DNA from: a virus | IMG/VR virus record: IMGVR_UViG_3300012926_000036 | Span: 2,520 to 66,519 of that record | Length of the DNA: 64,000 nucleotides | Reading direction: 5' to 3' (one strand) | In this document: positions 1 through 64,000 of the stretch, in pieces | Position numbering within the stretch: the first letter of the stretch is position 1 | Layout of the letters: each line of letters opens with the position of its first letter | Translations under genes and position numbers: made by a program | The notes under the pieces: generated by a model | What the model saw: the letters and a program-made list of their open reading frames with translations, nothing else | What the model was told of the DNA's origin: nothing | Database searches by the model: none

Positions 1-33
1 AGGGCGCGGGTTCAAATCCCGCCGGCCCGATCA
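1..33 (+). tRNA. 3' part of a tRNA gene (Pro-like acceptor end), truncated by the window edge
   Basis: T-arm GCGGG-TTCAAAT-CCCGC (6-22), acceptor 3' strand CGGCCCG (23-29), discriminator A30, then TCA rather than CCA. Anticodon lies outside the window. Confidence 0.7.
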
Positions 34-203
34 TAATCTCTAGGGATAGCGCCACAGACGCACTCTCCTGCATTAGCCAGGTGTTCGTAATCACTTTCGT
101 CGTCGGCCACAGCTGGGCAACCAACGTCGTGTAAAATCCCGTTATGATCAGCTACTTTCATTGTTTCACCCATATCAAACGCACTACCAGCTTAGTCCTA
201 CGC

Positions 204-368
204 TTACGCTTTGCCGAAGGTGCCGCCGTCGTGCATGAACTTCTCGATGATCATTACGATGACCACGGAGAGAGATCTACGTTCACGCTCGGCGACACCA
301 ATGACTTGTTTTTTTAGGTTCGGATCTACATAGGCTGAGATCTGAACCGGTTTCGTCTTCTGTGCCAT
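204..368 (-). CDS. Small ribbon-helix-helix (Arc/CopG-like) DNA-binding protein, 54 aa
   Basis: Manual translation MAQKTKPVQISAYVDPNLKKQVIGVAERERRSLSVVIVMIIEKF...; beta-strand followed by two helices with the 'A..E.RSLS..I' pattern. Below the ORF-track cutoff. Confidence 0.65.
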   Translation of the reverse strand: MAQKTKPVQISAYVDPNLKKQVIGVAERERRSLSVVIVMIIEKFMHDGGTFGKA

Positions 369-437
369 ACACTACGGTACGTTGGGCAAGTTTAACGAAA
401 CTTTACGCATAATCAAGCGAAAAATATTATTTTCTTT

Positions 438-1727
438 TTAAAACATACCATGAGTAACATTGGTACGGTCCTCAGCGAGTTTAACGTAGGCTGGGTTAAG
501 CTCAATCAGGACGGCTCGCCGCCCAAGCTCAAGCGCCACCTTGCCGGTTGTGCCACTACCGGCGAATGGATCTAAAACCGTGTCACCTGGGCGGCTTCCG
601 GCCAGGATGCAAGGTTTAATCAGGTCCTCGGGGAACGTGGCGAAATGGGCTTCATTGTAGGGTTGGGTGGCGACCGTCCAGACCGTGCGTTTGTTGCGAT
701 ACCCCTTAGATACGCGGCCACCTACTCCTCCTAGTCCACGGAATCCGCCCCCTTTAGGATCACTATTTTCTAATTTGTATGTATCTGCCCTTACCGAGAT
801 GCTCCCATACTCTTCTACGCTATCCTCCCTAATCGCCTCCGCATCGTAGAAATAATCGAACCCTTTCCATCGCGGAACCTTGTCCTCAGATTCTTCTCTC
901 CACCGCGTTTTCCCGTCGCTGTAATTACCGTCAATGCCGTCGTGTGCACTGTCCGAGGTATCCCAGCCCGCAGGCGTTTTCGCACGCGCTTTATTCAACT
1001 TTATCACCTCCGACAGATCTGGGCTGTACGACCATTCGTCGGTATCGCGAGCTTGCCAGACGAGCGGCTTGCCACCGTTTTTGGCCAACAGGTAAATCAT
1101 CTCATGGCTTTTAGTTGGCCGATCGGTAACGCTCTCAGGCATCGGATTCGGTTTATGCCAGATGATCTCGCTGCGTAGGTACCATCCATCCGCCTGCAAC
1201 GCCATCGCTAGCCTAGCCGGTATCATGCAGAGGTTTTTCGGCTTTAAGCCGGTATTTAGGCGTTTATATTGACGTGCCCCATCCATTCTGGCTCCAAAAC
1301 ATGCATCGCCCCTTGAATCATGTCTGCCCACTTCGCCGCTCGCGTACGAATCTCCCATGTTCACCCAGAGCGTTCCGTCGTTTCTAAGCACGCGCCAAAC
1401 CTCACGGAACACGCCCACCATATTGGCGATGTACCCTTCTGGCGTGGCTTCGAGTCCCAGTTGCGAGTCGATACGCATGGCACCGCATTTTCCGCAAACA
1501 AATTTTTTAAACTTCCCATTGTAAGTGGATTCCTTGGAATCTTCCAGACCGGAAGGGTAACCGTTGAACCGTTTATGATCACACCCCTGGGTATCTCCGC
1601 CTTCCCACGTTGCCGTGCCGTAGTCGCGCAAGCCCCAGTACGGCGGACTCGTTACGCAACATTGCACGCTCTCGCCCGATAGCGTCGCCAGGATATCGCG
1701 GCAATCGCCGTTAAGGATCTGGATCAT
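438..1727 (-). CDS. Phage DNA methyltransferase (N4-C/N6-A, beta class)
   Basis: Catalytic TSPPY near the N-terminus, IIWHKPNPMPESVTDRPTKSHE, HFATFP, and SAM-binding VLDPFAGSGTTG at the C-terminus. Confidence 0.93.
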   Translation of the reverse strand: MIQILNGDCRDILATLSGESVQCCVTSPPYWGLRDYGTATWEGGDTQGCDHKRFNGYPSGLEDSKESTYNGKFKKFVCGKCGAMRIDSQLGLEATPEGYIANMVGVFREVWRVLRNDGTLWVNMGDSYASGEVGRHDSRGDACFGARMDGARQYKRLNTGLKPKNLCMIPARLAMALQADGWYLRSEIIWHKPNPMPESVTDRPTKSHEMIYLLAKNGGKPLVWQARDTDEWSYSPDLSEVIKLNKARAKTPAGWDTSDSAHDGIDGNYSDGKTRWREESEDKVPRWKGFDYFYDAEAIREDSVEEYGSISVRADTYKLENSDPKGGGFRGLGGVGGRVSKGYRNKRTVWTVATQPYNEAHFATFPEDLIKPCILAGSRPGDTVLDPFAGSGTTGKVALELGRRAVLIELNPAYVKLAEDRTNVTHGMF

Positions 1728-1729
1728 GG

Positions 1730-1920
1730 TTTTAGGTCCATAACCTCGGTGACCGTTTGGACATGAGCCAAATGGTGATTTCTTGTAGGGGCCAAAACTA
1801 TATTCTTAATATATAGTTTTGGACCCAACCATTTGGGCCATGGTCCATAACTGGGTTTTGAACCCTTATTTTGACCCTTTTGGACCTTATGGTCCTTTAG
1901 CCCTTGAATGTGTTCAGCTG
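1730..1920. repeat. Cluster of short degenerate TTG(G/A)NCC / TGGTCC motifs; candidate replication-origin iterons
   Basis: ttggacc, ttgggcc, tggtcc, ttgaacc, ttgaccc, ttggacc, tggtcc within about 1819-1895, beside an AT-rich patch and immediately downstream of the helicase gene. Confidence 0.35.
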
Positions 1921-3315
1921 GTAGCATCCTGAAAGATCCTTGAATATGGTTTTTTGTTTGAGCGCGTCGTTGAGCAACCGTTTAAAGGTTGAGTCGCCGC
2001 ATTTAATGATTCGTTTTGCGCGTGCGCACAAATCCGCAAACGCGCATGCTTCCCCGATATCGAGTAATTCAGTTAACGCTTGGACCGTATATTTCGGTGG
2101 GCGGCCACCGATATTTGTGCGAAGATTCTCTGGGTTAATCTCAAGCGCCGAGGTGTAGACCGGGTATTGCCACCGGACAACAAACTCCGGGATCGGGGGG
2201 AAAGAGCGTAAAATGGCGCTGACGGTGTAACAATCCTCGCTCTCGTTCGGTGTCAACGTAAGCAGGCTATCCGGGTCACGTGCCCAGACACCGGACCCGC
2301 TTGCACGGTCAACCGGATCTTTGGCGCTAGCGTTCCCTTTTGAAAAATGGTGCGTCATGGCAATTGATGCGCTAAGAGATGCCGCAAACGCTTCGACGGC
2401 ATTGCAAAATGTGATTATGTCGCCGGTATCCGACTCGTTTAGGCCGGCCAAGAGCTTGTACACCGGGTCAATAATAATCAGGGAATAGCGCTCACTCCGG
2501 AGTTGGTCCGCTAGCGCGTTAAGGTCGCCGAGCTTAAAGTTGCGGCCACGGAGATGTACAACCCGGATATTGGCCAGGTCCCCGGCGTTGTACGCCTCGC
2601 AGATGCGTTCTAATCGACGTCGAAGGTCCCAATCAGGCAACTCGAAATTAAGCAGTAGAACAGGCCCCTGGCGCGTTTTACGGCCCCACCAATCGAACCC
2701 ATTAGCAACGCAAAAGAGCAATTCAAGGATCATCCATGTTTTGTAAGCTTTAGATGGCGCCGAGATTATCATCTTGCCACCCTGGTACAAAATACCGTCA
2801 ATGATTACTGGAGGAATATGCGCCGGTAAAAGGTCACAGGTTATCGGTGCAATCGGTAACTGACCGTTTAACCCGGTTACGAGTTCGTGAACCCTGCGCT
2901 CTAACCCTTTAAGCGTATCAATATCAAAATGCGTATCAAGCAGTTGCCGCCCAATAGCGATAACCTGGCGTTCACGAAACGTGGTTATAACCCATCTAAG
3001 GTACTCTTCGTAGTTCGCCTCGGTATCGACAAAATTGTACAAGCTGTTTACGTACTCTTTGCCACCAGCTTCCTTAAGTGAACCGTTATCGCGCAACGTT
3101 TCGGTCAACCAAATAAAATCAATCTTGCGCTCTGGGTACGGCCATTCGGTTATCGCTTCATAAATTAAGGTGTGCGCCGGCAGATAAAACACTTTACCGC
3201 TTAATGTTGCCGCGCACGCTTTTTGCACCTGGCCAGGAGCGCGCAGGAGAGAACACAATAACCCGCGTTCGCTGTCTAAAGCCGACGGGATGACCGGCTC
3301 GTTTCCATTGTTCAT
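1897..3315 (-). CDS. Replicative helicase: DnaB N-terminal domain plus RepA/AAA_25 ATPase
   Basis: N-terminal P.ALDSERGLLCSLL...FYLPAHTLIY (DnaB-N); Walker A variant SAPSKAYKT; LIIIDPVY; HHFSKG...DRASGSG...DPD. Confidence 0.85.
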   Translation of the reverse strand: MNNGNEPVIPSALDSERGLLCSLLRAPGQVQKACAATLSGKVFYLPAHTLIYEAITEWPYPERKIDFIWLTETLRDNGSLKEAGGKEYVNSLYNFVDTEANYEEYLRWVITTFRERQVIAIGRQLLDTHFDIDTLKGLERRVHELVTGLNGQLPIAPITCDLLPAHIPPVIIDGILYQGGKMIISAPSKAYKTWMILELLFCVANGFDWWGRKTRQGPVLLLNFELPDWDLRRRLERICEAYNAGDLANIRVVHLRGRNFKLGDLNALADQLRSERYSLIIIDPVYKLLAGLNESDTGDIITFCNAVEAFAASLSASIAMTHHFSKGNASAKDPVDRASGSGVWARDPDSLLTLTPNESEDCYTVSAILRSFPPIPEFVVRWQYPVYTSALEINPENLRTNIGGRPPKYTVQALTELLDIGEACAFADLCARAKRIIKCGDSTFKRLLNDALKQKTIFKDLSGCYQLNTFKG

Positions 3316-3345
3316 GGCACGTTCTCATGTTGTGCAAAACCGGGT

Positions 3346-3606
3346 TTATTTTTTAACGAACTGCATTCGCCGCGCTTCCGCTACTTTAGCGTTGTAGGCA
3401 TTAAGTGTTCCCTTTAATTCCTCTAACCGGCTTGCGTCAAAGAGCGGGTCCTCAAGCAACGAAGATTTCACAACCCATGCGTCTGGAACAAATACGTCCC
3501 GGAACAACAGCTTCTCGACAACCGTGACGTGCACACCGAGTTGCTTCGCGAGACTATTCCTAGCGAAAAACTTTTTTGACGAATTATTTTCTTTTCCGTT
3601 GACCAT
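3346..3606 (-). CDS. Small putative HTH DNA-binding protein
   Basis: ARNSLAKQLGVHVTVVEK HTH-like segment; sits at the divergence point from the plus-strand early operon. Confidence 0.4.
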   Translation of the reverse strand: MVNGKENNSSKKFFARNSLAKQLGVHVTVVEKLLFRDVFVPDAWVVKSSLLEDPLFDASRLEELKGTLNAYNAKVAEARRMQFVKK

Positions 3607-3626
3607 GCAAAATAATATCGTACGGT

Positions 3627-3824
3627 GTGGAACAATACAAACAGATATTTTATTTTAATATGAAAAGTCCAAGGGCCTCACGCTACTTCATCTGGTTTAA
3701 CCGCAAATGGGTTCAGTGCTCCACGGCGCGCCCAGTCGCCAATGATTGCCTTGAATACGTCCTGGAAGACGGCGCATTCGGGCTAGCAGCGGCAAATAAA
3801 TGGGTCGGTATTCACGCGTTTTGA
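3627..3824 (+). CDS. Hypothetical protein
   Basis: ORF heading the plus-strand early operon; no recognisable motif. Confidence 0.4.
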   Translation: MEQYKQIFYFNMKSPRASRYFIWFNRKWVQCSTARPVANDCLEYVLEDGAFGLAAANKWVGIHAF

Positions 3825-3829
3825 AGCTT

Positions 3830-4681
3830 ATGGCTAATCCCACCGTTACTGCGGCGCCTCCGAACAATGATCAGGCGGCGGCGATTGATGAAAACCCGTT
3901 TACCCAGCAGGCAGCCTCCGAAGCCCGGAAACCCGTTAAGCGCAGCCTTTTAGAATCGGTTATTACCGGCAAGAAAGTTCGGCCACTTCTTACGGTGTTG
4001 TACGGCCCGCCTGGTGTAGGTAAAACCACTTGGGCGTCTAAGGCTCCTAACCCAATTTTTATTCCGACCGAGCGCGGCGTTGACCAGGTAGGCGCAACCC
4101 GGTTCCCGATGCCGGAGACATTTGGCCGGTTCTGTTCGATGGTTCGCGCAGTAGCTAATGAAAATCACGGGTACCAAACATTGGTTATCGATACAGCCGA
4201 TGGTTTAGAAGCGCTTATCTGGGCGGACGTTTGCGAAAACAAGAAAGTTACTTCGATTGAGGAACTTAAATGGGGTGATGGCTACACGGCAGCTAAAGGC
4301 AAATGGCGCCGGCTCTTAAACGAGCTGGTTACGCTTTCAGAACGGATGAATGTCGTTATCCTGGCACACGCGCATATCAAGATCTTTAACGACCCAGCGT
4401 TACCAGACCCGTACGATATGTGGAAAATTAAGATGCACGATAAAAGCGCGGAGGTGCTACGCGAGTGTGTAGACAACATTTTATTTGCTTGCCACGAGGT
4501 TACGCTGGCAAAGGATAAACCGACTGACGATAAGGGTAAAGGGTTGCACTCCGGTAAACGCATTATTCACACCACGGCCGGAACCGGGTACGAGGCGAAA
4601 AACCGATTTGAACTGGACGATCCGATTGACCTTGAATGGTCGGCGTTAGCGAGCGGTGTACGAGAGTTTTACGGGAAATAA
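3830..4681 (+). CDS. Sak4-like / AAA_24 phage ATPase (single-strand annealing recombinase family)
   Basis: LYGPPGVGKTTWASKAPNPIFIPTERG, TLVIDTADGLE, VILAHAH, AKNRF. ATG at 3830 chosen as the start. Confidence 0.88.
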   Translation: MANPTVTAAPPNNDQAAAIDENPFTQQAASEARKPVKRSLLESVITGKKVRPLLTVLYGPPGVGKTTWASKAPNPIFIPTERGVDQVGATRFPMPETFGRFCSMVRAVANENHGYQTLVIDTADGLEALIWADVCENKKVTSIEELKWGDGYTAAKGKWRRLLNELVTLSERMNVVILAHAHIKIFNDPALPDPYDMWKIKMHDKSAEVLRECVDNILFACHEVTLAKDKPTDDKGKGLHSGKRIIHTTAGTGYEAKNRFELDDPIDLEWSALASGVREFYGK

Positions 4682-4695
4682 AGTTTCCAACACGC

Positions 4696-4980
4696 AGCTG
4701 AGCGTAGCCGAGCAGAGCCGAGCCTAGCTTAGTCAAGCCTAGCGCAGCTAAGCGGAGCACAGCATAGCTTAGCATAGAATAGAATAATCTTGAATACTTT
4801 CTTACCACAGTAGAGCGCAGCACAGCTAAGCTTAGCTTAGCGTAGCGTAGCTCAGCGAAGCCAAGCGAAGCCAAGCACAGCATAGACCGATATTAAACAC
4901 TTTTTACCATAGCCCAGCAAAACCGAGCCCAGCGAAGCCAAGTACAGCAAAGCCTAGCGAAGCCTAGCATAGCATAGACA
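4696..4980 (+). ncRNA. Three arrays of 5-nt AGY-NN units with conserved linkers; putative guide-RNA array
   Basis: Array 1 4696-4785 (16 AGY-NN + 2 AGAAT); array 2 4809-4888 (15 AGY-NN + AGACC); array 3 4911-4980 (13 units, one AAC variant, + AGACA). Each ends AGCATAGA; linkers AATACTTTCTTACCA and AACACTTTTTACCA. The repeat is directly visible; RNA function is inferred. Confidence 0.7.
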
Positions 4981-4987
4981 AATACTT

Positions 4988-5608
4988 ATGATTACCACAC
5001 TTGAAGAACTACAATTAAAAATAACTGGCACACTACCATTATTAATGTGTCGGGGGCAATTGGCTGATCCGTTCGATACGTACACTAAAGCCCTTGCAAA
5101 GGAAACTTCACTTAAGACCAAAACCGAAGACAACCATCTGGAAATCTCCCGTATAAAATTCTACGGATCATTATATTTCGACGATACTATAGGTCCTTTT
5201 CTCCCTCCGGATAATTTCTTTAAAGCGTTGCAACAGGCCGCCGCTAAAAAGAAAAAGGCCCAGATCATTAAAAGTTCCGTATTGGTCAAGGGTATAGTAC
5301 ACGGGCTACAGGACCCAGCCGCCGCAGAGCTTAAGTACTCAGGGCCTAGGACCATTAAGGAACTCTGGAATAATGGTAACTCGCCTTTTGTGCATCGGTG
5401 TATGGGTAAACCCCCTGGCCAAGGTAAAGTGCTAGTCACGAGGGCGATTTTCCCTATTGGATGGAGCGCGCAATTTTTTCTTAACTTCGACACCACTTAC
5501 ATAACTAAGGATGAAATTGTAGAGTTCGCCACGTTGGCCGGTAATATCATCGCTATCGGCACATGGCGCCCTAAATTCGGTCAATTCTCCGTGGAGGTAA
5601 TTAAGTGA
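4988..5608 (+). CDS. Solo RAMP/Cas7-like protein (Vipr-like)
   Basis: RAMP-type motifs: first strand LKITGTLPLLM, PFLPPDNFFKAL (compare the PxIPGSSxKGxxR motif of Cas7/Csm3), C-terminal Gly-rich loop AGNIIAIGTWRPKFGQFSV. Starts 7 nt after the last repeat unit. Confidence 0.72.
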   Translation: MITTLEELQLKITGTLPLLMCRGQLADPFDTYTKALAKETSLKTKTEDNHLEISRIKFYGSLYFDDTIGPFLPPDNFFKALQQAAAKKKKAQIIKSSVLVKGIVHGLQDPAAAELKYSGPRTIKELWNNGNSPFVHRCMGKPPGQGKVLVTRAIFPIGWSAQFFLNFDTTYITKDEIVEFATLAGNIIAIGTWRPKFGQFSVEVIK

Positions 5609-6048
5609 GTACACAGGTAGTGACGCGCACAGAACTCGTTACGGAAGCGCTGGAGCACATTACTAAAGGAAAGCTTGTTCCAGGCACATTAATTGAGCTT
5701 ACTACACTCGAATCTTTACTAGGGGTATCTAGAGACACGCAAGCGTTCGGGTTTATGGTGTCAGAGATCCGCCACTCACTTTTTGAATTAGGTAAATATT
5801 TATCCGGTGAAGGACTCGAACAAAAACAAGCGTACGAGATTTTACATGAGCGAGATAACCACTGGATTGCTAGACTGGCTATGGCGAGAATGGATAGAAG
5901 CCTATCCGGGATGCAATCTCTTCTATCACACACTGATATCACCTCTTTATCTAAACTAGAACAAGATAGACACGATAATGCGCTGCGCGAAGTTGCTATG
6001 AGGATGCGAGTTTTTAAGTCAGCACAAACTAAGCTTATCCAGGATTAA
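5605..6048 (+). CDS. Accessory protein coupled to the RAMP-like gene (possible winged-helix N-terminus, helical C-terminus)
   Basis: GTGA-type start/stop overlap region with the RAMP gene; PGTLIELTTLESLLG...IRHSL...GEG..YEIL pattern. Confidence 0.55.
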   Translation: MSTQVVTRTELVTEALEHITKGKLVPGTLIELTTLESLLGVSRDTQAFGFMVSEIRHSLFELGKYLSGEGLEQKQAYEILHERDNHWIARLAMARMDRSLSGMQSLLSHTDITSLSKLEQDRHDNALREVAMRMRVFKSAQTKLIQD

Positions 6049-6278
6049 TGACTCGCCCCTACAAACAATTATTCCAACGCCGCCGCCCAGTACCAGGCGA
6101 CACGGTTTACCACAAAAAACACGGCGTAGGCAGAGTACGCGGAAACTGGGGCACGATCGTCACCAACCGTGGCCGCGAATCTGCTTACTGCGAAGATATT
6201 ATTGACGTCATTTTTACAACCCAGTACGGCGGTAATTACCTGCACTGTTGCCGAAAAGAATACTTAATAATTCTATAA
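6048..6278 (+). CDS. Small SH3-like barrel hypothetical protein
   Basis: PGDTVYHKKHGVGRV motif (CarD/Tudor-like strand pattern); TAATG overlap with the upstream gene. Confidence 0.45.
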   Translation: MTRPYKQLFQRRRPVPGDTVYHKKHGVGRVRGNWGTIVTNRGRESAYCEDIIDVIFTTQYGGNYLHCCRKEYLIIL

Positions 6279-6284
6279 ACATAA

Positions 6285-6755
6285 ATGAACACATACAAAT
6301 ATAACGAACCATCGCCACCACCACAATTCGGGCCTATCCCGGAGGGCGACTACAATTTTACTGTTATTGAGGCCGGTGAACCCTACCATTCTGCGGCCGG
6401 CAACTTCGTGCTTGCAGTTAAACTTCAAGTTGGCCCTGAGAAAGCTCACGTGTATGATAACCCTTGGGCTGGCGATAACGGTGACAAAATCGCGCAATTC
6501 CTGAAAGCGTGCGGGCGGGCACCCGCCATAGGCCAGGAACCAGCGTGGAATAAATTGATCGGTGCCAAAGGCCGGTGCCATATCAAAATTGAAACGGCGC
6601 AACAAGGTAAGCTAGCTGGTAAACCGGTCAATAAAGTTAGTTGGTACATATTCGCTACTGACGTACTGCCGAGTAGGCCGAACGCGACGAGTACGAGTGT
6701 CCTGCCTAAACTTCTAGTCGATGGGGACCAAACACCAGACGATATTCCGTTTTAA
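6285..6755 (+). CDS. DUF669-like phage ssDNA-binding protein
   Basis: FGPIPEGDYNFTVIEA N-terminus and acidic DDIPF C-terminal tail; usual partner of Sak4. Confidence 0.8.
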   Translation: MNTYKYNEPSPPPQFGPIPEGDYNFTVIEAGEPYHSAAGNFVLAVKLQVGPEKAHVYDNPWAGDNGDKIAQFLKACGRAPAIGQEPAWNKLIGAKGRCHIKIETAQQGKLAGKPVNKVSWYIFATDVLPSRPNATSTSVLPKLLVDGDQTPDDIPF

Positions 6756-6764
6756 AGTACCTTT

Positions 6765-6944
6765 ATGCCTGATAACACTGTTACTATTTTTCTAGATTCC
6801 GACCGGCGCGTATCATCTATAGATATTGATGGGAAACGTTCCACTTTAATTTACTCCATTTCACTCATAGAGGCAGAACGGATGGCTAAACGCCATTGGT
6901 GCGACCACGTACTTGCCGTAGTTGCACCTGAGTATACACCATGA
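6765..6944 (+). CDS. Hypothetical protein, 59 aa
   Basis: Manual translation MPDNTVTIFLDSDRR...; ATGA overlap with the next gene. Confidence 0.45.
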   Translation: MPDNTVTIFLDSDRRVSSIDIDGKRSTLIYSISLIEAERMAKRHWCDHVLAVVAPEYTP

Positions 6945-8106
6945 ATACGCCTGCTTTAGACCAGGATGAACGCCGTGGCCAACCCTCCGCGTCAGCGTTC
7001 CCCCGCTACGAGCTCTGTAAAGGTTCATGGCAGCTTGAGCAGGAGGCGCACCGACTAGGGCAAGTGGCACATGTCGGCGGGAAGGATGCTGAGCGCGGGA
7101 ATAGGATTCACGCGTGGCTGCATAACCCAGCTGATATACAACTCGCCGAGGATGAGCTAGCTGACGCGCATGCGCTTAAGGATAGGGCTGATGAACAGAT
7201 AGGCAGAATTTTCGGCGACACCCCGGTTCACGAATTACGGGAAAGGCGATTATGGCTAAAACAAACCTAAACGTTTCCTGCCGGTTTGATCGCGTTGTGT
7301 ATAACGACGACACCGCGATGATAATAAATTATAAAACGGGTTGGCGTGAACCTAATCTGCCGGCGTTTAACGCCCATTGTAAGGTTGAGGCCGTTCTTGT
7401 GGCGCTAGCACTCCACCGGGCCGGCATCAAACCTCAACGCTTCATTATTCAGCTCGTTACTATTCCTTTTGGAGTTTTCGAAGCGGAATTTAAATGGAGC
7501 GATCTGCGGGACCATTACAACTGGATCATCGAGACGCTGGTGCAATTGGAATACCCGCGCGCTGCGCTCACGCCCCACCCTGACGCGTGTAAACGGTGCC
7601 CCGCTACGTTGATATGCCCGGCCATTAGAGACCTCGTAAAACCCGCTACGCGCGGCCGGGCGGCCGAAATTGCGCATGATCCTGATCAGCTCGCTAACCG
7701 GTTGGACAACCTTGAGTTGATCCAGGATTACATTGACGAGTTCCGGGCCTACTGTGAAGCCAGAATGAATGGCACCGAGGGCTCCTCCGCGATGACTGGC
7801 GAGAAAGAGTTCAAAATTACCGGGTACGCGATGGTGTCAAGCGGCGAGATCCGCGACTGGAAGGATAAGGAAGAAGCTGCGCATCGCTTGTTCATGGAAC
7901 CAGGGATCACGGATTCAGATTTCGCGAAGTTGAAAAATCACACAGTCGCCGCGTACCAAAAGCTGTACGCTAAAGCGCATGGCAAAAAGCCTGAGGAGGT
8001 TAAGGAAGCATTCCATAAACTAATGGACGGATGTATTGAATTCAAAAACAAAAAATCGTCACTAAAACGTGTGTCCGGCCAATCACCAGTAACACAACTC
8101 GAATAA
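6941..8106 (+). pseudogene. Cas4-like / DUF2800 PD-(D/E)xK exonuclease split into two ORFs (6941-7270, 7252-8106)
   Basis: ORF1 has SASAFPRYELCKGS and GNRIHAWL; ORF2 has FDRVV, IINYKTG and CKRCPATLIC. The frames differ by -1 at about 7252-7270. Confidence 0.65.
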
Positions 8107-8114
8107 TCGTACTT

Positions 8115-8459
8115 ATGCTTTTCTGGTCAATATTCTTTTTTATTGTGCTCTGCTACCTGATTATTGCGCTTATTTTTAAAGCTGGTTACGATCTGGTGCG
8201 GGGTAGGAATGCTAATCATGCGCGCACACGGCACCCGTACCGTAGCTGGGACCCGAACGAGTACAAATCGCGCCGATGGAAAGCGCTGCGGTACTACGTA
8301 ATTCAACGAGAAGGTGGCCGATGCCAGATGTGCGGAGGCAAAGCCGAGACGGCACATCACTTATCGTATCGCGATGGCATTATTTGTAAACCTGAGCTGC
8401 TTCAGGCCCTCTGCTGGCCATGCCACAATGCGATACATGAAAAAAGTAAATGGAACTAA
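8115..8459 (+). CDS. HNH endonuclease with an N-terminal hydrophobic helix
   Basis: RWKALR...CQMCG...HHLSY...LQALCWPCH..IH; residues 1-22 hydrophobic. Confidence 0.8.
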   Translation: MLFWSIFFFIVLCYLIIALIFKAGYDLVRGRNANHARTRHPYRSWDPNEYKSRRWKALRYYVIQREGGRCQMCGGKAETAHHLSYRDGIICKPELLQALCWPCHNAIHEKSKWN

Positions 8460-8857
8460 TACCACCGCACATCCTTAAACTAATGGACCCTGACGCCCGG
8501 AAACAATTCGGTAAAGCTGGCGTCACTCCGGATGAACGCGCCCAGAAATCTAATCATTGGGCCGAGAAAGAGATGCATAACCAGTATCTAGGGTTCCTGA
8601 ACCGGGTAGGTCTAAAGCGGTACATTCACGCGCCGATGACAAGCCGATCCCCGTTACCGCCAGGCTGGCCAGATTTTACGGTGTTCGGCCCGATCGAGAA
8701 AGTGTTACTATTAGATTTTAAAACTCCGAACGGTGTTATATCAGACGACCAGCAAATCGTCTGGTCAGCACTTGCTGTAATGGGCCACGTTGTCCACGTA
8801 TTGACATCGTACGAAGAAGCTACCAAACTAACTGAGGAATATTTCGATCTGCTATGA
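8450..8857 (+). CDS. VRR-NUC-type nuclease
   Basis: GWPDFTV...LLDFKTPNGVISDDQ (PD-(D/E)xK, VRR-NUC pattern). Confidence 0.75.
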   Translation: MELIPPHILKLMDPDARKQFGKAGVTPDERAQKSNHWAEKEMHNQYLGFLNRVGLKRYIHAPMTSRSPLPPGWPDFTVFGPIEKVLLLDFKTPNGVISDDQQIVWSALAVMGHVVHVLTSYEEATKLTEEYFDLL

Positions 8858-9060
8858 CAACGAACGACATTATCCGTAAACTAGGGTATGAAATAAGTGC
8901 CCATTGCAAGGTATGTGAAATGATTCGGCCACTCAGCTACGAAGATTTAGAAATCGGCCTAGTGTGCGAATCATGTGTAGAGCACATTCGCCAGGTTGAC
9001 ATCATGCTTAACTACGAACTAATAATTGGGTGGTCTCGTCCGGTACATCCATACATATGA
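8854..9060 (+). CDS. Small Zn-finger hypothetical protein
   Basis: CKVC...CESC; ATGA overlap. Confidence 0.5.
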   Translation: MTTNDIIRKLGYEISAHCKVCEMIRPLSYEDLEIGLVCESCVEHIRQVDIMLNYELIIGWSRPVHPYI

Positions 9061-9293
9061 ACAACAACGAACATAATCACATTACTCCAATGCCGTCAGC
9101 ACCCGTAACCGCGCTCGGTAAACTGCTTTTCGAAATTGATCTAGACACCGAAGCGTTCAAGATCATGTTCGAACACCCGTCCACGATGCAATTGATACCA
9201 ATCCAGCTGATTCAAAACATTTTACCGATGTACGGAATTAAGCTGCTGGTCGAGGAGTACCGGCGCCAATCAAAAAAAGTTATTGTAGTGTAA
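9057..9293 (+). CDS. Hypothetical protein
   Basis: ORF from ATG 9057, ATGA-coupled to the previous gene. Confidence 0.45.
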   Translation: MNNNEHNHITPMPSAPVTALGKLLFEIDLDTEAFKIMFEHPSTMQLIPIQLIQNILPMYGIKLLVEEYRRQSKKVIVV

Positions 9294-9301
9294 AATACCG
9301 T

Positions 9302-9330
9302 TTGACACAACGTTTCTCACGGAATACTTT
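9302..9330 (+). promoter_or_regulatory. Sigma70-like promoter
   Basis: TTGACA (9302-9307), 17-nt spacer, TACTTT (9325-9330); ATG follows at 9336, so the mRNA may be leaderless. Confidence 0.55.
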
Positions 9331-9335
9331 ACTAC

Positions 9336-9464
9336 ATGAATAAAGGCAAGTCTCCGAGAGTCAAAGTAGTCTGTATGGAATGCGATAAAAGGTGGAGCGT
9401 TAACCCGAACGCTACCGACCCACGATGTTCTAAATGCGGCAGTGTTGATTTCGAAGTTGTTTAA
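9336..9464 (+). CDS. Small Zn-ribbon protein, 42 aa
   Basis: MNKGKSPRVKVVCMECDKRW...RCSKCGSVDFEVV. Confidence 0.55.
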   Translation: MNKGKSPRVKVVCMECDKRWSVNPNATDPRCSKCGSVDFEVV

Positions 9465-9552
9465 TGGACTGGAGGTTACTTATGGACAAGCTCGCTAAAA
9501 TGATTTTACGCCGGCTCTGGCTCCGGCAACGCCGAACGGCACTAAGGTTTGT

Positions 9553-9771
9553 ATGACGTACAATCAACGATGTAACCGGTTAGAGGATATGTATGAACGA
9601 AAATTCAAGAGAATCACCAAAGAATCATTGGATGAGTCCTGGGTCAAGCTCGACAACCATAAGTGGTTAATGCCGTGCCCCAGCTGCTATACCCAAGTTG
9701 AGGTGAATCTTGATATCCCTGAATATGTCAAATGCCCTAACTGCCGCTACGTGGTCCGAACCAATGATTGA
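9553..9771 (+). CDS. Small Zn-ribbon protein
   Basis: CPSC...CPNC. Confidence 0.5.
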   Translation: MTYNQRCNRLEDMYERKFKRITKESLDESWVKLDNHKWLMPCPSCYTQVEVNLDIPEYVKCPNCRYVVRTND

Positions 9772-9851
9772 ATGAGAACCGCGTTTTACCTCGTAATCTC
9801 GTTTCTCGTCCTTTGGATACTAATGGTAGGCTTCGCCTACTGTAGCCTGCA

Positions 9852-11369
9852 TTAGACTGCAACCTTCACGGTTGCAGTTTTCTGGTCAACGATCGATATC
9901 CGCTCAGTTTTCTGGTCAACGATCGATATCTGCTCAGTTTTCTGGTCAACGATCGACGCCAGCGCGGTGTACCCTTGAGTTGTGCTCATCAGCCGCATAC
10001 CGGCCCGTGGCCCTTGTGGCGACAAGCTAATGAGGGCGCCTGAATTAACCGCGTGCCCTTGCAAAATCCCGGCGAGTCGCTTCGTTACACTCAGTAACCC
10101 GGACCCGACCATTCGCCCGGTTGCGGTACCGACCAACCGCTTACTTACAACAATCACCCCGGTATCGATTGACCGCGGTTGACACGTACCACCGATTAGT
10201 TTCGTGGCCAGGAGCGCCCCGCCATTGATGGCCCGCGCGCTGCAAGATCCGCTCAACAATCGCCCGGACCCTAGGGCACCGGTATTCACCCCGCGCGCCG
10301 TCAAACTCCCGGCCAATAGCCGCCCAGAGTTCAACGCGCCAACGTTTACGCCTTTGGGCGTACATGACCCGGCCAACAACTTGGACGCCTTTAGAACGCC
10401 GCTATCAACTGCCTTAGGCGTGCATACGCCGGCCAGATGGATTGCACCACCACTCACCGTAAGCACGCCCGTATTGACCGCCCGCGCCGTGCACGTTCCA
10501 GCGATCGGTTTAGTTGCGGCGAGCGTACCAGAATTAACGCCCTTGGCTGTTACGACTGCTGCGAGTGGCTTAGTTGCGGCGAGGATTCCTGAATTCGCCG
10601 CCCGAGGCGTACAAGTACCGGCCAGAACCCTAACGCTTTGCAGGGTGCCGCTATTCACCCCTTTCGGCGTACACGTTCCAGTAACACGTTTAGTAGCCGC
10701 TAATGCACCGGAATTAACAGCTTTCGGTGTACATGTACCGACTAATATATTAACAACAACTAACGCACCGCTATTAACTCCTTTCGGTTGGCACGTACCA
10801 AGCAGTAATTTACTTGCTGCTAATATCCCTGTATTTACGGCTTTCGGCGTGCTAGTCCCGACGATTAACTTAGTGGCTTTTAATACCCCGGAGTTAACCG
10901 CCTTAGCTTGGCAAGTTCCGCTAAGCGCTAACCCGTTAAGCGCTCCTGAGTTTACCGCTTTAGGTGCGCACGTGCCGGCCAGCAGCTTTGACGCTTGAAG
11001 TATGCCGCTATTCGACGCTTTCGGTTGGCACGTTCCGGATAGCGGCTTGGTTGCCGCCAGTACACCGGTATTAACTCCAGTAGGTGTACATGTACCGACA
11101 AGTAATTTGGAAGCTTTAAAAACCCCTGAATTTACGCCTTTCGGTATACACGTTGCTGACAGTAGCTTAGTTGCTGCCAGAACACCGGTATTTACGCCTT
11201 TCGGTGCACACGACCCGGCTAACGGCTTAGTTGCAGCCAAGACACCGGTATTTACGCCTTTCGGCTGACACGTACCGGCTAACGCGATAGAGCCACCGCC
11301 ACCAGCGTCATTCCACGTGCGAACGGCATCGTTCCACGTGGTTACCGAGTCATTCCAGGTACCCGCCAT
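9852..11369 (-). CDS. Repeat-rich putative tail fibre / beta-solenoid virion protein
   Basis: About 20 copies of a ~20-aa unit (LAGTCTPKGVNTGVLAATK.), N-terminal TWND x3; last gene of the tail cluster. Confidence 0.65.
   Translation of the reverse strand: MAGTWNDSVTTWNDAVRTWNDAGGGGSIALAGTCQPKGVNTGVLAATKPLAGSCAPKGVNTGVLAATKLLSATCIPKGVNSGVFKASKLLVGTCTPTGVNTGVLAATKPLSGTCQPKASNSGILQASKLLAGTCAPKAVNSGALNGLALSGTCQAKAVNSGVLKATKLIVGTSTPKAVNTGILAASKLLLGTCQPKGVNSGALVVVNILVGTCTPKAVNSGALAATKRVTGTCTPKGVNSGTLQSVRVLAGTCTPRAANSGILAATKPLAAVVTAKGVNSGTLAATKPIAGTCTARAVNTGVLTVSGGAIHLAGVCTPKAVDSGVLKASKLLAGSCTPKGVNVGALNSGRLLAGSLTARGVNTGALGSGRLLSGSCSARAINGGALLATKLIGGTCQPRSIDTGVIVVSKRLVGTATGRMVGSGLLSVTKRLAGILQGHAVNSGALISLSPQGPRAGMRLMSTTQGYTALASIVDQKTEQISIVDQKTERISIVDQKTATVKVAV
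9875..9956. repeat. 30-nt tandem repeat (about 2.7 copies) inside a CDS
   Basis: CAGTTTTCTGGTCAACGATCGATATC(C/T)GCT repeated; encodes SIVDQKTE(Q/R)I on the minus strand. Confidence 0.9.
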
Positions 11370-11374
11370 TTATG

Positions 11375-11614
11375 CTATAAATGAGGCGCTTTTATTATCG
11401 AGCTCGATTCAACCGCGCTTAAGAACTCTTTCAGCATTGCGATCATTTCCGGCCTTGGCGCGCTCGACACGTAGTTGCACCGTTCAATATGGCCGCTGGG
11501 CCAAACCAGGACGGCATACATACCGAACCGGGGAAGACGTTTCTCTACATCTTTCCCGATAGCGGTCAACATCACCCGAGTTTTCTCGATAGCTTCTTCT
11601 TCAACTGATGCCAT
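11375..11614 (-). CDS. Hypothetical protein
   Basis: Tightly packed ORF within the tail cluster. Confidence 0.55.
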   Translation of the reverse strand: MASVEEEAIEKTRVMLTAIGKDVEKRLPRFGMYAVLVWPSGHIERCNYVSSAPRPEMIAMLKEFLSAVESSSIIKAPHL

Positions 11615-12031
11615 TTAAATTCCTCCGACTACTGCGGCACCAATTGCGATCGAGTACGGGTTACCGTTGGCAACCGTTTGCGAGGTTGTAAGATCAGCCC
11701 ATAAAAACAGATTACCAGAAGTTGACGCATCAAAGATACCCCATTGCGTTAAACTAACCCCGGCCCCGCTAGACGCTGTGCCCCAATTTATGATTGCTGA
11801 GTTACTAGTACTCCCAGCCGACAACGCCGCCCACGTACCGGTAGCAACAGTTAACGCCTGGCGCGCGTACCCGCCAATGTTACCAGACGTGGTTTCACCG
11901 GTTTGCGCGGTATCGCTAAACCCACCTGTACCAAGCCCCATGTAAAACGTGCCTGGAAACGTACCTGCTGTACCGCGAAGCAATTTTTCCAGTAACAGGT
12001 TCCAACAAAACTGAGTCATGCCACTAGCCAT
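11615..12031 (-). CDS. Small phage tail-fibre-associated protein
   Basis: YMGL.T...E...GGYARQA...SNSA.I.W.TA...WGIFDASTSGNL.W pattern, common in phage tail clusters. Confidence 0.7.
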   Translation of the reverse strand: MASGMTQFCWNLLLEKLLRGTAGTFPGTFYMGLGTGGFSDTAQTGETTSGNIGGYARQALTVATGTWAALSAGSTSNSAIINWGTASSGAGVSLTQWGIFDASTSGNLFLWADLTTSQTVANGNPYSIAIGAAVVGGI

Positions 12032-12066
12032 TTTTTATCTTTCTCTCTTTCACTTTTCTTTTATTT

Positions 12067-12720
12067 TTATCGCCCATAAATTCTTGGGTTAGCAGCTACA
12101 GTAGGAGCACCGGTCAACGTCCATCCTGTAGACGACACCGCGTCAGGCTCAGGCGAACTGCCACCGGTTAACCGCGCGTAACCGATTAATCCTTGTGGCC
12201 GAACAATTCTCGGGCTTGCTCCCGCTACAAGCGAGGCCACATCGGTAGCGCTAAGCGCTACGTTCCAGAATGCTGGGAACGCCATTTGCGCGTTAGCACT
12301 AGGGGTTTGTATCGCCCCATTATAAAAACATGCAGCAATCGCAGTTCTATTTAAATCTGCGGCCGTAGGAGTACATGACACAACACTTGAAACGGCTGTA
12401 TTATTAACGTACATGGTTCGGCTTGTGGCTGAAGCGAACACAGCGCAAATATAGTACCAAGTACCGTTAACTAACGTTACGGCCGGTTGCGCGGTAGCGT
12501 CATCTACAGCCCCGATAATCTCCGCAACCATCTGTCCATTATTCTGATACCATATCTGGTACAACGACGTTTTACTTGCTGTTGCACTTCCTATACCCAT
12601 AACAGCCCACCCAGTACTGGTCGTTGGGTTGAACCACGAACCCATTGATATCGGCATCACAGTCGCGATAGCAACCGATTTACTTAAGTACTGAGTAGAG
12701 CCGCTAAACGACCGAGCCAT
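12067..12720 (-). CDS. LamG/concanavalin-A-like lectin domain virion protein
   Basis: ISMGSWFNP, GTWYYICAVF, MYVN, WNVALSATDV. Confidence 0.75.
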   Translation of the reverse strand: MARSFSGSTQYLSKSVAIATVMPISMGSWFNPTTSTGWAVMGIGSATASKTSLYQIWYQNNGQMVAEIIGAVDDATAQPAVTLVNGTWYYICAVFASATSRTMYVNNTAVSSVVSCTPTAADLNRTAIAACFYNGAIQTPSANAQMAFPAFWNVALSATDVASLVAGASPRIVRPQGLIGYARLTGGSSPEPDAVSSTGWTLTGAPTVAANPRIYGR

Positions 12721-13779
12721 TTAATTGCTTGTCGCTGCAAAACTAGACCATCCGAATAAGTTTTGGTAATCTATAGGATGATTGCCACTAATCCAATAGA
12801 ACCCAATTCCTGGGTTACCGTTTGTGTACGTGCCGTCTGTTACCTGCATTTTTTGCACACCGTTAATGTACACCGTGATAACATTTCCTTTTATAGATGC
12901 CGTTAGCGTACCGTTGTTAATAGGCGATACACCGTGTACGGTACCCATAGGCGTAAAATTATTTACCGCACCGTTCCAACGCGCAATTGACAAATAGTCA
13001 TTATCCGGTGCCGCGTTCCACATGATCTCATACCCCGTGCAGTTATGCGCTGATATCGCGCTTCTGAGCCGGATCTCGCATTCGGCCGAGGCGTTATCGC
13101 GCGGAACACTTGTCACCATGACAGCTGTCACTGTCTGATCTGGACCCCATGTACCGGTAAGGATCGCGGTTGAATCGTTGTAGTTATTTCTATGAGCCTG
13201 GTTGCCGCGTGCCAGGTTCGGCACGGTAGATACGTTGGACCAGTCTAGACCTACTGCCGCACCGTTCTGCCAAATCCCGCCCTCCGATATCGGGTTCTCA
13301 GTTAACGGGAAACTAGTCGAATAATTGCGATTCACCGTAGGCGTCGGACTCGGCGTAGGTGCAGGGGTTGGCGTCGGGCTCGGAGTTCCAGATATTATTC
13401 TCAAATTTACCGGAGCGGCAGGCGTAGGGACCGGGGTAGGGGTAGGCACCGGGGTAGCGCTTGGCGTAGGCGTGGGAAGCGGAAACGTAAAAGTAACCGG
13501 AGAACTGGCTACGCTCGATACACCCGCTGAATTCACCGCCTTTGCCGAAACCGTGTAAGTCCCGACCGGGGTTGATGCGAGATCATAATTTAACTGGGTT
13601 GATCCGTCTGAATTATTCGTTGCCGGCACGGACATTGCCGATGCGCTGAATCCAGAAAGCGAATACGACGTAGGCCGAATATTCGCAGGAGCGGTTGGAG
13701 ACACCGGATCGCACACTAACAATGGTGACCCTAATAAAGGACCAGCTATCAACATTAATATAAGTATTGGTATTTTCAT
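12721..13779 (-). CDS. Secreted/virion protein with FN3-like domain, PT linkers and a beta-sandwich domain
   Basis: Signal peptide; [15 protein letters not shown]; PTPTP linkers; C-terminal [15 protein letters not shown]. Confidence 0.6.
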
Positions 13780-13793
13780 AAATAACTTTTTAT

Positions 13794-14504
13794 TTAAGCA
13801 GCATTCTCGACTGAAACTGTAAATAATTGAGCATCGCCAACCATCGTATCAGCTGCGTCAGCGCCTAATCGTTGAACCTGAAGCCGGAACGGATCACCGG
13901 CTACTGAGCTTACCATATTGGCATACGGTATCGTAATAGCGGTCTCAGAAAATAATTCGACAGTACCGCCTACTGTAGTTGTGCCGGTTACTTGGGTACC
14001 AAAATGGTCACTGGCTACGGTAAGCACACCTAACCTTTCATAAGCTACCCCCCATTTCACGGCATTAGTAATCGCGGTAGCGCTCGCCCATTTAAGCCTG
14101 ACAATAATACCGCTTGCGAACACTTCGCCCCAAGGAACCATGCCAATAAATGTACTTGTCCACGTGGCAGCATCATTGAAAGCCAGAAACGGAATAGCGT
14201 TCACTGTGCCAAAAGTCGCATACAAGGTTGCGGGCGGGTTGCCCTCTAACCCAGCAACCCATTGCTTCCAAGGGCGCCGCCGTATCCGGTACTCATGACT
14301 GGTTGTGACCGTTGAGTTTGTCACCCCAACAGCAGCTTCTAGCGCAAGCTCAACAGTAATAATATTGTTCGTTATCCCGATTTGATCACCTTGATTCGTT
14401 CCAACGGCGTTCAACGGAGTTGTACCAGCAACGATCCCACTTGTAGGCCCTACAGTCGCCGCTGTATCAAGCGTAGTTGGATAAACCGGGGTACCTAAAG
14501 GCAT
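13794..14504 (-). CDS. Putative tail fibre / minor tail protein
   Basis: YPTTLD...[22 protein letters not shown]-terminal pattern; position in the tail cluster. Confidence 0.6.
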
Positions 14505-14507
14505 AAT

Positions 14508-14867
14508 TTATTTCCTCGTTATGTTCGCCCTAATCTCAACCGTTGTAAGATTAGCTATCGTAAACGATTTACCACTACCGTCTGTTATAAGAACATCACT
14601 TAATAAATCTACCGTATCTGCTAATCCTTGAGTATCACTCAATCCTAGCACGGTCTGAAACGTGCCTGTCGCAGCGTTCGTAATAGTAATTCCTGAGTAC
14701 GGACTAGTTGTACCTTTAATAATGGACGCAGCCGAGTTCGGTAACGATTGGTCCGTTTTGAAACATTGCAATATCTGGCACCCAGTAAGGTTTACAATAG
14801 TCCCGTCGGAATGAAACGCCTGATGAACTATAGTTACATCGTTGTCTCGGTAAATTGTCAGTTTCAT
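14508..14867 (-). CDS. BppU-like baseplate/tail protein
   Basis: IYRDND...VNLTG...ITITNAATG.F...L...DT pattern; likely start at MKLTIYRD. Confidence 0.55.
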   Translation of the reverse strand: MKLTIYRDNDVTIVHQAFHSDGTIVNLTGCQILQCFKTDQSLPNSAASIIKGTTSPYSGITITNAATGTFQTVLGLSDTQGLADTVDLLSDVLITDGSGKSFTIANLTTVEIRANITRK

Positions 14868-15217
14868 GATAGTTGTAACGTCCCACCGTTTACCGTAATC
14901 GCCGTACATATACCCGATAAATTCACAGGATCTTGCGGCGCTATTCCTTTATATACCCACACTACTGGGCTAGCTCTAATATCAGCTGTTGCAAATAGGG
15001 TTCCGTCATCGCATAACGCAGCGACAGCAGCCACGCCACCTCCAGGAACGGCTACTAATTCCACAAACTCGCGGTCAACACGTTCCGTTGCTGATCCTAA
15101 TACCTTCCGTAACTGGTGACCAATAACCGGATCAATTAACCCCTTATTAATTGCAGCCAATAGTATCCCAGCAATCGAGTTAGCGTGATTTATGCCTATT
15201 GATACAACTGTAGCCAT
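14864..15217 (-). CDS. Hypothetical tail-region protein
   Basis: Operon packing only. Confidence 0.5.
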   Translation of the reverse strand: MATVVSIGINHANSIAGILLAAINKGLIDPVIGHQLRKVLGSATERVDREFVELVAVPGGGVAAVAALCDDGTLFATADIRASPVVWVYKGIAPQDPVNLSGICTAITVNGGTLQLS

Positions 15218-16039
15218 TTAATTCATTACAAGTTGCACTTGACTATTTACGGAGCTACCATGCGCAATCACCGTTGCTGAATTCAATAGACTAACCCCTG
15301 TGGTGTTCCATGTTATAAGTGTCGTACTGTTTTTTACCACTACTGGAATATTAGCACCTGACGGCGTAGATGCCTGTACTTTAGTTAACACTGTTACTCC
15401 GCTCGTATTTGAAAATGCTATATTAAGTGGAGTACCTATCCTATAATTCGTTAAGAACATAGTCATTCCACCAGTGTTGGTGTTATTTAAGTTTATAGTA
15501 ATCCGATCAGCTCCATTGCAATTTACTGTAGGACTAGCAGATATGGACCCTAATGCTGCCTGTAAAGCTCTTGAGGCTGATAAGAATCTAGCATCATTAA
15601 TGTTAATAGCAGTAATCGTTACTGCGGTGCTCGCAATTAATATGAACGCTAACGGCAATTGCCAAAGGTTATCTGGTAATGTCCTAACAGGAGTCACGCT
15701 TGTCGGGCCGTAAACAACCCCCGCGGTACCAGTCTGTAAATCCCAGTAGATGCACGCGTAATAGCTATTTGCACCAGGGGCAACCACCGGCACAGTTACG
15801 GGTGTTCCACCCGATTGAAAAAAGTAAGGATCAGTAGCGCCTATATGCGGAATATTAAACCCTGAATCTACGCGCACGGACATTGCGGCCGGTGAACTCG
15901 GGACCACGGCCAAACATCCGCTTGTTTGCCCGGCTATCGCTAAACACGCGTCTATTGAATTTGTGTACGACGTTCCATCACCGTAATTAGGTCGCCCTAA
16001 CGGATTATACGGTACAAGTGACTGCGCTACTCCTGGCAT
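15218..16039 (-). CDS. Putative tail protein
   Basis: VVPSSPAAMSVRVDSG...PLAFILIASTAVTITAININDAR pattern of phage minor tail proteins. Confidence 0.6.
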   Translation of the reverse strand: MPGVAQSLVPYNPLGRPNYGDGTSYTNSIDACLAIAGQTSGCLAVVPSSPAAMSVRVDSGFNIPHIGATDPYFFQSGGTPVTVPVVAPGANSYYACIYWDLQTGTAGVVYGPTSVTPVRTLPDNLWQLPLAFILIASTAVTITAININDARFLSASRALQAALGSISASPTVNCNGADRITINLNNTNTGGMTMFLTNYRIGTPLNIAFSNTSGVTVLTKVQASTPSGANIPVVVKNSTTLITWNTTGVSLLNSATVIAHGSSVNSQVQLVMN

Positions 16040-16053
16040 ATATGTTTAACTTT

Positions 16054-19000
16054 TCAAGCTCCTATTGAGTTCCAATTTATGTTACCGGCTATGGCTGACC
16101 CGGCGTTAAATATCTGTACTGTGAACGTTGCTAACGTGTAACTCGTGACGACAGCGTACGCGGATGTTCCCGATACGGCTGTAACAGTTACAGAAACTTT
16201 CTGTCTGTATGGCACCGGATAATGGATAGTTGCTCCCCCGGCAGGAATAGCTATAAAGAAATCACCTTGCGAAAGCTGATTGGCATCTAACAATATCCAT
16301 AATGACGATACCGATATCGGCCATAGCCCGGAAGTAGGATTCCACGATATGCGCGGTTTAATGTACCTATCCGACACGAACGTTGACGCTACCTCGTCCC
16401 ATACACTGGTAAACACAATATTGTCTTGACTAGTCTTTATTTGCGCAAAAATCGATGTCCAATATTTTGATGACCCGGCCACAATCTCTCCAGACATAGC
16501 GTTAACAAACCCTACGTTTTGCACACTGGGCGCGTACACAGATATCAATTCGCCGCTTAACGTTTTAACGAACCCAACCGGACTAGTGTTATCTAGCACT
16601 ATCCGCAGCCTGACGTAGCGCGACGTAAAATTCGTTGACGACGCTCCCGTACCACTAACTAACGTTGTCCAGGTAGAATTATCGTTTGACCAACTTATCG
16701 ATAACGTCTCAGATATTGCGCCGTTAGCGTACCCTGGAGCATACGTCGCGTTAATGGTCGAACTCCACGGAAACTGATTCGTTAAATCTTTAACGTAATC
16801 AATCGTGGTTGACGTTTGCACATCAAAAACGAACTGATCAAATATCTCAAACCCTGTACCGCCCCCGGTGTAACTAGCATTATGGATCGTTGTCGGCATC
16901 ACGCAGTACGCCGTCGGGTGCACAACGCCGTTAGTTATTATCGTATTATCCCACGATGGCGGTAGCGTAACGACTAGATCTAATGGTGGTAAATTATTTA
17001 GTACAAGCTTGAATTGTGCGTACCTAGCAACGTAATTAGTGTATAACGCGTTAGGGCCACTAATTAATTGCGTCCACGTCACAAGGTCGCTTGACCAGCT
17101 TATTGATAATTTAGCGGCAACAACAGCGTTAGAGTACCCAGGCTTATAATTAGCGTCTAATGTAGCATACCACGGATACGGTGCGTTAACATCCTGGATA
17201 TAACTTATAGTTGTTTTGGCTTGAACATCGAAAATGAATTGATCAAATAACTCGAACCCGGTACCACCTGGCGGAACGTAACTCGCGTTATGTATAGTGG
17301 TAGGAATAATGCAATACGCAGTTGGGTGCAATACCCCGTTTGCTATTGTCGCGTTCTCCCATAACGGGTTAAACACAATTATGAAATCTTCACCAGTAAC
17401 CGGCTGATTCTCTAACCCGATTAAATATTCCGTCACTACCTCGCTTGAGCGCACTGAGGTACCTGACCCTAAAGAATCTAATACCGGTAATTCAACCGTG
17501 CACGTTGACGGCCATCCGTTCACGAAATTATCGAATAACTCAAACCCGGTCCCACCTGGAGGCACGTAGTTTGCCGCTTGTGTATCCTGCGGCAGTAACG
17601 CGTACGCTGTAGGATGCACGAGACAGTTTGTGAATATTGTTCCGTTCCCGGTATCCCAATCAGGCGTACTCGCCACCCCGATATCAAGCGCGTGATTAAC
17701 CGGCCCGTAATTTTTCTCCGCTAAAATGTACGTGTACGCCGGGATATTCAGATCGTACGATACCGGAGCCGAGTACGTCCCGAACATGTCCATTGATGCC
17801 ACATAGAACGTCCACACGTTCGGCGGGATATTCGTTAACTGCACAGACCCTGCACTTGGCACCTTTGTCGCTGCAATCTTAGCCTTGAACCATGTGCCTC
17901 CGATCGCCCCGTACCGTATCTCGTACCCGACAGCTAACCCGGACGTATCATCTTTCCAACTGAATAGCACAGCATTCCCGTTAGTACCAACAATTAAGTT
18001 TGTTGGACCATTAAGACCGCCCCCGCCGCTATCGCCCTTGAACGTGTACGCAAAGATGGATGATAAACTTAAATCAAACGTGTTAGTTTGATTAAAGCCC
18101 TGCATTTTAAAATACCAGGTATCACCAATCTTCCACGATGGATGGCTTAGCACACCCATTCTCGACCGGGCAACAAACCACGCATTATCCAGCGCATTAT
18201 GAAACACTGGCTGCACTGTGCCGTAACACGCGCGCCTTGTGTAAATCCTGAACTGGTTATTACCAAGAGGTATAACCTGCCCCATTGACATTATCTCTTT
18301 ATTAAGAAATATTAACCACTCAAAATTATCGCGCTCAAGATCACTCTTAGAGATTAGCTCAACTAAATCTATGTCACCGGTAATTATCCATAACCCCTCG
18401 AACGTATCCACAACCGGAGTTTGTCCGTAATGCTGCTGTAACCTGCCCCATATAGCAAACCCCGATTGCACATTTATATGATCGTACACCTGGGAACCGA
18501 TCGGATCTCTAGTAAACCACGGGGTGAACCCTAGCATTAATGAATCATTACGCGCGGCCAATATCGCTATAACTATACCGGTAGTGCTTTTACCTAGCCC
18601 GGCTGGCAACTCTACAATACGCGCATTAGTAATATCTAGAGCTAAAATATCCGGACGGCTAGGGTACGTTGGCGCGTCTAACGAATACGCATACGTCCAT
18701 GTGCCGCGCTCCTGCTCAACGTCAAGATCACATATCCATTTTGTTGCCTCAGATAACGTTTTAGCTTTTAGCCGAAACAACCCCTGCATATTATAGGTCG
18801 TAGCCGCTATTTGAATTATGTCACCAGGGTTAGCGCCTGACACTAATTCTTTAGAAACACTTACCTTGCCAGATATTATAGGATTTGCGTACAGCGTACC
18901 CATAAAATACGCATGATAAAATGCTAGACCTGGGTGCGCTATCCAAGGCCGATCATACGTAACGAACCTAACAAACCCTTGAATCAACTGGTTACCAAAA

Positions 19001-20049
19001 TCGTTAAAGATCGCTGCGTCATCCTTGAAATAATTGTATTGATTAACGAACTTAACTATTGCTTGATTGATCGTATCCTCAAGCATTTTAGTAGATATCT
19101 TAGGCTCGATTAAAAAATCTGTGTCATTAAGAAACACTACCGGCTGCACATCTACATGCCTAAATCTACCGATCTGGATCAATCCATTTGGAGCACGGCG
19201 TAGCCAGCCATCAAAATAATCAAGCGCTTTTTGAATTAAGCTTTTGAATGTTTCAGCGGTATCGACCTTAGGATTGATCCAAATACCTGTCACCGCACAA
19301 TCGTAAATAGCAGCTATCCAATTGACTGTATCCGTGGCATCAGCTAAGCCAGCGCCAAGTACAGGATGAAACATCCATTCGTATATGCACCCGAACGGGC
19401 TAACTCCGAAATCTGATTTAAACAACGCGTTAACACCGTCCGGTAATACTGACGTGAATACCGGAGGCGTCAACGGGCGCCGTTCAAGTACCACTTCGAC
19501 ATTCGGTACCTGGGTTGTATCTTGAGCACCGTACAATAATTGCAGTAGCTCTATACGACACCGCCACGTATAGCCAGGATGATACTCGCCCTCGGTATCA
19601 AACCAGGATGGCACCGGATCGCTTCCGGTACCCCAATATATCCTAACTTGCCCATCATCTGATGGGAGCCCTATTTGCGCAAAATCCGGGCTATTGCTTC
19701 TAAAAATTGACCCTTGCCATACAATAGAATTATTTATGACAATTTCTTTTATTACGTCAACAGGCCCAATGCACAGTATACCAATCAAATTAGAATAATA
19801 CTTATGGCCAACTGTCGAGGTGGTTGATCCCCCACCTTTCCCGCCACTACCATGTCTCTCAGTAATTGATACAACTCTAGTGCCGTACGGTCGGCTAACC
19901 CACATCGCAGGAAGCTTGACACGGCCAGATACATACGGAATCTGGATAACTTCCTGATTCGTATTCGTCTGACTAATCTTAACGCCGTACGGATCCCGCT
20001 GTTTCGCAGGCTGACTAATAGTTGAACTTGCGGACGCGCTTAACGACAT
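16054..20049 (-). CDS. Central tail tip / host-specificity protein (tail hub, FN3 domain, internal repeats)
   Basis: IPYVSGRVKL..., GGKGGG, LCIGPVD.I.EI, FN3 domain (GPTNL...W...GYEIRYG), three HPTAY...GGTGFE.FD.F repeats; follows NlpC/P60. Confidence 0.8.
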   Translation of the reverse strand: MSLSASASSTISQPAKQRDPYGVKISQTNTNQEVIQIPYVSGRVKLPAMWVSRPYGTRVVSITERHGSGGKGGGSTTSTVGHKYYSNLIGILCIGPVDVIKEIVINNSIVWQGSIFRSNSPDFAQIGLPSDDGQVRIYWGTGSDPVPSWFDTEGEYHPGYTWRCRIELLQLLYGAQDTTQVPNVEVVLERRPLTPPVFTSVLPDGVNALFKSDFGVSPFGCIYEWMFHPVLGAGLADATDTVNWIAAIYDCAVTGIWINPKVDTAETFKSLIQKALDYFDGWLRRAPNGLIQIGRFRHVDVQPVVFLNDTDFLIEPKISTKMLEDTINQAIVKFVNQYNYFKDDAAIFNDFGNQLIQGFVRFVTYDRPWIAHPGLAFYHAYFMGTLYANPIISGKVSVSKELVSGANPGDIIQIAATTYNMQGLFRLKAKTLSEATKWICDLDVEQERGTWTYAYSLDAPTYPSRPDILALDITNARIVELPAGLGKSTTGIVIAILAARNDSLMLGFTPWFTRDPIGSQVYDHINVQSGFAIWGRLQQHYGQTPVVDTFEGLWIITGDIDLVELISKSDLERDNFEWLIFLNKEIMSMGQVIPLGNNQFRIYTRRACYGTVQPVFHNALDNAWFVARSRMGVLSHPSWKIGDTWYFKMQGFNQTNTFDLSLSSIFAYTFKGDSGGGGLNGPTNLIVGTNGNAVLFSWKDDTSGLAVGYEIRYGAIGGTWFKAKIAATKVPSAGSVQLTNIPPNVWTFYVASMDMFGTYSAPVSYDLNIPAYTYILAEKNYGPVNHALDIGVASTPDWDTGNGTIFTNCLVHPTAYALLPQDTQAANYVPPGGTGFELFDNFVNGWPSTCTVELPVLDSLGSGTSVRSSEVVTEYLIGLENQPVTGEDFIIVFNPLWENATIANGVLHPTAYCIIPTTIHNASYVPPGGTGFELFDQFIFDVQAKTTISYIQDVNAPYPWYATLDANYKPGYSNAVVAAKLSISWSSDLVTWTQLISGPNALYTNYVARYAQFKLVLNNLPPLDLVVTLPPSWDNTIITNGVVHPTAYCVMPTTIHNASYTGGGTGFEIFDQFVFDVQTSTTIDYVKDLTNQFPWSSTINATYAPGYANGAISETLSISWSNDNSTWTTLVSGTGASSTNFTSRYVRLRIVLDNTSPVGFVKTLSGELISVYAPSVQNVGFVNAMSGEIVAGSSKYWTSIFAQIKTSQDNIVFTSVWDEVASTFVSDRYIKPRISWNPTSGLWPISVSSLWILLDANQLSQGDFFIAIPAGGATIHYPVPYRQKVSVTVTAVSGTSAYAVVTSYTLATFTVQIFNAGSAIAGNINWNSIGA

Positions 20050-20525
20050 AATAATAATGGTCGGAACGCTGCCTGATAATGTTTACGGAAATATGGGCCG
20101 GTCATATCGAACCTAGTCACGCCATATGGATAGACAGCCTGCATAGTGTACACACTGCTGATCGCTATTCCGCAATGATGCACACATAACCCATGCCGGT
20201 AACAGATCACGTCGCCAATCTCTATCCCTCGTTGACCAACGTTTTCATCGAATACCATTAGTTCAGAAACGTCTTTAGCTAGATCTGTGCGTTTTCGTAA
20301 CCATTCTAGTATCAACGATTTCTCATTATGACACGCGTGTCTCGGATCAATGAACGGTAACGGCTCAAGATTAACCATACCCATTGCTGCAAATATCGAC
20401 ATTACTAACCCGGCGCAATCCACCCCGCCGGTCACACCTTTGACGCAAGCTCCTACATGAAACGGGGTACCCTCCCACGATAGTGCCTCAGCCACGATAG
20501 CTGATTGCCGTTGGTCAATTGTCAT
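20040..20525 (-). CDS. NlpC/P60 tail-associated peptidase
   Basis: EALSWEGTPFH...GVDCAGLV...GDV...HHCGI. Confidence 0.9.
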   Translation of the reverse strand: MTIDQRQSAIVAEALSWEGTPFHVGACVKGVTGGVDCAGLVMSIFAAMGMVNLEPLPFIDPRHACHNEKSLILEWLRKRTDLAKDVSELMVFDENVGQRGIEIGDVICYRHGLCVHHCGIAISSVYTMQAVYPYGVTRFDMTGPYFRKHYQAAFRPLLLCR

Positions 20526-22621
20526 TTGCCACCACCGCCGCCTTTCCCGCCACCGCCTGTACCCTGTTTTGTCGTTACGCCTATTACGTTCGGAGGATCA
20601 ATCGGGATAAATGGTTCACCGCCAAAATTCTGCCGGTTGCCAAATACGTTCTGGCAATCTTCAATGTACCGTTTGCTGCATCCAAAGTAATAATATACTA
20701 GGTCACCAGGCACGACATAAAGAAACGGGCGTCCAGTCTGAATAAGCACCGGTACACCGATATTGCCTGGGAACGGGTCAGACCATGTAATCGATCTAAC
20801 CTCATACAAATCCGTTTTACCAGGCGTTTCCATGTACCCGTACGCAAACCTATTTACCGGATATGTGTTACCGTGGGTTACGTACACGGCAGTACCGATA
20901 ATAGAGCTCACGTTAGACGCCACCCTGAAAAACGCTGGATTTAATGTGCACCCAGGCCCGTACAAATCCCATACACATTGGCGCTGAAACACCATCCTAG
21001 ATTTTTGCTCTAACACCGAATCAAGCGCACGAAACGTAACTGTAAACTTATTACCTTCAGGATCAGATTGTACAGCTGTACCCCAAAATATTTTCGTAGT
21101 AGCCGATAAATTACTTCTTTGCGTTTCGATTATCTCGCATATTAATTTACCGTTAAGCCCATACGCACCGTGCTTAGTTATTAATGATAACGGGTTACCG
21201 ATAAAATCATACGATTCAATTTGCGCCTCGTCCGAGGTCGGATCTAAAGACAATTTAACGCTATTATGACTAAATGGTCCTGGCAAATACGTACCATCAC
21301 CAGGAACAACCGCCGCGCCCTCGTCACTTGTAAACCTGTACTGTTGCGGATTAGGCACCTTATGCGTAAATTTATACAGATAAATCGGGCTAAGCCGCGT
21401 AGCAGCAATCGAGTACTCCTCGGTAACCTCGATCATTTTTATTTTAACACTAGCAACCTGACCTGAATCATAATCCCATTGCAACGAACTATCTACCATC
21501 GTCACTAGCACTAAATCACTTATCTGAGTTAACCCAATGGACCATTGACCTATAACATTAGTTTCGCATGTAAGTGTGCCGCCAGCCACTACCGTTACGT
21601 GCGCTGGCTGTATCCTCGTTGAATCCGATAACACAATGAACCCTTTACCTGGAGTTGTGTTAAAAGCCGGATCTGAGTACGTTACGTTTGCGACTATTAT
21701 CTGGTTAGTAGGCGCAATGATACTAGCCGCTAATCTTAGGTCCCCGCGCCAGGTCGGCATGAAAAACGGCTCAGTTGACCCGAGTAACGAAAACATGTAT
21801 TCAATACGCCCGATCATTGTTCGGTCAGTGCACACGAATGTGTACTCGAACGAGCGTCGAACAGCCTGCGGATATACCGTGTGCTGCATACGGCGATAAA
21901 ACCCTATCGGATCATTAGAGATATCGACCTCAGTCGAATCTGTTTGGCTCTCAAACGACGGCCTAATGTACCATAATGGCGAGGCCGTAAACTGACTAAT
22001 TGTCGGACCAACTGTAACCGTGTCAGACACAATTGGACTTAATTTATATAACGTGTCACAATCCTCAACGAATGTTACCTGCGCTTCAGACACAATATCC
22101 GACGCATCTGTGAGCACCGGACGCGGCTCAAACCGACCAGCTAACAATGGACAAATAATACAATCACTAGCTAACCACGGGTTAAGCGGCCCGACAGCTA
22201 CAGTAATATTGGTCGGGTTAACAGCAGTCACCTGAACTATTTCATATCGGCGCAACGAATCTAATATAACAAAATAATTAGAAAACCGAACAGGCGGAAG
22301 ATTAATATAGATCGTTGTTAACCCAGGTGTAATATCGGATGTTATGCCTGTCTCATCTACCCACACAGGCATAAATACTAATTCATTCTTTAATCGACCG
22401 AGACCTTCCCTAACCTCAGACGCTTCAGTATCGTTACCGATAAATGACGTAAACTCGAATTTCCAACGCATTGCATCATTGAAACGTACACGAGTTTGGT
22501 TGGCTCGTATCGTGGTGTTCTTAGCTGTTATATGTGACGATGTTAATTTCGGTTTAACATTAAAATTTGCCGGAAATAACCAGATAGCGCACGACAACGA
22601 ATTGAACGTAAGAAATTTCAT
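20522..22621 (-). CDS. Distal-tail/hub protein with a C-terminal DUF2163/BR0599-like domain
   Basis: FQRQCVWDLYGPGC and GCSKRYIEDCQNVFGNRQNFGGEPFIP; directly follows the tape measure gene. Confidence 0.75.
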   Translation of the reverse strand: MKFLTFNSLSCAIWLFPANFNVKPKLTSSHITAKNTTIRANQTRVRFNDAMRWKFEFTSFIGNDTEASEVREGLGRLKNELVFMPVWVDETGITSDITPGLTTIYINLPPVRFSNYFVILDSLRRYEIVQVTAVNPTNITVAVGPLNPWLASDCIICPLLAGRFEPRPVLTDASDIVSEAQVTFVEDCDTLYKLSPIVSDTVTVGPTISQFTASPLWYIRPSFESQTDSTEVDISNDPIGFYRRMQHTVYPQAVRRSFEYTFVCTDRTMIGRIEYMFSLLGSTEPFFMPTWRGDLRLAASIIAPTNQIIVANVTYSDPAFNTTPGKGFIVLSDSTRIQPAHVTVVAGGTLTCETNVIGQWSIGLTQISDLVLVTMVDSSLQWDYDSGQVASVKIKMIEVTEEYSIAATRLSPIYLYKFTHKVPNPQQYRFTSDEGAAVVPGDGTYLPGPFSHNSVKLSLDPTSDEAQIESYDFIGNPLSLITKHGAYGLNGKLICEIIETQRSNLSATTKIFWGTAVQSDPEGNKFTVTFRALDSVLEQKSRMVFQRQCVWDLYGPGCTLNPAFFRVASNVSSIIGTAVYVTHGNTYPVNRFAYGYMETPGKTDLYEVRSITWSDPFPGNIGVPVLIQTGRPFLYVVPGDLVYYYFGCSKRYIEDCQNVFGNRQNFGGEPFIPIDPPNVIGVTTKQGTGGGGKGGGGGK

Positions 22622-25230
22622 CCTAAATTTGACGGTATCCCTATTTCGTTCGCTGCGTTCCGAACATGATCCACGACAATCTTGCGGCCATCTGTGCTCC
22701 TAAGCCATTTAGCCAAGGCTTGACGATCATCGAAAAACGCGAAATTTAACTTAGGCTGGGTTGACGTAGGACTCGCAGAGCTAGCAGGACTACCGCCAAC
22801 CACGCCCCCAGTAGCGAAGCTCGGCGCAAAACTCATGGAGTTCATGGCGTGAATCATGTCCGGCCCGTAATGCGACACCGCGCGCGCCGTCACAATCCCT
22901 TCCCCGCTTGCTACCATCGCCAAACGATTATCGGTCCCACTCGGTGCCCCTGGAACGATACCGCCCTCGGCAAATGCCAAGCACGCCGCAAACGCCGCTG
23001 CGGCAGCAATCGGGGCGATTATCCAACCGAACCACGGAATCTCTGACGCTGACGCGTACACCCCACGCGCAGCGGCCGCAGCGTCCTTAAATTTCGTGCT
23101 TTCATGAGCCGAATTCTGTATTGCGGCTCCAATAAGAGCTTGAAGCGCTACCTTAATTAGCATGTTTAGGATAGATTCGCCGGCCTGCACAAACGATTGT
23201 TCCCAGTTCTTCGTGCCACTGATTAACCCGCTTAACGCGTTAGTCATGCCGTCAATACCCGTGTTTGTGATGCTCTGAAATGTCGCAACCGCTTTGTCGC
23301 CGGTAAACGATAGTTGCTCACCGAATTTCTGTAACCCGCTTGTCCATTGACCGATCCAGGTATCTTTCTGGTTCGCAATTTGTGTCTTAGCTTTAAGAAT
23401 CTCAAGCTTGTCGATCGCCGCTTGCAGCTTATTTACCTGGGTTTGTTCTTTATCGTTAAGCACGCCCTGAGCGGTCCCGACCGCCTCGACCTTGGCCTTC
23501 ATTTCTACAAGCTTGGCCTCTTCCTTATCGATCGTTGCGATGAATTCCTGGCCAGCCTTAAGGTTCGTTGCCTGCATTTCGCCCAACGTTTGTTTCCCGA
23601 GTTGATGCGCCGCGTTGCTCTTCTCAATCAACGCATGGTACGCTTGCTCTTTCTCGTTAATCTCAGACTGGATCTTGGAGATCTCCTGCTGGTCTTGCGT
23701 GTCCACGCTCGGGCCGCCACCACCTCCGCCACCGCCGCCACGGCGTCCACGACCGCCACCGCCGCCACTGATCGGCTTCCCGATTACCAACTGGCGGTCA
23801 AGCTCAACTTGCGGGCTCAGGCTCGCCCCACTGCGATCAATTGCCGCGCTTTTTGTGTAATCACCGTACCCGAAACTCGCTTCATACGCCGCGTTGATCC
23901 GGTCCTGTAACCCTTGCGGGCCACCCACCGAACCGCCCCCGCCAGCGCCCCCGAATAAAAACCTGAAATTTTCTAACCCGCTCAAGATCGCTATCAAATT
24001 AGCTACCTGCCCGGCAGCGATAACCGCCGCCTGCCCAAGTTGCGCGATACTCTTTGCCACCTCACTAAACCCGGCAACCAGCGCCGGATCATTGAGCGCA
24101 TCAGCTAACGCTTTCGCGGCATCAGTGGCCGGTTTTAAGAACGGTTTAGCGGCTTCAATCGCCAAGTTTTCGAGCGCCGTCTTTATCCGCTCCATCTGGC
24201 CGTCCAGGCTCGAGTTGCGCAGCTCGTCCCCGGCTTGCGCAAACTTCTGTAACCCTTGGGATACAGTGTCATAAAGCTCCCCAGTCTGGCGCAAACTTTC
24301 GACCTCCTTTTTATTTAGATCTAACTTTTGCGCTAAAATGTTCGTGGCCCGAACGTTCCCTTCAAAGATCTGGTTTAACTCCTGAACAAGTTGCTGATTC
24401 GTTATCCCGAGCGCGCGTTGCGCTTGCTCCAGTTGTGTTACCAGATTTATCTGATTACGAAAACTTACCCCGGCATTACTTAATACAGCGCTCGTCGCGC
24501 TAAAACTCTTAGCCAGATTAACTTGGCTTATCTGGTGCTCATTAGCTTTTTGCGTGATTAACGCCATTGCCGCATCAGCAACCTTTAGCGATGCATCAAA
24601 GTTCTTTATCGCCGGATCAAATTGTTGAAACGTGCCAGCAAGTTGTATCTTAACTTTCTCAAGCTCGCCATTGAGCTTTACCCCTTCCTCAATAAACTTT
24701 GTGGTCGCCACCGTTGCCGCAGCCAGCGCCGCAGCAAACCCGAGCGCTGCACCGATCCCGGCCCCGATCAAAACCGTGTTCAGGATGCCGATCTCGCTGC
24801 CGAGCCCGATAAAATCCTGGCCCAAATATTGAAGCTCGCGCCCAACCCCTTGCGCACCTGGAATAAAATCAGCCACGTCACGCGCTACAAACCCTATACT
24901 CCGCGATAACTTTTCAGCGCTAACAGCGTTCTCCTCAGCCCTGAGAGAAAACTCACGCATTGCCGCACTCGCCGGCGCGAAATCCGAAGCTGTCTTACCT
25001 ACCGTCGAGCGCACCCCGGTAATCGCGTCGAGTAACCGTTGTTGACCAACGGTAAACGCTGCCTGTTCAGCGTTCCACGCTTTTGACGCCTCAGACGCGC
25101 CAACGCTCGCAACCTTGCTCGCGTCGATCTCTTTATTAAGCGCAGCCAACTGTGCCTGCACCGCGGCAAGCTCAGCCTTTTCGCTCTGAACCTTAAGCAG
25201 GATCTCAACTACACTCTGAGTTTCAGCCAC
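22618..25230 (-). CDS. Tail tape measure protein
   Basis: 870 aa, Ala/Gly/Gln-rich and helical; C-terminal FAEGGIVPG...GTD...SGEGIV...FATGGVVG. Confidence 0.88.
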   Translation of the reverse strand: MAETQSVVEILLKVQSEKAELAAVQAQLAALNKEIDASKVASVGASEASKAWNAEQAAFTVGQQRLLDAITGVRSTVGKTASDFAPASAAMREFSLRAEENAVSAEKLSRSIGFVARDVADFIPGAQGVGRELQYLGQDFIGLGSEIGILNTVLIGAGIGAALGFAAALAAATVATTKFIEEGVKLNGELEKVKIQLAGTFQQFDPAIKNFDASLKVADAAMALITQKANEHQISQVNLAKSFSATSAVLSNAGVSFRNQINLVTQLEQAQRALGITNQQLVQELNQIFEGNVRATNILAQKLDLNKKEVESLRQTGELYDTVSQGLQKFAQAGDELRNSSLDGQMERIKTALENLAIEAAKPFLKPATDAAKALADALNDPALVAGFSEVAKSIAQLGQAAVIAAGQVANLIAILSGLENFRFLFGGAGGGGSVGGPQGLQDRINAAYEASFGYGDYTKSAAIDRSGASLSPQVELDRQLVIGKPISGGGGGRGRRGGGGGGGGGPSVDTQDQQEISKIQSEINEKEQAYHALIEKSNAAHQLGKQTLGEMQATNLKAGQEFIATIDKEEAKLVEMKAKVEAVGTAQGVLNDKEQTQVNKLQAAIDKLEILKAKTQIANQKDTWIGQWTSGLQKFGEQLSFTGDKAVATFQSITNTGIDGMTNALSGLISGTKNWEQSFVQAGESILNMLIKVALQALIGAAIQNSAHESTKFKDAAAAARGVYASASEIPWFGWIIAPIAAAAAFAACLAFAEGGIVPGAPSGTDNRLAMVASGEGIVTARAVSHYGPDMIHAMNSMSFAPSFATGGVVGGSPASSASPTSTQPKLNFAFFDDRQALAKWLRSTDGRKIVVDHVRNAANEIGIPSNLG

Positions 25231-25402
25231 GGTAAATTCCTAAAAATTGGCGCACCAACTGGTTATACACCCGTTGGCCATCCGTTCCGCAGAACGCCGG
25301 CGCTACCCCGGCCGCAACCGTGTACAACCCTTGCAGATGTTCAAGCGCTGACAATTGCATAGCTACCTGGTGCGTTCTGATAATGCGCGCAACCGGCCAC
25401 AT
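25223..25402 (-). CDS. Tail assembly chaperone C-terminal (gpT-like) frame
   Basis: -1 frame relative to 25405-25815, open upstream of its ATG (…GILTGQPPHEVIMWPVARI…), overlaps the tape measure start. Confidence 0.5.
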   Translation of the reverse strand: MWPVARIIRTHQVAMQLSALEHLQGLYTVAAGVAPAFCGTDGQRVYNQLVRQFLGIYRG

Positions 25403-25404
25403 GA

Positions 25405-25815
25405 TTACTTCGTGCGGAGGTTGCCCGGTAAGGATTCCAACTTCGAAGACGACCCGTCCAAAAGTGAGGTTAACGCCCTGCGTTTCTCGGTTTGCGCGGA
25501 AAGCACTTTGATCATTCGCTCCAGGATCTTCCCGTCGCGTTCCGCAAACCGGGCTAAGATAGGGTCGTTAATTTCAACCCCGATATCTAGAATACGTTCA
25601 ACTTCTTCGTACGGTATTGTGCCAGCCCATTTCTCCGGTTGCCCACAAAAAAGCTCAACCGTTTTTCCCTGATCGCCGTAGCACATAGCGTAGGCTTGCA
25701 GTTCATAGACGTTGAGCTTTTTAACGCGCACCTCTTCGGTGCCGCCGTCAATGATTTGCACATTAACGGCGCGATATCCTTGGATATTTTCTATCTCAGT
25801 TTTTCCATCAACCAC
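25405..25815 (-). CDS. Tail assembly chaperone (gpG-like)
   Basis: Position between tail tube and tape measure genes; acidic and helical. Confidence 0.6.
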   Translation of the reverse strand: MVDGKTEIENIQGYRAVNVQIIDGGTEEVRVKKLNVYELQAYAMCYGDQGKTVELFCGQPEKWAGTIPYEEVERILDIGVEINDPILARFAERDGKILERMIKVLSAQTEKRRALTSLLDGSSSKLESLPGNLRTK

Positions 25816-25860
25816 TGTTTCGGCCTAGCTATCGGGTGGCCGATAATCACCCTTTTATTG

Positions 25861-26628
25861 TTAAACCTCAACCTTATACAGGTTACCAGCACCGACAAGC
25901 GACAACGTAAACTCGCAGTTCGCAAACGCTTCCGCCTTATAATCCGGATACTTCGACGGTGACAAGAAACAGTTCCCGGTCAGCCTATGATTGAACAACG
26001 TAGAAAACGCATCCGTAAACGTAATCTCGCAATACCCGGACACATTCATGTTATTAAACGTGTCAGTTTTCCAAATACGAGGGAACACCGTTGCAGTCAT
26101 AGCTGGTAACGAATACGTAATAACAATCGATTGTGTGCCATCAACGAACGTTGATCCGGACCGGAACCTAATAGCGCTAGCTTTAGTACCTCCACCGACT
26201 AAGTCATAATCAACACCGATTACAAGATTAGTCACACCCTGCTTAACGGAAATAATTGTCGGATTTTCGCCCGGTATCCTGAACACGTCAAATGGCGAAA
26301 CGTTCGCACACGTTAATGTCGATGACGCGCTTAACGTTTGTAACAATGACGCCTTGGTTGTATACCCATAAAGCAACGCGAGATTCGATACCGGAAACTC
26401 GTCAGCCTGAATCGTGAACACCGGTGCAACCGTTGTCACAACCTTTTTAGCAAGTTGCAGGAAACCGTTTACACTAAAAAATGCATCGATGCTTTTTACA
26501 CCAGATACCGCTGTTACATTTGTCAGGTTCCCGAAATCGATAAACCGATCCGATACACCAGCCTTCTGAAACAAGATAAGCGCACTGGCATTAATGATAT
26601 TATTAGCATCAGAAAAGTTTTGGCTCAT
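25861..26628 (-). CDS. Major tail (tube) protein
   Basis: FIDFGN...DEF...NLALL pattern with an Ig-like insert (GVDYDL); position; no sheath gene nearby. Confidence 0.65.
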   Translation of the reverse strand: MSQNFSDANNIINASALILFQKAGVSDRFIDFGNLTNVTAVSGVKSIDAFFSVNGFLQLAKKVVTTVAPVFTIQADEFPVSNLALLYGYTTKASLLQTLSASSTLTCANVSPFDVFRIPGENPTIISVKQGVTNLVIGVDYDLVGGGTKASAIRFRSGSTFVDGTQSIVITYSLPAMTATVFPRIWKTDTFNNMNVSGYCEITFTDAFSTLFNHRLTGNCFLSPSKYPDYKAEAFANCEFTLSLVGAGNLYKVEV

Positions 26629-27143
26629 ATAGTTTGTATAGTTAAATTAGCCTGGAACATAAGTAAGTATGTCAATGCTTGTCGTTGGTCAGAGTGCGCA
26701 CGCAGGGTTACACCTAATAGTTGCATAATCTGTTGTCGAAAATGGATACCGGCAATCACGTTATGCGATTTGAAATGTAGCAACTCAATTATTCTTGACA
26801 CTATAGTTGCAGCAGATATCTGGGTACCAGTACTAGCCTGATTAATCGCATAAAATTCAGATACCTGAATCTGGATTCTTACGTTAGAATATAACGGCGC
26901 GCCCTTGTCAGTTCCCTGTTTCGGGTCCATTAACCGTAAATCTGGCGTTAATATTACCACAACAATACCCATCTCGCCAATTGCTCGCTGCGTATAACTA
27001 ACAATGTCCCCGATCTGTTCCGTTACAACTGGAACCGGCTTACCGTTAAATGACCGTGCCCCGTTAAATATCGGATCAATGGTCAACATACCGGACAACG
27101 CCGATTGCAACTGCGCTAATGTACTCGTAACGCTCAATGCCAA
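26625..27143 (-). CDS. Tail terminator / completion protein
   Basis: Position between the gp36-like and tail tube genes. Confidence 0.5.
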   Translation of the reverse strand: MALSVTSTLAQLQSALSGMLTIDPIFNGARSFNGKPVPVVTEQIGDIVSYTQRAIGEMGIVVVILTPDLRLMDPKQGTDKGAPLYSNVRIQIQVSEFYAINQASTGTQISAATIVSRIIELLHFKSHNVIAGIHFRQQIMQLLGVTLRAHSDQRQALTYLLMFQANLTIQTI

Positions 27144-27610
27144 AACCCGTAATCAGGTACATTAATATTAGGAACTTTCGATCGATCAGATAAGAAATCG
27201 TCTCGACTAGCAAACCGTAGCTGGTCCGGAGCAAACGCGCGCGCTGTCACAAACTCGATAAACAATTTACCGGTAGCAGCGTCATCAAGATGCTTGATAG
27301 CATCCTTATAGCTCTGCATTCTCGCGTCGTCTATGAACAACTTCGCTTGCGGGAAACTGGTTAAGAATTTGTAACGAACAATCTCGATTGCATCCCCGTA
27401 TAATTCCTCTGGGATCGTTAAGTCCGGACCCATACCGACTCGGTTCTCGGCAAACGCTGCTACCTTGCCGCGCACCAACGACACAACCCAACTAATAATC
27501 TGAGCTAACCGATCAGGCATACCCGTTGCGCTCGCTCCTACCCCGAACAAATCGCGCTCAGGCTGTGTTAAAGCGTTCAACATATCATCCGGATCAAGTT
27601 GCATCCACAT
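27134..27610 (-). CDS. Mu gp36-like (DUF1320) head-tail connector
   Basis: IPEEL...AIEIVRY...R...YKDAIKHLDDAATGK motif. Confidence 0.7.
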   Translation of the reverse strand: MWMQLDPDDMLNALTQPERDLFGVGASATGMPDRLAQIISWVVSLVRGKVAAFAENRVGMGPDLTIPEELYGDAIEIVRYKFLTSFPQAKLFIDDARMQSYKDAIKHLDDAATGKLFIEFVTARAFAPDQLRFASRDDFLSDRSKVPNINVPDYGFWH

Positions 27611-27628
27611 ACTTACTTTACTTCTGAT

Positions 27629-28549
27629 TTACGTTGCCTGAATCCGGTAAACGATACCTGCCCCGGTAATCGCAAACAACTGTTGCCAATCCAGGTAAAA
27701 CACGTCCGATCGAATCTTTTCTTCACGATACTGGCGCATAGCCGTAAACCGATTCGCCGTCCGTACAAACACCTTCATGAGTGTAGGGTCCATAATGCCT
27801 GGATCATCCTGTCCGTAAAACACAAATACGTTATTCGTTGAACCGCCTGTATCAGTGTAAAGAACACCACCGCCGACCCTAATCTGTAACGGAACCGCGA
27901 ACAGTTGCGCAGCCACTTCCGTAGTCGCAACACCGAGTCTAGAAAACCGAATGCGATCCAAGACTTGTTTATTATTTTTGAACAATAACCACGCGCTAAG
28001 ATCAAAAAATAATCGGTTTGGAACCACCCCAGTAGTATCCGTGATATTCTGAACACATTTATCAATCTGCAATACAGGATCATCGGTACCTGCACCACCC
28101 CACGCCGCCCCGAGTGTTGACCCTGTACCGGTAAACCCCGGGACAGTTGTGCTTGTAGTCACATTCGCTTTAAGGAATACGAACAATGATTTTAAATAAT
28201 TATTTAAAATCGTTAACGTCAAATCCCTAACCTTAACCATCTCAAGCGTAGCTTCAGACTCAGGGTTTTGCCGACGTTCAATATCGTCTATGGTAGTCTC
28301 CAGCGAATTCTCGCTCAACACCCCAACCGAATCCGTTACCGTATACCCAATCCGCGCCGCGCTACCGCCAAGTGATCGACGCGTATCAATACCTAGAAAC
28401 GCGTTGCCGCTACCATAATTTTTATAGAAAAACTTCTCAGTAACAACCGGAACCTCTGGCGCCAAAAATCCTGCAATATCGTTCTTCTGAGCCCAATCGC
28501 CTACGATACCTTGTGCGTAGGTCAATAATTGTGAAACATCATAAGGCAT
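27629..28549 (-). CDS. Major capsid protein
   Basis: LLTYAQG...FLAPEVPV...DDIE...W.....DPV.QI......TGVVPN; follows the protease and decoration genes. Confidence 0.8.
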   Translation of the reverse strand: MPYDVSQLLTYAQGIVGDWAQKNDIAGFLAPEVPVVTEKFFYKNYGSGNAFLGIDTRRSLGGSAARIGYTVTDSVGVLSENSLETTIDDIERRQNPESEATLEMVKVRDLTLTILNNYLKSLFVFLKANVTTSTTVPGFTGTGSTLGAAWGGAGTDDPVLQIDKCVQNITDTTGVVPNRLFFDLSAWLLFKNNKQVLDRIRFSRLGVATTEVAAQLFAVPLQIRVGGGVLYTDTGGSTNNVFVFYGQDDPGIMDPTLMKVFVRTANRFTAMRQYREEKIRSDVFYLDWQQLFAITGAGIVYRIQAT

Positions 28550-28568
28550 AAAATATTTCTCCTTTCTA

Positions 28569-28943
28569 TTAGATTAAAACCGCCTCAATGAATCCGTTTA
28601 TACCTGTCGCAATCGATGTTGCGACCGCTGTATTAAGAACGGTGACGTTCACAACTCCGGACGCTGCCCAGTACAGTTTTTGAAACGGCACCGGAACAAT
28701 TGCGGCCGCGCACTTAATTAATACGCTGCACCCTTTCGCGCAAAACACATCGACCGTAAGCAATGACAGATCGGCATCCGATGTGCACACACCTACCGGC
28801 ACATTCGTTCCGACACTCCACGGTTCGACAACACTTGTACCGGCGTTCCATTGAACGACCATGCCGCGCACAAGCGTTGATGCCGCTGCGACCGAAAACG
28901 GCACAATAGGAATTTCTCTCACTACACCTGCAAAAGTTGACAT
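28569..28943 (-). CDS. Capsid decoration/cement protein (DUF2190-like)
   Basis: Small beta-rich protein between the protease and capsid genes. Confidence 0.6.
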   Translation of the reverse strand: MSTFAGVVREIPIVPFSVAAASTLVRGMVVQWNAGTSVVEPWSVGTNVPVGVCTSDADLSLLTVDVFCAKGCSVLIKCAAAIVPVPFQKLYWAASGVVNVTVLNTAVATSIATGINGFIEAVLI

Positions 28944-28963
28944 AAATTTTTCCTCCTAAAAAG

Positions 28964-30247
28964 TTAGCTGTTTGCGCCTGCGAATAACTCAGGTTGCCGC
29001 GCAGCGCATATTTGCCACGCTTTTTCCCATGTCACCCCGGCATGTGTCGCCTGATACTCTAATACCGCCGCTTTACACGTCCGGCCAGTATCTAGGTTAA
29101 GCAATGACGTGTCTTTAACAGCCGGTGCTCTACCAACATCTTTATGCGCCCCGGTTACTGTCACGACAGTTTTAAACGCCGCGTTAGGTACCATCGCCTC
29201 GATATGCGCCTTGACGCTCTCAGGGTCCGACATGAACCATTTCCTCAGACCGGCTTTAACCGTTTCGTTCTTTGGTGGCAACTTCCCGGCGTCAATCGCG
29301 CCTTGAATCAATAGCTCGGCTTCACGGTTTACGGCTTCAACCCTTTGCGTTTCTGCCGCGTCGCGTAACGCCTTATTCTCGGCTCGCAGTACTTCAAGTT
29401 CGTCCTGCGAATCCTCCTTTTTCAATTCGTCTAGTTCGGCGCGTACAGTTTCCAACTCGGTCCTGAGCGCCGCCTCTTCTGCTTCTGTCATTGTACTATC
29501 TCCATTGTTAGCGGCGGACCCATCGCCGGTTTGATTTGCTGAAATTCGTTTAATATCCCTGAAAGCCGGGTTGTTCGTCAGAGCGCCAATCGCGCCGCTC
29601 TTAGGTAACCCGGCCGGATCGCCGGATTCGTTCAAGATGAACGTAGGCGAAAAATAACTGTAATCGCGGCCACCAACCGCAGTTTTGCCGGCCCCGGTCC
29701 AATCGAGCTCAAGCATGACGCCTTGATCCTCTTTCCACGTAAACCGTTTCGGAATTGCGGCGGCAGCGCCGCCTTTGTGATCAAAATCGATGTACGGCCG
29801 AACGTTACCAACAAGTAATTGGTCAAGCTCGGCCTGGAGCACATCTGCCGTGCGCTCGGTCACGGTGACACTGATCTGGCGCGGTTCACCGTTAACGCTC
29901 GGGTGAATCGTGGCTTGACCAGCCGGCATATACATAACCTCGGCCGGTGGCTCACCGTTGAGAGGGACCGAATACTCGGACGTTATTAAGAACTGGCTCG
30001 CTGTCGTTATCCCAAACCGTTTACATGCCGCGCGGATTCTGCCCTTGACAGTTGCGAGATCGCCACTCGAATACTTAGCGGCGTTCTTCGGCATATTAAT
30101 ATAGGACCACGCTGCGCGCGCGCGTTCCGCAGTATTAAGAGGATATTTCTTGTTTTTTGGATCTGCAAAATGAGCATCGCTCCCATATTTGCTTACACCC
30201 TCTTTAGGGTTAACCCCTGTACGTTTCGCAATCGCTGCAACTTTCAT
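28964..30247 (-). CDS. Mu-like prohead protease/scaffold with an N-terminal DUF6582-like domain
   Basis: IDFDH, WT..G...YSYFSPTF, ALTNNPAF, coiled-coil scaffold; N-terminal FADP..KYPL.T...RAAWSY. Confidence 0.85.
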   Translation of the reverse strand: MKVAAIAKRTGVNPKEGVSKYGSDAHFADPKNKKYPLNTAERARAAWSYINMPKNAAKYSSGDLATVKGRIRAACKRFGITTASQFLITSEYSVPLNGEPPAEVMYMPAGQATIHPSVNGEPRQISVTVTERTADVLQAELDQLLVGNVRPYIDFDHKGGAAAAIPKRFTWKEDQGVMLELDWTGAGKTAVGGRDYSYFSPTFILNESGDPAGLPKSGAIGALTNNPAFRDIKRISANQTGDGSAANNGDSTMTEAEEAALRTELETVRAELDELKKEDSQDELEVLRAENKALRDAAETQRVEAVNREAELLIQGAIDAGKLPPKNETVKAGLRKWFMSDPESVKAHIEAMVPNAAFKTVVTVTGAHKDVGRAPAVKDTSLLNLDTGRTCKAAVLEYQATHAGVTWEKAWQICAARQPELFAGANS

Positions 30248-31198
30248 TTATGAAATTACCTTTCCGTTAACATGATCCCATCCTTTAACCTCAAGTATCT
30301 GACCGGTATGCGTATCAGTAACCCACCAAGTACAAATCGCGTTATCATTCAAGCCGAGCATAATTGCTAGGCCAGCCGTCATGTCGAGTGGCCGATTCAA
30401 ACGTTCATTTGGCCCAAGATCACCTAGATGCACAGCAGTAACGTGCTTGCCAGTAGCATGACAATACACATCAAAAAGCCATCTGCCTTTTCGCACATCG
30501 GCGTAAACCGCGTCACCACTACCGATAGTTGCACGAAAAATTGGGATAGGAATCGAGATAAACACCTTATCCCGGCCATGCGTGTCATCACCAAAAGCGC
30601 CCTTTAAATCGTGCCCTTTTGAATCCATGTCGCCAGTGTCGTCTGTACCCTCCGGATGAGCCTTACTCGCCGGGTTCCACCCAAACCATGTGCCTAGGCC
30701 CGTAACACTAAACGGCGGCTTAGGAATTATGTGGCTTGGGACAATTCCAATAGGAATCAACCCGGTTGGACGCATAACTGCTGACTCTTGCGCGAAAGGA
30801 GAAGGTGGCGCCGGCCCATCAATTACGGCTGAACCTGATTCTGTGCCCGGAGCTGGTTTAATGCCGTGGTCAAGTCCGCTACCCGATGCTGAAGGCGTTG
30901 ATACTCCGCTCCCGACACCCATACTTGGCCCTTGGAGTCCGTCTGAAACCGCGGATCGGATCCTTGCTGTAAACTCAGCGGCGTTTGCTTGGTCGTCGAG
31001 GTACACGCTGACAGCTGTAAGATCATTAGCGTTACGAGCAGCATCAATCTTAGCCAGTAGTTCCCGGCCTTTTGCGAGTTGTTGTTGATCGATATCATAG
31101 ACTTCTCTCCTTGCCCTGATTTCCGTAAGGCGCGTCTGCCACTTGAAAAACTCGATTAAAGCTTCTAGAGCGGACTGGACTGTAGCCAAAATTTCCAT
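30248..31198 (-). CDS. Lysis candidate: helical N-terminus plus RlpA-like double-psi beta-barrel domain
   Basis: C-terminal GTWFG...GDLGP...RPLDMT..LA..LG pattern typical of DPBB lytic transglycosylases. Confidence 0.55.
   Translation of the reverse strand: MEILATVQSALEALIEFFKWQTRLTEIRARREVYDIDQQQLAKGRELLAKIDAARNANDLTAVSVYLDDQANAAEFTARIRSAVSDGLQGPSMGVGSGVSTPSASGSGLDHGIKPAPGTESGSAVIDGPAPPSPFAQESAVMRPTGLIPIGIVPSHIIPKPPFSVTGLGTWFGWNPASKAHPEGTDDTGDMDSKGHDLKGAFGDDTHGRDKVFISIPIPIFRATIGSGDAVYADVRKGRWLFDVYCHATGKHVTAVHLGDLGPNERLNRPLDMTAGLAIMLGLNDNAICTWWVTDTHTGQILEVKGWDHVNGKVIS
30823..31098 (-). CDS. Embedded out-of-frame lipoprotein (o-spanin/Rz1-like candidate)
   Basis: Hydrophobic stretch and lipobox MLLVTLMILQLSA-C, entirely nested in an alternative frame of 30248-31198. 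Confidence 0.55.
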   Translation of the reverse strand: MISINNNSQKAGNYWLRLMLLVTLMILQLSACTSTTKQTPLSLQQGSDPRFQTDSKGQVWVSGAEYQRLQHRVADLTTALNQLRAQNQVQP

Positions 31199-31828
31199 TT
31201 ACGCGGCCGCTCCCTCAATAGCTAAATCAAAATCTAGCATGAACGATTCATCAAAAATTGCTTGTAACTCCATCTGGGGCGGCATCGCGCCCGGCCACGG
31301 ATATTGTTCAACGCTATCGACAAGCGCATAGATCGGCACGACATCGAACCCGGCGCGTTTGCCACTTCCGGTGTGTACGTTCTTAGCTAAAACACCTTGA
31401 GACGCTGGCCCGTGCGTTTTAATAACGAAAAGCGAATCACTGAACTCGCGAGCCGGTACGCCTTTCGCCTCCGGCACCAGCGGAATGGTTAAGTATTTAG
31501 CGTGCACAGGCGTTATTGTCCCACCGGTGATCTTATGCGCCAAATGCGGGTGCGTATTAACCACCATCGCTACGTGATTATCAATCAAGACCGGTTCCTG
31601 CCACGAAGCCGCAACTTCCTTCTCCCATTCGCCGGAGTGCGGCCCTGACATGTAATGCGACCCGCGCCACGCACCATCGAACCCCTCGTGATACAGCTGT
31701 ACAAAATCTTTAATTTTTTTCGCCGACATCATGAGCAAAGTAGCCGGATCACCGGTAATACGCCCAAGCTCAGCCAACTTCGCCGTAGCCGTATCTTGAG
31801 TAACAGATATCTCAATAAATACACTCAT
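31199..31828 (-). CDS. Phage virion morphogenesis protein (Mu gpG-like)
   Basis: H..GGTITP..AKYLTIP motif; position after the portal gene. Confidence 0.65.
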   Translation of the reverse strand: MSVFIEISVTQDTATAKLAELGRITGDPATLLMMSAKKIKDFVQLYHEGFDGAWRGSHYMSGPHSGEWEKEVAASWQEPVLIDNHVAMVVNTHPHLAHKITGGTITPVHAKYLTIPLVPEAKGVPAREFSDSLFVIKTHGPASQGVLAKNVHTGSGKRAGFDVVPIYALVDSVEQYPWPGAMPPQMELQAIFDESFMLDFDLAIEGAAA

Positions 31829-32061
31829 GCAGCCGCCCCAAGTATCTCAAACTTAATGCACGTCTCTGGGCTCGGATGCCAATACACTTCGGTATCATTC
31901 CAACTAACAACATCGTTTACTCTGAATACATAATTTGTTGCCGGAATAAATAATCTAACCATCCTAAAATCATTTAACCGAACACATAAACATTTCGAGT
32001 GTACGCCGTTAATGAACGCGTTACCACCTCCTATAATCATCCCATAATGTGTCCCAGTCAT
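31825..32061 (-). CDS. Hypothetical protein
   Basis: ATGA-coupled small ORF. Confidence 0.5.
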   Translation of the reverse strand: MTGTHYGMIIGGGNAFINGVHSKCLCVRLNDFRMVRLFIPATNYVFRVNDVVSWNDTEVYWHPSPETCIKFEILGAAA

Positions 32062-32062
32062 T

Positions 32063-32362
32063 TCAATGCGTGTCGGCGGCCGGAATCGAACCGGCTTTAA
32101 ACCTTGGGTCCGGGTTACGTCCTGCCATAGGCGCCGACAATTGTTCCACTTCTTTAAAAGCGTCGTTGTTATGCTTAAACATTTTCAACTCGAACGAAAA
32201 ATGGTCCATCTCGTTCCTTAACCAATCAAGATAATCACCACGACCGCTTGTTATCATTACCTTAATTTTCTTCTTGATTGATTCAATCTCGGTAATTAAC
32301 TGGTTACATTCCTGTTCAAGCTTTTGCCCAATTGCGATTAATTCTTTTTCTTTCACGCTCAT
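32063..32362 (-). CDS. Hypothetical coiled-coil protein
   Basis: ATGA-coupled to the portal gene; its 3' end overlaps a tRNA-like structure. Confidence 0.5.
   Translation of the reverse strand: MSVKEKELIAIGQKLEQECNQLITEIESIKKKIKVMITSGRGDYLDWLRNEMDHFSFELKMFKHNNDAFKEVEQLSAPMAGRNPDPRFKAGSIPAADTH
32071..32138 (-). ncRNA. tRNA-like element / degenerate tRNA
   Basis: Minus strand GTCGGCG...CGCCGAC-A 7-bp acceptor stem and T-arm GCCGG-TTCGATT-CCGGC; D and anticodon arms are non-canonical. Confidence 0.5.
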
Positions 32363-33849
32363 ACTTGTATTCCACTAGGTTCAGTATCTTTTGTCTGTGC
32401 ACTAGGAGCTAAACCCGGAGTGTTCTGCGCAGGTTCAGGTGCGCCAAACTTGGTATCTACACCGATATCAGGAGGTACATACAATTCGTCTTCGTCGCTC
32501 GGTTCTGGTATTGAATGGCGTGGATACATAAAATCTTTGGCAACCGGAACCCGCATCTCTTGAAATAGGATCTTGTCACGTTGCGCTAGAGCGAGTTCGT
32601 CAGTTGGTTCCTCCATTGATCCTTCTATCCGTGGTCGTTCGCTCGTCTCGCCGTAGTTCAACATCAAAATCGCCGGGATGAATTGGTTATTAATTACCGA
32701 CATAACAAAATCGGCTACTCCGTTTAAAACCTTGCGCTCGGTATCCGCATGGATCTGGCCGAGCGCTCGGTTCCCCCCGGATTGGCGGACAGAGCTTGTT
32801 AACGTCTGTCCTAAAATTATTATATCGCATTGTTCGTCAGCATCCCCCGTCAAAACCCGTTGTGGCAACATCGACCCGATGCTCGACTTTGATTCTAGTA
32901 ACTCAACTTTTGCGCCAGCCGGGAACACACCCCAATTTGCGTACCCCATTTGTTCAAGCATTGAACACAACGAATTAAACGTTGTAACATCACCCGGGGT
33001 ATACTCAGCCATGCGCATAGGTGTCCCGAACATCTGGCAAAACGTCATGAACCATTTCAGGCCGTACTTATGCGCTAACCAGTACGGTGTCAGTGAACGC
33101 AACATGGCCGATAACGTCGGATGATTGCTATACCCCTTAAATACACCAACCAAGAATTTGTCATCAGGAAACTGCGCAAGCGATTCCCAGGTAAACGCAA
33201 GGTTACCTAACGGATTCAACATTAACTGATCCGGCTTATCCGGCGCTAGTCCGTACCCGTAAAACCGTGCCGGAATCTTGCGGGTACATTTCGGAACCAC
33301 CTCGCCGTCTCGTATTGTCCAATAAATTTCCGAGATCGAAAACCCGCATGGAATAGCGTCAACCAGATCTTTAACCATTGAACTAAAATCCGATTGATCT
33401 AATGTAGGATCACCTTCCATTCCAAAAAGCGCGCGCTCAACAAGATCAGCTTTCTCTTGAGCGGACTTGCTTGTGCCAGCACCCTTAGCGTTAAACGCTT
33501 TTATTCCCCACGGCAAATTAGCCACGTCACGCTTTAAACTAAGCAAGTTTTTCTGCAACCGCGGCCATTCATCAACCATTTTCTGGAATAACCGTTCTTG
33601 CCAGACGAGGTTACCGACAACCGCCTGTTTAAGAATGTTAGCCAGTTGATCAGGTTTAATCTCTCCCCATAGCTGGTAAAGTAACCGATCCCGGTTTTCG
33701 ATCTGAATAATGCCTGGACTAATCCCGGAAGACGCAACTAATTTACCTTCAGCCGCATGACCGTTACCGACCGGGTACCCGGATTCTGCACTCTGTACCC
33801 TTGACTTATCTAAACTAGGAATTTTAGATTTACGCGGCATTTTACTCAT
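32359..33849 (-). CDS. Portal protein, Mu gp29/DUF935 family
   Basis: DAIPCGFSISEIYW, W..FCQMFGTPMR, ILGQTLTS...ALGQIH; ATG 33849 overlaps the upstream stop (ATGA). Confidence 0.9.
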   Translation of the reverse strand: MSKMPRKSKIPSLDKSRVQSAESGYPVGNGHAAEGKLVASSGISPGIIQIENRDRLLYQLWGEIKPDQLANILKQAVVGNLVWQERLFQKMVDEWPRLQKNLLSLKRDVANLPWGIKAFNAKGAGTSKSAQEKADLVERALFGMEGDPTLDQSDFSSMVKDLVDAIPCGFSISEIYWTIRDGEVVPKCTRKIPARFYGYGLAPDKPDQLMLNPLGNLAFTWESLAQFPDDKFLVGVFKGYSNHPTLSAMLRSLTPYWLAHKYGLKWFMTFCQMFGTPMRMAEYTPGDVTTFNSLCSMLEQMGYANWGVFPAGAKVELLESKSSIGSMLPQRVLTGDADEQCDIIILGQTLTSSVRQSGGNRALGQIHADTERKVLNGVADFVMSVINNQFIPAILMLNYGETSERPRIEGSMEEPTDELALAQRDKILFQEMRVPVAKDFMYPRHSIPEPSDEDELYVPPDIGVDTKFGAPEPAQNTPGLAPSAQTKDTEPSGIQV

Positions 33850-36617
33850 TGAACAGTAAACGTTGTCGGAGAACTCGTGAACGGCCACGATAGAATCACA
33901 ACCACGGTCGGCGATCCCCACGGCACCCATTGGCTGCCCTCAGTCAAAACTTGGCCATTAGCTTTCACTGTGTTCCATTGGTTAGCGCCAGGCGCTGGCC
34001 AGGATACACGAGCTTTTACCGTGCCGGCCCCGTTTAGCGCTACCGTGGCATTGGACGGCAACCCGCCATTGGTGAGGCTATACGTGCCACTGACATTCTG
34101 GTACCCAGGATCGCTGTAATTTGGATCGACGTAGACTGGTGTCGGTGGCGGCGCCGCCTGGTTAACGAACGTCACAACGCTCTGAGCTGGTACCGTATAC
34201 GCGAATTGGCCATTAGTGACCGTCACCGCCGCCTGGCTCGCTAGTGATTGACTCGCAGACGTCACCCACGGCGTGACGCTCGAGGCGCTTAACCCATTTA
34301 GGCCAAACGTCGTCGGTACGTCTGCGGTACCGTCATTGATCGCTACAATCGCGAATGATGCGCCGCTCTTGTACGCGCTAACCAGTAAAGCTGGGTCAGC
34401 AGTCACCCCGACCATATTCCAGCCTGGGCGCACGAACTTAGCGAAATTCCCTTCCGTGTACAGTCTCTTAGCTGGGTTACCTGAATGATCCGTGAGCCCT
34501 TCATTGTCGCTATTTGCGCTGATCAGCCACCAATAATTCCAGGCATTTATGCCCGCCATCATGAACTGGTGAATGTTTGTCGCCCAGCGTAACCCGTTAG
34601 CGATACTCGGATCGAAAGATTCGAAGCTTGACACCTCTGTTTCCCAGACTGGTTTCCCGCCCGCGACAGGCCCGATAGTGCCAGAATAATCGTGCCCGCC
34701 TAGGATATCCACGAGCCCGTTTGTCCCAGAGTCCGCTAACGTGGAGCTGGCTAGATCGAAGCTCCATTTGGTTTCTTCCGGCAGAATGATCTTGACGGCT
34801 GTTTGCCCAGCTGTGTTCAAGGCGTTGCGAAGCAGGGGTATGAAGCTGTGAAAATTGTCTGCGGTCCACAAGCAGGACGCGTAGCTCGCGGTCCAGTCAG
34901 GCTCATTCTGGATACTGACCGCGTAAAGATTCACGCCATTGGCCGCCATCATTTTCGCGTACGCCGCTATCGAATTCGCCCAAGCCTGGTAATCGGCTGG
35001 CAAAAGGTATCCGCCATTGTTTTCGTCGTTATTGGTCTTCCACGCTGCTGGTGGGCTCCAGGGCGTAGCCCAAACTTTAGCGCCTTGAGCCTGAGCGAGT
35101 TGGGCGCTGACAAGCTCGCTCTGCGGGATTGTGCCATCCGCCAGTATCCGGGTCCTGATAAGCGATAGCCCCACCCCGTTTGAGGCAGAGAAGAACATTT
35201 GGGCTTGCGCTTGGGTAAGTGTCGCACCGGTCCACGCTATTGCTGCGCCCCATCCGTCAACCTTCTGCTTGACATCGTTCCCATTGATCGTGTTTTTCGC
35301 TGTAGGCGTAGGCGTAGGCGTTGGAGTAGGTGCAGGCGCAGCAGACGCTATGTACGCTACAGGCTCGCTCGTGACTGGCGTACTGATAACCACGACCTGA
35401 TCTTGCCATTGGCTCCACTCATAACTGGCAAGTGCGCGCGATGCCCCGCTCACTAGGTTCAATGACGATACGCTCTCCGTATTCGGATGTGTCCAGCTCA
35501 AGCGTCCCATACGCGAACTCGTGGCCGGATAAATGTCGCCCTCCCAAGCTACGCCAATCGCAGTATCGCCTTTCGCGAAACTGAATCCGTAAAAGTGCGT
35601 AAAATCGAAATTCGGATCTGAGTACTGCGGGTTTACGTACACGCCGCCAATCGGCGAGAAACCGGCCATGGTGAGCGCCACGCGCTTGACGACAGCCTCC
35701 GCTGATTTGCCTTGGATGCCGAACATTTCGCTGCCGTTATCGGCAAATTCGTAAATAAAGCTGTACGCAACACCGAGCCCTTCTGAGAGCAGGATGCGCC
35801 GAGCCAAATTTAGGCCTTGCTCGTAAAAAGGGTACTCGTTCCCATCGCCCCAGAAACCCCATTCAGTATCCCATCTGGGTTTGGTGTCATGCTGTTTCCA
35901 GCCAGTACAGAAATCTTGGAACGTTGAGTATGGCGGTTCGTACACCAGGTTATCCGCTGGATGCGGCGGGAACCCGGAAAACGCTGGCTGATATGGGTGC
36001 GCTGTCCCGCCGTCGTACTGCGCGCCGGCCGCCATCATTGTGAAATCGTCCCCAGCTTGCGCCCCGAGCCCGATAACGGTCATGCTCGGGTTCGCTGCGT
36101 GAATCGATGCCGTACACGCCGAGAGTAACGCAGCGTACTTAGATTGCCAGCCGCTCCCTTCTTTCTGCGCGTAATCGTTGTTCGGTTCGTTAACAATCTC
36201 AATCGCTTGACATTGCGGATAATTCTTGAGTTGCCCAGCGAGCCAGCCTGCGGCCGCAGCGAACCCGGCCTGGTCATACGGATCGGTGTACCCAGCCCCA
36301 TACCCGTAAGCCATGTCGACATCAACTTTCAGCCCGTTCTGGCCAGCAATTGTAACCCAGTTAATCCACCATTGTGGCAACGAATAAGAGCCGTGCACTG
36401 ATTCGATATCGCCCCAAGTCAGATCATCGCGGACCCAGCCAAATCCATCCGCTGCGATCTGTGGAATATTCGATGCCGGGTACCCTTGCGCGAAATGCGC
36501 GCACACGCCTAAATGGCTATCTGCCGCGTATATTCTAAGGGGCGATACGCCATCAGCAACGAGCGCCAGTTGCACCCCAGTAATCAGCATCCGAGCTAAC
36601 AAAAGTAATGGCTTCAT
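33846..36617 (-). CDS. Secreted bimodular glycoside hydrolase: clan GH-A (GH5/GH39-like) domain plus GH30 xylanase-like domain
   Basis: Signal peptide; domain 1 WVRDD..W, EIVNEPN, WDTEWG; PT linker; domain 2 ATPWSPPAAWK, SIQNEPD, WETEVS, NAWNYWW, FAKFVRPG. Confidence 0.85.
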   Translation of the reverse strand: MKPLLLLARMLITGVQLALVADGVSPLRIYAADSHLGVCAHFAQGYPASNIPQIAADGFGWVRDDLTWGDIESVHGSYSLPQWWINWVTIAGQNGLKVDVDMAYGYGAGYTDPYDQAGFAAAAGWLAGQLKNYPQCQAIEIVNEPNNDYAQKEGSGWQSKYAALLSACTASIHAANPSMTVIGLGAQAGDDFTMMAAGAQYDGGTAHPYQPAFSGFPPHPADNLVYEPPYSTFQDFCTGWKQHDTKPRWDTEWGFWGDGNEYPFYEQGLNLARRILLSEGLGVAYSFIYEFADNGSEMFGIQGKSAEAVVKRVALTMAGFSPIGGVYVNPQYSDPNFDFTHFYGFSFAKGDTAIGVAWEGDIYPATSSRMGRLSWTHPNTESVSSLNLVSGASRALASYEWSQWQDQVVVISTPVTSEPVAYIASAAPAPTPTPTPTPTAKNTINGNDVKQKVDGWGAAIAWTGATLTQAQAQMFFSASNGVGLSLIRTRILADGTIPQSELVSAQLAQAQGAKVWATPWSPPAAWKTNNDENNGGYLLPADYQAWANSIAAYAKMMAANGVNLYAVSIQNEPDWTASYASCLWTADNFHSFIPLLRNALNTAGQTAVKIILPEETKWSFDLASSTLADSGTNGLVDILGGHDYSGTIGPVAGGKPVWETEVSSFESFDPSIANGLRWATNIHQFMMAGINAWNYWWLISANSDNEGLTDHSGNPAKRLYTEGNFAKFVRPGWNMVGVTADPALLVSAYKSGASFAIVAINDGTADVPTTFGLNGLSASSVTPWVTSASQSLASQAAVTVTNGQFAYTVPAQSVVTFVNQAAPPPTPVYVDPNYSDPGYQNVSGTYSLTNGGLPSNATVALNGAGTVKARVSWPAPGANQWNTVKANGQVLTEGSQWVPWGSPTVVVILSWPFTSSPTTFTVQ

Positions 36618-36763
36618 GGTCCGGGTTGTTGATCAGTCTCCGATCCCTCCTCGTACGGTTCTTGTTCAGGTGGCGGAGTCGGTGGCACTAAGGACGGATT
36701 AAAGTCAGGTTCCTGACTAGGAGAAGGCGGCGGAATCGGCGGGAATGGATCACCGTTACTCAT
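36614..36763 (-). CDS. Pro/Glu-rich 49-aa peptide
   Basis: Manual translation MSNGDPFPPIPPPSPSQEP...; ATGA overlaps on both sides. Confidence 0.45.
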   Translation of the reverse strand: MSNGDPFPPIPPPSPSQEPDFNPSLVPPTPPPEQEPYEEGSETDQQPGP

Positions 36764-38922
36764 AAATGTTGCTGGAGTTCAGTTCCTATATTATAAGCTT
36801 CTTGTTGCATTGCTATAAATGCAGGTTGCCAAGGAGCGAAATGAGGCAACTGCAAAAGCTGCGATGTTCTAGGTGCAGCTCTAGTCTGAACCGGTGATAA
36901 GCTAACTCCGTTAGCGTTCACTGTTCTTATCCTGTAAAAATTACCAACTTTAGACGTTACGAACGATGCGCTACCTGCCGTAATTACTTGAGATAATACA
37001 TTTTGCGTAAATGCAAAATCATCAGCTATATCAAGGTATAAATTGCACGCTTTTAATTCATTATTTGACCAAGCAACAATATTTCCAATTACCGTTAGAT
37101 TACTTACAGGCAATGGTGCACCACTTACAGTAGGAAAAGTTGTATTTAAATTCCACGTTGGCGTCCAAGAAATCGTAAATGACGTGCTGCCTTGAACAAT
37201 TGGTAACAGTATCCTACGATAATTCGGTAACGGGTTAGTGCCACTATCGTATCGATCGCCGCAATAAATAAACGCATTCCTACCAGGAATTATTAACACT
37301 TGGCAAGTCTGTGTATCATAAGAATTAGAAGGTGTCGCAGTCAATCCTGCTGCGATTTCACCTGCTGTTTGCGGTATCGTAGCAGCCTGAAACGGATTAT
37401 TACCTGCACTTGAATATGCTGCCCATGGACCCAGTGGCGAAGACGACCACTGATATGTGCAGGTATTAGGCGCGTAATTGCTCTGACCTGATTGCATCAG
37501 GAAATAACTACCAGGCCCATTAGTCCACATTGTAGCCGCTTCTCCGGCGCTACTTGTTGTCAAAGCATATGTGTTCGTCAAACTTTTAAAATCGGAGCTT
37601 AACCTAACCACCATCAAATCAGTATTACCATTGCATTCCGTAAGTAAATATCCGAAGCCGGTATTAGGATCGAGAAACGCGCTTGAGTCACCAATATCGA
37701 TATTTATACTTTGCCAGGTATCGTACAGATTCACCTGCACAAACGGTCCATCAGGAGAAGAAGAAACAAAACTTGCCTTACTGCTATTTGCGCCTATGTA
37801 ATTTCCCCACATTACATAGTTGTTATTAAGCGCATTGTATAACACGCATGGGCGAATAGCTATGTAAGGATAATGCGCAACGAATTGCCAGTTAAGTAGG
37901 TCGGCAGATTTATATATGTATAAATCTCCAACAGGCATCGTATCGTAATAATCGCCATACTTATACCAATATCCGCTCACCGGATCATACATTATCGAGC
38001 ATTCAAACTGATAAATCCTAAGCCCGGTAGTTACGTCAAATTGATCATCAATAGTATTCCATAAACCTCCTGACTGAATATAAAACTGTCGTACCACTAC
38101 TCGGCTACTAGCGCCACTCAGTATTGCCACCATGCTCAACGTTATTGATCCAGCTGGTATTACTATCTGTCCAGTATATAACGTTGACGCAACGGTTGGT
38201 ATAGAACCATCAATAGTATAATAAATAGATGCACCAGGGGTTGCGCATGACATCGTTGCCACAATCGGAAAATCGTAATGCCCTCCAACGGGTGTACACG
38301 CTGGACTCGCAACTGAACTGATATCAACTATGAAGCATACCCACGCAACGGAATTCGTTGACCCGAAAGTAGCGTGCACCGGCGAGCTACTAACAGAAAG
38401 TGCGTCCTCGGTACCATCCCAAAAACCAGCAGTTGCTCGTAGCGTGTAACCGCTGCCAGCACTCATGGTCGTAGAGGCACTCGCGAACGTGTATGAAAAA
38501 AGTAGTTCGTTAGCTGAAACTGGAGAAATGTTCGGGCTTGTAGGAGTATTGTTATTCCCTGTAACTCCAGCCGATCCGATCACGGCTACGGCATTAGCGT
38601 ATTCCAGAATAATAAACTCAACTAACGTTGTAGCCGCAGAAAATGTTACAGTTACGGTATTACCACCAGCAGCAGCGGCAGAAATTCCAAACGCTATATA
38701 TATAAACGACGTCCAGTTTCCGGACCCTACCTGACTTGCTACATAGTTATAAGTATTACCAGAGGTATCAGTAACTGAAATAGGATTTGCAGCGTTTATA
38801 GAAAAGCAAATAATATTACAATTACCTGCCGCCTGCACACCAGTGTATACTTGATGAACGGATAAGTTGCCTCCTCCGAAAGATCCACCTGTACTCGACT
38901 GAATATATGTCGGCGCAGCCAC
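36760..38922 (-). CDS. Multidomain protein: virion-type N-terminal domain, chitobiase/FN3-associated domain and GH43-like beta-propeller
   Basis: ATPGASIYYTIDGSIPT..STLYTG; YKSADLLNW, RPCVLYN....YVMW, GDSSAFLD, GEA, SPLGPW, YCGDRY. Confidence 0.75.
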   Translation of the reverse strand: MAAPTYIQSSTGGSFGGGNLSVHQVYTGVQAAGNCNIICFSINAANPISVTDTSGNTYNYVASQVGSGNWTSFIYIAFGISAAAAGGNTVTVTFSAATTLVEFIILEYANAVAVIGSAGVTGNNNTPTSPNISPVSANELLFSYTFASASTTMSAGSGYTLRATAGFWDGTEDALSVSSSPVHATFGSTNSVAWVCFIVDISSVASPACTPVGGHYDFPIVATMSCATPGASIYYTIDGSIPTVASTLYTGQIVIPAGSITLSMVAILSGASSRVVVRQFYIQSGGLWNTIDDQFDVTTGLRIYQFECSIMYDPVSGYWYKYGDYYDTMPVGDLYIYKSADLLNWQFVAHYPYIAIRPCVLYNALNNNYVMWGNYIGANSSKASFVSSSPDGPFVQVNLYDTWQSINIDIGDSSAFLDPNTGFGYLLTECNGNTDLMVVRLSSDFKSLTNTYALTTSSAGEAATMWTNGPGSYFLMQSGQSNYAPNTCTYQWSSSPLGPWAAYSSAGNNPFQAATIPQTAGEIAAGLTATPSNSYDTQTCQVLIIPGRNAFIYCGDRYDSGTNPLPNYRRILLPIVQGSTSFTISWTPTWNLNTTFPTVSGAPLPVSNLTVIGNIVAWSNNELKACNLYLDIADDFAFTQNVLSQVITAGSASFVTSKVGNFYRIRTVNANGVSLSPVQTRAAPRTSQLLQLPHFAPWQPAFIAMQQEAYNIGTELQQHL

Positions 38923-38949
38923 TTAAATAGAGTTCACAGACCTACATCA

Positions 38950-39195
38950 TTACAATTCTTTATTTTCCGGTACAGAACTTTCGATAACCTCAACTTCAGG
39001 ACCAAACTCGTGCTCGTAATGATGCGGAATCTGTGTAGAAACAGGTTTACGCAACCCGCTATCATGCACAGATCCTTCCGATCCTACTACTTCTTCAGTA
39101 GGAATCGTAAATTCGTGGATATAATTGTACGGCAACGGATTAGAGGGCGGTTTCGGTAACCCGCTCTCATGAATTCTCTCTTTTTGCTCTTCCAT
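38950..39195 (-). CDS. Small protein with an internal duplication
   Basis: IHESGLPKP...YIHEF and VHDSGLRKP...YEHEF. Confidence 0.5.
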   Translation of the reverse strand: MEEQKERIHESGLPKPPSNPLPYNYIHEFTIPTEEVVGSEGSVHDSGLRKPVSTQIPHHYEHEFGPEVEVIESSVPENKEL

Positions 39196-39201
39196 AAAAA
39201 T

Positions 39202-39432
39202 TTACATTGTTATTCCGATAAATGACAATAGCAGGAATAATATTATTAACGTGCCTACCACTATTATCATTACGCGCAAAAATTGGACCAACCACAGGAA
39301 CGGTGGACCAGGAGTCGGTAACTGAGCAATCGCCCAAATTAATAACCCGCACACAAAACAAACCACAAAAATCTTAATAACTAATACTACTAGCGCCCAT
39401 AACGAAAATGTTTGCGCAACTAGAACAAACAT
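39202..39432 (-). CDS. Small two-TM membrane protein (holin candidate)
   Basis: Two long hydrophobic segments separated by a Pro-rich turn. Confidence 0.5.
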   Translation of the reverse strand: MFVLVAQTFSLWALVVLVIKIFVVCFVCGLLIWAIAQLPTPGPPFLWLVQFLRVMIIVVGTLIILFLLLSFIGITM

Positions 39433-39434
39433 AT

Positions 39435-39848
39435 TTATCCCTCAACTAAATGCGGTTTATCTTCAGAATGCTTCATCTGCGCTGGTGCGGTTACCGGTTC
39501 CGTAGCGACAACCGGAGGAATAACTACAGCCAACTTAGCGTCATGTACCGCAATACTTTGCGCGTTCACGTTATGCATTGCCGTTAAATCATCCTTTACT
39601 TTAGAAATAGTTTCTTTCATGACCGGTACAACGTAATCTATCCGTTTCGTCACCGACGAGGCCACTTGCTCAATCTCTTGACTATCACCAGCATGCATGA
39701 GTCCTGACGATTGCAACGCTACAACTACGGCACCTGTAGCATACGTAATTACTTCTGGGCTAACACCGAACAAATGCAATACTACTGGAACAATAACTAA
39801 CGCGAGCATCGACGCTATTCCGTGCCAAGATGTTATCGGCGATTTCAT
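39435..39848 (-). CDS. Holin-like membrane protein
   Basis: MKSPITSWHGI start, two TM helices, hydrophilic tail. Confidence 0.5.
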   Translation of the reverse strand: MKSPITSWHGIASMLALVIVPVVLHLFGVSPEVITYATGAVVVALQSSGLMHAGDSQEIEQVASSVTKRIDYVVPVMKETISKVKDDLTAMHNVNAQSIAVHDAKLAVVIPPVVATEPVTAPAQMKHSEDKPHLVEG

Positions 39849-40114
39849 TACAACCCACCTTTCAAAAACGTGTTTGCGTCACTAACCGACTCAAATACCG
39901 CTACCGGCGAACCGCCCGCCATTAAGTACACTGGCCCAGTTCCCAGAATTGTCATTCCTTCTCCAGGCACTCCTATCCTTTGCCAATGAACACCTGCGTC
40001 TGTAGATGGATCATTCCCTGTACTAGCCAAAATACATTTGAACGACATACCGTTATAGCTAACAATATCGTTAACTACCCACGCTGTTGTATTATCCCAA
40101 GGTCCAGTAGCCAT
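39848..40114 (-). CDS. Small carbohydrate-binding (CBM5/12-like) protein
   Basis: W.....W...DIVSYNG..FKC.......P......W motif. Confidence 0.7.
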   Translation of the reverse strand: MATGPWDNTTAWVVNDIVSYNGMSFKCILASTGNDPSTDAGVHWQRIGVPGEGMTILGTGPVYLMAGGSPVAVFESVSDANTFLKGGL

Positions 40115-40121
40115 AACATTC

Positions 40122-40610
40122 CTATTTTACATCCTTACCAGTTATTGTCTGAACAAGCATACCTGATGCCGCTAATCTATCATCCTTACCTGACTCGTAT
40201 TCCTTATATTCATTTTCAGCTGCGATAGCAGCTAATTCAGCAACTCTAGCTACGCTCTTATCTTCCTCGTTATTAGTTCGTTTAGCATAGTTGGCTGACA
40301 TAACGGCGTGATTCCGTGCTAAAGCTGCCATATTCCTTAAAACTACACGCATATAACCATTTATTTGCGAAGTAGTTCTTTCCGATGTTTGTTTTAATAT
40401 AGATACACTAACCCTTAATTCGTTATCAACTGAGCTAATCCTATCTTTAACCTCAGCCATTAATGACGACGTTTTTTCGGCTATCCTGGTTCTCCTTAAC
40501 TCCCAAATCCTTTGCACCCATAACGAAAATAAAATAATTAATGGTGTAACGGCAGTAAAAAACGCCGTCCACATACTGCTCTCCATCTTTGTTTCTACAA
40601 CAGCGATCAA
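40122..40610 (-). CDS. Single-TM hypothetical protein
   Basis: N-terminal TM helix followed by a helical region. Confidence 0.5.
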   Translation of the reverse strand: MIAVVETKMESSMWTAFFTAVTPLIILFSLWVQRIWELRRTRIAEKTSSLMAEVKDRISSVDNELRVSVSILKQTSERTTSQINGYMRVVLRNMAALARNHAVMSANYAKRTNNEEDKSVARVAELAAIAAENEYKEYESGKDDRLAASGMLVQTITGKDVK

Positions 40611-40900
40611 TGCAGTTCTCCATCCCTAAATTGTTCCTCTTCAGTTTTATGTTTAGGCATAATGTTCGGACTTAACGCAGGCCTTGGTGACACCATAGGT
40701 AACGGACTAGGGCGTGGTATCGGAGTGGGAGACGGAGTAGTCGTAGGTTTAACGTCAGGTAATTGATGCACATTCTCCACACCTGTTCGATATCCATGCT
40801 TAACGCGATAATGTTTATGATAATATTTATTATGCACGTTCGTATTACTTGAGCACGCCACACATATTATAAACATTATTGCTCCTAAATAACATTTCAT
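40607..40900 (-). CDS. Putative lipoprotein
   Basis: MKCYLGAIMFIICVA-C lipobox-like signal; Pro-rich tail. Confidence 0.45.
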   Translation of the reverse strand: MKCYLGAIMFIICVACSSNTNVHNKYYHKHYRVKHGYRTGVENVHQLPDVKPTTTPSPTPIPRPSPLPMVSPRPALSPNIMPKHKTEEEQFRDGELH

Positions 40901-40904
40901 TAAA

Positions 40905-42278
40905 TTAACTGAAATTCACGAATTCAGGTCTGAAAATGTTCGTTGGTAAATGGACTTGGCCTACTAGTTGGCTATTCCATTGGCTCGGTTTGCAGACCAT
41001 CGCCCCGAAAACTGCGTCGGCTCGGTCAGGGGAGGAAACCCCACGCCCGCTTAAATCTTTCTTGCTCTCAATCTTGAGCCGCTGTTTCTGGTCGTACTCG
41101 CGCCGCCGGCTTGTTGCCTGTTCAATGAATGTTTTATCGTCCGGGATAATGATGTGTTGGCCGTTCCCGAGTCCGAACTCGATCATGTGCGCAGCTTTGA
41201 ACCAGATCTCGGACCCGCGATTCGCGTAATGCTCCGCGTCCTCAGACGGTAGACCGTTATTAACCTCGACAACCGGCCATCCGGCGTCCTTCAGGTTTTT
41301 GCACATAACGACCCCAAGGCCGCCAACGTCCGCAAAAATCTCTGAGGCGTGTAACCGGAGCCGTTTAAAGTGTTCAATAAATTCGCGGCACGCTTGCGTC
41401 GGGTCCGGGTTGCGCCAGGCTGCTATAATCTCGACCTTATTCCCGTCCCGAACCGCAATCACGTTCTCCGCGCCACCAGCCGCAAAATCGCAAAACGCCG
41501 ATCGACTCCCACGGTTATGGGTCAGTAATACCTGGCGTTCGAGTGCAGCATTGATTACGCGAAGCGGAATAGCGGCACCCGTCAAATCCTCAGCAAACTC
41601 GCTATCGTGCTTCATCGCGTACACCGCGCGGTCAAGCGTCACCCGATCAATAGAGCGTTGTTCATCGGTAATATGCGGGCAATCTGCGCTCTTGACTTTG
41701 CACGTCCAAAAGATCGATTTGAACTTGTTGAACGAATGATAGAAAAACCCTTGGGCTGGACAAGCAGACGAAAACTGGCCGTAAAATGTAGGCGTGCACC
41801 GACCTATACCTTGGAATTTTTCATCCGGGATCGCTTTAGCCTCATCAACGATAAACAAGAGCGGTATTCCGGCATCTAGATCCTGGTGCCACCCTTCAAG
41901 AGAATCAGGTTTATCGGTACTGAATCCGCGCGCAAACCCACCTTGAGGCGTTAGAATCTCGACCCTATTCCATGTCCACCCCTTGAAATAAGGAAGCCCT
42001 CTAAACCGTTCGAGGGATGGCCATACCGCAACCTCGATTTGTTGATATGTCCCGGATGTAACCGCAACACGACCAGCCGGCCAATTGTACAGGAACGCTA
42101 AAATCGCGGATGCTATTACTACGGATGATTTGCCGCCACCATTACAAACCAATGCCGAAACACGTTTGCGCTCTAGCGCAATCAAGATCCGCATCTGCCA
42201 ATCGTACAGCTTCAGCCCGAGATAGGCCGTTGCGAACAAGACAAACGGTACACGCGGTTTAGGGCGATTAAACGTCAT
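40905..42278 (-). CDS. terL: Terminase large subunit
   Basis: LYDWQ, Walker A CNGGGKS, Walker B FIVDEAK, nuclease FCDFAAGG, IFADVGGLG, SPDRADA. Confidence 0.9.
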   Translation of the reverse strand: MTFNRPKPRVPFVLFATAYLGLKLYDWQMRILIALERKRVSALVCNGGGKSSVVIASAILAFLYNWPAGRVAVTSGTYQQIEVAVWPSLERFRGLPYFKGWTWNRVEILTPQGGFARGFSTDKPDSLEGWHQDLDAGIPLLFIVDEAKAIPDEKFQGIGRCTPTFYGQFSSACPAQGFFYHSFNKFKSIFWTCKVKSADCPHITDEQRSIDRVTLDRAVYAMKHDSEFAEDLTGAAIPLRVINAALERQVLLTHNRGSRSAFCDFAAGGAENVIAVRDGNKVEIIAAWRNPDPTQACREFIEHFKRLRLHASEIFADVGGLGVVMCKNLKDAGWPVVEVNNGLPSEDAEHYANRGSEIWFKAAHMIEFGLGNGQHIIIPDDKTFIEQATSRRREYDQKQRLKIESKKDLSGRGVSSPDRADAVFGAMVCKPSQWNSQLVGQVHLPTNIFRPEFVNFS

Positions 42279-42434
42279 CTTTCTTTCAGAAGAAAGATGG
42301 TCCGCGCCCGGTAATTCCGTGCTCTGCGCGTCTGCTTCTAGGAGATCGAGAAAGGCTTACCGGTTAGCGCAGGCGCCAACCATTGAGACGCGGTGTACCA
42401 CGAAATATTGTGGAGCACAATTATTTTCTGCACA

Positions 42435-42791
42435 CTATGGCGTTTTTTGCTCCTCTTTATCCGAGCGCGCATGAAGCGCAATTGACGTGATATCTTTTCC
42501 GTCAACCCGGACAGCCGACACTTTCCTGGCACATAAATCGTCCCAAAAATCTAGAATACGCGGCCCGGAAATCAGGATTGTGCCGAACGCGCAATTGATT
42601 ACTAGCCCGCGTTGATCCGATAAATACACGCTCAACCCTAGGTGATGAAACATGAACCCGTAACAGTTGCCGTCGTCTGCCCAGAACCGAATAATCTCAT
42701 ATTCGCCAAGGTCCCACGCAGCCGATCGTCGCGGTTTAGCGTACTGTTCGCGGAGCGACGGATACAAAGGTTCAGATGTTGATATCGTCAT
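42435..42791 (-). CDS. Hypothetical protein coupled to the relaxase gene
   Basis: ATGA overlap with the relaxase stop. Confidence 0.55.
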   Translation of the reverse strand: MTISTSEPLYPSLREQYAKPRRSAAWDLGEYEIIRFWADDGNCYGFMFHHLGLSVYLSDQRGLVINCAFGTILISGPRILDFWDDLCARKVSAVRVDGKDITSIALHARSDKEEQKTP

Positions 42792-45592
42792 CGTTCAATC
42801 CCTTGCTCTTTGACAGGCCATCTGTTTTTCGTTGGGTGCGAAAACTGACCAAGTTTATATCCCAGCGCATATTCCCAGACTGATTTTCGATCCCCTGGTT
42901 TAAGTATCTGCTCTTTAAACGCTTCCTTGCAATCTGTATAAAATATCGCGCGGTGCGTTGCGCGACTCGCGAGAACATAAAACGTTTTCGCGTCCATCTC
43001 AGCGAACGATGAGAGGGGGCACAGCGCCACTACCTGGCGGACAGTGCGGCACTGTGTTGCATAGGATGTCAGGCAAACGCCCTGATCAATATGCAGAAAA
43101 TCGCGCGCCATTGAACGGCCATCGTCTAACGTTACCCGATCCGAATCAATGGCCGCAACCTTGGCGATATCGTTGTTCTTAAACGCTACCCCACGTTCCT
43201 TGAATCCATCTGTGATCCGCACCTGATCACCGACGCTGAGTTGCATTTCCGCAATGTCGTACACGTTCCATTTGCCTCTGGAATCTGGATCAAAGGTTTT
43301 TAGCACCCCTCTACGTTCAAGAATAAAATCCCCAAATCCGCGTACGTCTTTAATCACCCATTTCTCACCAGCTTTAAACCCGCCCTTGACCTTGGTATGA
43401 AACACAACGACGCGCCCCGTATGGTAATGCAACGGATCTTTGAGCTCCGGCCCATTAACGTTCACACGCGACAATCGCGTAACCATATGATCTTCTTTCT
43501 CGATCAACCCTTCGGCCTTTAACGTCTCCCGAATAATCGCCGTTACTTCGCGCGCCTCAGCGTGAACCGGGCTTGCTAAGATCGCAAGCTCTCCGACCCG
43601 AACCGCCGCCAAGTGCACATCCACCGCCTGCTGACGCATCTCGTGCTGGTCAACGGCCTCACGAATAGCACCATGATTTTCAAGCCGCGCGTACCCGATC
43701 TTGCGCCGGTCACCGCCAGCTTTCAAATCTTCAACCGTTGCTTTTAGATACGCAACCTTTGCCCGGTACGTCTCAGTTAATTGCACCGAACGCACCGCCC
43801 CAGAGTCCTGCATGATCCGAATTGCGTCACCGCGTTCTGGGCTAACGTGTTGATCCCTGTCACCGCACGTCACGAGCCGACATTTCTTTTCTTTGACGAA
43901 CGCTACGAGTCGGCACATCTGCGGCACCGACACCATTGACGCCTCGTCTAATACGATCACGGTCCCCGGCGTTATCTGCGCTCGCCAATCCGAATCAGAT
44001 TCGAATTTCTGGAGCGTCATAGCTTCCGGAAAATCTTTGTGCAGATTCTTTTCGGAGGCCGAGGTTGGCGCTAAAAGAATGACGCCATGGCGATTAGCGC
44101 GTAACCCCCATACCGCCTCCCTTAACATTGTCGTCTTACCGGCCCCCGCTATTCCGCTCACGTCCATCACCATGTCACACGAATTCCAAACAAATCTAAC
44201 CGCAGACGATTGATCCGGCGATGATCGCACCTGTTGATCTTGAATCTCCCATCCCGGTGCCAAAGCATTCCATAAATTCTGCTCCAACTTGCACGTCTCA
44301 AGCATCCGTTCTTCTTCACGTTTCACGGCTTCCGTCGTCACGTGTCCGTCGTTATCGAGATGAATGAACGCTGGCCCCTTAACAAATTCTAACGCTTCAT
44401 TAAACGTCATCGCCCCACCTGTTGCCCTCAACAGTTGTCCAGCAACGTCCAATTCGTGCACAACGGATGCCTGTTTAAACGCGGAATAAAGTACTTCTTC
44501 TTTTGCTTGGTCCGGTGTTCGCCAGTTGACCCGTGGTGCCGACGTTACCGCGTCCTGTTGCAAACTCGCCCGAATATCCGGTGTCATTTGCGCCCTCAAT
44601 TTTTCAAGTTTCTCTTCCATGCTGATTTTTACTTTGCCTTTTGCCAAGCGTTTGCCGAGTTCGTTCCGCACCTCGGTTTTCACTCGATCATAATCCAAAG
44701 TTTTGCCAAGTTTTGCCGCTGCGCGTATCCGGTACCGCGTTAAAGTTTCAATCCTGTCCCGATTTCCAAGTTCCTCTTTCAAAATTTCGTTGCGACGTTT
44801 GCAGAAAATATCTTTACCTTTAACACTCGTGATTTCGAAGCTGCGACCATCCGGCGTACGCTCGGTACCGATCCCAAGTTTCGTTAATCCGCGCTCAAGT
44901 TCGGACAGGAATAAGGCGTCAATTGTGTCGGCGTGTTTGATTACGTCGTGAAGTTCCACAGCCTTGAGTCGCTTCTCTACCGAGTCATGCGTCACGTTGA
45001 ATATGTAATTGTGGCTATGCCAAAGCGGGTCAGGAACGTTACTTCCAATTGGTCTAGCATCCCTGTGAATGACGCTGAAATATAAAATATTCTCCGTACT
45101 TCGATCATCATCACGGCCACCGAGACGAATCCGTGTCTTGGCTAACGATTCGGCAAAATCCATTGCATGCTGATTTGCCGCTACGCAAATCCGCTCAACT
45201 GTATCGGAAAATTCTCCCGGATTTTCAGCCATGACCACAGAAAGTGTCTTGGGAACATTGCACACCACGTCCATTCCAGTCCTGTGATTATCTACTGTCT
45301 TTAACTCTTTTTGACCCGTGTTTGCATTCACAATCCACTCTTGTCGTGTGCTATTTGTTCGCGGAGTCAAACGATCTCCTGTATCCGGATGCACGTTATT
45401 CTCAATCGATTTGAATTCTGAAAGTCCGATTTCGCGTTTCGATAAACCCAAGTATTCAAACGCCCTTCCGCGTAAAACCCCCATTCCGTTCGCGTAATAC
45501 TGAGATGCTGAAAGATGCTCCGAGAAATATGTAGCTGCCCCACTTGGCCCTACGCCGTTCTTAAATTGTTTGTGGCGAAGCATCGGATTCAA
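42788..45592 (-). CDS. trwC: MOBF (TrwC/TraI-type) relaxase-helicase
   Basis: N-terminal YF..L...YY, D...PK motif, HUH region HRDARP...PDPLWHSH; RecD-like helicase GIAGAGKTT, LAPT, VLDEASM, GDRDQH, TSYATQCRTV. Confidence 0.92.
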   Translation of the reverse strand: MNPMLRHKQFKNGVGPSGAATYFSEHLSASQYYANGMGVLRGRAFEYLGLSKREIGLSEFKSIENNVHPDTGDRLTPRTNSTRQEWIVNANTGQKELKTVDNHRTGMDVVCNVPKTLSVVMAENPGEFSDTVERICVAANQHAMDFAESLAKTRIRLGGRDDDRSTENILYFSVIHRDARPIGSNVPDPLWHSHNYIFNVTHDSVEKRLKAVELHDVIKHADTIDALFLSELERGLTKLGIGTERTPDGRSFEITSVKGKDIFCKRRNEILKEELGNRDRIETLTRYRIRAAAKLGKTLDYDRVKTEVRNELGKRLAKGKVKISMEEKLEKLRAQMTPDIRASLQQDAVTSAPRVNWRTPDQAKEEVLYSAFKQASVVHELDVAGQLLRATGGAMTFNEALEFVKGPAFIHLDNDGHVTTEAVKREEERMLETCKLEQNLWNALAPGWEIQDQQVRSSPDQSSAVRFVWNSCDMVMDVSGIAGAGKTTMLREAVWGLRANRHGVILLAPTSASEKNLHKDFPEAMTLQKFESDSDWRAQITPGTVIVLDEASMVSVPQMCRLVAFVKEKKCRLVTCGDRDQHVSPERGDAIRIMQDSGAVRSVQLTETYRAKVAYLKATVEDLKAGGDRRKIGYARLENHGAIREAVDQHEMRQQAVDVHLAAVRVGELAILASPVHAEAREVTAIIRETLKAEGLIEKEDHMVTRLSRVNVNGPELKDPLHYHTGRVVVFHTKVKGGFKAGEKWVIKDVRGFGDFILERRGVLKTFDPDSRGKWNVYDIAEMQLSVGDQVRITDGFKERGVAFKNNDIAKVAAIDSDRVTLDDGRSMARDFLHIDQGVCLTSYATQCRTVRQVVALCPLSSFAEMDAKTFYVLASRATHRAIFYTDCKEAFKEQILKPGDRKSVWEYALGYKLGQFSHPTKNRWPVKEQGIER

Positions 45593-46140
45593 TCAATTCT
45601 AAAGCTCGTTATTCCCGCCGCTTTCCTTTTTCGAAACTCCAAAGTCAATTCACGGCACTGGTACCACAGTTCGTTTTTCTCCATGTATTCCAAGACCTTT
45701 CTGGCGACATCAATAGAACCCATTTGCCCCTCCACTTTGTTGCACCTCTGGCAAATAACGCCGCGCATATGGTCTCCTTTATGGCAATGGTCGATAACTG
45801 GCGCAGTGCCCATTGTTCCTCTTCCAATGAACGCGATTCCACAACATTTACACTTCCCTCCCTGCATCTCTATAATCCCATCTACAATCTTTGAGCTAAT
45901 TCCGTACTTGCGCTTGTATGTAGCGTCCCTGTGTTCATCAGCCCTTCCGTGATACCACATCCGGTGACGTTCCCTGTTTTTATCTATGTCTTTTTCGTAA
46001 TATGCCTTTGACCGTGCGCACCAACACGGCTTGCATCTACGCGTTTTGTTGTAGAATTCCTTGACGCTTTTACGGATACCGCAAACACGACACACCTTTG
46101 TTCGTTCTACACCAAGATCCCAATATGTCGCTTCGATCAC
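45589..46140 (-). CDS. Endonuclease VII-type HNH (homing-like) endonuclease
   Basis: CRVC..K...FY...CKPC, KYGI, QGGKCKCCG, IDHCH...RGVICQRCN. Confidence 0.85.
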   Translation of the reverse strand: MIEATYWDLGVERTKVCRVCGIRKSVKEFYNKTRRCKPCWCARSKAYYEKDIDKNRERHRMWYHGRADEHRDATYKRKYGISSKIVDGIIEMQGGKCKCCGIAFIGRGTMGTAPVIDHCHKGDHMRGVICQRCNKVEGQMGSIDVARKVLEYMEKNELWYQCRELTLEFRKRKAAGITSFRID

Positions 46141-46193
46141 CGGTTTTTCTAACGTTCAGATTTTAGGACAAAAAGTCATTACCCAGAACTCTC

Positions 46194-46210
46194 CTTACGC
46201 TTCGCGTAAG
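46194..46210. other. Perfect hairpin CTTACGC-TTC-GCGTAAG in the intergenic gap upstream of the relaxase; candidate oriT element
   Basis: 7-bp inverted repeat; the minus strand contains GCGAAGC; TTGACA at 46225-46230 nearby. Confidence 0.4.
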
Positions 46211-46249
46211 ATTCGAAATACACCTTGACATTATTCCTCTCGAATAGTA

Positions 46250-46441
46250 ATGATGTCAAATATGAAACCTCAAAAATACGAAGTTCTGGTGCCAGGTGAT
46301 CTCCGGGGAACCAAGGAATGGATCAAATGCAAGATCGCCAGGGAAGTTAATCAAGGATTTTTGCACTATGAACTCAAAGACGGAACGAACGGGCTAGCCA
46401 AGCCAGGCACTTGGAGATGCTTCGAATTCGGGCGCGTATGA
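46250..46441 (+). CDS. Hypothetical protein
   Basis: Plus-strand ORF after a TTGACA box. Confidence 0.45.
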   Translation: MMSNMKPQKYEVLVPGDLRGTKEWIKCKIAREVNQGFLHYELKDGTNGLAKPGTWRCFEFGRV

Positions 46442-46722
46442 AATCATCAGGTTTTTCGATCACCTTCTGTTTAGCGTGGCTTATCACGGTTGCTGCCGTG
46501 ATTATAACGGTCGCAATGTTTGGCGAATCGGCCAAAGGGCCTGCCATCATCATGGCTGCTGAAGTTTTAACCATCGCTTCAGTAGCGTTGCTGATCATCG
46601 TTCCGATGATCCTGTTATCTATGCTGCGCAACACCCGGCGATCAGCCGATTATCTGCAAGAACTTGTTGAACGCCAAATAATAAACGGGGCGCCAAAGCC
46701 GTCGAGCAAAGTAATTAACTGA
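46438..46722 (+). CDS. Two-TM membrane protein, opposite in orientation to the conjugation genes
   Basis: Two hydrophobic helices; ATGA overlap at 46438-46441. Confidence 0.55.
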   Translation: MKSSGFSITFCLAWLITVAAVIITVAMFGESAKGPAIIMAAEVLTIASVALLIIVPMILLSMLRNTRRSADYLQELVERQIINGAPKPSSKVIN

Positions 46723-47095
46723 CATCAAACCCGTCCCTGTCGCGCCTCGATTTCTGAATCTGGGCGCGGTTTCTTTTTAAGCGCGCGGTCTGGCGTTCAA
46801 TCGATGATAATTGCGATTGATTAAACCATTGCGCCATGAGGCCGGAGAATGGTAACCCAATCAACCAAACTAGGCCGCCAACAGTCGCCGAGGCTACCAG
46901 CATAGGGATCTGCGGCGACTGCAAATACACAAGCTGCGGCAACCAATTGTACACCTGCGCGGCTACGCCGAATAGGATGTACGCCAGAAAAGGAACGTTG
47001 TTAAGCGCAGCGAAATAGCAGCCAATCGCAACCAGGATCGCCGCGATTGTGATTAGCGAAATGGATTCTTGGATCGGAGTTTGTTGCTCATTCAC
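46715..47095 (-). CDS. Membrane protein of the conjugation cluster
   Basis: About three TM segments and a basic C-terminus; downstream of virD4. Confidence 0.55.
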   Translation of the reverse strand: MNEQQTPIQESISLITIAAILVAIGCYFAALNNVPFLAYILFGVAAQVYNWLPQLVYLQSPQIPMLVASATVGGLVWLIGLPFSGLMAQWFNQSQLSSIERQTARLKRNRAQIQKSRRDRDGFDVS

Positions 47096-47255
47096 TTCGC
47101 TTTATCTCCGTTAATTTTTCCTCAAGCAATCTCATTACCGATTCCCTTGACCTTAGGAATTGGCGCGCCAGGATAGCAAGATCGTCGTCAGGATCGGCAA
47201 AGTTTCGATCTAGAACTTTGTTGGCAATGATTATCGCCTCTTCTAGTTCCGTCAT
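47088..47255 (-). CDS. Small hypothetical protein, 55 aa
   Basis: Manual translation MTELEEAIIIANKVLDR...; ATGA overlap with the virD4 stop. Confidence 0.5.
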   Translation of the reverse strand: MTELEEAIIIANKVLDRNFADPDDDLAILARQFLRSRESVMRLLEEKLTEIKRSE

Positions 47256-48667
47256 TGCCTAAACCTCCGAACACACCATCTTTGGTCACGGTTCCAGAGC
47301 CGGCCACTCTGAAACAGGATTCCTTCAACGACGTTGCCGTTCCGCGGCCCACCATTTTTCAGCCCTACAAACTGTTTAGGTGGACATGAATCCTCTTCCA
47401 CTTCAGAAACCGAAGCCTGGCTGTTAAACCCCCCGGTTGATTGCACGCTCCCACTCGTTGATAGAGAATGTTTGTACCCAGTTTCTTTAGCAATGACCCG
47501 GCTCGCCCACTCATTCGTGGCAGGGTCACTGTTACGGTGAAATATTTTTGTGGCGTGATTGCCAAGCAAAGTTTCAACCTTATTTTTACCGTCTCGTCCA
47601 TAAGCGTCTAAAAAGTTCGGCAAATTCTGGGTCAGCCGCACAACTGCACACCCTTTTTTCCGGGCCGTAGTAGCCTGGAATACTGCGTCCTGATCGATTG
47701 TGAAATAGTGCGCTTCATCTTGCCATAAAAATACTGGACGGCCGTTAGGCGCCACGTATGACCTGCGATCAACGGCCCGCTGAAACATCTGTGACCAGAT
47801 TAGTGCCGCAAACTGGCCAACCTCGCGATACCGTGCAACCGGAATATCGATCACAATAACTTTACCGTCGATGATGTCTTGTGGTGTCAGGTTTGTGCCG
47901 GTCCCGAACAGTGCGCCGATCTTGCCACGCGTTAGCGGGTCGAACATCCCGGTAAAATCCGCGTCGATTGTTTCCCGGGTTTTAGCCGGCATATTGGGCC
48001 GTTCAAGTAACCAATAATTGGTTATCAGCTTCCATTCCGGGTGACTCCCGGCTTTTTTATTCCCTTGCTCAAGTAGCCCAAACAGGAAACTTTTATCCCG
48101 CCAATCGTTAGACTCGGCTTGGTGCGCGTCACGTGGAGCGGATACGATCATCTCGTATAACGTACGTAGCCGGACCGGTTCACCGGTCAAAAGAAGGAGC
48201 GTAATCGCGTTCCTGAGCAGCTTCTTTTTTTGCGGCAACCAGAAATGCGCCTCAGCACCACTCGCCTCCGTCCGTTTCTGGATCGACGCGATATCGACCA
48301 GGAGCGTGACTAAATTCTCGGCAAAATCGATACCGCTTGTACGCGATTCGTAATCGAGAAAGTTGAACGTGAACCCGTTATCAACACTAAAAAACCGACC
48401 ATCCTGTTCACGGCCCACGCGGTTAAGGTACCCGCGCCACAGGTTAGCCTCATCGATATCCGAGCACATAACCAGCCCGCCAAACCCGTTCTCAAGATAC
48501 TTGAGCGCTAAATGCTTACCGGACCCGGACGTTTTACCGGACCCGAGCTCGCCGAAGATCGCTACGCCTTGCACCGCATCACCCAACGTCCAGATATCTT
48601 CTCGGCGTTCACTGAATCGCACTAACCTAAGATCGAGCGGCCATTGACCGGTTAAATGTGTTTCCAC
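47252..48667 (-). CDS. virD4: Type IV coupling protein (VirD4/TraD-like), lacking TM anchors
   Basis: IFGELGSGKTS, FNFL, PVFLWQDEAH, ARKKG..VV.LTQN, LLGN..TKIF. Confidence 0.85.
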   Translation of the reverse strand: METHLTGQWPLDLRLVRFSERREDIWTLGDAVQGVAIFGELGSGKTSGSGKHLALKYLENGFGGLVMCSDIDEANLWRGYLNRVGREQDGRFFSVDNGFTFNFLDYESRTSGIDFAENLVTLLVDIASIQKRTEASGAEAHFWLPQKKKLLRNAITLLLLTGEPVRLRTLYEMIVSAPRDAHQAESNDWRDKSFLFGLLEQGNKKAGSHPEWKLITNYWLLERPNMPAKTRETIDADFTGMFDPLTRGKIGALFGTGTNLTPQDIIDGKVIVIDIPVARYREVGQFAALIWSQMFQRAVDRRSYVAPNGRPVFLWQDEAHYFTIDQDAVFQATTARKKGCAVVRLTQNLPNFLDAYGRDGKNKVETLLGNHATKIFHRNSDPATNEWASRVIAKETGYKHSLSTSGSVQSTGGFNSQASVSEVEEDSCPPKQFVGLKNGGPRNGNVVEGILFQSGRLWNRDQRWCVRRFRQ

Positions 48668-48903
48668 GTTTTTCGATGTTTGATCAAAAAAATCGCTGTA
48701 GGCGTCACCCCGTTTTCGCGCGCAATCTGTTTCGCAGGTTTTCCTAGCGCTAAATCAGCTCTGATTTTCAGGATCTCGTTATTTTTAAAGCACGCGCGTG
48801 GATTACAAAAGCCTAGCTTCGCTTCGCGCATCCTAGCCCTAGAATCTTCAGTTAAGACCATACTTATTTCAGAAAACATGCGTTCGTTCGCGGGTCGTGA
48901 CAT
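48652..48903 (-). CDS. Small HTH protein resembling the C-terminal DNA-binding part of phage homing endonucleases
   Basis: KIR....G.....IA...GVT...I..IK..KTWKHI. Confidence 0.5.
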   Translation of the reverse strand: MSRPANERMFSEISMVLTEDSRARMREAKLGFCNPRACFKNNEILKIRADLALGKPAKQIARENGVTPTAIFLIKHRKTWKHI

Positions 48904-49772
48904 ATCGTGCCATTAATCAGTTTTCCACCGTTTAAAAGCATCCCAAAGGCGACCACATCCCCTACAATTCGCATCGCTGCCGATTGCATCCACGCTGCGC
49001 CGAACTGATCTGAGTACCCTTCGTGTTGCACGTATTCGACAACGCTTTGATCCGCCGTAACTACGTGCCCTTGCGCGTTGATGATCTCTAAGCATTTATT
49101 TACGTGCAAGATTCCGACCTCTTTCAGCGTCTCGAACCCGAGCTTGTTAAACACGGCGTGAAGATCGAACCGTCTAAAAGTTTCCGGCCGCATCTCAGTT
49201 GTACCGGCCTGAATCGTGCGCCGCTTTACGGTTTCGCGGTCGGTTGACCGGCTTTCAATCAGCATCCGGGAACCGATATTCGTCGTGGCTACGACAACGT
49301 AATTGCGTAAATCGATTGTCTGCCCTGTAGCCAGTGTGAACCGGCCTGCTGAAAGAATCTGTAAAAACACGTCGATAATTAACGGGTGCGCTTTCTCGAT
49401 CTCGTCAAAAAGCAGCGTACCCGAACCTCCGGAATGATCGTAATAAACGCCCAAGAGCCCTTGGTCATTCGTGTTCTGGCCGCGCAATATACCGATCGAA
49501 TCAACGGTCATGTACTCGCTCATATCGAGCCGAATAAGCTTATCTGACGACCCAAAAAGATGCTCCGTAAAGAGTAAGCACGTCTCGGTCTTACCGACCC
49601 CGGTAGGCCCGAGAAACAACATCGACGCTACCGGCCGGCCAGGGAACCGCATCCCGAAAAACGAACGTTGCAACAAAGAAACGACCTCGGCAATCACCTC
49701 AGATTGGCCAAGGATATTCGCGTTTAGAAAATTACTGAGTGTCGTTAACCGCGTTAGGGAATCCGGTATCAT
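48864..49772 (-). CDS. Stand-alone ClpB/ClpA D2-type AAA+ ATPase
   Basis: ILGQ, RPVASMLFLGPTGVGKTE, LIRLDMSEY, LLFDEIEKAHP, TTNIGS, RPE...RFD. Confidence 0.88.
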   Translation of the reverse strand: MIPDSLTRLTTLSNFLNANILGQSEVIAEVVSLLQRSFFGMRFPGRPVASMLFLGPTGVGKTETCLLFTEHLFGSSDKLIRLDMSEYMTVDSIGILRGQNTNDQGLLGVYYDHSGGSGTLLFDEIEKAHPLIIDVFLQILSAGRFTLATGQTIDLRNYVVVATTNIGSRMLIESRSTDRETVKRRTIQAGTTEMRPETFRRFDLHAVFNKLGFETLKEVGILHVNKCLEIINAQGHVVTADQSVVEYVQHEGYSDQFGAAWMQSAAMRIVGDVVAFGMLLNGGKLINGTICHDPRTNACFLK

Positions 49773-49945
49773 CGCTCCATTTCATCATGACACGGATTAC
49801 ACATAGCCTGCCTGTCAATCATTTCATGGTCGTCTATGGTGCACAGATCCCGGCCGCACCAGTCGCATGTGTTCGCCTCCGGCAACACGCGATCTAGCTG
49901 CGCAGCCACGATTGCCGCGCGGAATTCGTCTGATAATTCACTCAT
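49769..49945 (-). CDS. Small Zn-finger protein, 58 aa
   Basis: Manual translation ...CDWCGRD...MCNPCH; ATGA overlap with the AAA gene. Confidence 0.5.
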   Translation of the reverse strand: MSELSDEFRAAIVAAQLDRVLPEANTCDWCGRDLCTIDDHEMIDRQAMCNPCHDEMER

Positions 49946-50120
49946 TTATTTCTCTTTCCTCTTGCTGCAATCGCTCAGTCAACTCGCGCACTTTACGTTG
50001 ATAATCCAAAATGACTGTCAGGTTCCAAGCCTGGCGTAGTTGTTCATCCGGAAGATTAATTGGACCCTCGCCTCCGAACGGCTCCGGGATCTCGCCGAGG
50101 TTAATAATCTTGCCTTTCAT
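49938..50120 (-). CDS. Small hypothetical protein
   Basis: ATGA-coupled ORF. Confidence 0.45.
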   Translation of the reverse strand: MKGKIINLGEIPEPFGGEGPINLPDEQLRQAWNLTVILDYQRKVRELTERLQQEEREINE

Positions 50121-50743
50121 TTCAAGCCACGCCCCCATTGCGCTAACGGATCACTTAACGGTGTTGCAGACGGTGCCGGGGTAGCCGTGTGTTGCGGTGC
50201 CGACATTGCCGCGTCGAGTTGCCCTTTTAGCTCCGTGATCTGGTCACTCTGCGCCTGGAGCTCGCCCCGCAGGTTATTGTCGGTCGCAAGCTGCGCATCA
50301 ACCTTACCCCTGGCCGCGTCGAGCTTGTCCTTGGCTTCGTTTGCCGACGCAACCGCGTCATTGATCCGTTGGTCGCGCGGCGGAGGTGAATAGGTCGGTG
50401 GCGTATACACCGTTTTCGGGCCCGTCGGTTTAAGCCGTCCGGCCGGGGGCAACCGCAGATCGAAGCTCTCGCTCGTGACGACCCGGTAGTACCGGTGCGC
50501 TTCAGACATGCCACCGTTACCGTCCGGCATCCGGCCTAGGTCGTACGTGTGAACCATGCCAGGCTCGATCACCTTCGCTGTGAGCTGTTCTGTGCGATCC
50601 TTGGTCCCTTTCGGTGTCTTGCGCACATGATGCACAGTAATTGAGCCGTGTTTACCTTTTTCCCAATACGTTTGCTCTTTTGTGGCGCAGCCGGCCAGTA
50701 GCACGGACAAGCTAATAATGAAAGTGTGGCGGTCGATCCTCAT
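50117..50743 (-). CDS. Conjugation-cluster lipoprotein
   Basis: Start MRIDRHTFIISLSVLLAG-C lipobox; C-terminal coiled coil. The ORF track extends upstream into trbI. Confidence 0.65.
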   Translation of the reverse strand: MRIDRHTFIISLSVLLAGCATKEQTYWEKGKHGSITVHHVRKTPKGTKDRTEQLTAKVIEPGMVHTYDLGRMPDGNGGMSEAHRYYRVVTSESFDLRLPPAGRLKPTGPKTVYTPPTYSPPPRDQRINDAVASANEAKDKLDAARGKVDAQLATDNNLRGELQAQSDQITELKGQLDAAMSAPQHTATPAPSATPLSDPLAQWGRGLK

Positions 50744-51839
50744 TTTTTTGTGGTTCCTGGTTATGCGGAAATAGTTCTTTCTCAAGTTCACGCTCAAGCG
50801 ATTCCTTTGACTGATTTGGTTGCACCTCAGCCTTTTTATCGACTGATACCCGGCGTGATGGCACGATCTCTTCAGTCGGGAAAATGTAGAATTCTTTCGA
50901 AGCGCGCACCTGAACAAACCGGCCATCACCGGTCTCGCCGTTCAAAAGCTGGTCAAGATACTTGGCAAGAACTGGCGTTGTATCCGGTAACCCGATACCA
51001 ACACCGCCGCTGTGCCCAGACTGTAACGCGCCGCTTGCTGCGGCCGTACCTGCCTGCGTAGTTGCCGTTAAAAGCAGCGCAATAAACGCCTTAGCGTTCG
51101 CCCAATGGTCCCTCTCAACGATGTCGCCTTGCAACCCGGCTGACCCGTCCTCGGTCCCGAATTGCTGGTTTATCGGGTCGGCCTCCCGGTCACACGCTAT
51201 TCCGGTAGCTTTCAAATGGCGCCCATCCGAGAACACGAACAGCCAAGTCCCGGCAACCTCGATCCGGTCACGGACCGCACCGGACTCGGCAAACGAGCTG
51301 ACAAGTGTGCCGGCCGGAACGATCAGTTTACCATTCTGGTAAACGTCGCGAATAACCTCACCAACGACCGGGGTGTTGATATGGGAACTCTCGACAGTAT
51401 TGACTAGGGCGCATGGAATAAAGATCGAGGGCGGCAACCAGGACGGTTCACGTTGGCGTTGCGGCTCCGGGGTAGGCGTCGGGGTAGATTGCACCTGGGC
51501 ATAGAACGACACGAGCGTAGGCAACGCCTGGGCGCGCGTGTTAACCGTTCCGGGGATCGGTTGCGCGAACGCTGGCGGCTCCGGGATCGGAGTCGGTAGG
51601 GACTTGGCACCAGGGTTTAATTTACGGTTCGATAAGATCGATTCCTTAGCCGCAACCGAGGCGTCAACATCATCTGACGGCTTAACTTTCCCAAGATCCC
51701 GTTGTACCTGCCGTTTCTCGGCTTCCTTGCGCTGTTTATCCTGGCCATGTTTAATGATGCCGCCAATAAAAATAATTAACCCGACAATAATCAGAATAAC
51801 ACCTTGACCAGTAGTAAAAAATCTTAGAAATCGAATCAT
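50712..51839 (-). CDS. trbI: TrbI/VirB10-like T4SS core protein
   Basis: N-terminal TM, Pro-rich stalk, IPCALVNTVES...PVVGEV.RDVY......VPAGT, DGSAGLQG. Confidence 0.82.
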   Translation of the reverse strand: MIRFLRFFTTGQGVILIIVGLIIFIGGIIKHGQDKQRKEAEKRQVQRDLGKVKPSDDVDASVAAKESILSNRKLNPGAKSLPTPIPEPPAFAQPIPGTVNTRAQALPTLVSFYAQVQSTPTPTPEPQRQREPSWLPPSIFIPCALVNTVESSHINTPVVGEVIRDVYQNGKLIVPAGTLVSSFAESGAVRDRIEVAGTWLFVFSDGRHLKATGIACDREADPINQQFGTEDGSAGLQGDIVERDHWANAKAFIALLLTATTQAGTAAASGALQSGHSGGVGIGLPDTTPVLAKYLDQLLNGETGDGRFVQVRASKEFYIFPTEEIVPSRRVSVDKKAEVQPNQSKESLERELEKELFPHNQEPQKNEDRPPHFHY

Positions 51840-52048
51840 TGCGCCTCTTTCCTTGGTCTGTCAAAACATCCACGACGCCATTGCTCTTCATCTCCATAAA
51901 TTAAATAGCATTCCGGATGAGCAGACTCAGTTCCAGTTATTAAGCCATCTATAAATCCCGTCCACCTGTAGCATGATCCACCTTTGGGAATTTTTTCTCC
52001 ACAGAACGTACATTCAACGTTTGATTTAGTTACGACGATTGCACTCAT
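51836..52048 (-). CDS. Small Zn-finger phage-type protein
   Basis: CTFCGEKIPKG...HPEC. Confidence 0.6.
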   Translation of the reverse strand: MSAIVVTKSNVECTFCGEKIPKGGSCYRWTGFIDGLITGTESAHPECYLIYGDEEQWRRGCFDRPRKEAQ

Positions 52049-53031
52049 TGCGCATCCCTTTTCGGTTTACCGGTCTGCGTTAACGGAATATCGGTTAACG
52101 GTTTACTTGGTATCGTCTTGCCAGGTGATCCGCCATTTTTAAAGCTCCAAATGTTGCCGGTATCGCCAGGAAGCATGATTCGGTACTCGTTACCGAGCGC
52201 TAGGTTTGCGCGCCCACCGTCGATGTCGCCCTGGATCACTACGTCAATTAACGTTTTTGTGCGGGGCGGGATCGGTCGCAAACAATCAAGCAACTTGATT
52301 GGGTGAACTTCGCTCGCTACGAGCACCGTTGCCGCGCGACCATCAAAGCTTAGCGGTTTATCTGTCTCGTTCTCAACCACGCCTTGTAACACGGTGGCAT
52401 CCTCTTTCGAGAACCGGTGAACGGTTGTAACCGTAGTTTTAACGGTACCAGAATCGCTCGTATACTGCGTATCGCGTTTACTGTACCCGTCGTAAAGATT
52501 GCCGTACAACGGCCGCAAGATATTCACGTCACGCGCGCGGCGAAGCAGGCCGATGAGGAGCTCCGGCGCGTACGTAGGCCGAGCTGCAATGACCTGCTCC
52601 GGGGTAACCGCCTCAGCGCGTGGTGCTGCACCATCGATTTTAACGAACGTCACGGCCACGTCAGGCTGCGGCCCGCTAACTAAATCCAAAACGTAAAGCT
52701 TGCCGTCGAGAAGTACAGTCGCTAAGACATGCGCTGTATCGCTCAACGCGTGAAGCACGAGAATATTGCTGCCGTCCGGGTGATCGACTTGTACGGTACC
52801 GTTTTGCGCGCCCTGTCCAGTAACTAACCCGAGACCGAACGTGCCGGATAACGGTCCAGGAAAAAGTAACGTTGTTGTCAGATCTGGGGAAAGCGAAATA
52901 CGAATCGGAATGTCAATTGTAAGAGGTTTAGTGGCGATGGTTTGTGCTGCGCATTTACTCGCAAATAAAAAGCCGAATATAAAGAACGTAACAGCAACCA
53001 AGAATAATAAAAACTTACTAACATCACTCAT
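52045..53031 (-). CDS. TraK/VirB9-like secreted T4SS protein
   Basis: Signal peptide, TTTLLFPGP; position between the VirB8-like and VirB10 genes. Confidence 0.6.
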   Translation of the reverse strand: MSDVSKFLLFLVAVTFFIFGFLFASKCAAQTIATKPLTIDIPIRISLSPDLTTTLLFPGPLSGTFGLGLVTGQGAQNGTVQVDHPDGSNILVLHALSDTAHVLATVLLDGKLYVLDLVSGPQPDVAVTFVKIDGAAPRAEAVTPEQVIAARPTYAPELLIGLLRRARDVNILRPLYGNLYDGYSKRDTQYTSDSGTVKTTVTTVHRFSKEDATVLQGVVENETDKPLSFDGRAATVLVASEVHPIKLLDCLRPIPPRTKTLIDVVIQGDIDGGRANLALGNEYRIMLPGDTGNIWSFKNGGSPGKTIPSKPLTDIPLTQTGKPKRDAQ

Positions 53032-53621
53032 TCAAACCGTTCCTCGTAATTTGTTACCACCATTGGATACCGGCCATTATGCGCCATATCAGCGTTCAAC
53101 GTTAATTTCAAAAATACCGTAACCTTTTTAGCGTCATTAACCACCCGCTGATTAAATGTTCCTGTCCGCAATACCTGACCTTCAACGCTTACAAGTGCTG
53201 TGTTGCTATCAACTGATAACTCACGAATCTGGCCAGTCTCAATCTTTTGATGAATTTGCTGTGACCGAAACACGTCAGAATCTCGGCCCATATCCTTATG
53301 CAATGTTTCAGTTGTCTCTGGATTAAATAACCGCTCAAGCCGTTCTGGGTTATCGAACCCGTCTGGGTTACGGCCAAAGATCGTTTCCGTTGCCATCTTG
53401 GCAAGCTCCGCGTGAATATGCTTAGCCTCTTCGAAATTGCCTAAATTCGACAAATAGAACGTGTTTCTGCTATCCATTGCAGCAAACCGCAGTTGACCCA
53501 TTGCAGTTTTCAAAGTGAAATAATTGCTCACCGGGATCACAATTACGGCTAATACGAATAAGGATTGCCAAAGCCACATAGCCATTAATCGCTTGCGCAA
53601 CATTTGTGTTAACGCGTTCAT
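53028..53621 (-). CDS. VirB8/TraE-like bitopic T4SS protein
   Basis: N-terminal TM, NTF2-like strands ending N.....NGRYPMVVTNY. Confidence 0.6.
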   Translation of the reverse strand: MNALTQMLRKRLMAMWLWQSLFVLAVIVIPVSNYFTLKTAMGQLRFAAMDSRNTFYLSNLGNFEEAKHIHAELAKMATETIFGRNPDGFDNPERLERLFNPETTETLHKDMGRDSDVFRSQQIHQKIETGQIRELSVDSNTALVSVEGQVLRTGTFNQRVVNDAKKVTVFLKLTLNADMAHNGRYPMVVTNYEERFE

Positions 53622-53932
53622 TTGGGCGCCTTTTGCAGTTCGGAGATAACGTTATCTTTTACCGAAATTCCAACGGTCAGCCATTTAACCCTATCCTTCA
53701 ACTGTTCAATCTCGGTTCGAAGATTATTTGCAACTTTATCCGCTGCATCGCGCTCTACCTCAGTTGCCCTGATGATATTACTGAGCCGCTCATTTTGAGC
53801 ATCTGATTTATCAATCCATATCTGGCACAGTTTCCTCGAGTGACCCAATTCCGCGCTTAGCTGCTCAATCTCCGCGTCTTTGTAGGCTAGTTGATCATAG
53901 TACCATCTCGCCGCGTCGATTCTTTCTTTCAT
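53618..53932 (-). CDS. Coiled-coil phage-type hypothetical protein
   Basis: KDAEIEQL / EIEQLK heptads. Confidence 0.55.
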   Translation of the reverse strand: MKERIDAARWYYDQLAYKDAEIEQLSAELGHSRKLCQIWIDKSDAQNERLSNIIRATEVERDAADKVANNLRTEIEQLKDRVKWLTVGISVKDNVISELQKAPK

Positions 53933-53937
53933 TGTGC

Positions 53938-54618
53938 TTATAGTGCCGCCTTTCGCAGTTCAACAATAAGTGTGCCATCAGATAGTCGCCCATAAGCCAG
54001 CGCGTCAGCCAGCGCGTCAACAGCGCGGGTAATGATGGCTTTATAGTAAATTTCATTCTGAGCTAATAGTTCTACATCATCCTTAAGCCCCTTAATCTCC
54101 TTGTCTTTCTCGGCGATTAAATTCTCAAGACGTGTAACATCCTCAATTTTAATGTCGTTCATCATTGTTTCTCCTTTGTGGATTGTGCTCATTTTTGCCG
54201 CCTCTCGCAGTTGGTAAATGAGGTCCTTATCTGGATTATTAGACCATACCAGCGCATCGGCCGCGTAGGCATGGTGCGCCTTGTGAAAAATTTCGTTCTG
54301 GGCTAATAGCTCAATATCCGCTTTCAACCGCTCAATCTCCTTGTCTCTTAGCCTGATAGTTTCCGAATAGGCACGAAGTATTTCAGAATCGCTGACAACA
54401 GGAGTTGCTTCGCTTAAACGCTTAATTTCCTCATCACGTAACCGTAACCCTTGTGCCTGATTTTCCATCATGTTTTCTATACGGGCGCGCAACTGATTAA
54501 TATCACCATGAAGTTTTTCAATTTCTGCTACAGCCCTGTGTAACGCTTCATCCTTCCGCTTAATTTCGTCCATCGCTTCGCTGTACGCTTCGTCTTGAAT
54601 ATTAACCTCTTCGCTCAT
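53938..54618 (-). CDS. Coiled-coil hypothetical protein with an internal duplication
   Basis: DKEIERLKADIELLAQNEIFHKA and DKEIKGLKDDVELLAQNEIYYKA. Confidence 0.55.
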   Translation of the reverse strand: MSEEVNIQDEAYSEAMDEIKRKDEALHRAVAEIEKLHGDINQLRARIENMMENQAQGLRLRDEEIKRLSEATPVVSDSEILRAYSETIRLRDKEIERLKADIELLAQNEIFHKAHHAYAADALVWSNNPDKDLIYQLREAAKMSTIHKGETMMNDIKIEDVTRLENLIAEKDKEIKGLKDDVELLAQNEIYYKAIITRAVDALADALAYGRLSDGTLIVELRKAAL

Positions 54619-54622
54619 ACTT

Positions 54623-54877
54623 TTAATTTCTTCCCCAGTGTTCCCAATGACCCTGTGTACGTTTTGGTCGGCGATGTATTCGATTCCATGTTGCCGTTAA
54701 CCACGCAGCCGGCCCACTTAATAATAATAACACCGAGTTGCCACTCTCGCCGCGCCAACGCGCATCTAGATAAATCCATAAACCCCACAAACACCAAACC
54801 AATAAACCGCACAGTACCGTGACGTCCGGATTAACCGGTACGTGGTAACCTACGTCGATTTGAGGTGCGTGGTTCAT
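54623..54877 (-). CDS. Small membrane protein
   Basis: Two hydrophobic segments with a DARWRG linker. Confidence 0.45.
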   Translation of the reverse strand: MNHAPQIDVGYHVPVNPDVTVLCGLLVWCLWGLWIYLDARWRGESGNSVLLLLSGPAAWLTATWNRIHRRPKRTQGHWEHWGRN

Positions 54878-54928
54878 TTAGACCCTGACTATTCCCTGGG
54901 AAACATTGGTATGCAAATAAAAAGATTC

Positions 54929-56302
54929 TTACGGCGGCGGTTGTGGTCGCCCTGGCCGACGCGCGTAATTTGTGTACGCGCTCATCATTGAATGACTTGC
55001 GGCTGAGATTGGAGCAGCAGCAACACTTGCTGCCGCGCCTGCTGTCGAACGGCCACCACCGGCCGCCATTATAGCTATTGTCCCAACCGTTGCCCCGAAT
55101 ACCGATGCGACTCCGGCACCACCACCACCGATCAGTAACGCTGAGATAATCAACGGTGCAACGAACGAGCTCCCGATCACCCACACGGCCAGTAGCACCC
55201 AGTACCCGAGCATCATTGATGACCCGGAGAACGCGCTTAACGCAAGGTTGTTCGTCGGGTTCACCGCAAACGCGATTAGTGCGCGTGTCAATAAATCGCA
55301 GATCGCCCAACCAAGTGACCAGATACAAATCGCTGCGAGCGAACAAAAGAACCGGGTTGCTATCCCGACTAAACGCGGCACCATAAGTAGCCCGATAAAA
55401 ATCGGCGAAATCGCAATCTCGATTGTGTACAAGATCTGTTGCGCGGCCTGCATTAAATACATGATCCCGAGCGCAATTAAACTCAATAGATGCACAAGCG
55501 GGTACAGCAGCCCGATTGTAAGTGAATCGCCAATCTTCGAGATCCAACCACCGAGCGGCCCGCTATTACCACCTCCACCGCTGCTGCCGTCGAGTGATGC
55601 GAACTCGTTATTGGGATCGAACAGATCAACGCGCCGGTTGCTCTCCGGTGCTGTGTCGTCGTCTCGCACCGTCATGCCCTGGTACGGGAACACGTTCCCG
55701 GTCGATACGCCCGTAACGCCGAACATTGCGTACCGTTCCGATTGCGTCAAAGCAACGGAACGCAATTGAGGTGTTGCAATTAGTTGGTTTTGACGATCAC
55801 CTATCCCATGTGCGCTATTCCAGTCAGGCGTCGTATCCCCGGCATACCCGTAATGCGTTGTTTGCACGTCGCCAGATTGTGCGAACGCTAAACTGGCGTC
55901 GCCCTCGGTCGTCGGCGTCGGTTGCGATTGTTGTTGCTGTTGGGATTGGGATTTAGGCACCGACCCGTCGGAGCCGAATTTGCGCGCTACGGCGTCTCGG
56001 TACGCGGCAAAGATCCCGCCCTCCACGCCGCCTAACCCCATTTGGCCTACAACATCGTTCACCGCATCGGTTAATAAATCGCCCCACGCACCAAGGCTGC
56101 CGATCATGATTACTACGACCACAAGCCGGACCAAGGTCGGCATGATATTACCCGTAGATTTCTCGCGTAACCCTTGAAACGCCAAAAGAAAAATGCCGAG
56201 CATAGCTAGAACGAACGTAACGCCAATAAGAATATTGTGTAGCGTGTGAGCCCCGGATTCGAACCCTGGCATCAACTGTAGAAAATCTACGGCTAAAATC
56301 AA
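54929..56302 (-). CDS. trbL: TrbL/VirB6-like membrane protein with an inserted soluble domain
   Basis: Multiple TMs, ISPIFIGLL.P, W..GWA; Gly/Ala-rich tail; insert ending DDTAP...RVDLFDP. Confidence 0.75.
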   Translation of the reverse strand: MILAVDFLQLMPGFESGAHTLHNILIGVTFVLAMLGIFLLAFQGLREKSTGNIMPTLVRLVVVVIMIGSLGAWGDLLTDAVNDVVGQMGLGGVEGGIFAAYRDAVARKFGSDGSVPKSQSQQQQQSQPTPTTEGDASLAFAQSGDVQTTHYGYAGDTTPDWNSAHGIGDRQNQLIATPQLRSVALTQSERYAMFGVTGVSTGNVFPYQGMTVRDDDTAPESNRRVDLFDPNNEFASLDGSSGGGGNSGPLGGWISKIGDSLTIGLLYPLVHLLSLIALGIMYLMQAAQQILYTIEIAISPIFIGLLMVPRLVGIATRFFCSLAAICIWSLGWAICDLLTRALIAFAVNPTNNLALSAFSGSSMMLGYWVLLAVWVIGSSFVAPLIISALLIGGGGAGVASVFGATVGTIAIMAAGGGRSTAGAAASVAAAPISAASHSMMSAYTNYARRPGRPQPPP

Positions 56303-56589
56303 TTGTCACCCCATTTCTTCGGTAGTTGCCGGAAGTTATCAGCCGGTAACCCCTTTAGATCGTTCCGAATCGCTGCCCGCTCGGCCTCAGCGCGCTGGAT
56401 TAACGCGTTCTCTTTCGCCTGAATCTCGGCAAACACATCTTTCTCGAACTGTTTAACGGCAGTAGCAGCTGCATAATCACCGTCAGATTTTTGTGCCTTT
56501 AGTTCTTTCTGGAGCTCGCTTATTTGCCGATGATGAACCGCCTCGATAGAGGCAACCACCAATAAACACAAAAACAGCGCATAATTCAT
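56299..56589 (-). CDS. Small exported protein sharing its C-terminus with the TrbJ-like gene
   Basis: N-terminal hydrophobic helix; ends DLKGLPADNFRQLPKKWGDN. Confidence 0.5.
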   Translation of the reverse strand: MNYALFLCLLVVASIEAVHHRQISELQKELKAQKSDGDYAAATAVKQFEKDVFAEIQAKENALIQRAEAERAAIRNDLKGLPADNFRQLPKKWGDN

Positions 56590-57395
56590 TAATTTGATCC
56601 CCATACCCGAGTTTGCCTGAAATTGTCGGCTGGGAGCAAGCGCAAATCCTGGTCAACGCCTTGGTACGCCGCCGCCGCCCGTTGTTCGGCCTGGCTCGTC
56701 TGATAAATCTGTTGGCCAGCCTGGATCTGGTGCCCTTTGATCGTTACCCGGTGTGCCACCTCGTTGGCGCGTGCCCCGAGTTCCGCGATGGCGCCGTTTA
56801 ACCCGTCCAAAACACCGTGATACTTTTTCACTTGGGCATCGGTCGTTGCTGATTGTAACCCTTGCAACGCCGTATCGCGCTGTGTCTCAAGCCGTTGCCG
56901 TTGTTCTTCGATTCGTTTAAGCTCGTCATCAGCCGCCGTTGCTACGTTGTACCGGGCCGTATCGAACTGGTAAAGGCCCTGGGCCGGCCCGACGTTGTAC
57001 CCCGAATAGGTAGAGTACCCGTTCCATTGCGGTTGGCTGTACGAGCCTAGGATGTAGTTTGCGTCCTGCTGATACCGTTTAGGGTTCAAGTACCCTTGCC
57101 ACCGCTGATAATCGGACATCAACCGTTGCCCGGTACCGTACAGCTCGGCAATCGTTGACACGCCGGGGATTGAGCGCAGCGCAGCCGGATCACCTAGGCG
57201 CGCAACTTGGAGAATGGTATTTTCGTAAGTGCCAAGCGTATTAAGCGCTGTCTCAGTACTTTTAACGGCGGTCTCCGCGTCTCTTATCAGGTTAGCAATA
57301 TTAACAGTGTGATTAATAGGATCGTACACAACATCGTAGCACCATACGTAGCGCGTCATCGCTACCGAGATAAATAACAATGTTAAAATTTTCAT
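56589..57395 (-). CDS. trbJ: TrbJ/VirB5-like protein
   Basis: Signal peptide then VVYDP.N motif; Gln-rich helices; upstream of the trbL-like gene. Confidence 0.7.
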   Translation of the reverse strand: MKILTLLFISVAMTRYVWCYDVVYDPINHTVNIANLIRDAETAVKSTETALNTLGTYENTILQVARLGDPAALRSIPGVSTIAELYGTGQRLMSDYQRWQGYLNPKRYQQDANYILGSYSQPQWNGYSTYSGYNVGPAQGLYQFDTARYNVATAADDELKRIEEQRQRLETQRDTALQGLQSATTDAQVKKYHGVLDGLNGAIAELGARANEVAHRVTIKGHQIQAGQQIYQTSQAEQRAAAAYQGVDQDLRLLPADNFRQTRVWGSN

Positions 57396-57616
57396 TCCCA
57401 TATTTTATCCAATGCTTTTTCAAAAAAATTATGTGCTTCACCTCCACGGCCGTCTGCGCCATCAATAATTATCACGGTGGCAGCCGCTAAAGCGTTAAGC
57501 GCCTCAAGACAACGATCTCGTGATACAGGGCCACGTTTAAAGTTTTCCCTGATTAACTTTAAAATATCTGCAGTTAACCCCTCGACACGATCCCGATCTA
57601 ACTCTTTATCGCTCAT
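57392..57616 (-). CDS. Small hypothetical protein
   Basis: ATGA-coupled on both sides. Confidence 0.5.
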   Translation of the reverse strand: MSDKELDRDRVEGLTADILKLIRENFKRGPVSRDRCLEALNALAAATVIIIDGADGRGGEAHNFFEKALDKIWE

Positions 57617-57987
57617 TTAACGAGAAATAGTTTTCGCCCATGACTTTGTGTCACCGCCCAGAGTTGCACAACCTCAACTACACTGTTTGACGCCTCTTTA
57701 AGTGTACCGTCCGGCTCGACATGCTCAGGCACAGGAACGTTCACGTAACGCCGTTTCAATTGCGTGCTTGGCGTCACGTCTACCATTCCACCGGTCTCCT
57801 GCGCACGTCGTTGCGCCCAGTACAGCCGTTTAATAGTGTCACCGGACCCGAGATCATAAAAGTTGCGGGCAACAACCTTTTCGTGGTACCCGAGCACAGA
57901 AAACTGTTCACTCGCCGTGTGTGAGTTCGGGAGTTTAACACTTGTGCACCCAGTCACGGCGATCACTGCTAATACTAAAATTCTCAT
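57613..57987 (-). CDS. Conjugation-cluster lipoprotein (VirB7/TraV-like candidate)
   Basis: MRILVLAVIAVTG-C lipobox. Confidence 0.6.
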   Translation of the reverse strand: MRILVLAVIAVTGCTSVKLPNSHTASEQFSVLGYHEKVVARNFYDLGSGDTIKRLYWAQRRAQETGGMVDVTPSTQLKRRYVNVPVPEHVEPDGTLKEASNSVVEVVQLWAVTQSHGRKLFLVK

Positions 57988-58172
57988 CGTCCAATCTCCG
58001 GATGTAATAATACCATTGCGCGCAGCGCTAAATCTTTACACGTTCGTTTAGGATGCATTGGGCTTCCAAGTAAGCTTACAGCTTTAATGAAGCATTCCAG
58101 CTGTTCAATCCTTTCAATATGCATCTTTTGACGCTTTAACGCCTCCTCCATTTTGGGACCATTAATAATCAT
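57984..58172 (-). CDS. Small hypothetical protein
   Basis: ATGA-coupled on both sides. Confidence 0.45.
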   Translation of the reverse strand: MIINGPKMEEALKRQKMHIERIEQLECFIKAVSLLGSPMHPKRTCKDLALRAMVLLHPEIGR

Positions 58173-58528
58173 CGCTCAATCCCCGATTCGTGCACCGGCG
58201 CTTTCCGTTGCGTGAACTGCCAGTTTGTAGCGTTCACGAACAGTTTTGACCGGTTTTGGCCGGTCTCTTTATCGGTCCATTGATCTTGCCGGAGCGCGCC
58301 CTCAATAAAAATCTCTTGCCCTTTCTTAACTAGACTAGCAAAATTTTCTGCGCTCTTGCCCCATAACCGGATATCGAGAAACGTTGTTACATTACGTTTC
58401 TCGTTATCGCTTATAAAGCTTTCATTTACACCGATAGACACGTTACTCACCGGCGTGCCTTGCGGCGTGAACCTTACCTCCGGTTCACGTACCACGTTCC
58501 CAACCACTGCTACCTTATTTATGTTCAC
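58169..58528 (-). CDS. ssb: Single-stranded DNA-binding protein (no acidic tail)
   Basis: INKVAVVGNVVREPEVRFTPQG, WGKSAE, KKGQEIFIEG.L....W.DKETGQNRS. Confidence 0.92.
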   Translation of the reverse strand: MNINKVAVVGNVVREPEVRFTPQGTPVSNVSIGVNESFISDNEKRNVTTFLDIRLWGKSAENFASLVKKGQEIFIEGALRQDQWTDKETGQNRSKLFVNATNWQFTQRKAPVHESGIER

Positions 58529-61224
58529 GCTGCGTTTTCCATCCTGATTATTTTCATTTTTTCTTCGTGCACGTCACCACTTGAACTCGTTATTTGTTCA
58601 ACCTCGTCACTGATATAGTTCCGGCCAACTGTGTATTTAGGTATGTCGCCGTCTAGTTGAGCGTACACGAACCCGGCATACGCGTCATCGCTAGGCATCT
58701 CAGCCGGCTTCGGGAACCGCGTAATCTGATCCTTGATAACGTCCGGAATCGGGCGCGGCATATACTCGGACAACGTATCTATATCTTGCCGATTATGGTT
58801 CCGGAGCAATAACATTGCAGACGCCATTGACACAATCGCTTTAGCCGCTTTCGGGCTAACCTCGAATAATGTGCCGTAATCCTGGAACACACTGATAACT
58901 TGGCAACTGTACTTACGCATACGCGCATAATAATCGACCACTATCTCGGCACCGTTTGGCACCTTGAGGAACGATGTCATTTCTTCAATAATGACTTGTT
59001 TCTTGACTGAGCGCGGCATGCCTTGGATATGGTTACGCACCTCGTTCGTAATTAGGAACCCGACAACTGCGCGTAGATCCTCTTGCGATTTATCAATCTT
59101 TTCTAGCTCAAAATGCACAACTTTTAATGGATCAGATGCGCGTACTTGAGCAGAGCCGAGATCAATGTTGCTAACCCCATCAACAAGGCCGCCGTGCAAA
59201 CCATCACGCAACCAAGGATGTACCAAGCTAGCAAGCGTAGCATAAATACTCTGGTGCGGTCCTTTCTGGATCGAGGCGGCGTGAAGTTCATCTTGTAGAT
59301 CGGATAGGGTAGGGAACATGTCGGGCGTCCACTCGGAGATAGCTAACGCTTGCACGAGATACTCGGTCTCCGGGTTGCGCCCAAACGCGATTGATTCTTT
59401 ACCGGCGATCACACTCTCGAACCCGGTAAATGAGGCCAAGTTAGCGCGCACCTCAAGGAACGCGTCAATGAACGAATCCAGTTTGCGTGCCTCCTGGAAA
59501 TTAATAAGTGCGGCCGCCGTTACGCAAAGATCGTAAAACCGAGTCGGGTTCGCGTTCCGCCATTTGCGGTATCGCACGCCGTACACAGCGCTAATCGTTT
59601 CGGCTAGGAGCGCGGCACGCAGTTTGTCCTGGTCGCTATCCGAATGCCGGCCAATAAGCAAATGGCACAGCGCGGTTGCGCTCGCTAAATGCTGGCTCGA
59701 TAACGGGAGCCCGCGCGTATCGAAAATGTTGAACGTCAAACTGCCGTCTGCCCGGACAATGATCGGGCGACAGTTTGGGTCGAGTTTGTGACATGTCGTC
59801 GCCCACGATAGGCCGTCATCGATCACAACGATAAACCCGAACATTGGCGCTGTCTGGATTGCAATCGTCTGGAGTAGCACGCTTTTGCCAGCGCCCTGGA
59901 TTGCTGCAACGAACATGTGGACCGGCTGCGCCCCTGTAAACATCCTGCCTCCTATCAGGTTCTTTCGATCACCATCAGTGATCCAATCGGCTCTATCTAA
60001 CTCAGCTCGGGGTGTCGACCCAGCCGGCCACATGTTCGCAACATTCACCGCGTCACTTACCTTGTGCCAATAATCGCGGTACCGTACCCACGGCCCGATC
60101 CCTGGTGTAGCGCAATTGAAAAATGCAATGGTCGCGGTTGCAACCGACGGTTCGTAAGACACGCACCCGGTCTTGCCGAGTGCAGCCCGAACAGCTGCGA
60201 GCCTACCGTCGAGACTATCCGGTGTACGATCGCTTACAATGACAATAAGTTGCGCCTTGAACGGCAGAACGCGATTAGACATTAATTGTCGAATCTTTTC
60301 TTGATGATTCTCAAGGCCAACTATTGACACCGGGTCCGGCTCGCCGTCTTTCGGGTACGCATTTGACCATAGTTTACTGAATCGCTCTTGTTCGTACAAA
60401 AGTTCAGCATCAATTCCTGTCGGCTCCATATTCAAGACAACGCGCAGGTTCGGCATCGTTAACGCCAGGAACGCGTCCATTGTACGAGCCCATGTCTGGC
60501 GCGGGAATGTTTTAGCAACGAGCACGCCAAAATAATAGCCGTCCATATAAAACCCGTGATCCGGAGCTGTTTGAGGTGAAATACCGCTCGCCCTACATAG
60601 ATCCTCAATTGGCCGTAACCAATCTATCTCGCCCTCGTACATGTACGATTGCCGGGCTTGACTTGGAGACCAAAACCTAAGTAACTCGCGGTATTGCGCA
60701 CGGTTATCAAGCCCTTTAACGCTGCCACCGTGCCCTGCCATTAACACATTAAAAAATTGTTCCCGTTGTTTGAACGAGTTCGCTAACACTTTAAACACGT
60801 CACTGAACCCGCGTACATGCCGCCCGTCATCTTTAATCAGCTTCGGTATCCTAGTCGATAAACATAGACGCACATTCGCCTGGATTAACGTCTCCGCCGC
60901 CACACGATCACGAAACCTATTACACAGCTCGCCACGAACACTGCTAGATATCCCAACGCGTCCATTACCTTCTTTCTCAAATCGATCAATTGGCACCGAG
61001 AACTCATTCCCGGTATAATACTGAATCTGCAACCGCTCATCTGGTTGCATACACCCGAGCATTAATCGGATATCAGACTCCTGACGGTCAAAGGCCCAGT
61101 CTTCCGACGCTGACATATCCGGAAACTCAATTGCGTACAACCGGCTAAGGATCGCACCTGCGCCAAGGTTACCCCAAACCGCGTGGTTATCTACTAAATA
61201 CCCGGATGGAATATTAAGTTGCAC
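58525..61224 (-). CDS. virB4: VirB4-like conjugative ATPase
   Basis: 899 aa; Walker A IQGAGKS, VIDDG.S, FNIFD, PTLSDL, IIEEM, RMRKY....SVFQ. Confidence 0.85.
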   Translation of the reverse strand: MQLNIPSGYLVDNHAVWGNLGAGAILSRLYAIEFPDMSASEDWAFDRQESDIRLMLGCMQPDERLQIQYYTGNEFSVPIDRFEKEGNGRVGISSSVRGELCNRFRDRVAAETLIQANVRLCLSTRIPKLIKDDGRHVRGFSDVFKVLANSFKQREQFFNVLMAGHGGSVKGLDNRAQYRELLRFWSPSQARQSYMYEGEIDWLRPIEDLCRASGISPQTAPDHGFYMDGYYFGVLVAKTFPRQTWARTMDAFLALTMPNLRVVLNMEPTGIDAELLYEQERFSKLWSNAYPKDGEPDPVSIVGLENHQEKIRQLMSNRVLPFKAQLIVIVSDRTPDSLDGRLAAVRAALGKTGCVSYEPSVATATIAFFNCATPGIGPWVRYRDYWHKVSDAVNVANMWPAGSTPRAELDRADWITDGDRKNLIGGRMFTGAQPVHMFVAAIQGAGKSVLLQTIAIQTAPMFGFIVVIDDGLSWATTCHKLDPNCRPIIVRADGSLTFNIFDTRGLPLSSQHLASATALCHLLIGRHSDSDQDKLRAALLAETISAVYGVRYRKWRNANPTRFYDLCVTAAALINFQEARKLDSFIDAFLEVRANLASFTGFESVIAGKESIAFGRNPETEYLVQALAISEWTPDMFPTLSDLQDELHAASIQKGPHQSIYATLASLVHPWLRDGLHGGLVDGVSNIDLGSAQVRASDPLKVVHFELEKIDKSQEDLRAVVGFLITNEVRNHIQGMPRSVKKQVIIEEMTSFLKVPNGAEIVVDYYARMRKYSCQVISVFQDYGTLFEVSPKAAKAIVSMASAMLLLRNHNRQDIDTLSEYMPRPIPDVIKDQITRFPKPAEMPSDDAYAGFVYAQLDGDIPKYTVGRNYISDEVEQITSSSGDVHEEKMKIIRMENAA

Positions 61225-61225
61225 T

Positions 61226-61450
61226 TTATCCTTGATTCATGATCGTCGCGTTATGTACAGCAATTTGGTTCAATTGCCGTTCCTCGATCATCTTTAACCG
61301 ATCAGAGTTTACGTGCTCATCTTTGGGAACCTTGCACAACATATCGGCAGCCCTACGTAACGCTTTTACTTCATCTTCAAGTTTATCGGCCGCACTCCGT
61401 AAGTTATCTGCCATCTGTTCGGTAACTGATTCAACCTTTTTTGTTCTCAT
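61226..61450 (-). CDS. Small coiled-coil hypothetical protein
   Basis: ORF directly upstream of virB4. Confidence 0.5.
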   Translation of the reverse strand: MRTKKVESVTEQMADNLRSAADKLEDEVKALRRAADMLCKVPKDEHVNSDRLKMIEERQLNQIAVHNATIMNQG

Positions 61451-61516
61451 GATGTTTCTACATGCGCTAATATTGCTGATTCTTTTACATGCTCTGTTTA
61501 AAGATCTCGACTCTTA

Positions 61517-61738
61517 TTAATTATCAGCGAGAAATGCGACTAATTTACCGTTCTTTACATCCACCATCGCTTGTCTGTAGCCGGTTTCCCAGGCTGCTTG
61601 AAACCATCCTCCTACAATTCTGCTGGCTTCACCCCCTAGCTCCTCCTGGTCGTGTTTCATAAACTCGTTGAACGCCATACTAGGAACCTGATGTATGGAT
61701 GCTTCAAATGGCAGTGTTGTCCAATTGTAGGGTTTCAT
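61517..61738 (-). CDS. Small hypothetical protein
   Basis: FQAAWETGY pattern seen in small phage ORFs; ATGA-coupled start. Confidence 0.45.
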   Translation of the reverse strand: MKPYNWTTLPFEASIHQVPSMAFNEFMKHDQEELGGEASRIVGGWFQAAWETGYRQAMVDVKNGKLVAFLADN

Positions 61739-61899
61739 GTCGCTACACTGCCCCACACCCTAATCGGCTTTGTTAAATCTTGCCCTTTTTTGAACCGTTT
61801 ATAATGCGTGTCACAAAACCCGAGCCCGGACGCGTATTTTTTACAGTTCGGAACCGAACACAGCACAGGTTCCTTTTTTGGTCTACCAATTTTCGCCAT
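61735..61899 (-). CDS. Small Zn-finger protein, 54 aa
   Basis: Manual translation ...CSVPNC...GFCDTHYKR..., the C-x4-C...C-x2-H finger often found N-terminal to phage HNH proteins. Confidence 0.55.
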   Translation of the reverse strand: MAKIGRPKKEPVLCSVPNCKKYASGLGFCDTHYKRFKKGQDLTKPIRVWGSVAT

Positions 61900-61901
61900 T
61901 G

Positions 61902-62258
61902 TTAAAACTCCTTTGGATGAATTAACGCTTTATCGCGCACCCATAATTCCGGAGGCCGATCTTTAATACCGTTCATGTATAATCGCGTTCGTAAACGCCA
62001 GGAAAAGAATAGAAACCGATCACTGGCGTAACTAGGTGGTTTACCGTTCACAAACAGTTGCACATACACTACTGCCACTATAATCGGCAGTAAACTAATA
62101 GCAAGGTTCACCGGCCAATCAACATCATACGCCGCCAGTATTCGAAACATCGCCATAAACATGGCCGCGCCAGCCACGAGATAAATAACTGAGCGGCCAT
62201 GAAATATCCACACGTTTGGGCGCCATTCACGCGCACAATTGTTTGAATGCATCTCCAT
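61902..62258 (-). CDS. VirB3/TraL-like membrane protein
   Basis: Two TMs and a GKPPSY motif; between the pilin and virB4 genes. Confidence 0.6.
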   Translation of the reverse strand: MEMHSNNCAREWRPNVWIFHGRSVIYLVAGAAMFMAMFRILAAYDVDWPVNLAISLLPIIVAVVYVQLFVNGKPPSYASDRFLFFSWRLRTRLYMNGIKDRPPELWVRDKALIHPKEF

Positions 62259-62521
62259 TAATTAATCCCGCCAATTGTCATATTAACGTTTTGGCCACCG
62301 GCAGTGAATAGCGCACCGACAATCAGGAACGCTAACCCGGCCACGAGTGCAATCACAATTGCGGTTTTAACCCCGCCAATATGCCGCTCGGATAACGCCA
62401 TAATTGCAGCACCGATTAACCCGCCAAATACCGCGATAAACCCAATCGCGTTAATAACACCAGCAGCATTGCTAAGCGCCTGCATTAGACCGGCTGCAAG
62501 AAATAAAGAATTGTTCATCAT
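62258..62521 (-). CDS. VirB2/TrbC-like pilin
   Basis: 87 aa, two hydrophobic helices; first gene of the T4SS cluster. Confidence 0.65.
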   Translation of the reverse strand: MMNNSLFLAAGLMQALSNAAGVINAIGFIAVFGGLIGAAIMALSERHIGGVKTAIVIALVAGLAFLIVGALFTAGGQNVNMTIGGIN

Positions 62522-62673
62522 TTAAACCTTGGTAATAATGTCCAATCAATTTTGGGTAATTCGTACTCCCACCAGCTACACACTGTACATCTGCGAATCG
62601 GTTCCTTAACAACGCCATTTACGCACATGTAGGAGATGGATGTTTTATTATTGCACCATAGACATGTTTTCAT
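62518..62673 (-). CDS. Small Zn-ribbon protein, 51 aa
   Basis: Manual translation MKTCLWC...RCTVCSWW; ATGA overlaps on both sides. Confidence 0.5.
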   Translation of the reverse strand: MKTCLWCNNKTSISYMCVNGVVKEPIRRCTVCSWWEYELPKIDWTLLPRFK

Positions 62674-62855
62674 CGTTCAAGCCCTGGTAACTCAGCGTGC
62701 CGAAACGCGGTCAACCGATACCGATTGATCGATTCGCGTTCGGCAATATTCGCCAACATGTTTTGCGCGCTCCGTTTCGAGGTGAGCGCAACTATTAAGT
62801 CGCGCTCACCCGGTGTACGCGCCAGTTTCGTTATCTGGTACACGAGCGAGTCCAT
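62670..62855 (-). CDS. Small hypothetical protein
   Basis: Operon packing only. Confidence 0.45.
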   Translation of the reverse strand: MDSLVYQITKLARTPGERDLIVALTSKRSAQNMLANIAERESINRYRLTAFRHAELPGLER

Positions 62856-63221
62856 TTAGACGGCTCCGACTGGATATCCTTCAGGTACCGGGTCAGTAGC
62901 CCGCGCAATAACGATCGTGCCGTTCTCACCAATCTGGCGCACATGAAACTTGCGGCCAACTTTTTTGCCGAAGTTGATCGTAGATTGCCGTACACGCGCA
63001 AAATCGCCATCAACCTCAAGTCCCGCACCAACTTCAACCTTATCTAACGCCAGGATAAACTCGCTCCGGTACGTGGCGCGCGCAATAACATCCGAGATCT
63101 TCTCGTGCCCAACATCCAATACGGAAACAATGCTGCGCACGGCCGGCGTAGTCGTCTTCGGTGCGCGTTTCTTCACAACTTTCTTCGATTCATCTTTCAT
63201 AAATTTAAAATACTGCACCAC
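62856..63221 (-). CDS. Putative DNA-binding protein heading the long minus-strand operon
   Basis: Basic N-terminus; L..VEVG...V.....R......KK.GRKF.VR pattern. Confidence 0.45.
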   Translation of the reverse strand: MVQYFKFMKDESKKVVKKRAPKTTTPAVRSIVSVLDVGHEKISDVIARATYRSEFILALDKVEVGAGLEVDGDFARVRQSTINFGKKVGRKFHVRQIGENGTIVIARATDPVPEGYPVGAV

Positions 63222-63302
63222 GTACTATTCTAAAGGAAACATGAACGCAAGCGAAATTCTTTGATTTTTTTACTTTTCTGTTAGAAACATTGTCTTCACG
63301 CC

Positions 63303-63509
63303 ATGACCCGTAGACAAGATGAAACCGACAAATTTATGGAAACACTGCTAAACTGGTGCCAGGCCGAGGTTGGCCGGGCACGCGAGATCGCCTCGGAGCT
63401 CGGTGTTGCTGAGCAGGTGGTAAGCAACTGGTTACACCGACGCAAAACACCACGGCTGACAAACTGGCACGCGTTACGGCGGTTTGCCGATAAACGAGGA
63501 ATCAAATGA
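63303..63509 (+). CDS. XRE/Cro-like HTH regulator
   Basis: AREIASELGVAEQVVSNWLHRRKTP; divergent from the conjugation/virion operon. Confidence 0.75.
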   Translation: MTRRQDETDKFMETLLNWCQAEVGRAREIASELGVAEQVVSNWLHRRKTPRLTNWHALRRFADKRGIK

Positions 63510-63856
63510 AATACTTACTTTTACTACTGCTCTTTACCGGTTGCGTAGCGATCCCTACAACGCCGGTTACGATTGGGCCACCACCGACACGAGAACAATC
63601 GGCTCAATTGGTCAACGAATACATTAAAACAGCGCTTGTTGATCCATACTCGGTCCGAGACCTCGTGATTGAACCACCGGTACAAACCGGCCCGCGTTGG
63701 TTGATCGGCTTTTGGTACAACGCCAAAAACCGAATGGGCGGATACGTCGGGAGGCAACACTGGCACGTCATGATAAGCAACGGTGCGATCGATTGGCCTG
63801 CGCAACGCTCAGACGAATTCTGGAAAGGCGTCGCGGAAGGGGTTGCAAACGGGTAA
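63506..63856 (+). CDS. Lipoprotein
   Basis: MKYLLLLLLFTG-C lipobox; LVDPYS...NAKNRMGGYVG motif. Confidence 0.7.
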   Translation: MKYLLLLLLFTGCVAIPTTPVTIGPPPTREQSAQLVNEYIKTALVDPYSVRDLVIEPPVQTGPRWLIGFWYNAKNRMGGYVGRQHWHVMISNGAIDWPAQRSDEFWKGVAEGVANG

Positions 63857-64000
63857 AGAAAATTCTTTTTTATTCCCACTTGACATGCATAAACGCTTAT
63901 GGAATATTAGGTGCATGAAGAAATTAGACAGGGAATACCTAAATCAAGTCATTCAAAACAAGAATGCCGTCATTGCCCGCCTTCAAGCCGAGCTCCGCTA

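Follow-up and report, generated by a model that had tools for sequence, protein, structure and literature searches.

A conjugation block of about 20 kb lies on the minus strand of the viral DNA described here and leads directly into the genes for the large terminase (TerL), portal, capsid and tail. The source record (hereafter G000) is a single contig of 66.5 kb, IMG/VR IMGVR_UViG_3300012926_000036, and is a near-complete genome of an uncultured tailed virus infecting soil bacteria. The window is the 64-kb stretch of it that was analysed (64,000 nt, record positions 2,520 to 66,519); positions below are those of the window unless given as contig coordinates, which are distinct. We favour, with a probability of roughly 60%, the view that this is a phage-ICE fusion: a temperate siphovirus-type phage of soil Verrucomicrobiota that acquired a type IV secretion (T4SS) block by an ancestral insertion and may spread both as virus particles and by conjugation. 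According to a 2025 review, no conjugative phage is known.

Genome layout

The initial annotation placed conjugation and virion modules on one co-oriented strand, with nearly every gene from 63221 down to 9852 on the minus strand. Indeed, all annotatable ORFs in that interval are so oriented, and the two modules are borne out by profile-matched genes and by a second virus record, G001, with the same order. Outside the conjugation block the features are:

438-8857: replication/recombination genes of the same element (N6/N4 methylase, DnaB-like helicase, AAA_24, PD-(D/E)XK, VRR-NUC)
9852-15217, minus: distal genes; 14508-15217 is common to G001; 9852-14504, with a Gp80 fibre domain and Laminin_G_3, occurs in G000 only
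16054-26628, minus: tail genes (major tail protein, tape measure, hub, NlpC/P60 peptidase, 1331-aa distal protein)
27629-30247, minus: head genes by PHROG matches (3.8e-22 and 6.4e-23): maturation protease (28964-30247), small head protein, major head protein (27629-28549)
32359-33930, minus: portal of Mu type (Pfam Portal_Mu 5.9e-67; PHROG portal 7.2e-54)
33846-40900, minus: G000-specific terL-portal interval, with two large glycosidase-like proteins and small ORFs
40905-42278, minus: large terminase TerL (PHROG 1.1e-10; PDB large-terminase match 8e-7)
42279-42434: junction gap of 156 nt between the ICE-derived block and terL, with no ORF
63303-63509, plus: small HTH-looking ORF (68 aa, HTH judged by eye only), divergent from the T4SS genes
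63506-63856, plus: lipoprotein ORF following it, from its translation (no Pfam match)
contig 741-1196: ORF with HTH_23 and a weak Sf6 small-terminase match
contig 1584-2441, just beyond the window: tyrosine recombinase/integrase (70% identical to its G001 counterpart)

TerL has no Pfam match, but its relatives are named 'terminase large subunit' and its Walker A, Walker B and Asp columns are conserved. It is 79% identical to that of G001, the portal 77% and the head proteins 73-75% (MCP 75%). The terL-portal interval (Pfam CHB_HEX_C_1 6.1e-17, GH30 3.1e-6 and, under the cut-off, GH43 3.2e-4; a tail-fibre PHROG match at 39848-40114) is missing at that place in G001, and its 720-aa protein matches part of a 1164-aa G001 ORF behind the tail genes. 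Position and weak matches make the ORF at contig 741-1196 the likely small terminase, TerS; the T4SS block is thus probably seated between terS and terL, the two DNA-packaging genes. The two plus-strand ORFs are a possible regulatory region. No lysis gene was identified in the element, and no plasmid replication or partition genes were found among the ORFs scanned.

The phage backbone appears to be temperate, its tyrosine recombinase being conserved in G001 and, at 42% identity, in one T4SS-less phage relative. Homologues of the replication genes adjoin terL in the T4SS-less relatives L092 and L131.

The conjugation block

The block comprises the following features, all on the minus strand:

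62856-63221, minus: leading ORF of the block, 121 aa (38% identical to its G001 homologue)
62258-62521, minus: VirB2-like pilin candidate, by topology (87 aa, two hydrophobic segments)
61902-62258, minus: VirB3-like candidate, by topology and position (118 aa, two TM segments)
58525-61224, minus: VirB4/TraC-family ATPase, 899 aa (Pfam P-loop_TraG 4.4e-7)
58169-58528, minus: single-strand DNA-binding protein (Pfam SSB 4.2e-28), found in ICE-type relatives too
57613-57987, minus: small lipoprotein (signal peptide and Cys in translation), VirB7-like by kind only, conserved in G001 and the island
56589-57401, minus: secreted coiled-coil protein with a signal-like N-terminus, VirB5-like candidate
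54929-56302, minus: polytopic membrane protein with a soluble insert and seven predicted TM segments, VirB6/TrbL-like candidate
53028-53621, minus: VirB8/TraE/DotI-like protein (N-terminal TM segment; Atlas look-alikes)
52045-53031, minus: VirB9/CagX/TraK-like candidate (signal-like N-terminus; Atlas)
50712-51839, minus: VirB10/TrbI (Pfam TrbI 4.5e-12, exceeding the cut-off)
50117-50743, minus: lipoprotein, with a lipobox-like LLAGC after an internal Met of ORF 50117-50929
48864-49772, minus: AAA_2 (ClpB-type) ATPase (Pfam 1.5e-27), in the place of VirB11 in many systems
47252-48667, minus: type IV coupling protein (T4CP), VirD4/TraG/TrwB class (Pfam TraG-D_C 4.9e-9, TrwB_AAD_bind 1.1e-6)
46715-47095, minus: two-TM protein by topology, after the coupling protein, conserved in G001, the island and ICE-type relatives
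46161-46267, minus: conserved non-coding stretch (78% match to G001 over 109 nt, E 2e-16)
45589-46140, minus: endonuclease VII/HNH-type gene (Pfam 4.9e-15; PHROG endonuclease VII 2.1e-22)
42788-45592, minus: MOBF-type relaxase with RecD-like helicase (Pfam TrwC relaxase 8.3e-37, AAA_30 8.5e-38)
42435-42791, minus: orf118, a conserved 118-aa protein 3' of the relaxase, with homologues in phage and ICE-type relatives

The island is G006:C38 32249-51548, on a 346-kb Verrucomicrobiae MAG contig. It is collinear with window positions 42435-62521, and its genes, pilin-like through orf118, come in the same order.

The pilin had been placed at 62856-63221. That ORF has no TM segment and was rejected as a pilin; it has no Pfam, NCBIfam or PHROG match and no homologue in the island. 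The pilin-like ORF is instead the one at 62258-62521 (65% identical to G001, 60% to the island), for which Pfam and NCBIfam gave no family match. The virB3 call stands insofar as a VirB3-like ORF is present and kept in G001 (58%) and the island (54%), its name coming from topology and position only. The majority of the mating-pair genes lack a Pfam or NCBIfam match, including the VirB5-like (69% identical to G001) and VirB6-like candidates (60% to G001, 37% to the island). VirB4 is 58% identical to its G001 and 59% to its island counterpart, and 56-64% to those of two Verrucomicrobiae/Chthoniobacterales MAGs; its NCBIfam scores (TraC-F-type TIGR02746 1.1e-20, VirB4_CagE TIGR00929 1.3e-10) are under the curated cut-offs, and it has no PDB sequence match. 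For the VirB8-like protein (76% identical in the island), all ten of the ten best named Atlas matches belong to the VirB8/TraE/DotI set, with a TM-score of 0.71 to a VirB8 cluster; we regard this assignment as a lead. The first Atlas match of the VirB9-like candidate (0.96) is a cluster with CagX in 13% of its members. Its structural TM to TraK is 0.37-0.47, and a separate predicted model is poor (pLDDT 42.7). The internal Met of ORF 50117-50929 is the likely true start of the lipoprotein; the G001 alignment begins at residue 71.

The ClpB-like AAA protein noticed at the outset is supported by its Pfam score and is 75% identical to that of G001 and 67-72% to that of the island. In one relative, P0267, the AAA_2 and T4CP domains are fused in one protein. 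No VirB11 or VirB1 family member was found in the block. The T4CP (79% identical in G001, 76% in the island) has no TM segment, including at its N-terminus, and no PDB sequence match.

A profile of the relaxase family matches TraI of F (2.4e-55) and the relaxase domain of TrwC (4.1e-23). In an alignment of 17 sequences, Y22 and Y32 are at least 90% conserved and H176, H192 and H194 are invariant. It is 72% identical to the G001 relaxase and 33% to that of the island. The stretch at 46161-46267 is the sole intergenic piece of the block that matches G001, where the copy lies directly upstream of the relaxase. It contains TTGACA-18-AATAAT (11/12), as well as a 7-bp hairpin that the alignment shows, and may serve the relaxase gene as promoter and/or oriT; promoter and terminator scans were at chance level. 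The endonuclease VII/HNH gene is inserted in G000 only, being missing at the equivalent place in G001 and the island. The claim that phage-type ORFs are interspersed in the block holds for three of ten small ORFs tested, which are HNH/endonuclease VII genes or fragments. A homologue of orf118 is present in all 17 metagenome loci in which both the end of the relaxase and sequence downstream of it occur. For the orf118 model (pLDDT 78) the top VIA-align score was Z 5.0, against PH-like folds, and a Foldseek search returned nothing at E <= 0.001.

Reality and age of the fusion

The window is not a misassembly, since a second record, G001, is collinear with it and independent Logan contigs cross the junction. 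G001 (65,084 bp, 123-bp end overlap, CheckV 100% by the tool's figure) follows G000 through the T4SS, packaging, head, tail and replication genes, with protein identities of about 40-80%. It is about 70% identical and has the same junction. No overlap was found at the G000 contig ends. Logan contigs of 55,208 bp (depth 33) and 18,402 bp (depth 11) cross 34-53 kb, each free of joints and with a single difference, so that in two runs the junction is spanned by single contigs; two further runs yielded low-depth pieces covering both modules. The order of relaxase, one ORF (42435-42791), about 155 nt and terL is as first described. The gap itself has no G001 match and no convincing terminator. The absence of an integrase, att-like repeat or host gene is correct for the junction, but not for the element, which carries the tyrosine recombinase. 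Att sites bounding the T4SS as an independent ICE were not found, the repeats around the block being 16-25 nt and at chance level.

Genes of both modules are intact and under purifying selection. Among 34 gene pairs between G000 and G001, pS is saturated (0.49-0.85), and pN is 0.14-0.27 in 16 T4SS-block genes and 0.13-0.37 in 13 packaging/virion genes; neither module is inactivated. GC content is 50.1% for the T4SS, 48.6% for the virion and 49.5% for the replication genes, and the tetranucleotide correlation of the T4SS block with the phage parts is 0.83-0.85. The composition of the homologous island instead follows its own chromosome (r = 0.95). The long co-residence proposed initially is thus better evidenced by composition and by the G000-G001 comparison than by interspersed ORFs.

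Unmatched ORFs sum to about 13-15 kb in each genome, yet total size is near-constant, 66.5 kb against 65.1 kb (within 2%). Other assemblies with an identical TerL or T4CP reach at most 66,833 and 66,817 bp. This constancy fits a head-size limit and a free replicon.

Origin of the block and host

Both G000 and G001 carry the T4SS block between terL and a homologue of the contig 741-1196 ORF. In nine of 80 IMG/VR TerL relatives that homologue lies about 400-700 nt upstream of terL. Since the two genes are adjacent in T4SS-less relatives, the block was inserted between the likely terS and terL. None of the 80 relatives (at most 43% identity) has block homologues.

The block itself derives from a Verrucomicrobial ICE. 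No phage homologue was found in G006:C38 1-60000 and no TerL match in the G006 genome. TerL was likewise found in none of 16 metagenome loci in which orf118 follows a relaxase of 57-66% identity and the sequence continues for 400 nt or more; one of these carries a tyrosine integrase. A quick tree unites the relaxases of G000 and G001 with five others in one clade (SH-aLRT 100), nested among relatives from an ICE context. Members of the relaxase, T4CP and TerL clusters occur on contigs of equal size (63851, 59877, 36273, 22320, 21321, 22996 and 5753), and on this basis only we infer six or seven more such hybrids. These form two groups in a FastTree tree of the T4CP, the island lying between the two (backbone supports 0.65-0.94), and module exchange or two captures might conceivably lie behind this pattern.

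The nearest deposited TerLs are those of Akkermansia phages (the best three of 80 matching records; 34-37% identity, E 8e-76 to 2e-64). For the relaxase and VirB4, no GenBank phage record matched. The early guess of a Verrucomicrobiota host is therefore supported by both modules, through T4SS relatives in Verrucomicrobiae MAGs and these TerLs.

Proposed mode of transfer and its alternatives

In the proposed history, the conjugation block of about 20 kb (pilin-like, VirB3-like, VirB4, VirB6/8/9-like, VirB10, AAA_2 ATPase, T4CP, MOBF relaxase, small conserved protein) of a Verrucomicrobial integrative conjugative element would have entered the phage ancestor between terS and terL, and the fused element would since have evolved as a single unit. 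The phage integrase would excise or maintain a circular DNA of 65-67 kb. Two routes of transfer may then operate. In one, the DNA would be replicated, packaged by TerS/TerL through the Mu-type portal into HK97-type heads and released by lysis as virus particles. In the other, the relaxase would nick oriT (candidate at 46161-46267), and coupling protein and T4SS would deliver a single strand into an adjoining cell, where it would be recircularised and established.

It is possible, though unlikely, that the phage works and the T4SS block no longer moves it but is retained for a different function, for instance transport of other DNA or of proteins, contact between cells or exclusion of related ICEs. 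The system is indeed atypical (an AAA_2 ATPase in place of VirB11, a T4CP without TM segment), oriT is a candidate only, and the block has been invaded by homing-endonuclease genes or pieces of them. However, the relaxase retains its Tyr and His columns and helicase domain; neither genome shows damage to relaxase, T4CP, SSB or any channel candidate, with pN of 0.14-0.27 against saturated pS, and gene set and order are those of the chromosomal island. The converse, a conjugative element with a defective or GTA-like phage part, seems improbable. A gain of 20 kb may exceed the ancestral head capacity: T4SS-less TerL relatives lie on contigs of up to about 52 kb, many of 34-41 kb (possibly incomplete). 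The missing lysis gene and the distance of about 22 kb between TerS and TerL point the same way. Against this, every one of the packaging, head, tail, replication and integrase genes is conserved and undamaged, size stays within 2% despite the private ORFs, and assemblies of the element are a free circle or a contig of about 66.8 kb that includes no flanking host DNA, with a depth of 33 in one bulk soil run.

It is very improbable that the element is a chimera of assembly, a recent cointegrate or a tandem of phage and ICE that arose by accretion at one att site. Tandems and cointegrates are known (PMC13651849; 10.1101/2025.03.14.643293, as far as the accessible parts of these sources go), but the same junction in a 70%-identical genome, its bridging by independent contigs, the single recombinase found, the chance-level repeats, saturated synonymous divergence with gene order kept, and uniform composition all speak against such an origin.

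Comparison with known systems

In the accessible part of their paper, Huang et al. (Sci Adv 2026, PMC13651849) describe phage-ICE tandems as two side-by-side elements that keep their identities after site-specific accretion, 'rather than a hybrid element'. As here, prophage and conjugation machine form one travelling unit, and the phage integrase may supply excision and the ICE machinery transfer. Unlike in those tandems, the present T4SS block lacks a separate integrase/att pair, is seated between terS and terL and has co-diverged with the phage. The E. coli replicon p1002-1, in the available text of the SegMantX preprint (10.1101/2025.03.14.643293), is a fusion of a known conjugative plasmid and a known P1-type phage-plasmid. 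It too unites phage and conjugation gene sets, whereas the G000 element, from a diverged lineage, has a compact size of 65-67 kb and lacks plasmid replication/partition genes among the ORFs scanned. Phi1207.3, a 'conjugative prophage' of Streptococcus pyogenes reported to transfer in matings (PMC4260502), is unrelated in host and sequence, and the available portion of its description does not mention a T4SS.

Unlike G000, the Verrucomicrobiae island has no adjoining phage genes, and ICE-type relatives have integrase, DUF3560 and NYN genes after orf118 in place of terL. The mating-pair genes are distant from the MPF-T/F models, which differ also in the AAA_2 ATPase present and the VirB11 absent here. 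The Akkermansia phages Chambord, DTMo-2021a and Chantilly (GenBank), owners of the nearest deposited TerLs, share the host phylum, but their genomes are only 31-37 kb. With TrwC of R388 and TraI of F, the relaxase shares the MOBF relaxase-helicase architecture and the conserved His and Tyr columns.

One replicon with both gene sets

On one replicon, the element combines an integrase, phage replication genes and a full-looking virion set with a likewise full-looking set of relaxase, coupling-protein (T4CP) and T4SS genes, and all of these are intact and conserved. The 66,519-bp record (G000), of which the window takes in bases 2520-66519, is a single contig without N, with an even GC content (0.44-0.56 in 2-kb steps). 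Comparison of its ends, as a check on circularity, found neither a direct nor an inverted repeat, and searches of the record for tRNAs and Rfam families found none. A second IMG/VR record, G001 (65,084 bp; CheckV 100%, the value given with the record), has a 123-bp overlap of its ends. Since this overlap falls within a terS-like gene, it is read as a circular-assembly overlap and not as a physical end. In a whole-genome BLAST all modules of the two records are collinear at 64-76% nucleotide identity; portal, relaxase and VirB4 are 77%, 72% and 58% identical, respectively. An ordered G001 match exists for 48 of the 69 listed G000 ORFs. A relative with the same junction had been sought, and G001 is one, as it carries relaxase, orf118 (the small ORF at the junction) and terL in that order.

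Contig support across the junction was also checked. The junction stretch is present in nine soil-metagenome runs from six studies, and 34-53 kb is spanned by single Logan contigs in two runs (55,208 and 18,402 bp), with one difference each and no joints. These two runs may be source data, so that they test the assembler and not the sample. In two further runs, neither marked as a possible source, both modules are covered by pieces of depth 0-6. On the evidence of the collinear G001 and the bridging Logan contigs, a misassembly or chimera was rejected.

Each of the two genomes holds about 13-15 kb of private ORFs (sum of unmatched ORFs). In G000 they include a glycosidase-like block of 7 kb that separates terL from portal; in G001, genes for an autotransporter, for a C5 methylase and for a longer fibre protein. 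Despite this, they differ in size by only 2%. Further assemblies with an identical TerL or T4CP reach 66,833 and 66,817 bp, none being longer. Such a near-constant size would fit a replicon that exists free and whose length is limited by packaging.

The conjugation block

The initial annotation described a minus-strand run from 63221 to 9852 with a pilin gene at its head. The run holds for every annotatable ORF, but ORF 62856-63221 is not the pilin candidate.

Recognizable genes of the conjugation block (window positions)
58525-61224, minus strand: VirB4/TraC-family ATPase (P-loop_TraG at 29.3 bits, cut-off 25.8)
58169-58528, minus strand: SSB (family match)
50712-51839, minus strand: TrbI/VirB10 (family match)
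48864-49772, minus strand: AAA_2 ATPase (family match)
47252-48667, minus strand: coupling protein (TraG-D_C 4.9e-9, TrwB_AAD_bind 1.1e-6, both above cut-offs)
42788-45592, minus strand: TrwC-type relaxase fused to a RecD-like helicase (Pfam TrwC 8.3e-37)
42435-42791, minus strand: orf118, directly after the relaxase

Run against the PDB, the relaxase family profile hits F TraI at 2.4e-55 and, at 4.1e-23, the relaxase domain of TrwC. Its catalytic columns are retained, Y22 and Y32 being at least 90% conserved and H176, H192 and H194 invariant. A PDB sequence search gave nothing for the coupling protein and nothing for VirB4; the VirB4 ORF also matches NCBIfam VirB4/TraC models at 1e-20 to 1e-10, far under their cut-offs. 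The coupling protein is atypical in having no TM segment, and a conserved two-TM ORF comes next. In P0267, a relative of the coupling protein, AAA_2 and T4CP domains are found in a single polypeptide, a fusion which hints that the AAA_2 ATPase may work with the coupling protein. For orf118, a structural model (pLDDT 78) has its best VIA-align Z, 5.0, to PH-like folds, and Foldseek with the model returned nothing at E <= 0.001.

Other T4SS parts fit by topology. Two small two-TM proteins before VirB4 are pilin-like and VirB3-like on topology alone, and two lipoproteins, a secreted coiled-coil protein, a seven-TM protein (VirB6-like), a bitopic 197-aa protein and a secreted 328-aa protein complete the series. 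Atlas comparisons serve here as leads, not tests: the ten best named matches of the 197-aa protein are all VirB8/TraE/DotI (TM-score 0.71), and the 328-aa protein, a VirB9-like candidate whose predicted model is poor (pLDDT 42.7), goes weakly with CagX/TraK. No VirB11-type ATPase was matched among the ORFs scanned with Pfam and NCBIfam, the AAA_2 ATPase standing in its place, and no VirB1 family among the block ORFs scanned. Some MPF types lack VirB11, so its absence does not exclude conjugation. By the CONJscan definition, a self-transmissible conjugative element comprises a relaxase, a T4CP, VirB4 and mating-pair genes.

The sole strongly conserved non-coding piece of the block is a 109-nt stretch at 46161-46267, 78% identical to the DNA just before the G001 relaxase. 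It contains a near-consensus promoter and a 7-bp hairpin, and is the best candidate for both oriT and promoter. In G000, an endonuclease VII gene sits inserted between this stretch and the relaxase. Promoter and terminator scans gave about as many hits as chance predicts (12 vs 10.7 expected, 16 vs 12.3, 11 vs 14.2 and 14 vs 13.9).

Virion and replication genes

Terminase and recombinase genes
After orf118 and 156 nt, minus strand: large terminase, TerL (PHROG match; no Pfam match)
Contig 1584-2441, left of the window and outside it: tyrosine recombinase
Contig ORF 741-1196, outside the window: TerS candidate (HTH_23 and a weak Sf6 small-terminase match)

The TerL family profile finds a large terminase in the PDB at 8e-7, with the Walker A, Walker B and Asp columns conserved, and the nearest deposited relatives of TerL are annotated Akkermansia phage terminases. 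Downstream of terL lie a Mu-type portal, a head protease and an HK97-type major head protein. The tail genes comprise major tail, tape measure, hub, NlpC/P60 and a 1331-aa distal tail protein. With its TerL, portal, HK97-type head and tail genes, the element carries the markers of a tailed phage (Caudoviricetes). The left 9.8 kb encodes a DnaB-like helicase, AAA_24, PD-(D/E)XK, VRR-NUC and a methylase. Against PDB sequences the TerS candidate gives only weak TetR-type HTH rows; from its weak matches and its position relative to terL in nine of 80 relatives, ORF 741-1196 is the likely terS. As for a phage-plasmid, no plasmid replication initiator or partition gene came up in the ORFs scanned with Pfam, the sole partition-type match being the ParB_N domain of a methylase fusion in G001.

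Insertion site and origin of each part

In nine of the 80 best IMG/VR TerL loci, a homologue of the TerS candidate precedes terL by 400-700 nt. In G000 and G001 these two genes are separated by the T4SS block and a short divergent plus-strand cluster. As the TerS candidate is near terL in loci without the T4SS, the insertion site can be placed between the likely terS and terL. The absence of an integrase noted in the initial annotation holds at the junction but not for the contig, where the tyrosine recombinase lies just outside the window. This recombinase is 42% identical to that of L092, an IMG/VR TerL relative without T4SS, and thus belongs to the phage backbone. A repeat search of 41800-64000 gave only imperfect repeats of 14-37 nt, and no att-like repeat bounds the block. 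The repeat pair 42788/62670 matches at 15 of 16 nt, has a third copy at 58169 and is about what chance would give by a rough estimate. With one recombinase only and no att-like repeats around the block, a phage-ICE tandem formed by accretion, in which both elements would bring an integrase and att sites, was rejected.

The TerL family numbers 371 proteins at E <= 1e-5. None of the best 80 IMG/VR TerL loci (all at most 43% identical) has a homologue of a block gene, and in L092 and a second T4SS-less relative, L131, replication genes lie immediately upstream of terL. The block genes occur in the same order at 32249-51548 of a 346-kb contig (G006:C38) of a Verrucomicrobiae MAG. Identities to this island are 76% for T4CP, 76% for the VirB8-like protein, 60% for VirB10, 59% for VirB4, 39% for orf118 and only 33% for the relaxase. 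No phage homologue was found in positions 1-60000 of this contig and no TerL match in that genome. The island VirB4 match (48223-50794) has two TGA stops or a frame break and its AAA_2 match (40618-41515) is split in two, which may be either decay or assembly error.

Metagenome loci with a relaxase followed by orf118 number 17, one being the contig of G001 itself. The other 16 have relaxases at 57-66% identity and at least 400 nt more DNA, and in none is there a terL; genes downstream in such loci include a tyrosine integrase, NYN, DUF3560 and SSB. Searches of GenBank phages with the relaxase or VirB4 (tblastn) gave no match. A T4CP search of PLSDB plasmids gave seven records, all below 40% identity, and in IMG/VR the relaxase alone found nothing and a relaxase alignment only G001. 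At E <= 1e-40 the T4CP family counts 1861 relatives among public metagenomes, many of them 70-79% identical, indicating that this T4SS type is very common in soil, though most of its genes match no curated family.

Selection and co-residence

Across 34 orthologous pairs of G000 and G001, compared to assess selection, synonymous sites have reached saturation (pS 0.49-0.85), whereas pN is 0.14-0.27 in 16 T4SS-block genes and 0.13-0.37 in 13 packaging and virion genes; dN/dS is 0.04-0.43 for pairs with a computable dS. By these rates both modules are intact, and inactivation of one of them is not seen. The block has a GC content of 50.1%, against 48.6% and 49.5% in the surrounding phage parts, and its tetranucleotide correlation with the phage parts is 0.83-0.85 in G000 and 0.91 in G001. 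The chromosomal island instead matches its own chromosome (r = 0.95; GC 54.7% vs 55.6%).

Interspersed phage-type ORFs had also been put forward as a sign of long co-residence. This is true of three of the ten small block ORFs, which are phage-type HNH or endonuclease VII genes or fragments, but not of the others.

Phage-type ORFs within the block
61226-61899: HNH fragment (54 aa, 9e-7)
48652-48903: HNH-like fragment (3.3e-4), no G001 counterpart at this place
45589-46140: full endonuclease VII gene, no G001 counterpart at this place

Taken together, the substitution rates, the shared composition and these ORFs support a probable long co-residence of block and phage over a fresh insertion, as initially proposed.

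Breadth of the lineage

A quick maximum-likelihood tree, from which partial relaxases and the bulk of the 37%-identity group were left out, unites the relaxases of G000 and G001 with those of five other clusters in one clade (SH-aLRT 100) nested in sequences of ICE context. Several contig sizes recur between protein families. Sizes of 63,851 and 36,273 bp are each recorded for a relaxase and a TerL member; 59,877 bp is shared by a relaxase, a TerL and a T4CP; 63,851, 22,320, 21,321 and 22,996 bp are each found for TerL and T4CP; and 5,753 bp is common to relaxase and TerL. By a rough count, chance equality is very unlikely for the long contigs and not negligible for 5,753 bp. The equal sizes alone suggest six or seven more hybrid contigs. 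In a FastTree phylogeny of T4CPs of 440-640 aa, G000, G001 and the 59,877- and 63,851-bp contigs form a group supported at 0.99, and the 22-kb contigs fall in a different part, with the Verrucomicrobiae island between (supports 0.65-0.94). Given this split, the T4SS block may have been exchanged with ICEs, or captured twice.

Host

The initial guess of a Verrucomicrobiota host is supported by several markers. Species-representative genomes gave 22 relaxase loci. Fifteen carry the title Verrucomicrobiae or Chthoniobacterales, among them every one of the 13 with E <= 1e-52. Two such MAGs hold VirB4 and T4CP relatives at 56-76% identity, and one T4CP cluster is named Chthoniobacterales. Akkermansia phages provide the three best of 80 GenBank phage TerL matches. 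A TerL search of 401 genomes of the class of the island-bearing MAG found relatives of 33-43% identity in 18, none closer, and no integrated copy of the lineage in those genomes. Verrucomicrobiota are therefore the probable host.

Modes of spread and alternative explanations

It appears somewhat better than an even chance that the element spreads by two routes, in virions and by conjugation. A circular form would be packaged and released or, alternatively, nicked at oriT (the 46161-46267 candidate) and sent through the T4SS. A fuller and more novel reading, at a probability of roughly 0.45, is a diverged, size-constrained temperate Verrucomicrobial phage lineage that really spreads both by virions and by self-encoded conjugation from one genome, with its T4SS operon between terS and terL. 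The T4SS blocks may, in addition, be exchanged with resident ICEs. As far as comparison of genomes can tell, the hybrid first proposed is supported in its structure, origin and host, and we file the element as a fusion of phage and ICE that evolves as a single unit.

That the phage works but its T4SS has some other purpose is a lesser possibility, to be set beside the missing VirB11 match and the coupling protein without a TM segment on one side and the conserved relaxase residues on the other. Still less probable is that the element is conjugative but makes defective or GTA-like particles. Among lysis genes, neither a holin nor an endolysin family turned up in G000; in G001 a GH46 gene lies between terL and portal (L008:3901-4602, on a part of G001). 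Gene transfer agents are without replication and integration genes of their own, and their particles carry random host DNA. The element was rejected as a gene transfer agent, since it has conserved replication genes and a conserved integrase. An artefact or tandem, weighed with the same junction in G001, is scarcely credible.

Phages and conjugative elements are treated as two separate gene-transfer engines, limited by receptors and head size in the first case and by cell contact in the second. A lineage with both machines would offer a phage a means of reaching cells without its receptor, and the persistence of both in intact form while synonymous sites diverged to saturation would demonstrate that they can be combined stably. 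Such a lineage would also account for some of the elements that classifiers force into 'virus' or 'plasmid', and would offer a concrete system in little-studied soil Verrucomicrobiota, where the insertion site is defined, an oriT candidate is at hand and relatives can be identified.

According to a 2025 review, no conjugative phage has been found so far. Pfeifer and Rocha 2024 (PMC10879196) describe P1-like elements in which phage genes were lost while mob genes or oriT were acquired. Phage-ICE tandems (PMC13651849) are side-by-side elements that their authors explicitly do not call hybrids, and a cointegrate that joins a conjugative plasmid to a phage-plasmid in E. coli is reported in the SegMantX preprint. 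If the fuller reading is true, the lineage would be a 'conjugative phage' family, a kind unfound by the account of that review. In the literature searched, neither a phage lineage in which a complete T4SS is embedded nor this Verrucomicrobial one is described. Putative phage-plasmids are tabulated in Supplementary Table 3 of 10.64898/2025.12.20.690322, a list that may bear on novelty.

Variable regions

The 505-aa ORF 9852-11369 has neither a family match nor a G001 homologue and contains two tandem repeats, one with 2.7 copies of a 30-nt unit (98% match, 9875-9956) and one with 2 copies of a 60-nt unit (11165-11284). Segment 4682-6048 is wholly missing from G001, its flanking genes being common to both; it consists of a repeat-rich non-coding stretch (TRF: 15-nt period at 4814-4861) followed by ORFs 4988-5608 and 5605-6048. 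In G001 lie genes for an autotransporter beta-domain protein (L009:11177-12490), a C5 cytosine methylase (L009:14879-15811) and the ParB_N-methylase fusion (L010:3299-4582). The G000-only block between terL and portal (33846-40900) encodes two large glycosidase-like proteins. One of G000's glycosidase-like proteins, of 720 aa, is 36% identical to part of a 1164-aa ORF that lies behind the tail genes in G001. As the two occupy different sites, it seems that a fibre/depolymerase-type gene was moved or re-acquired at another place.
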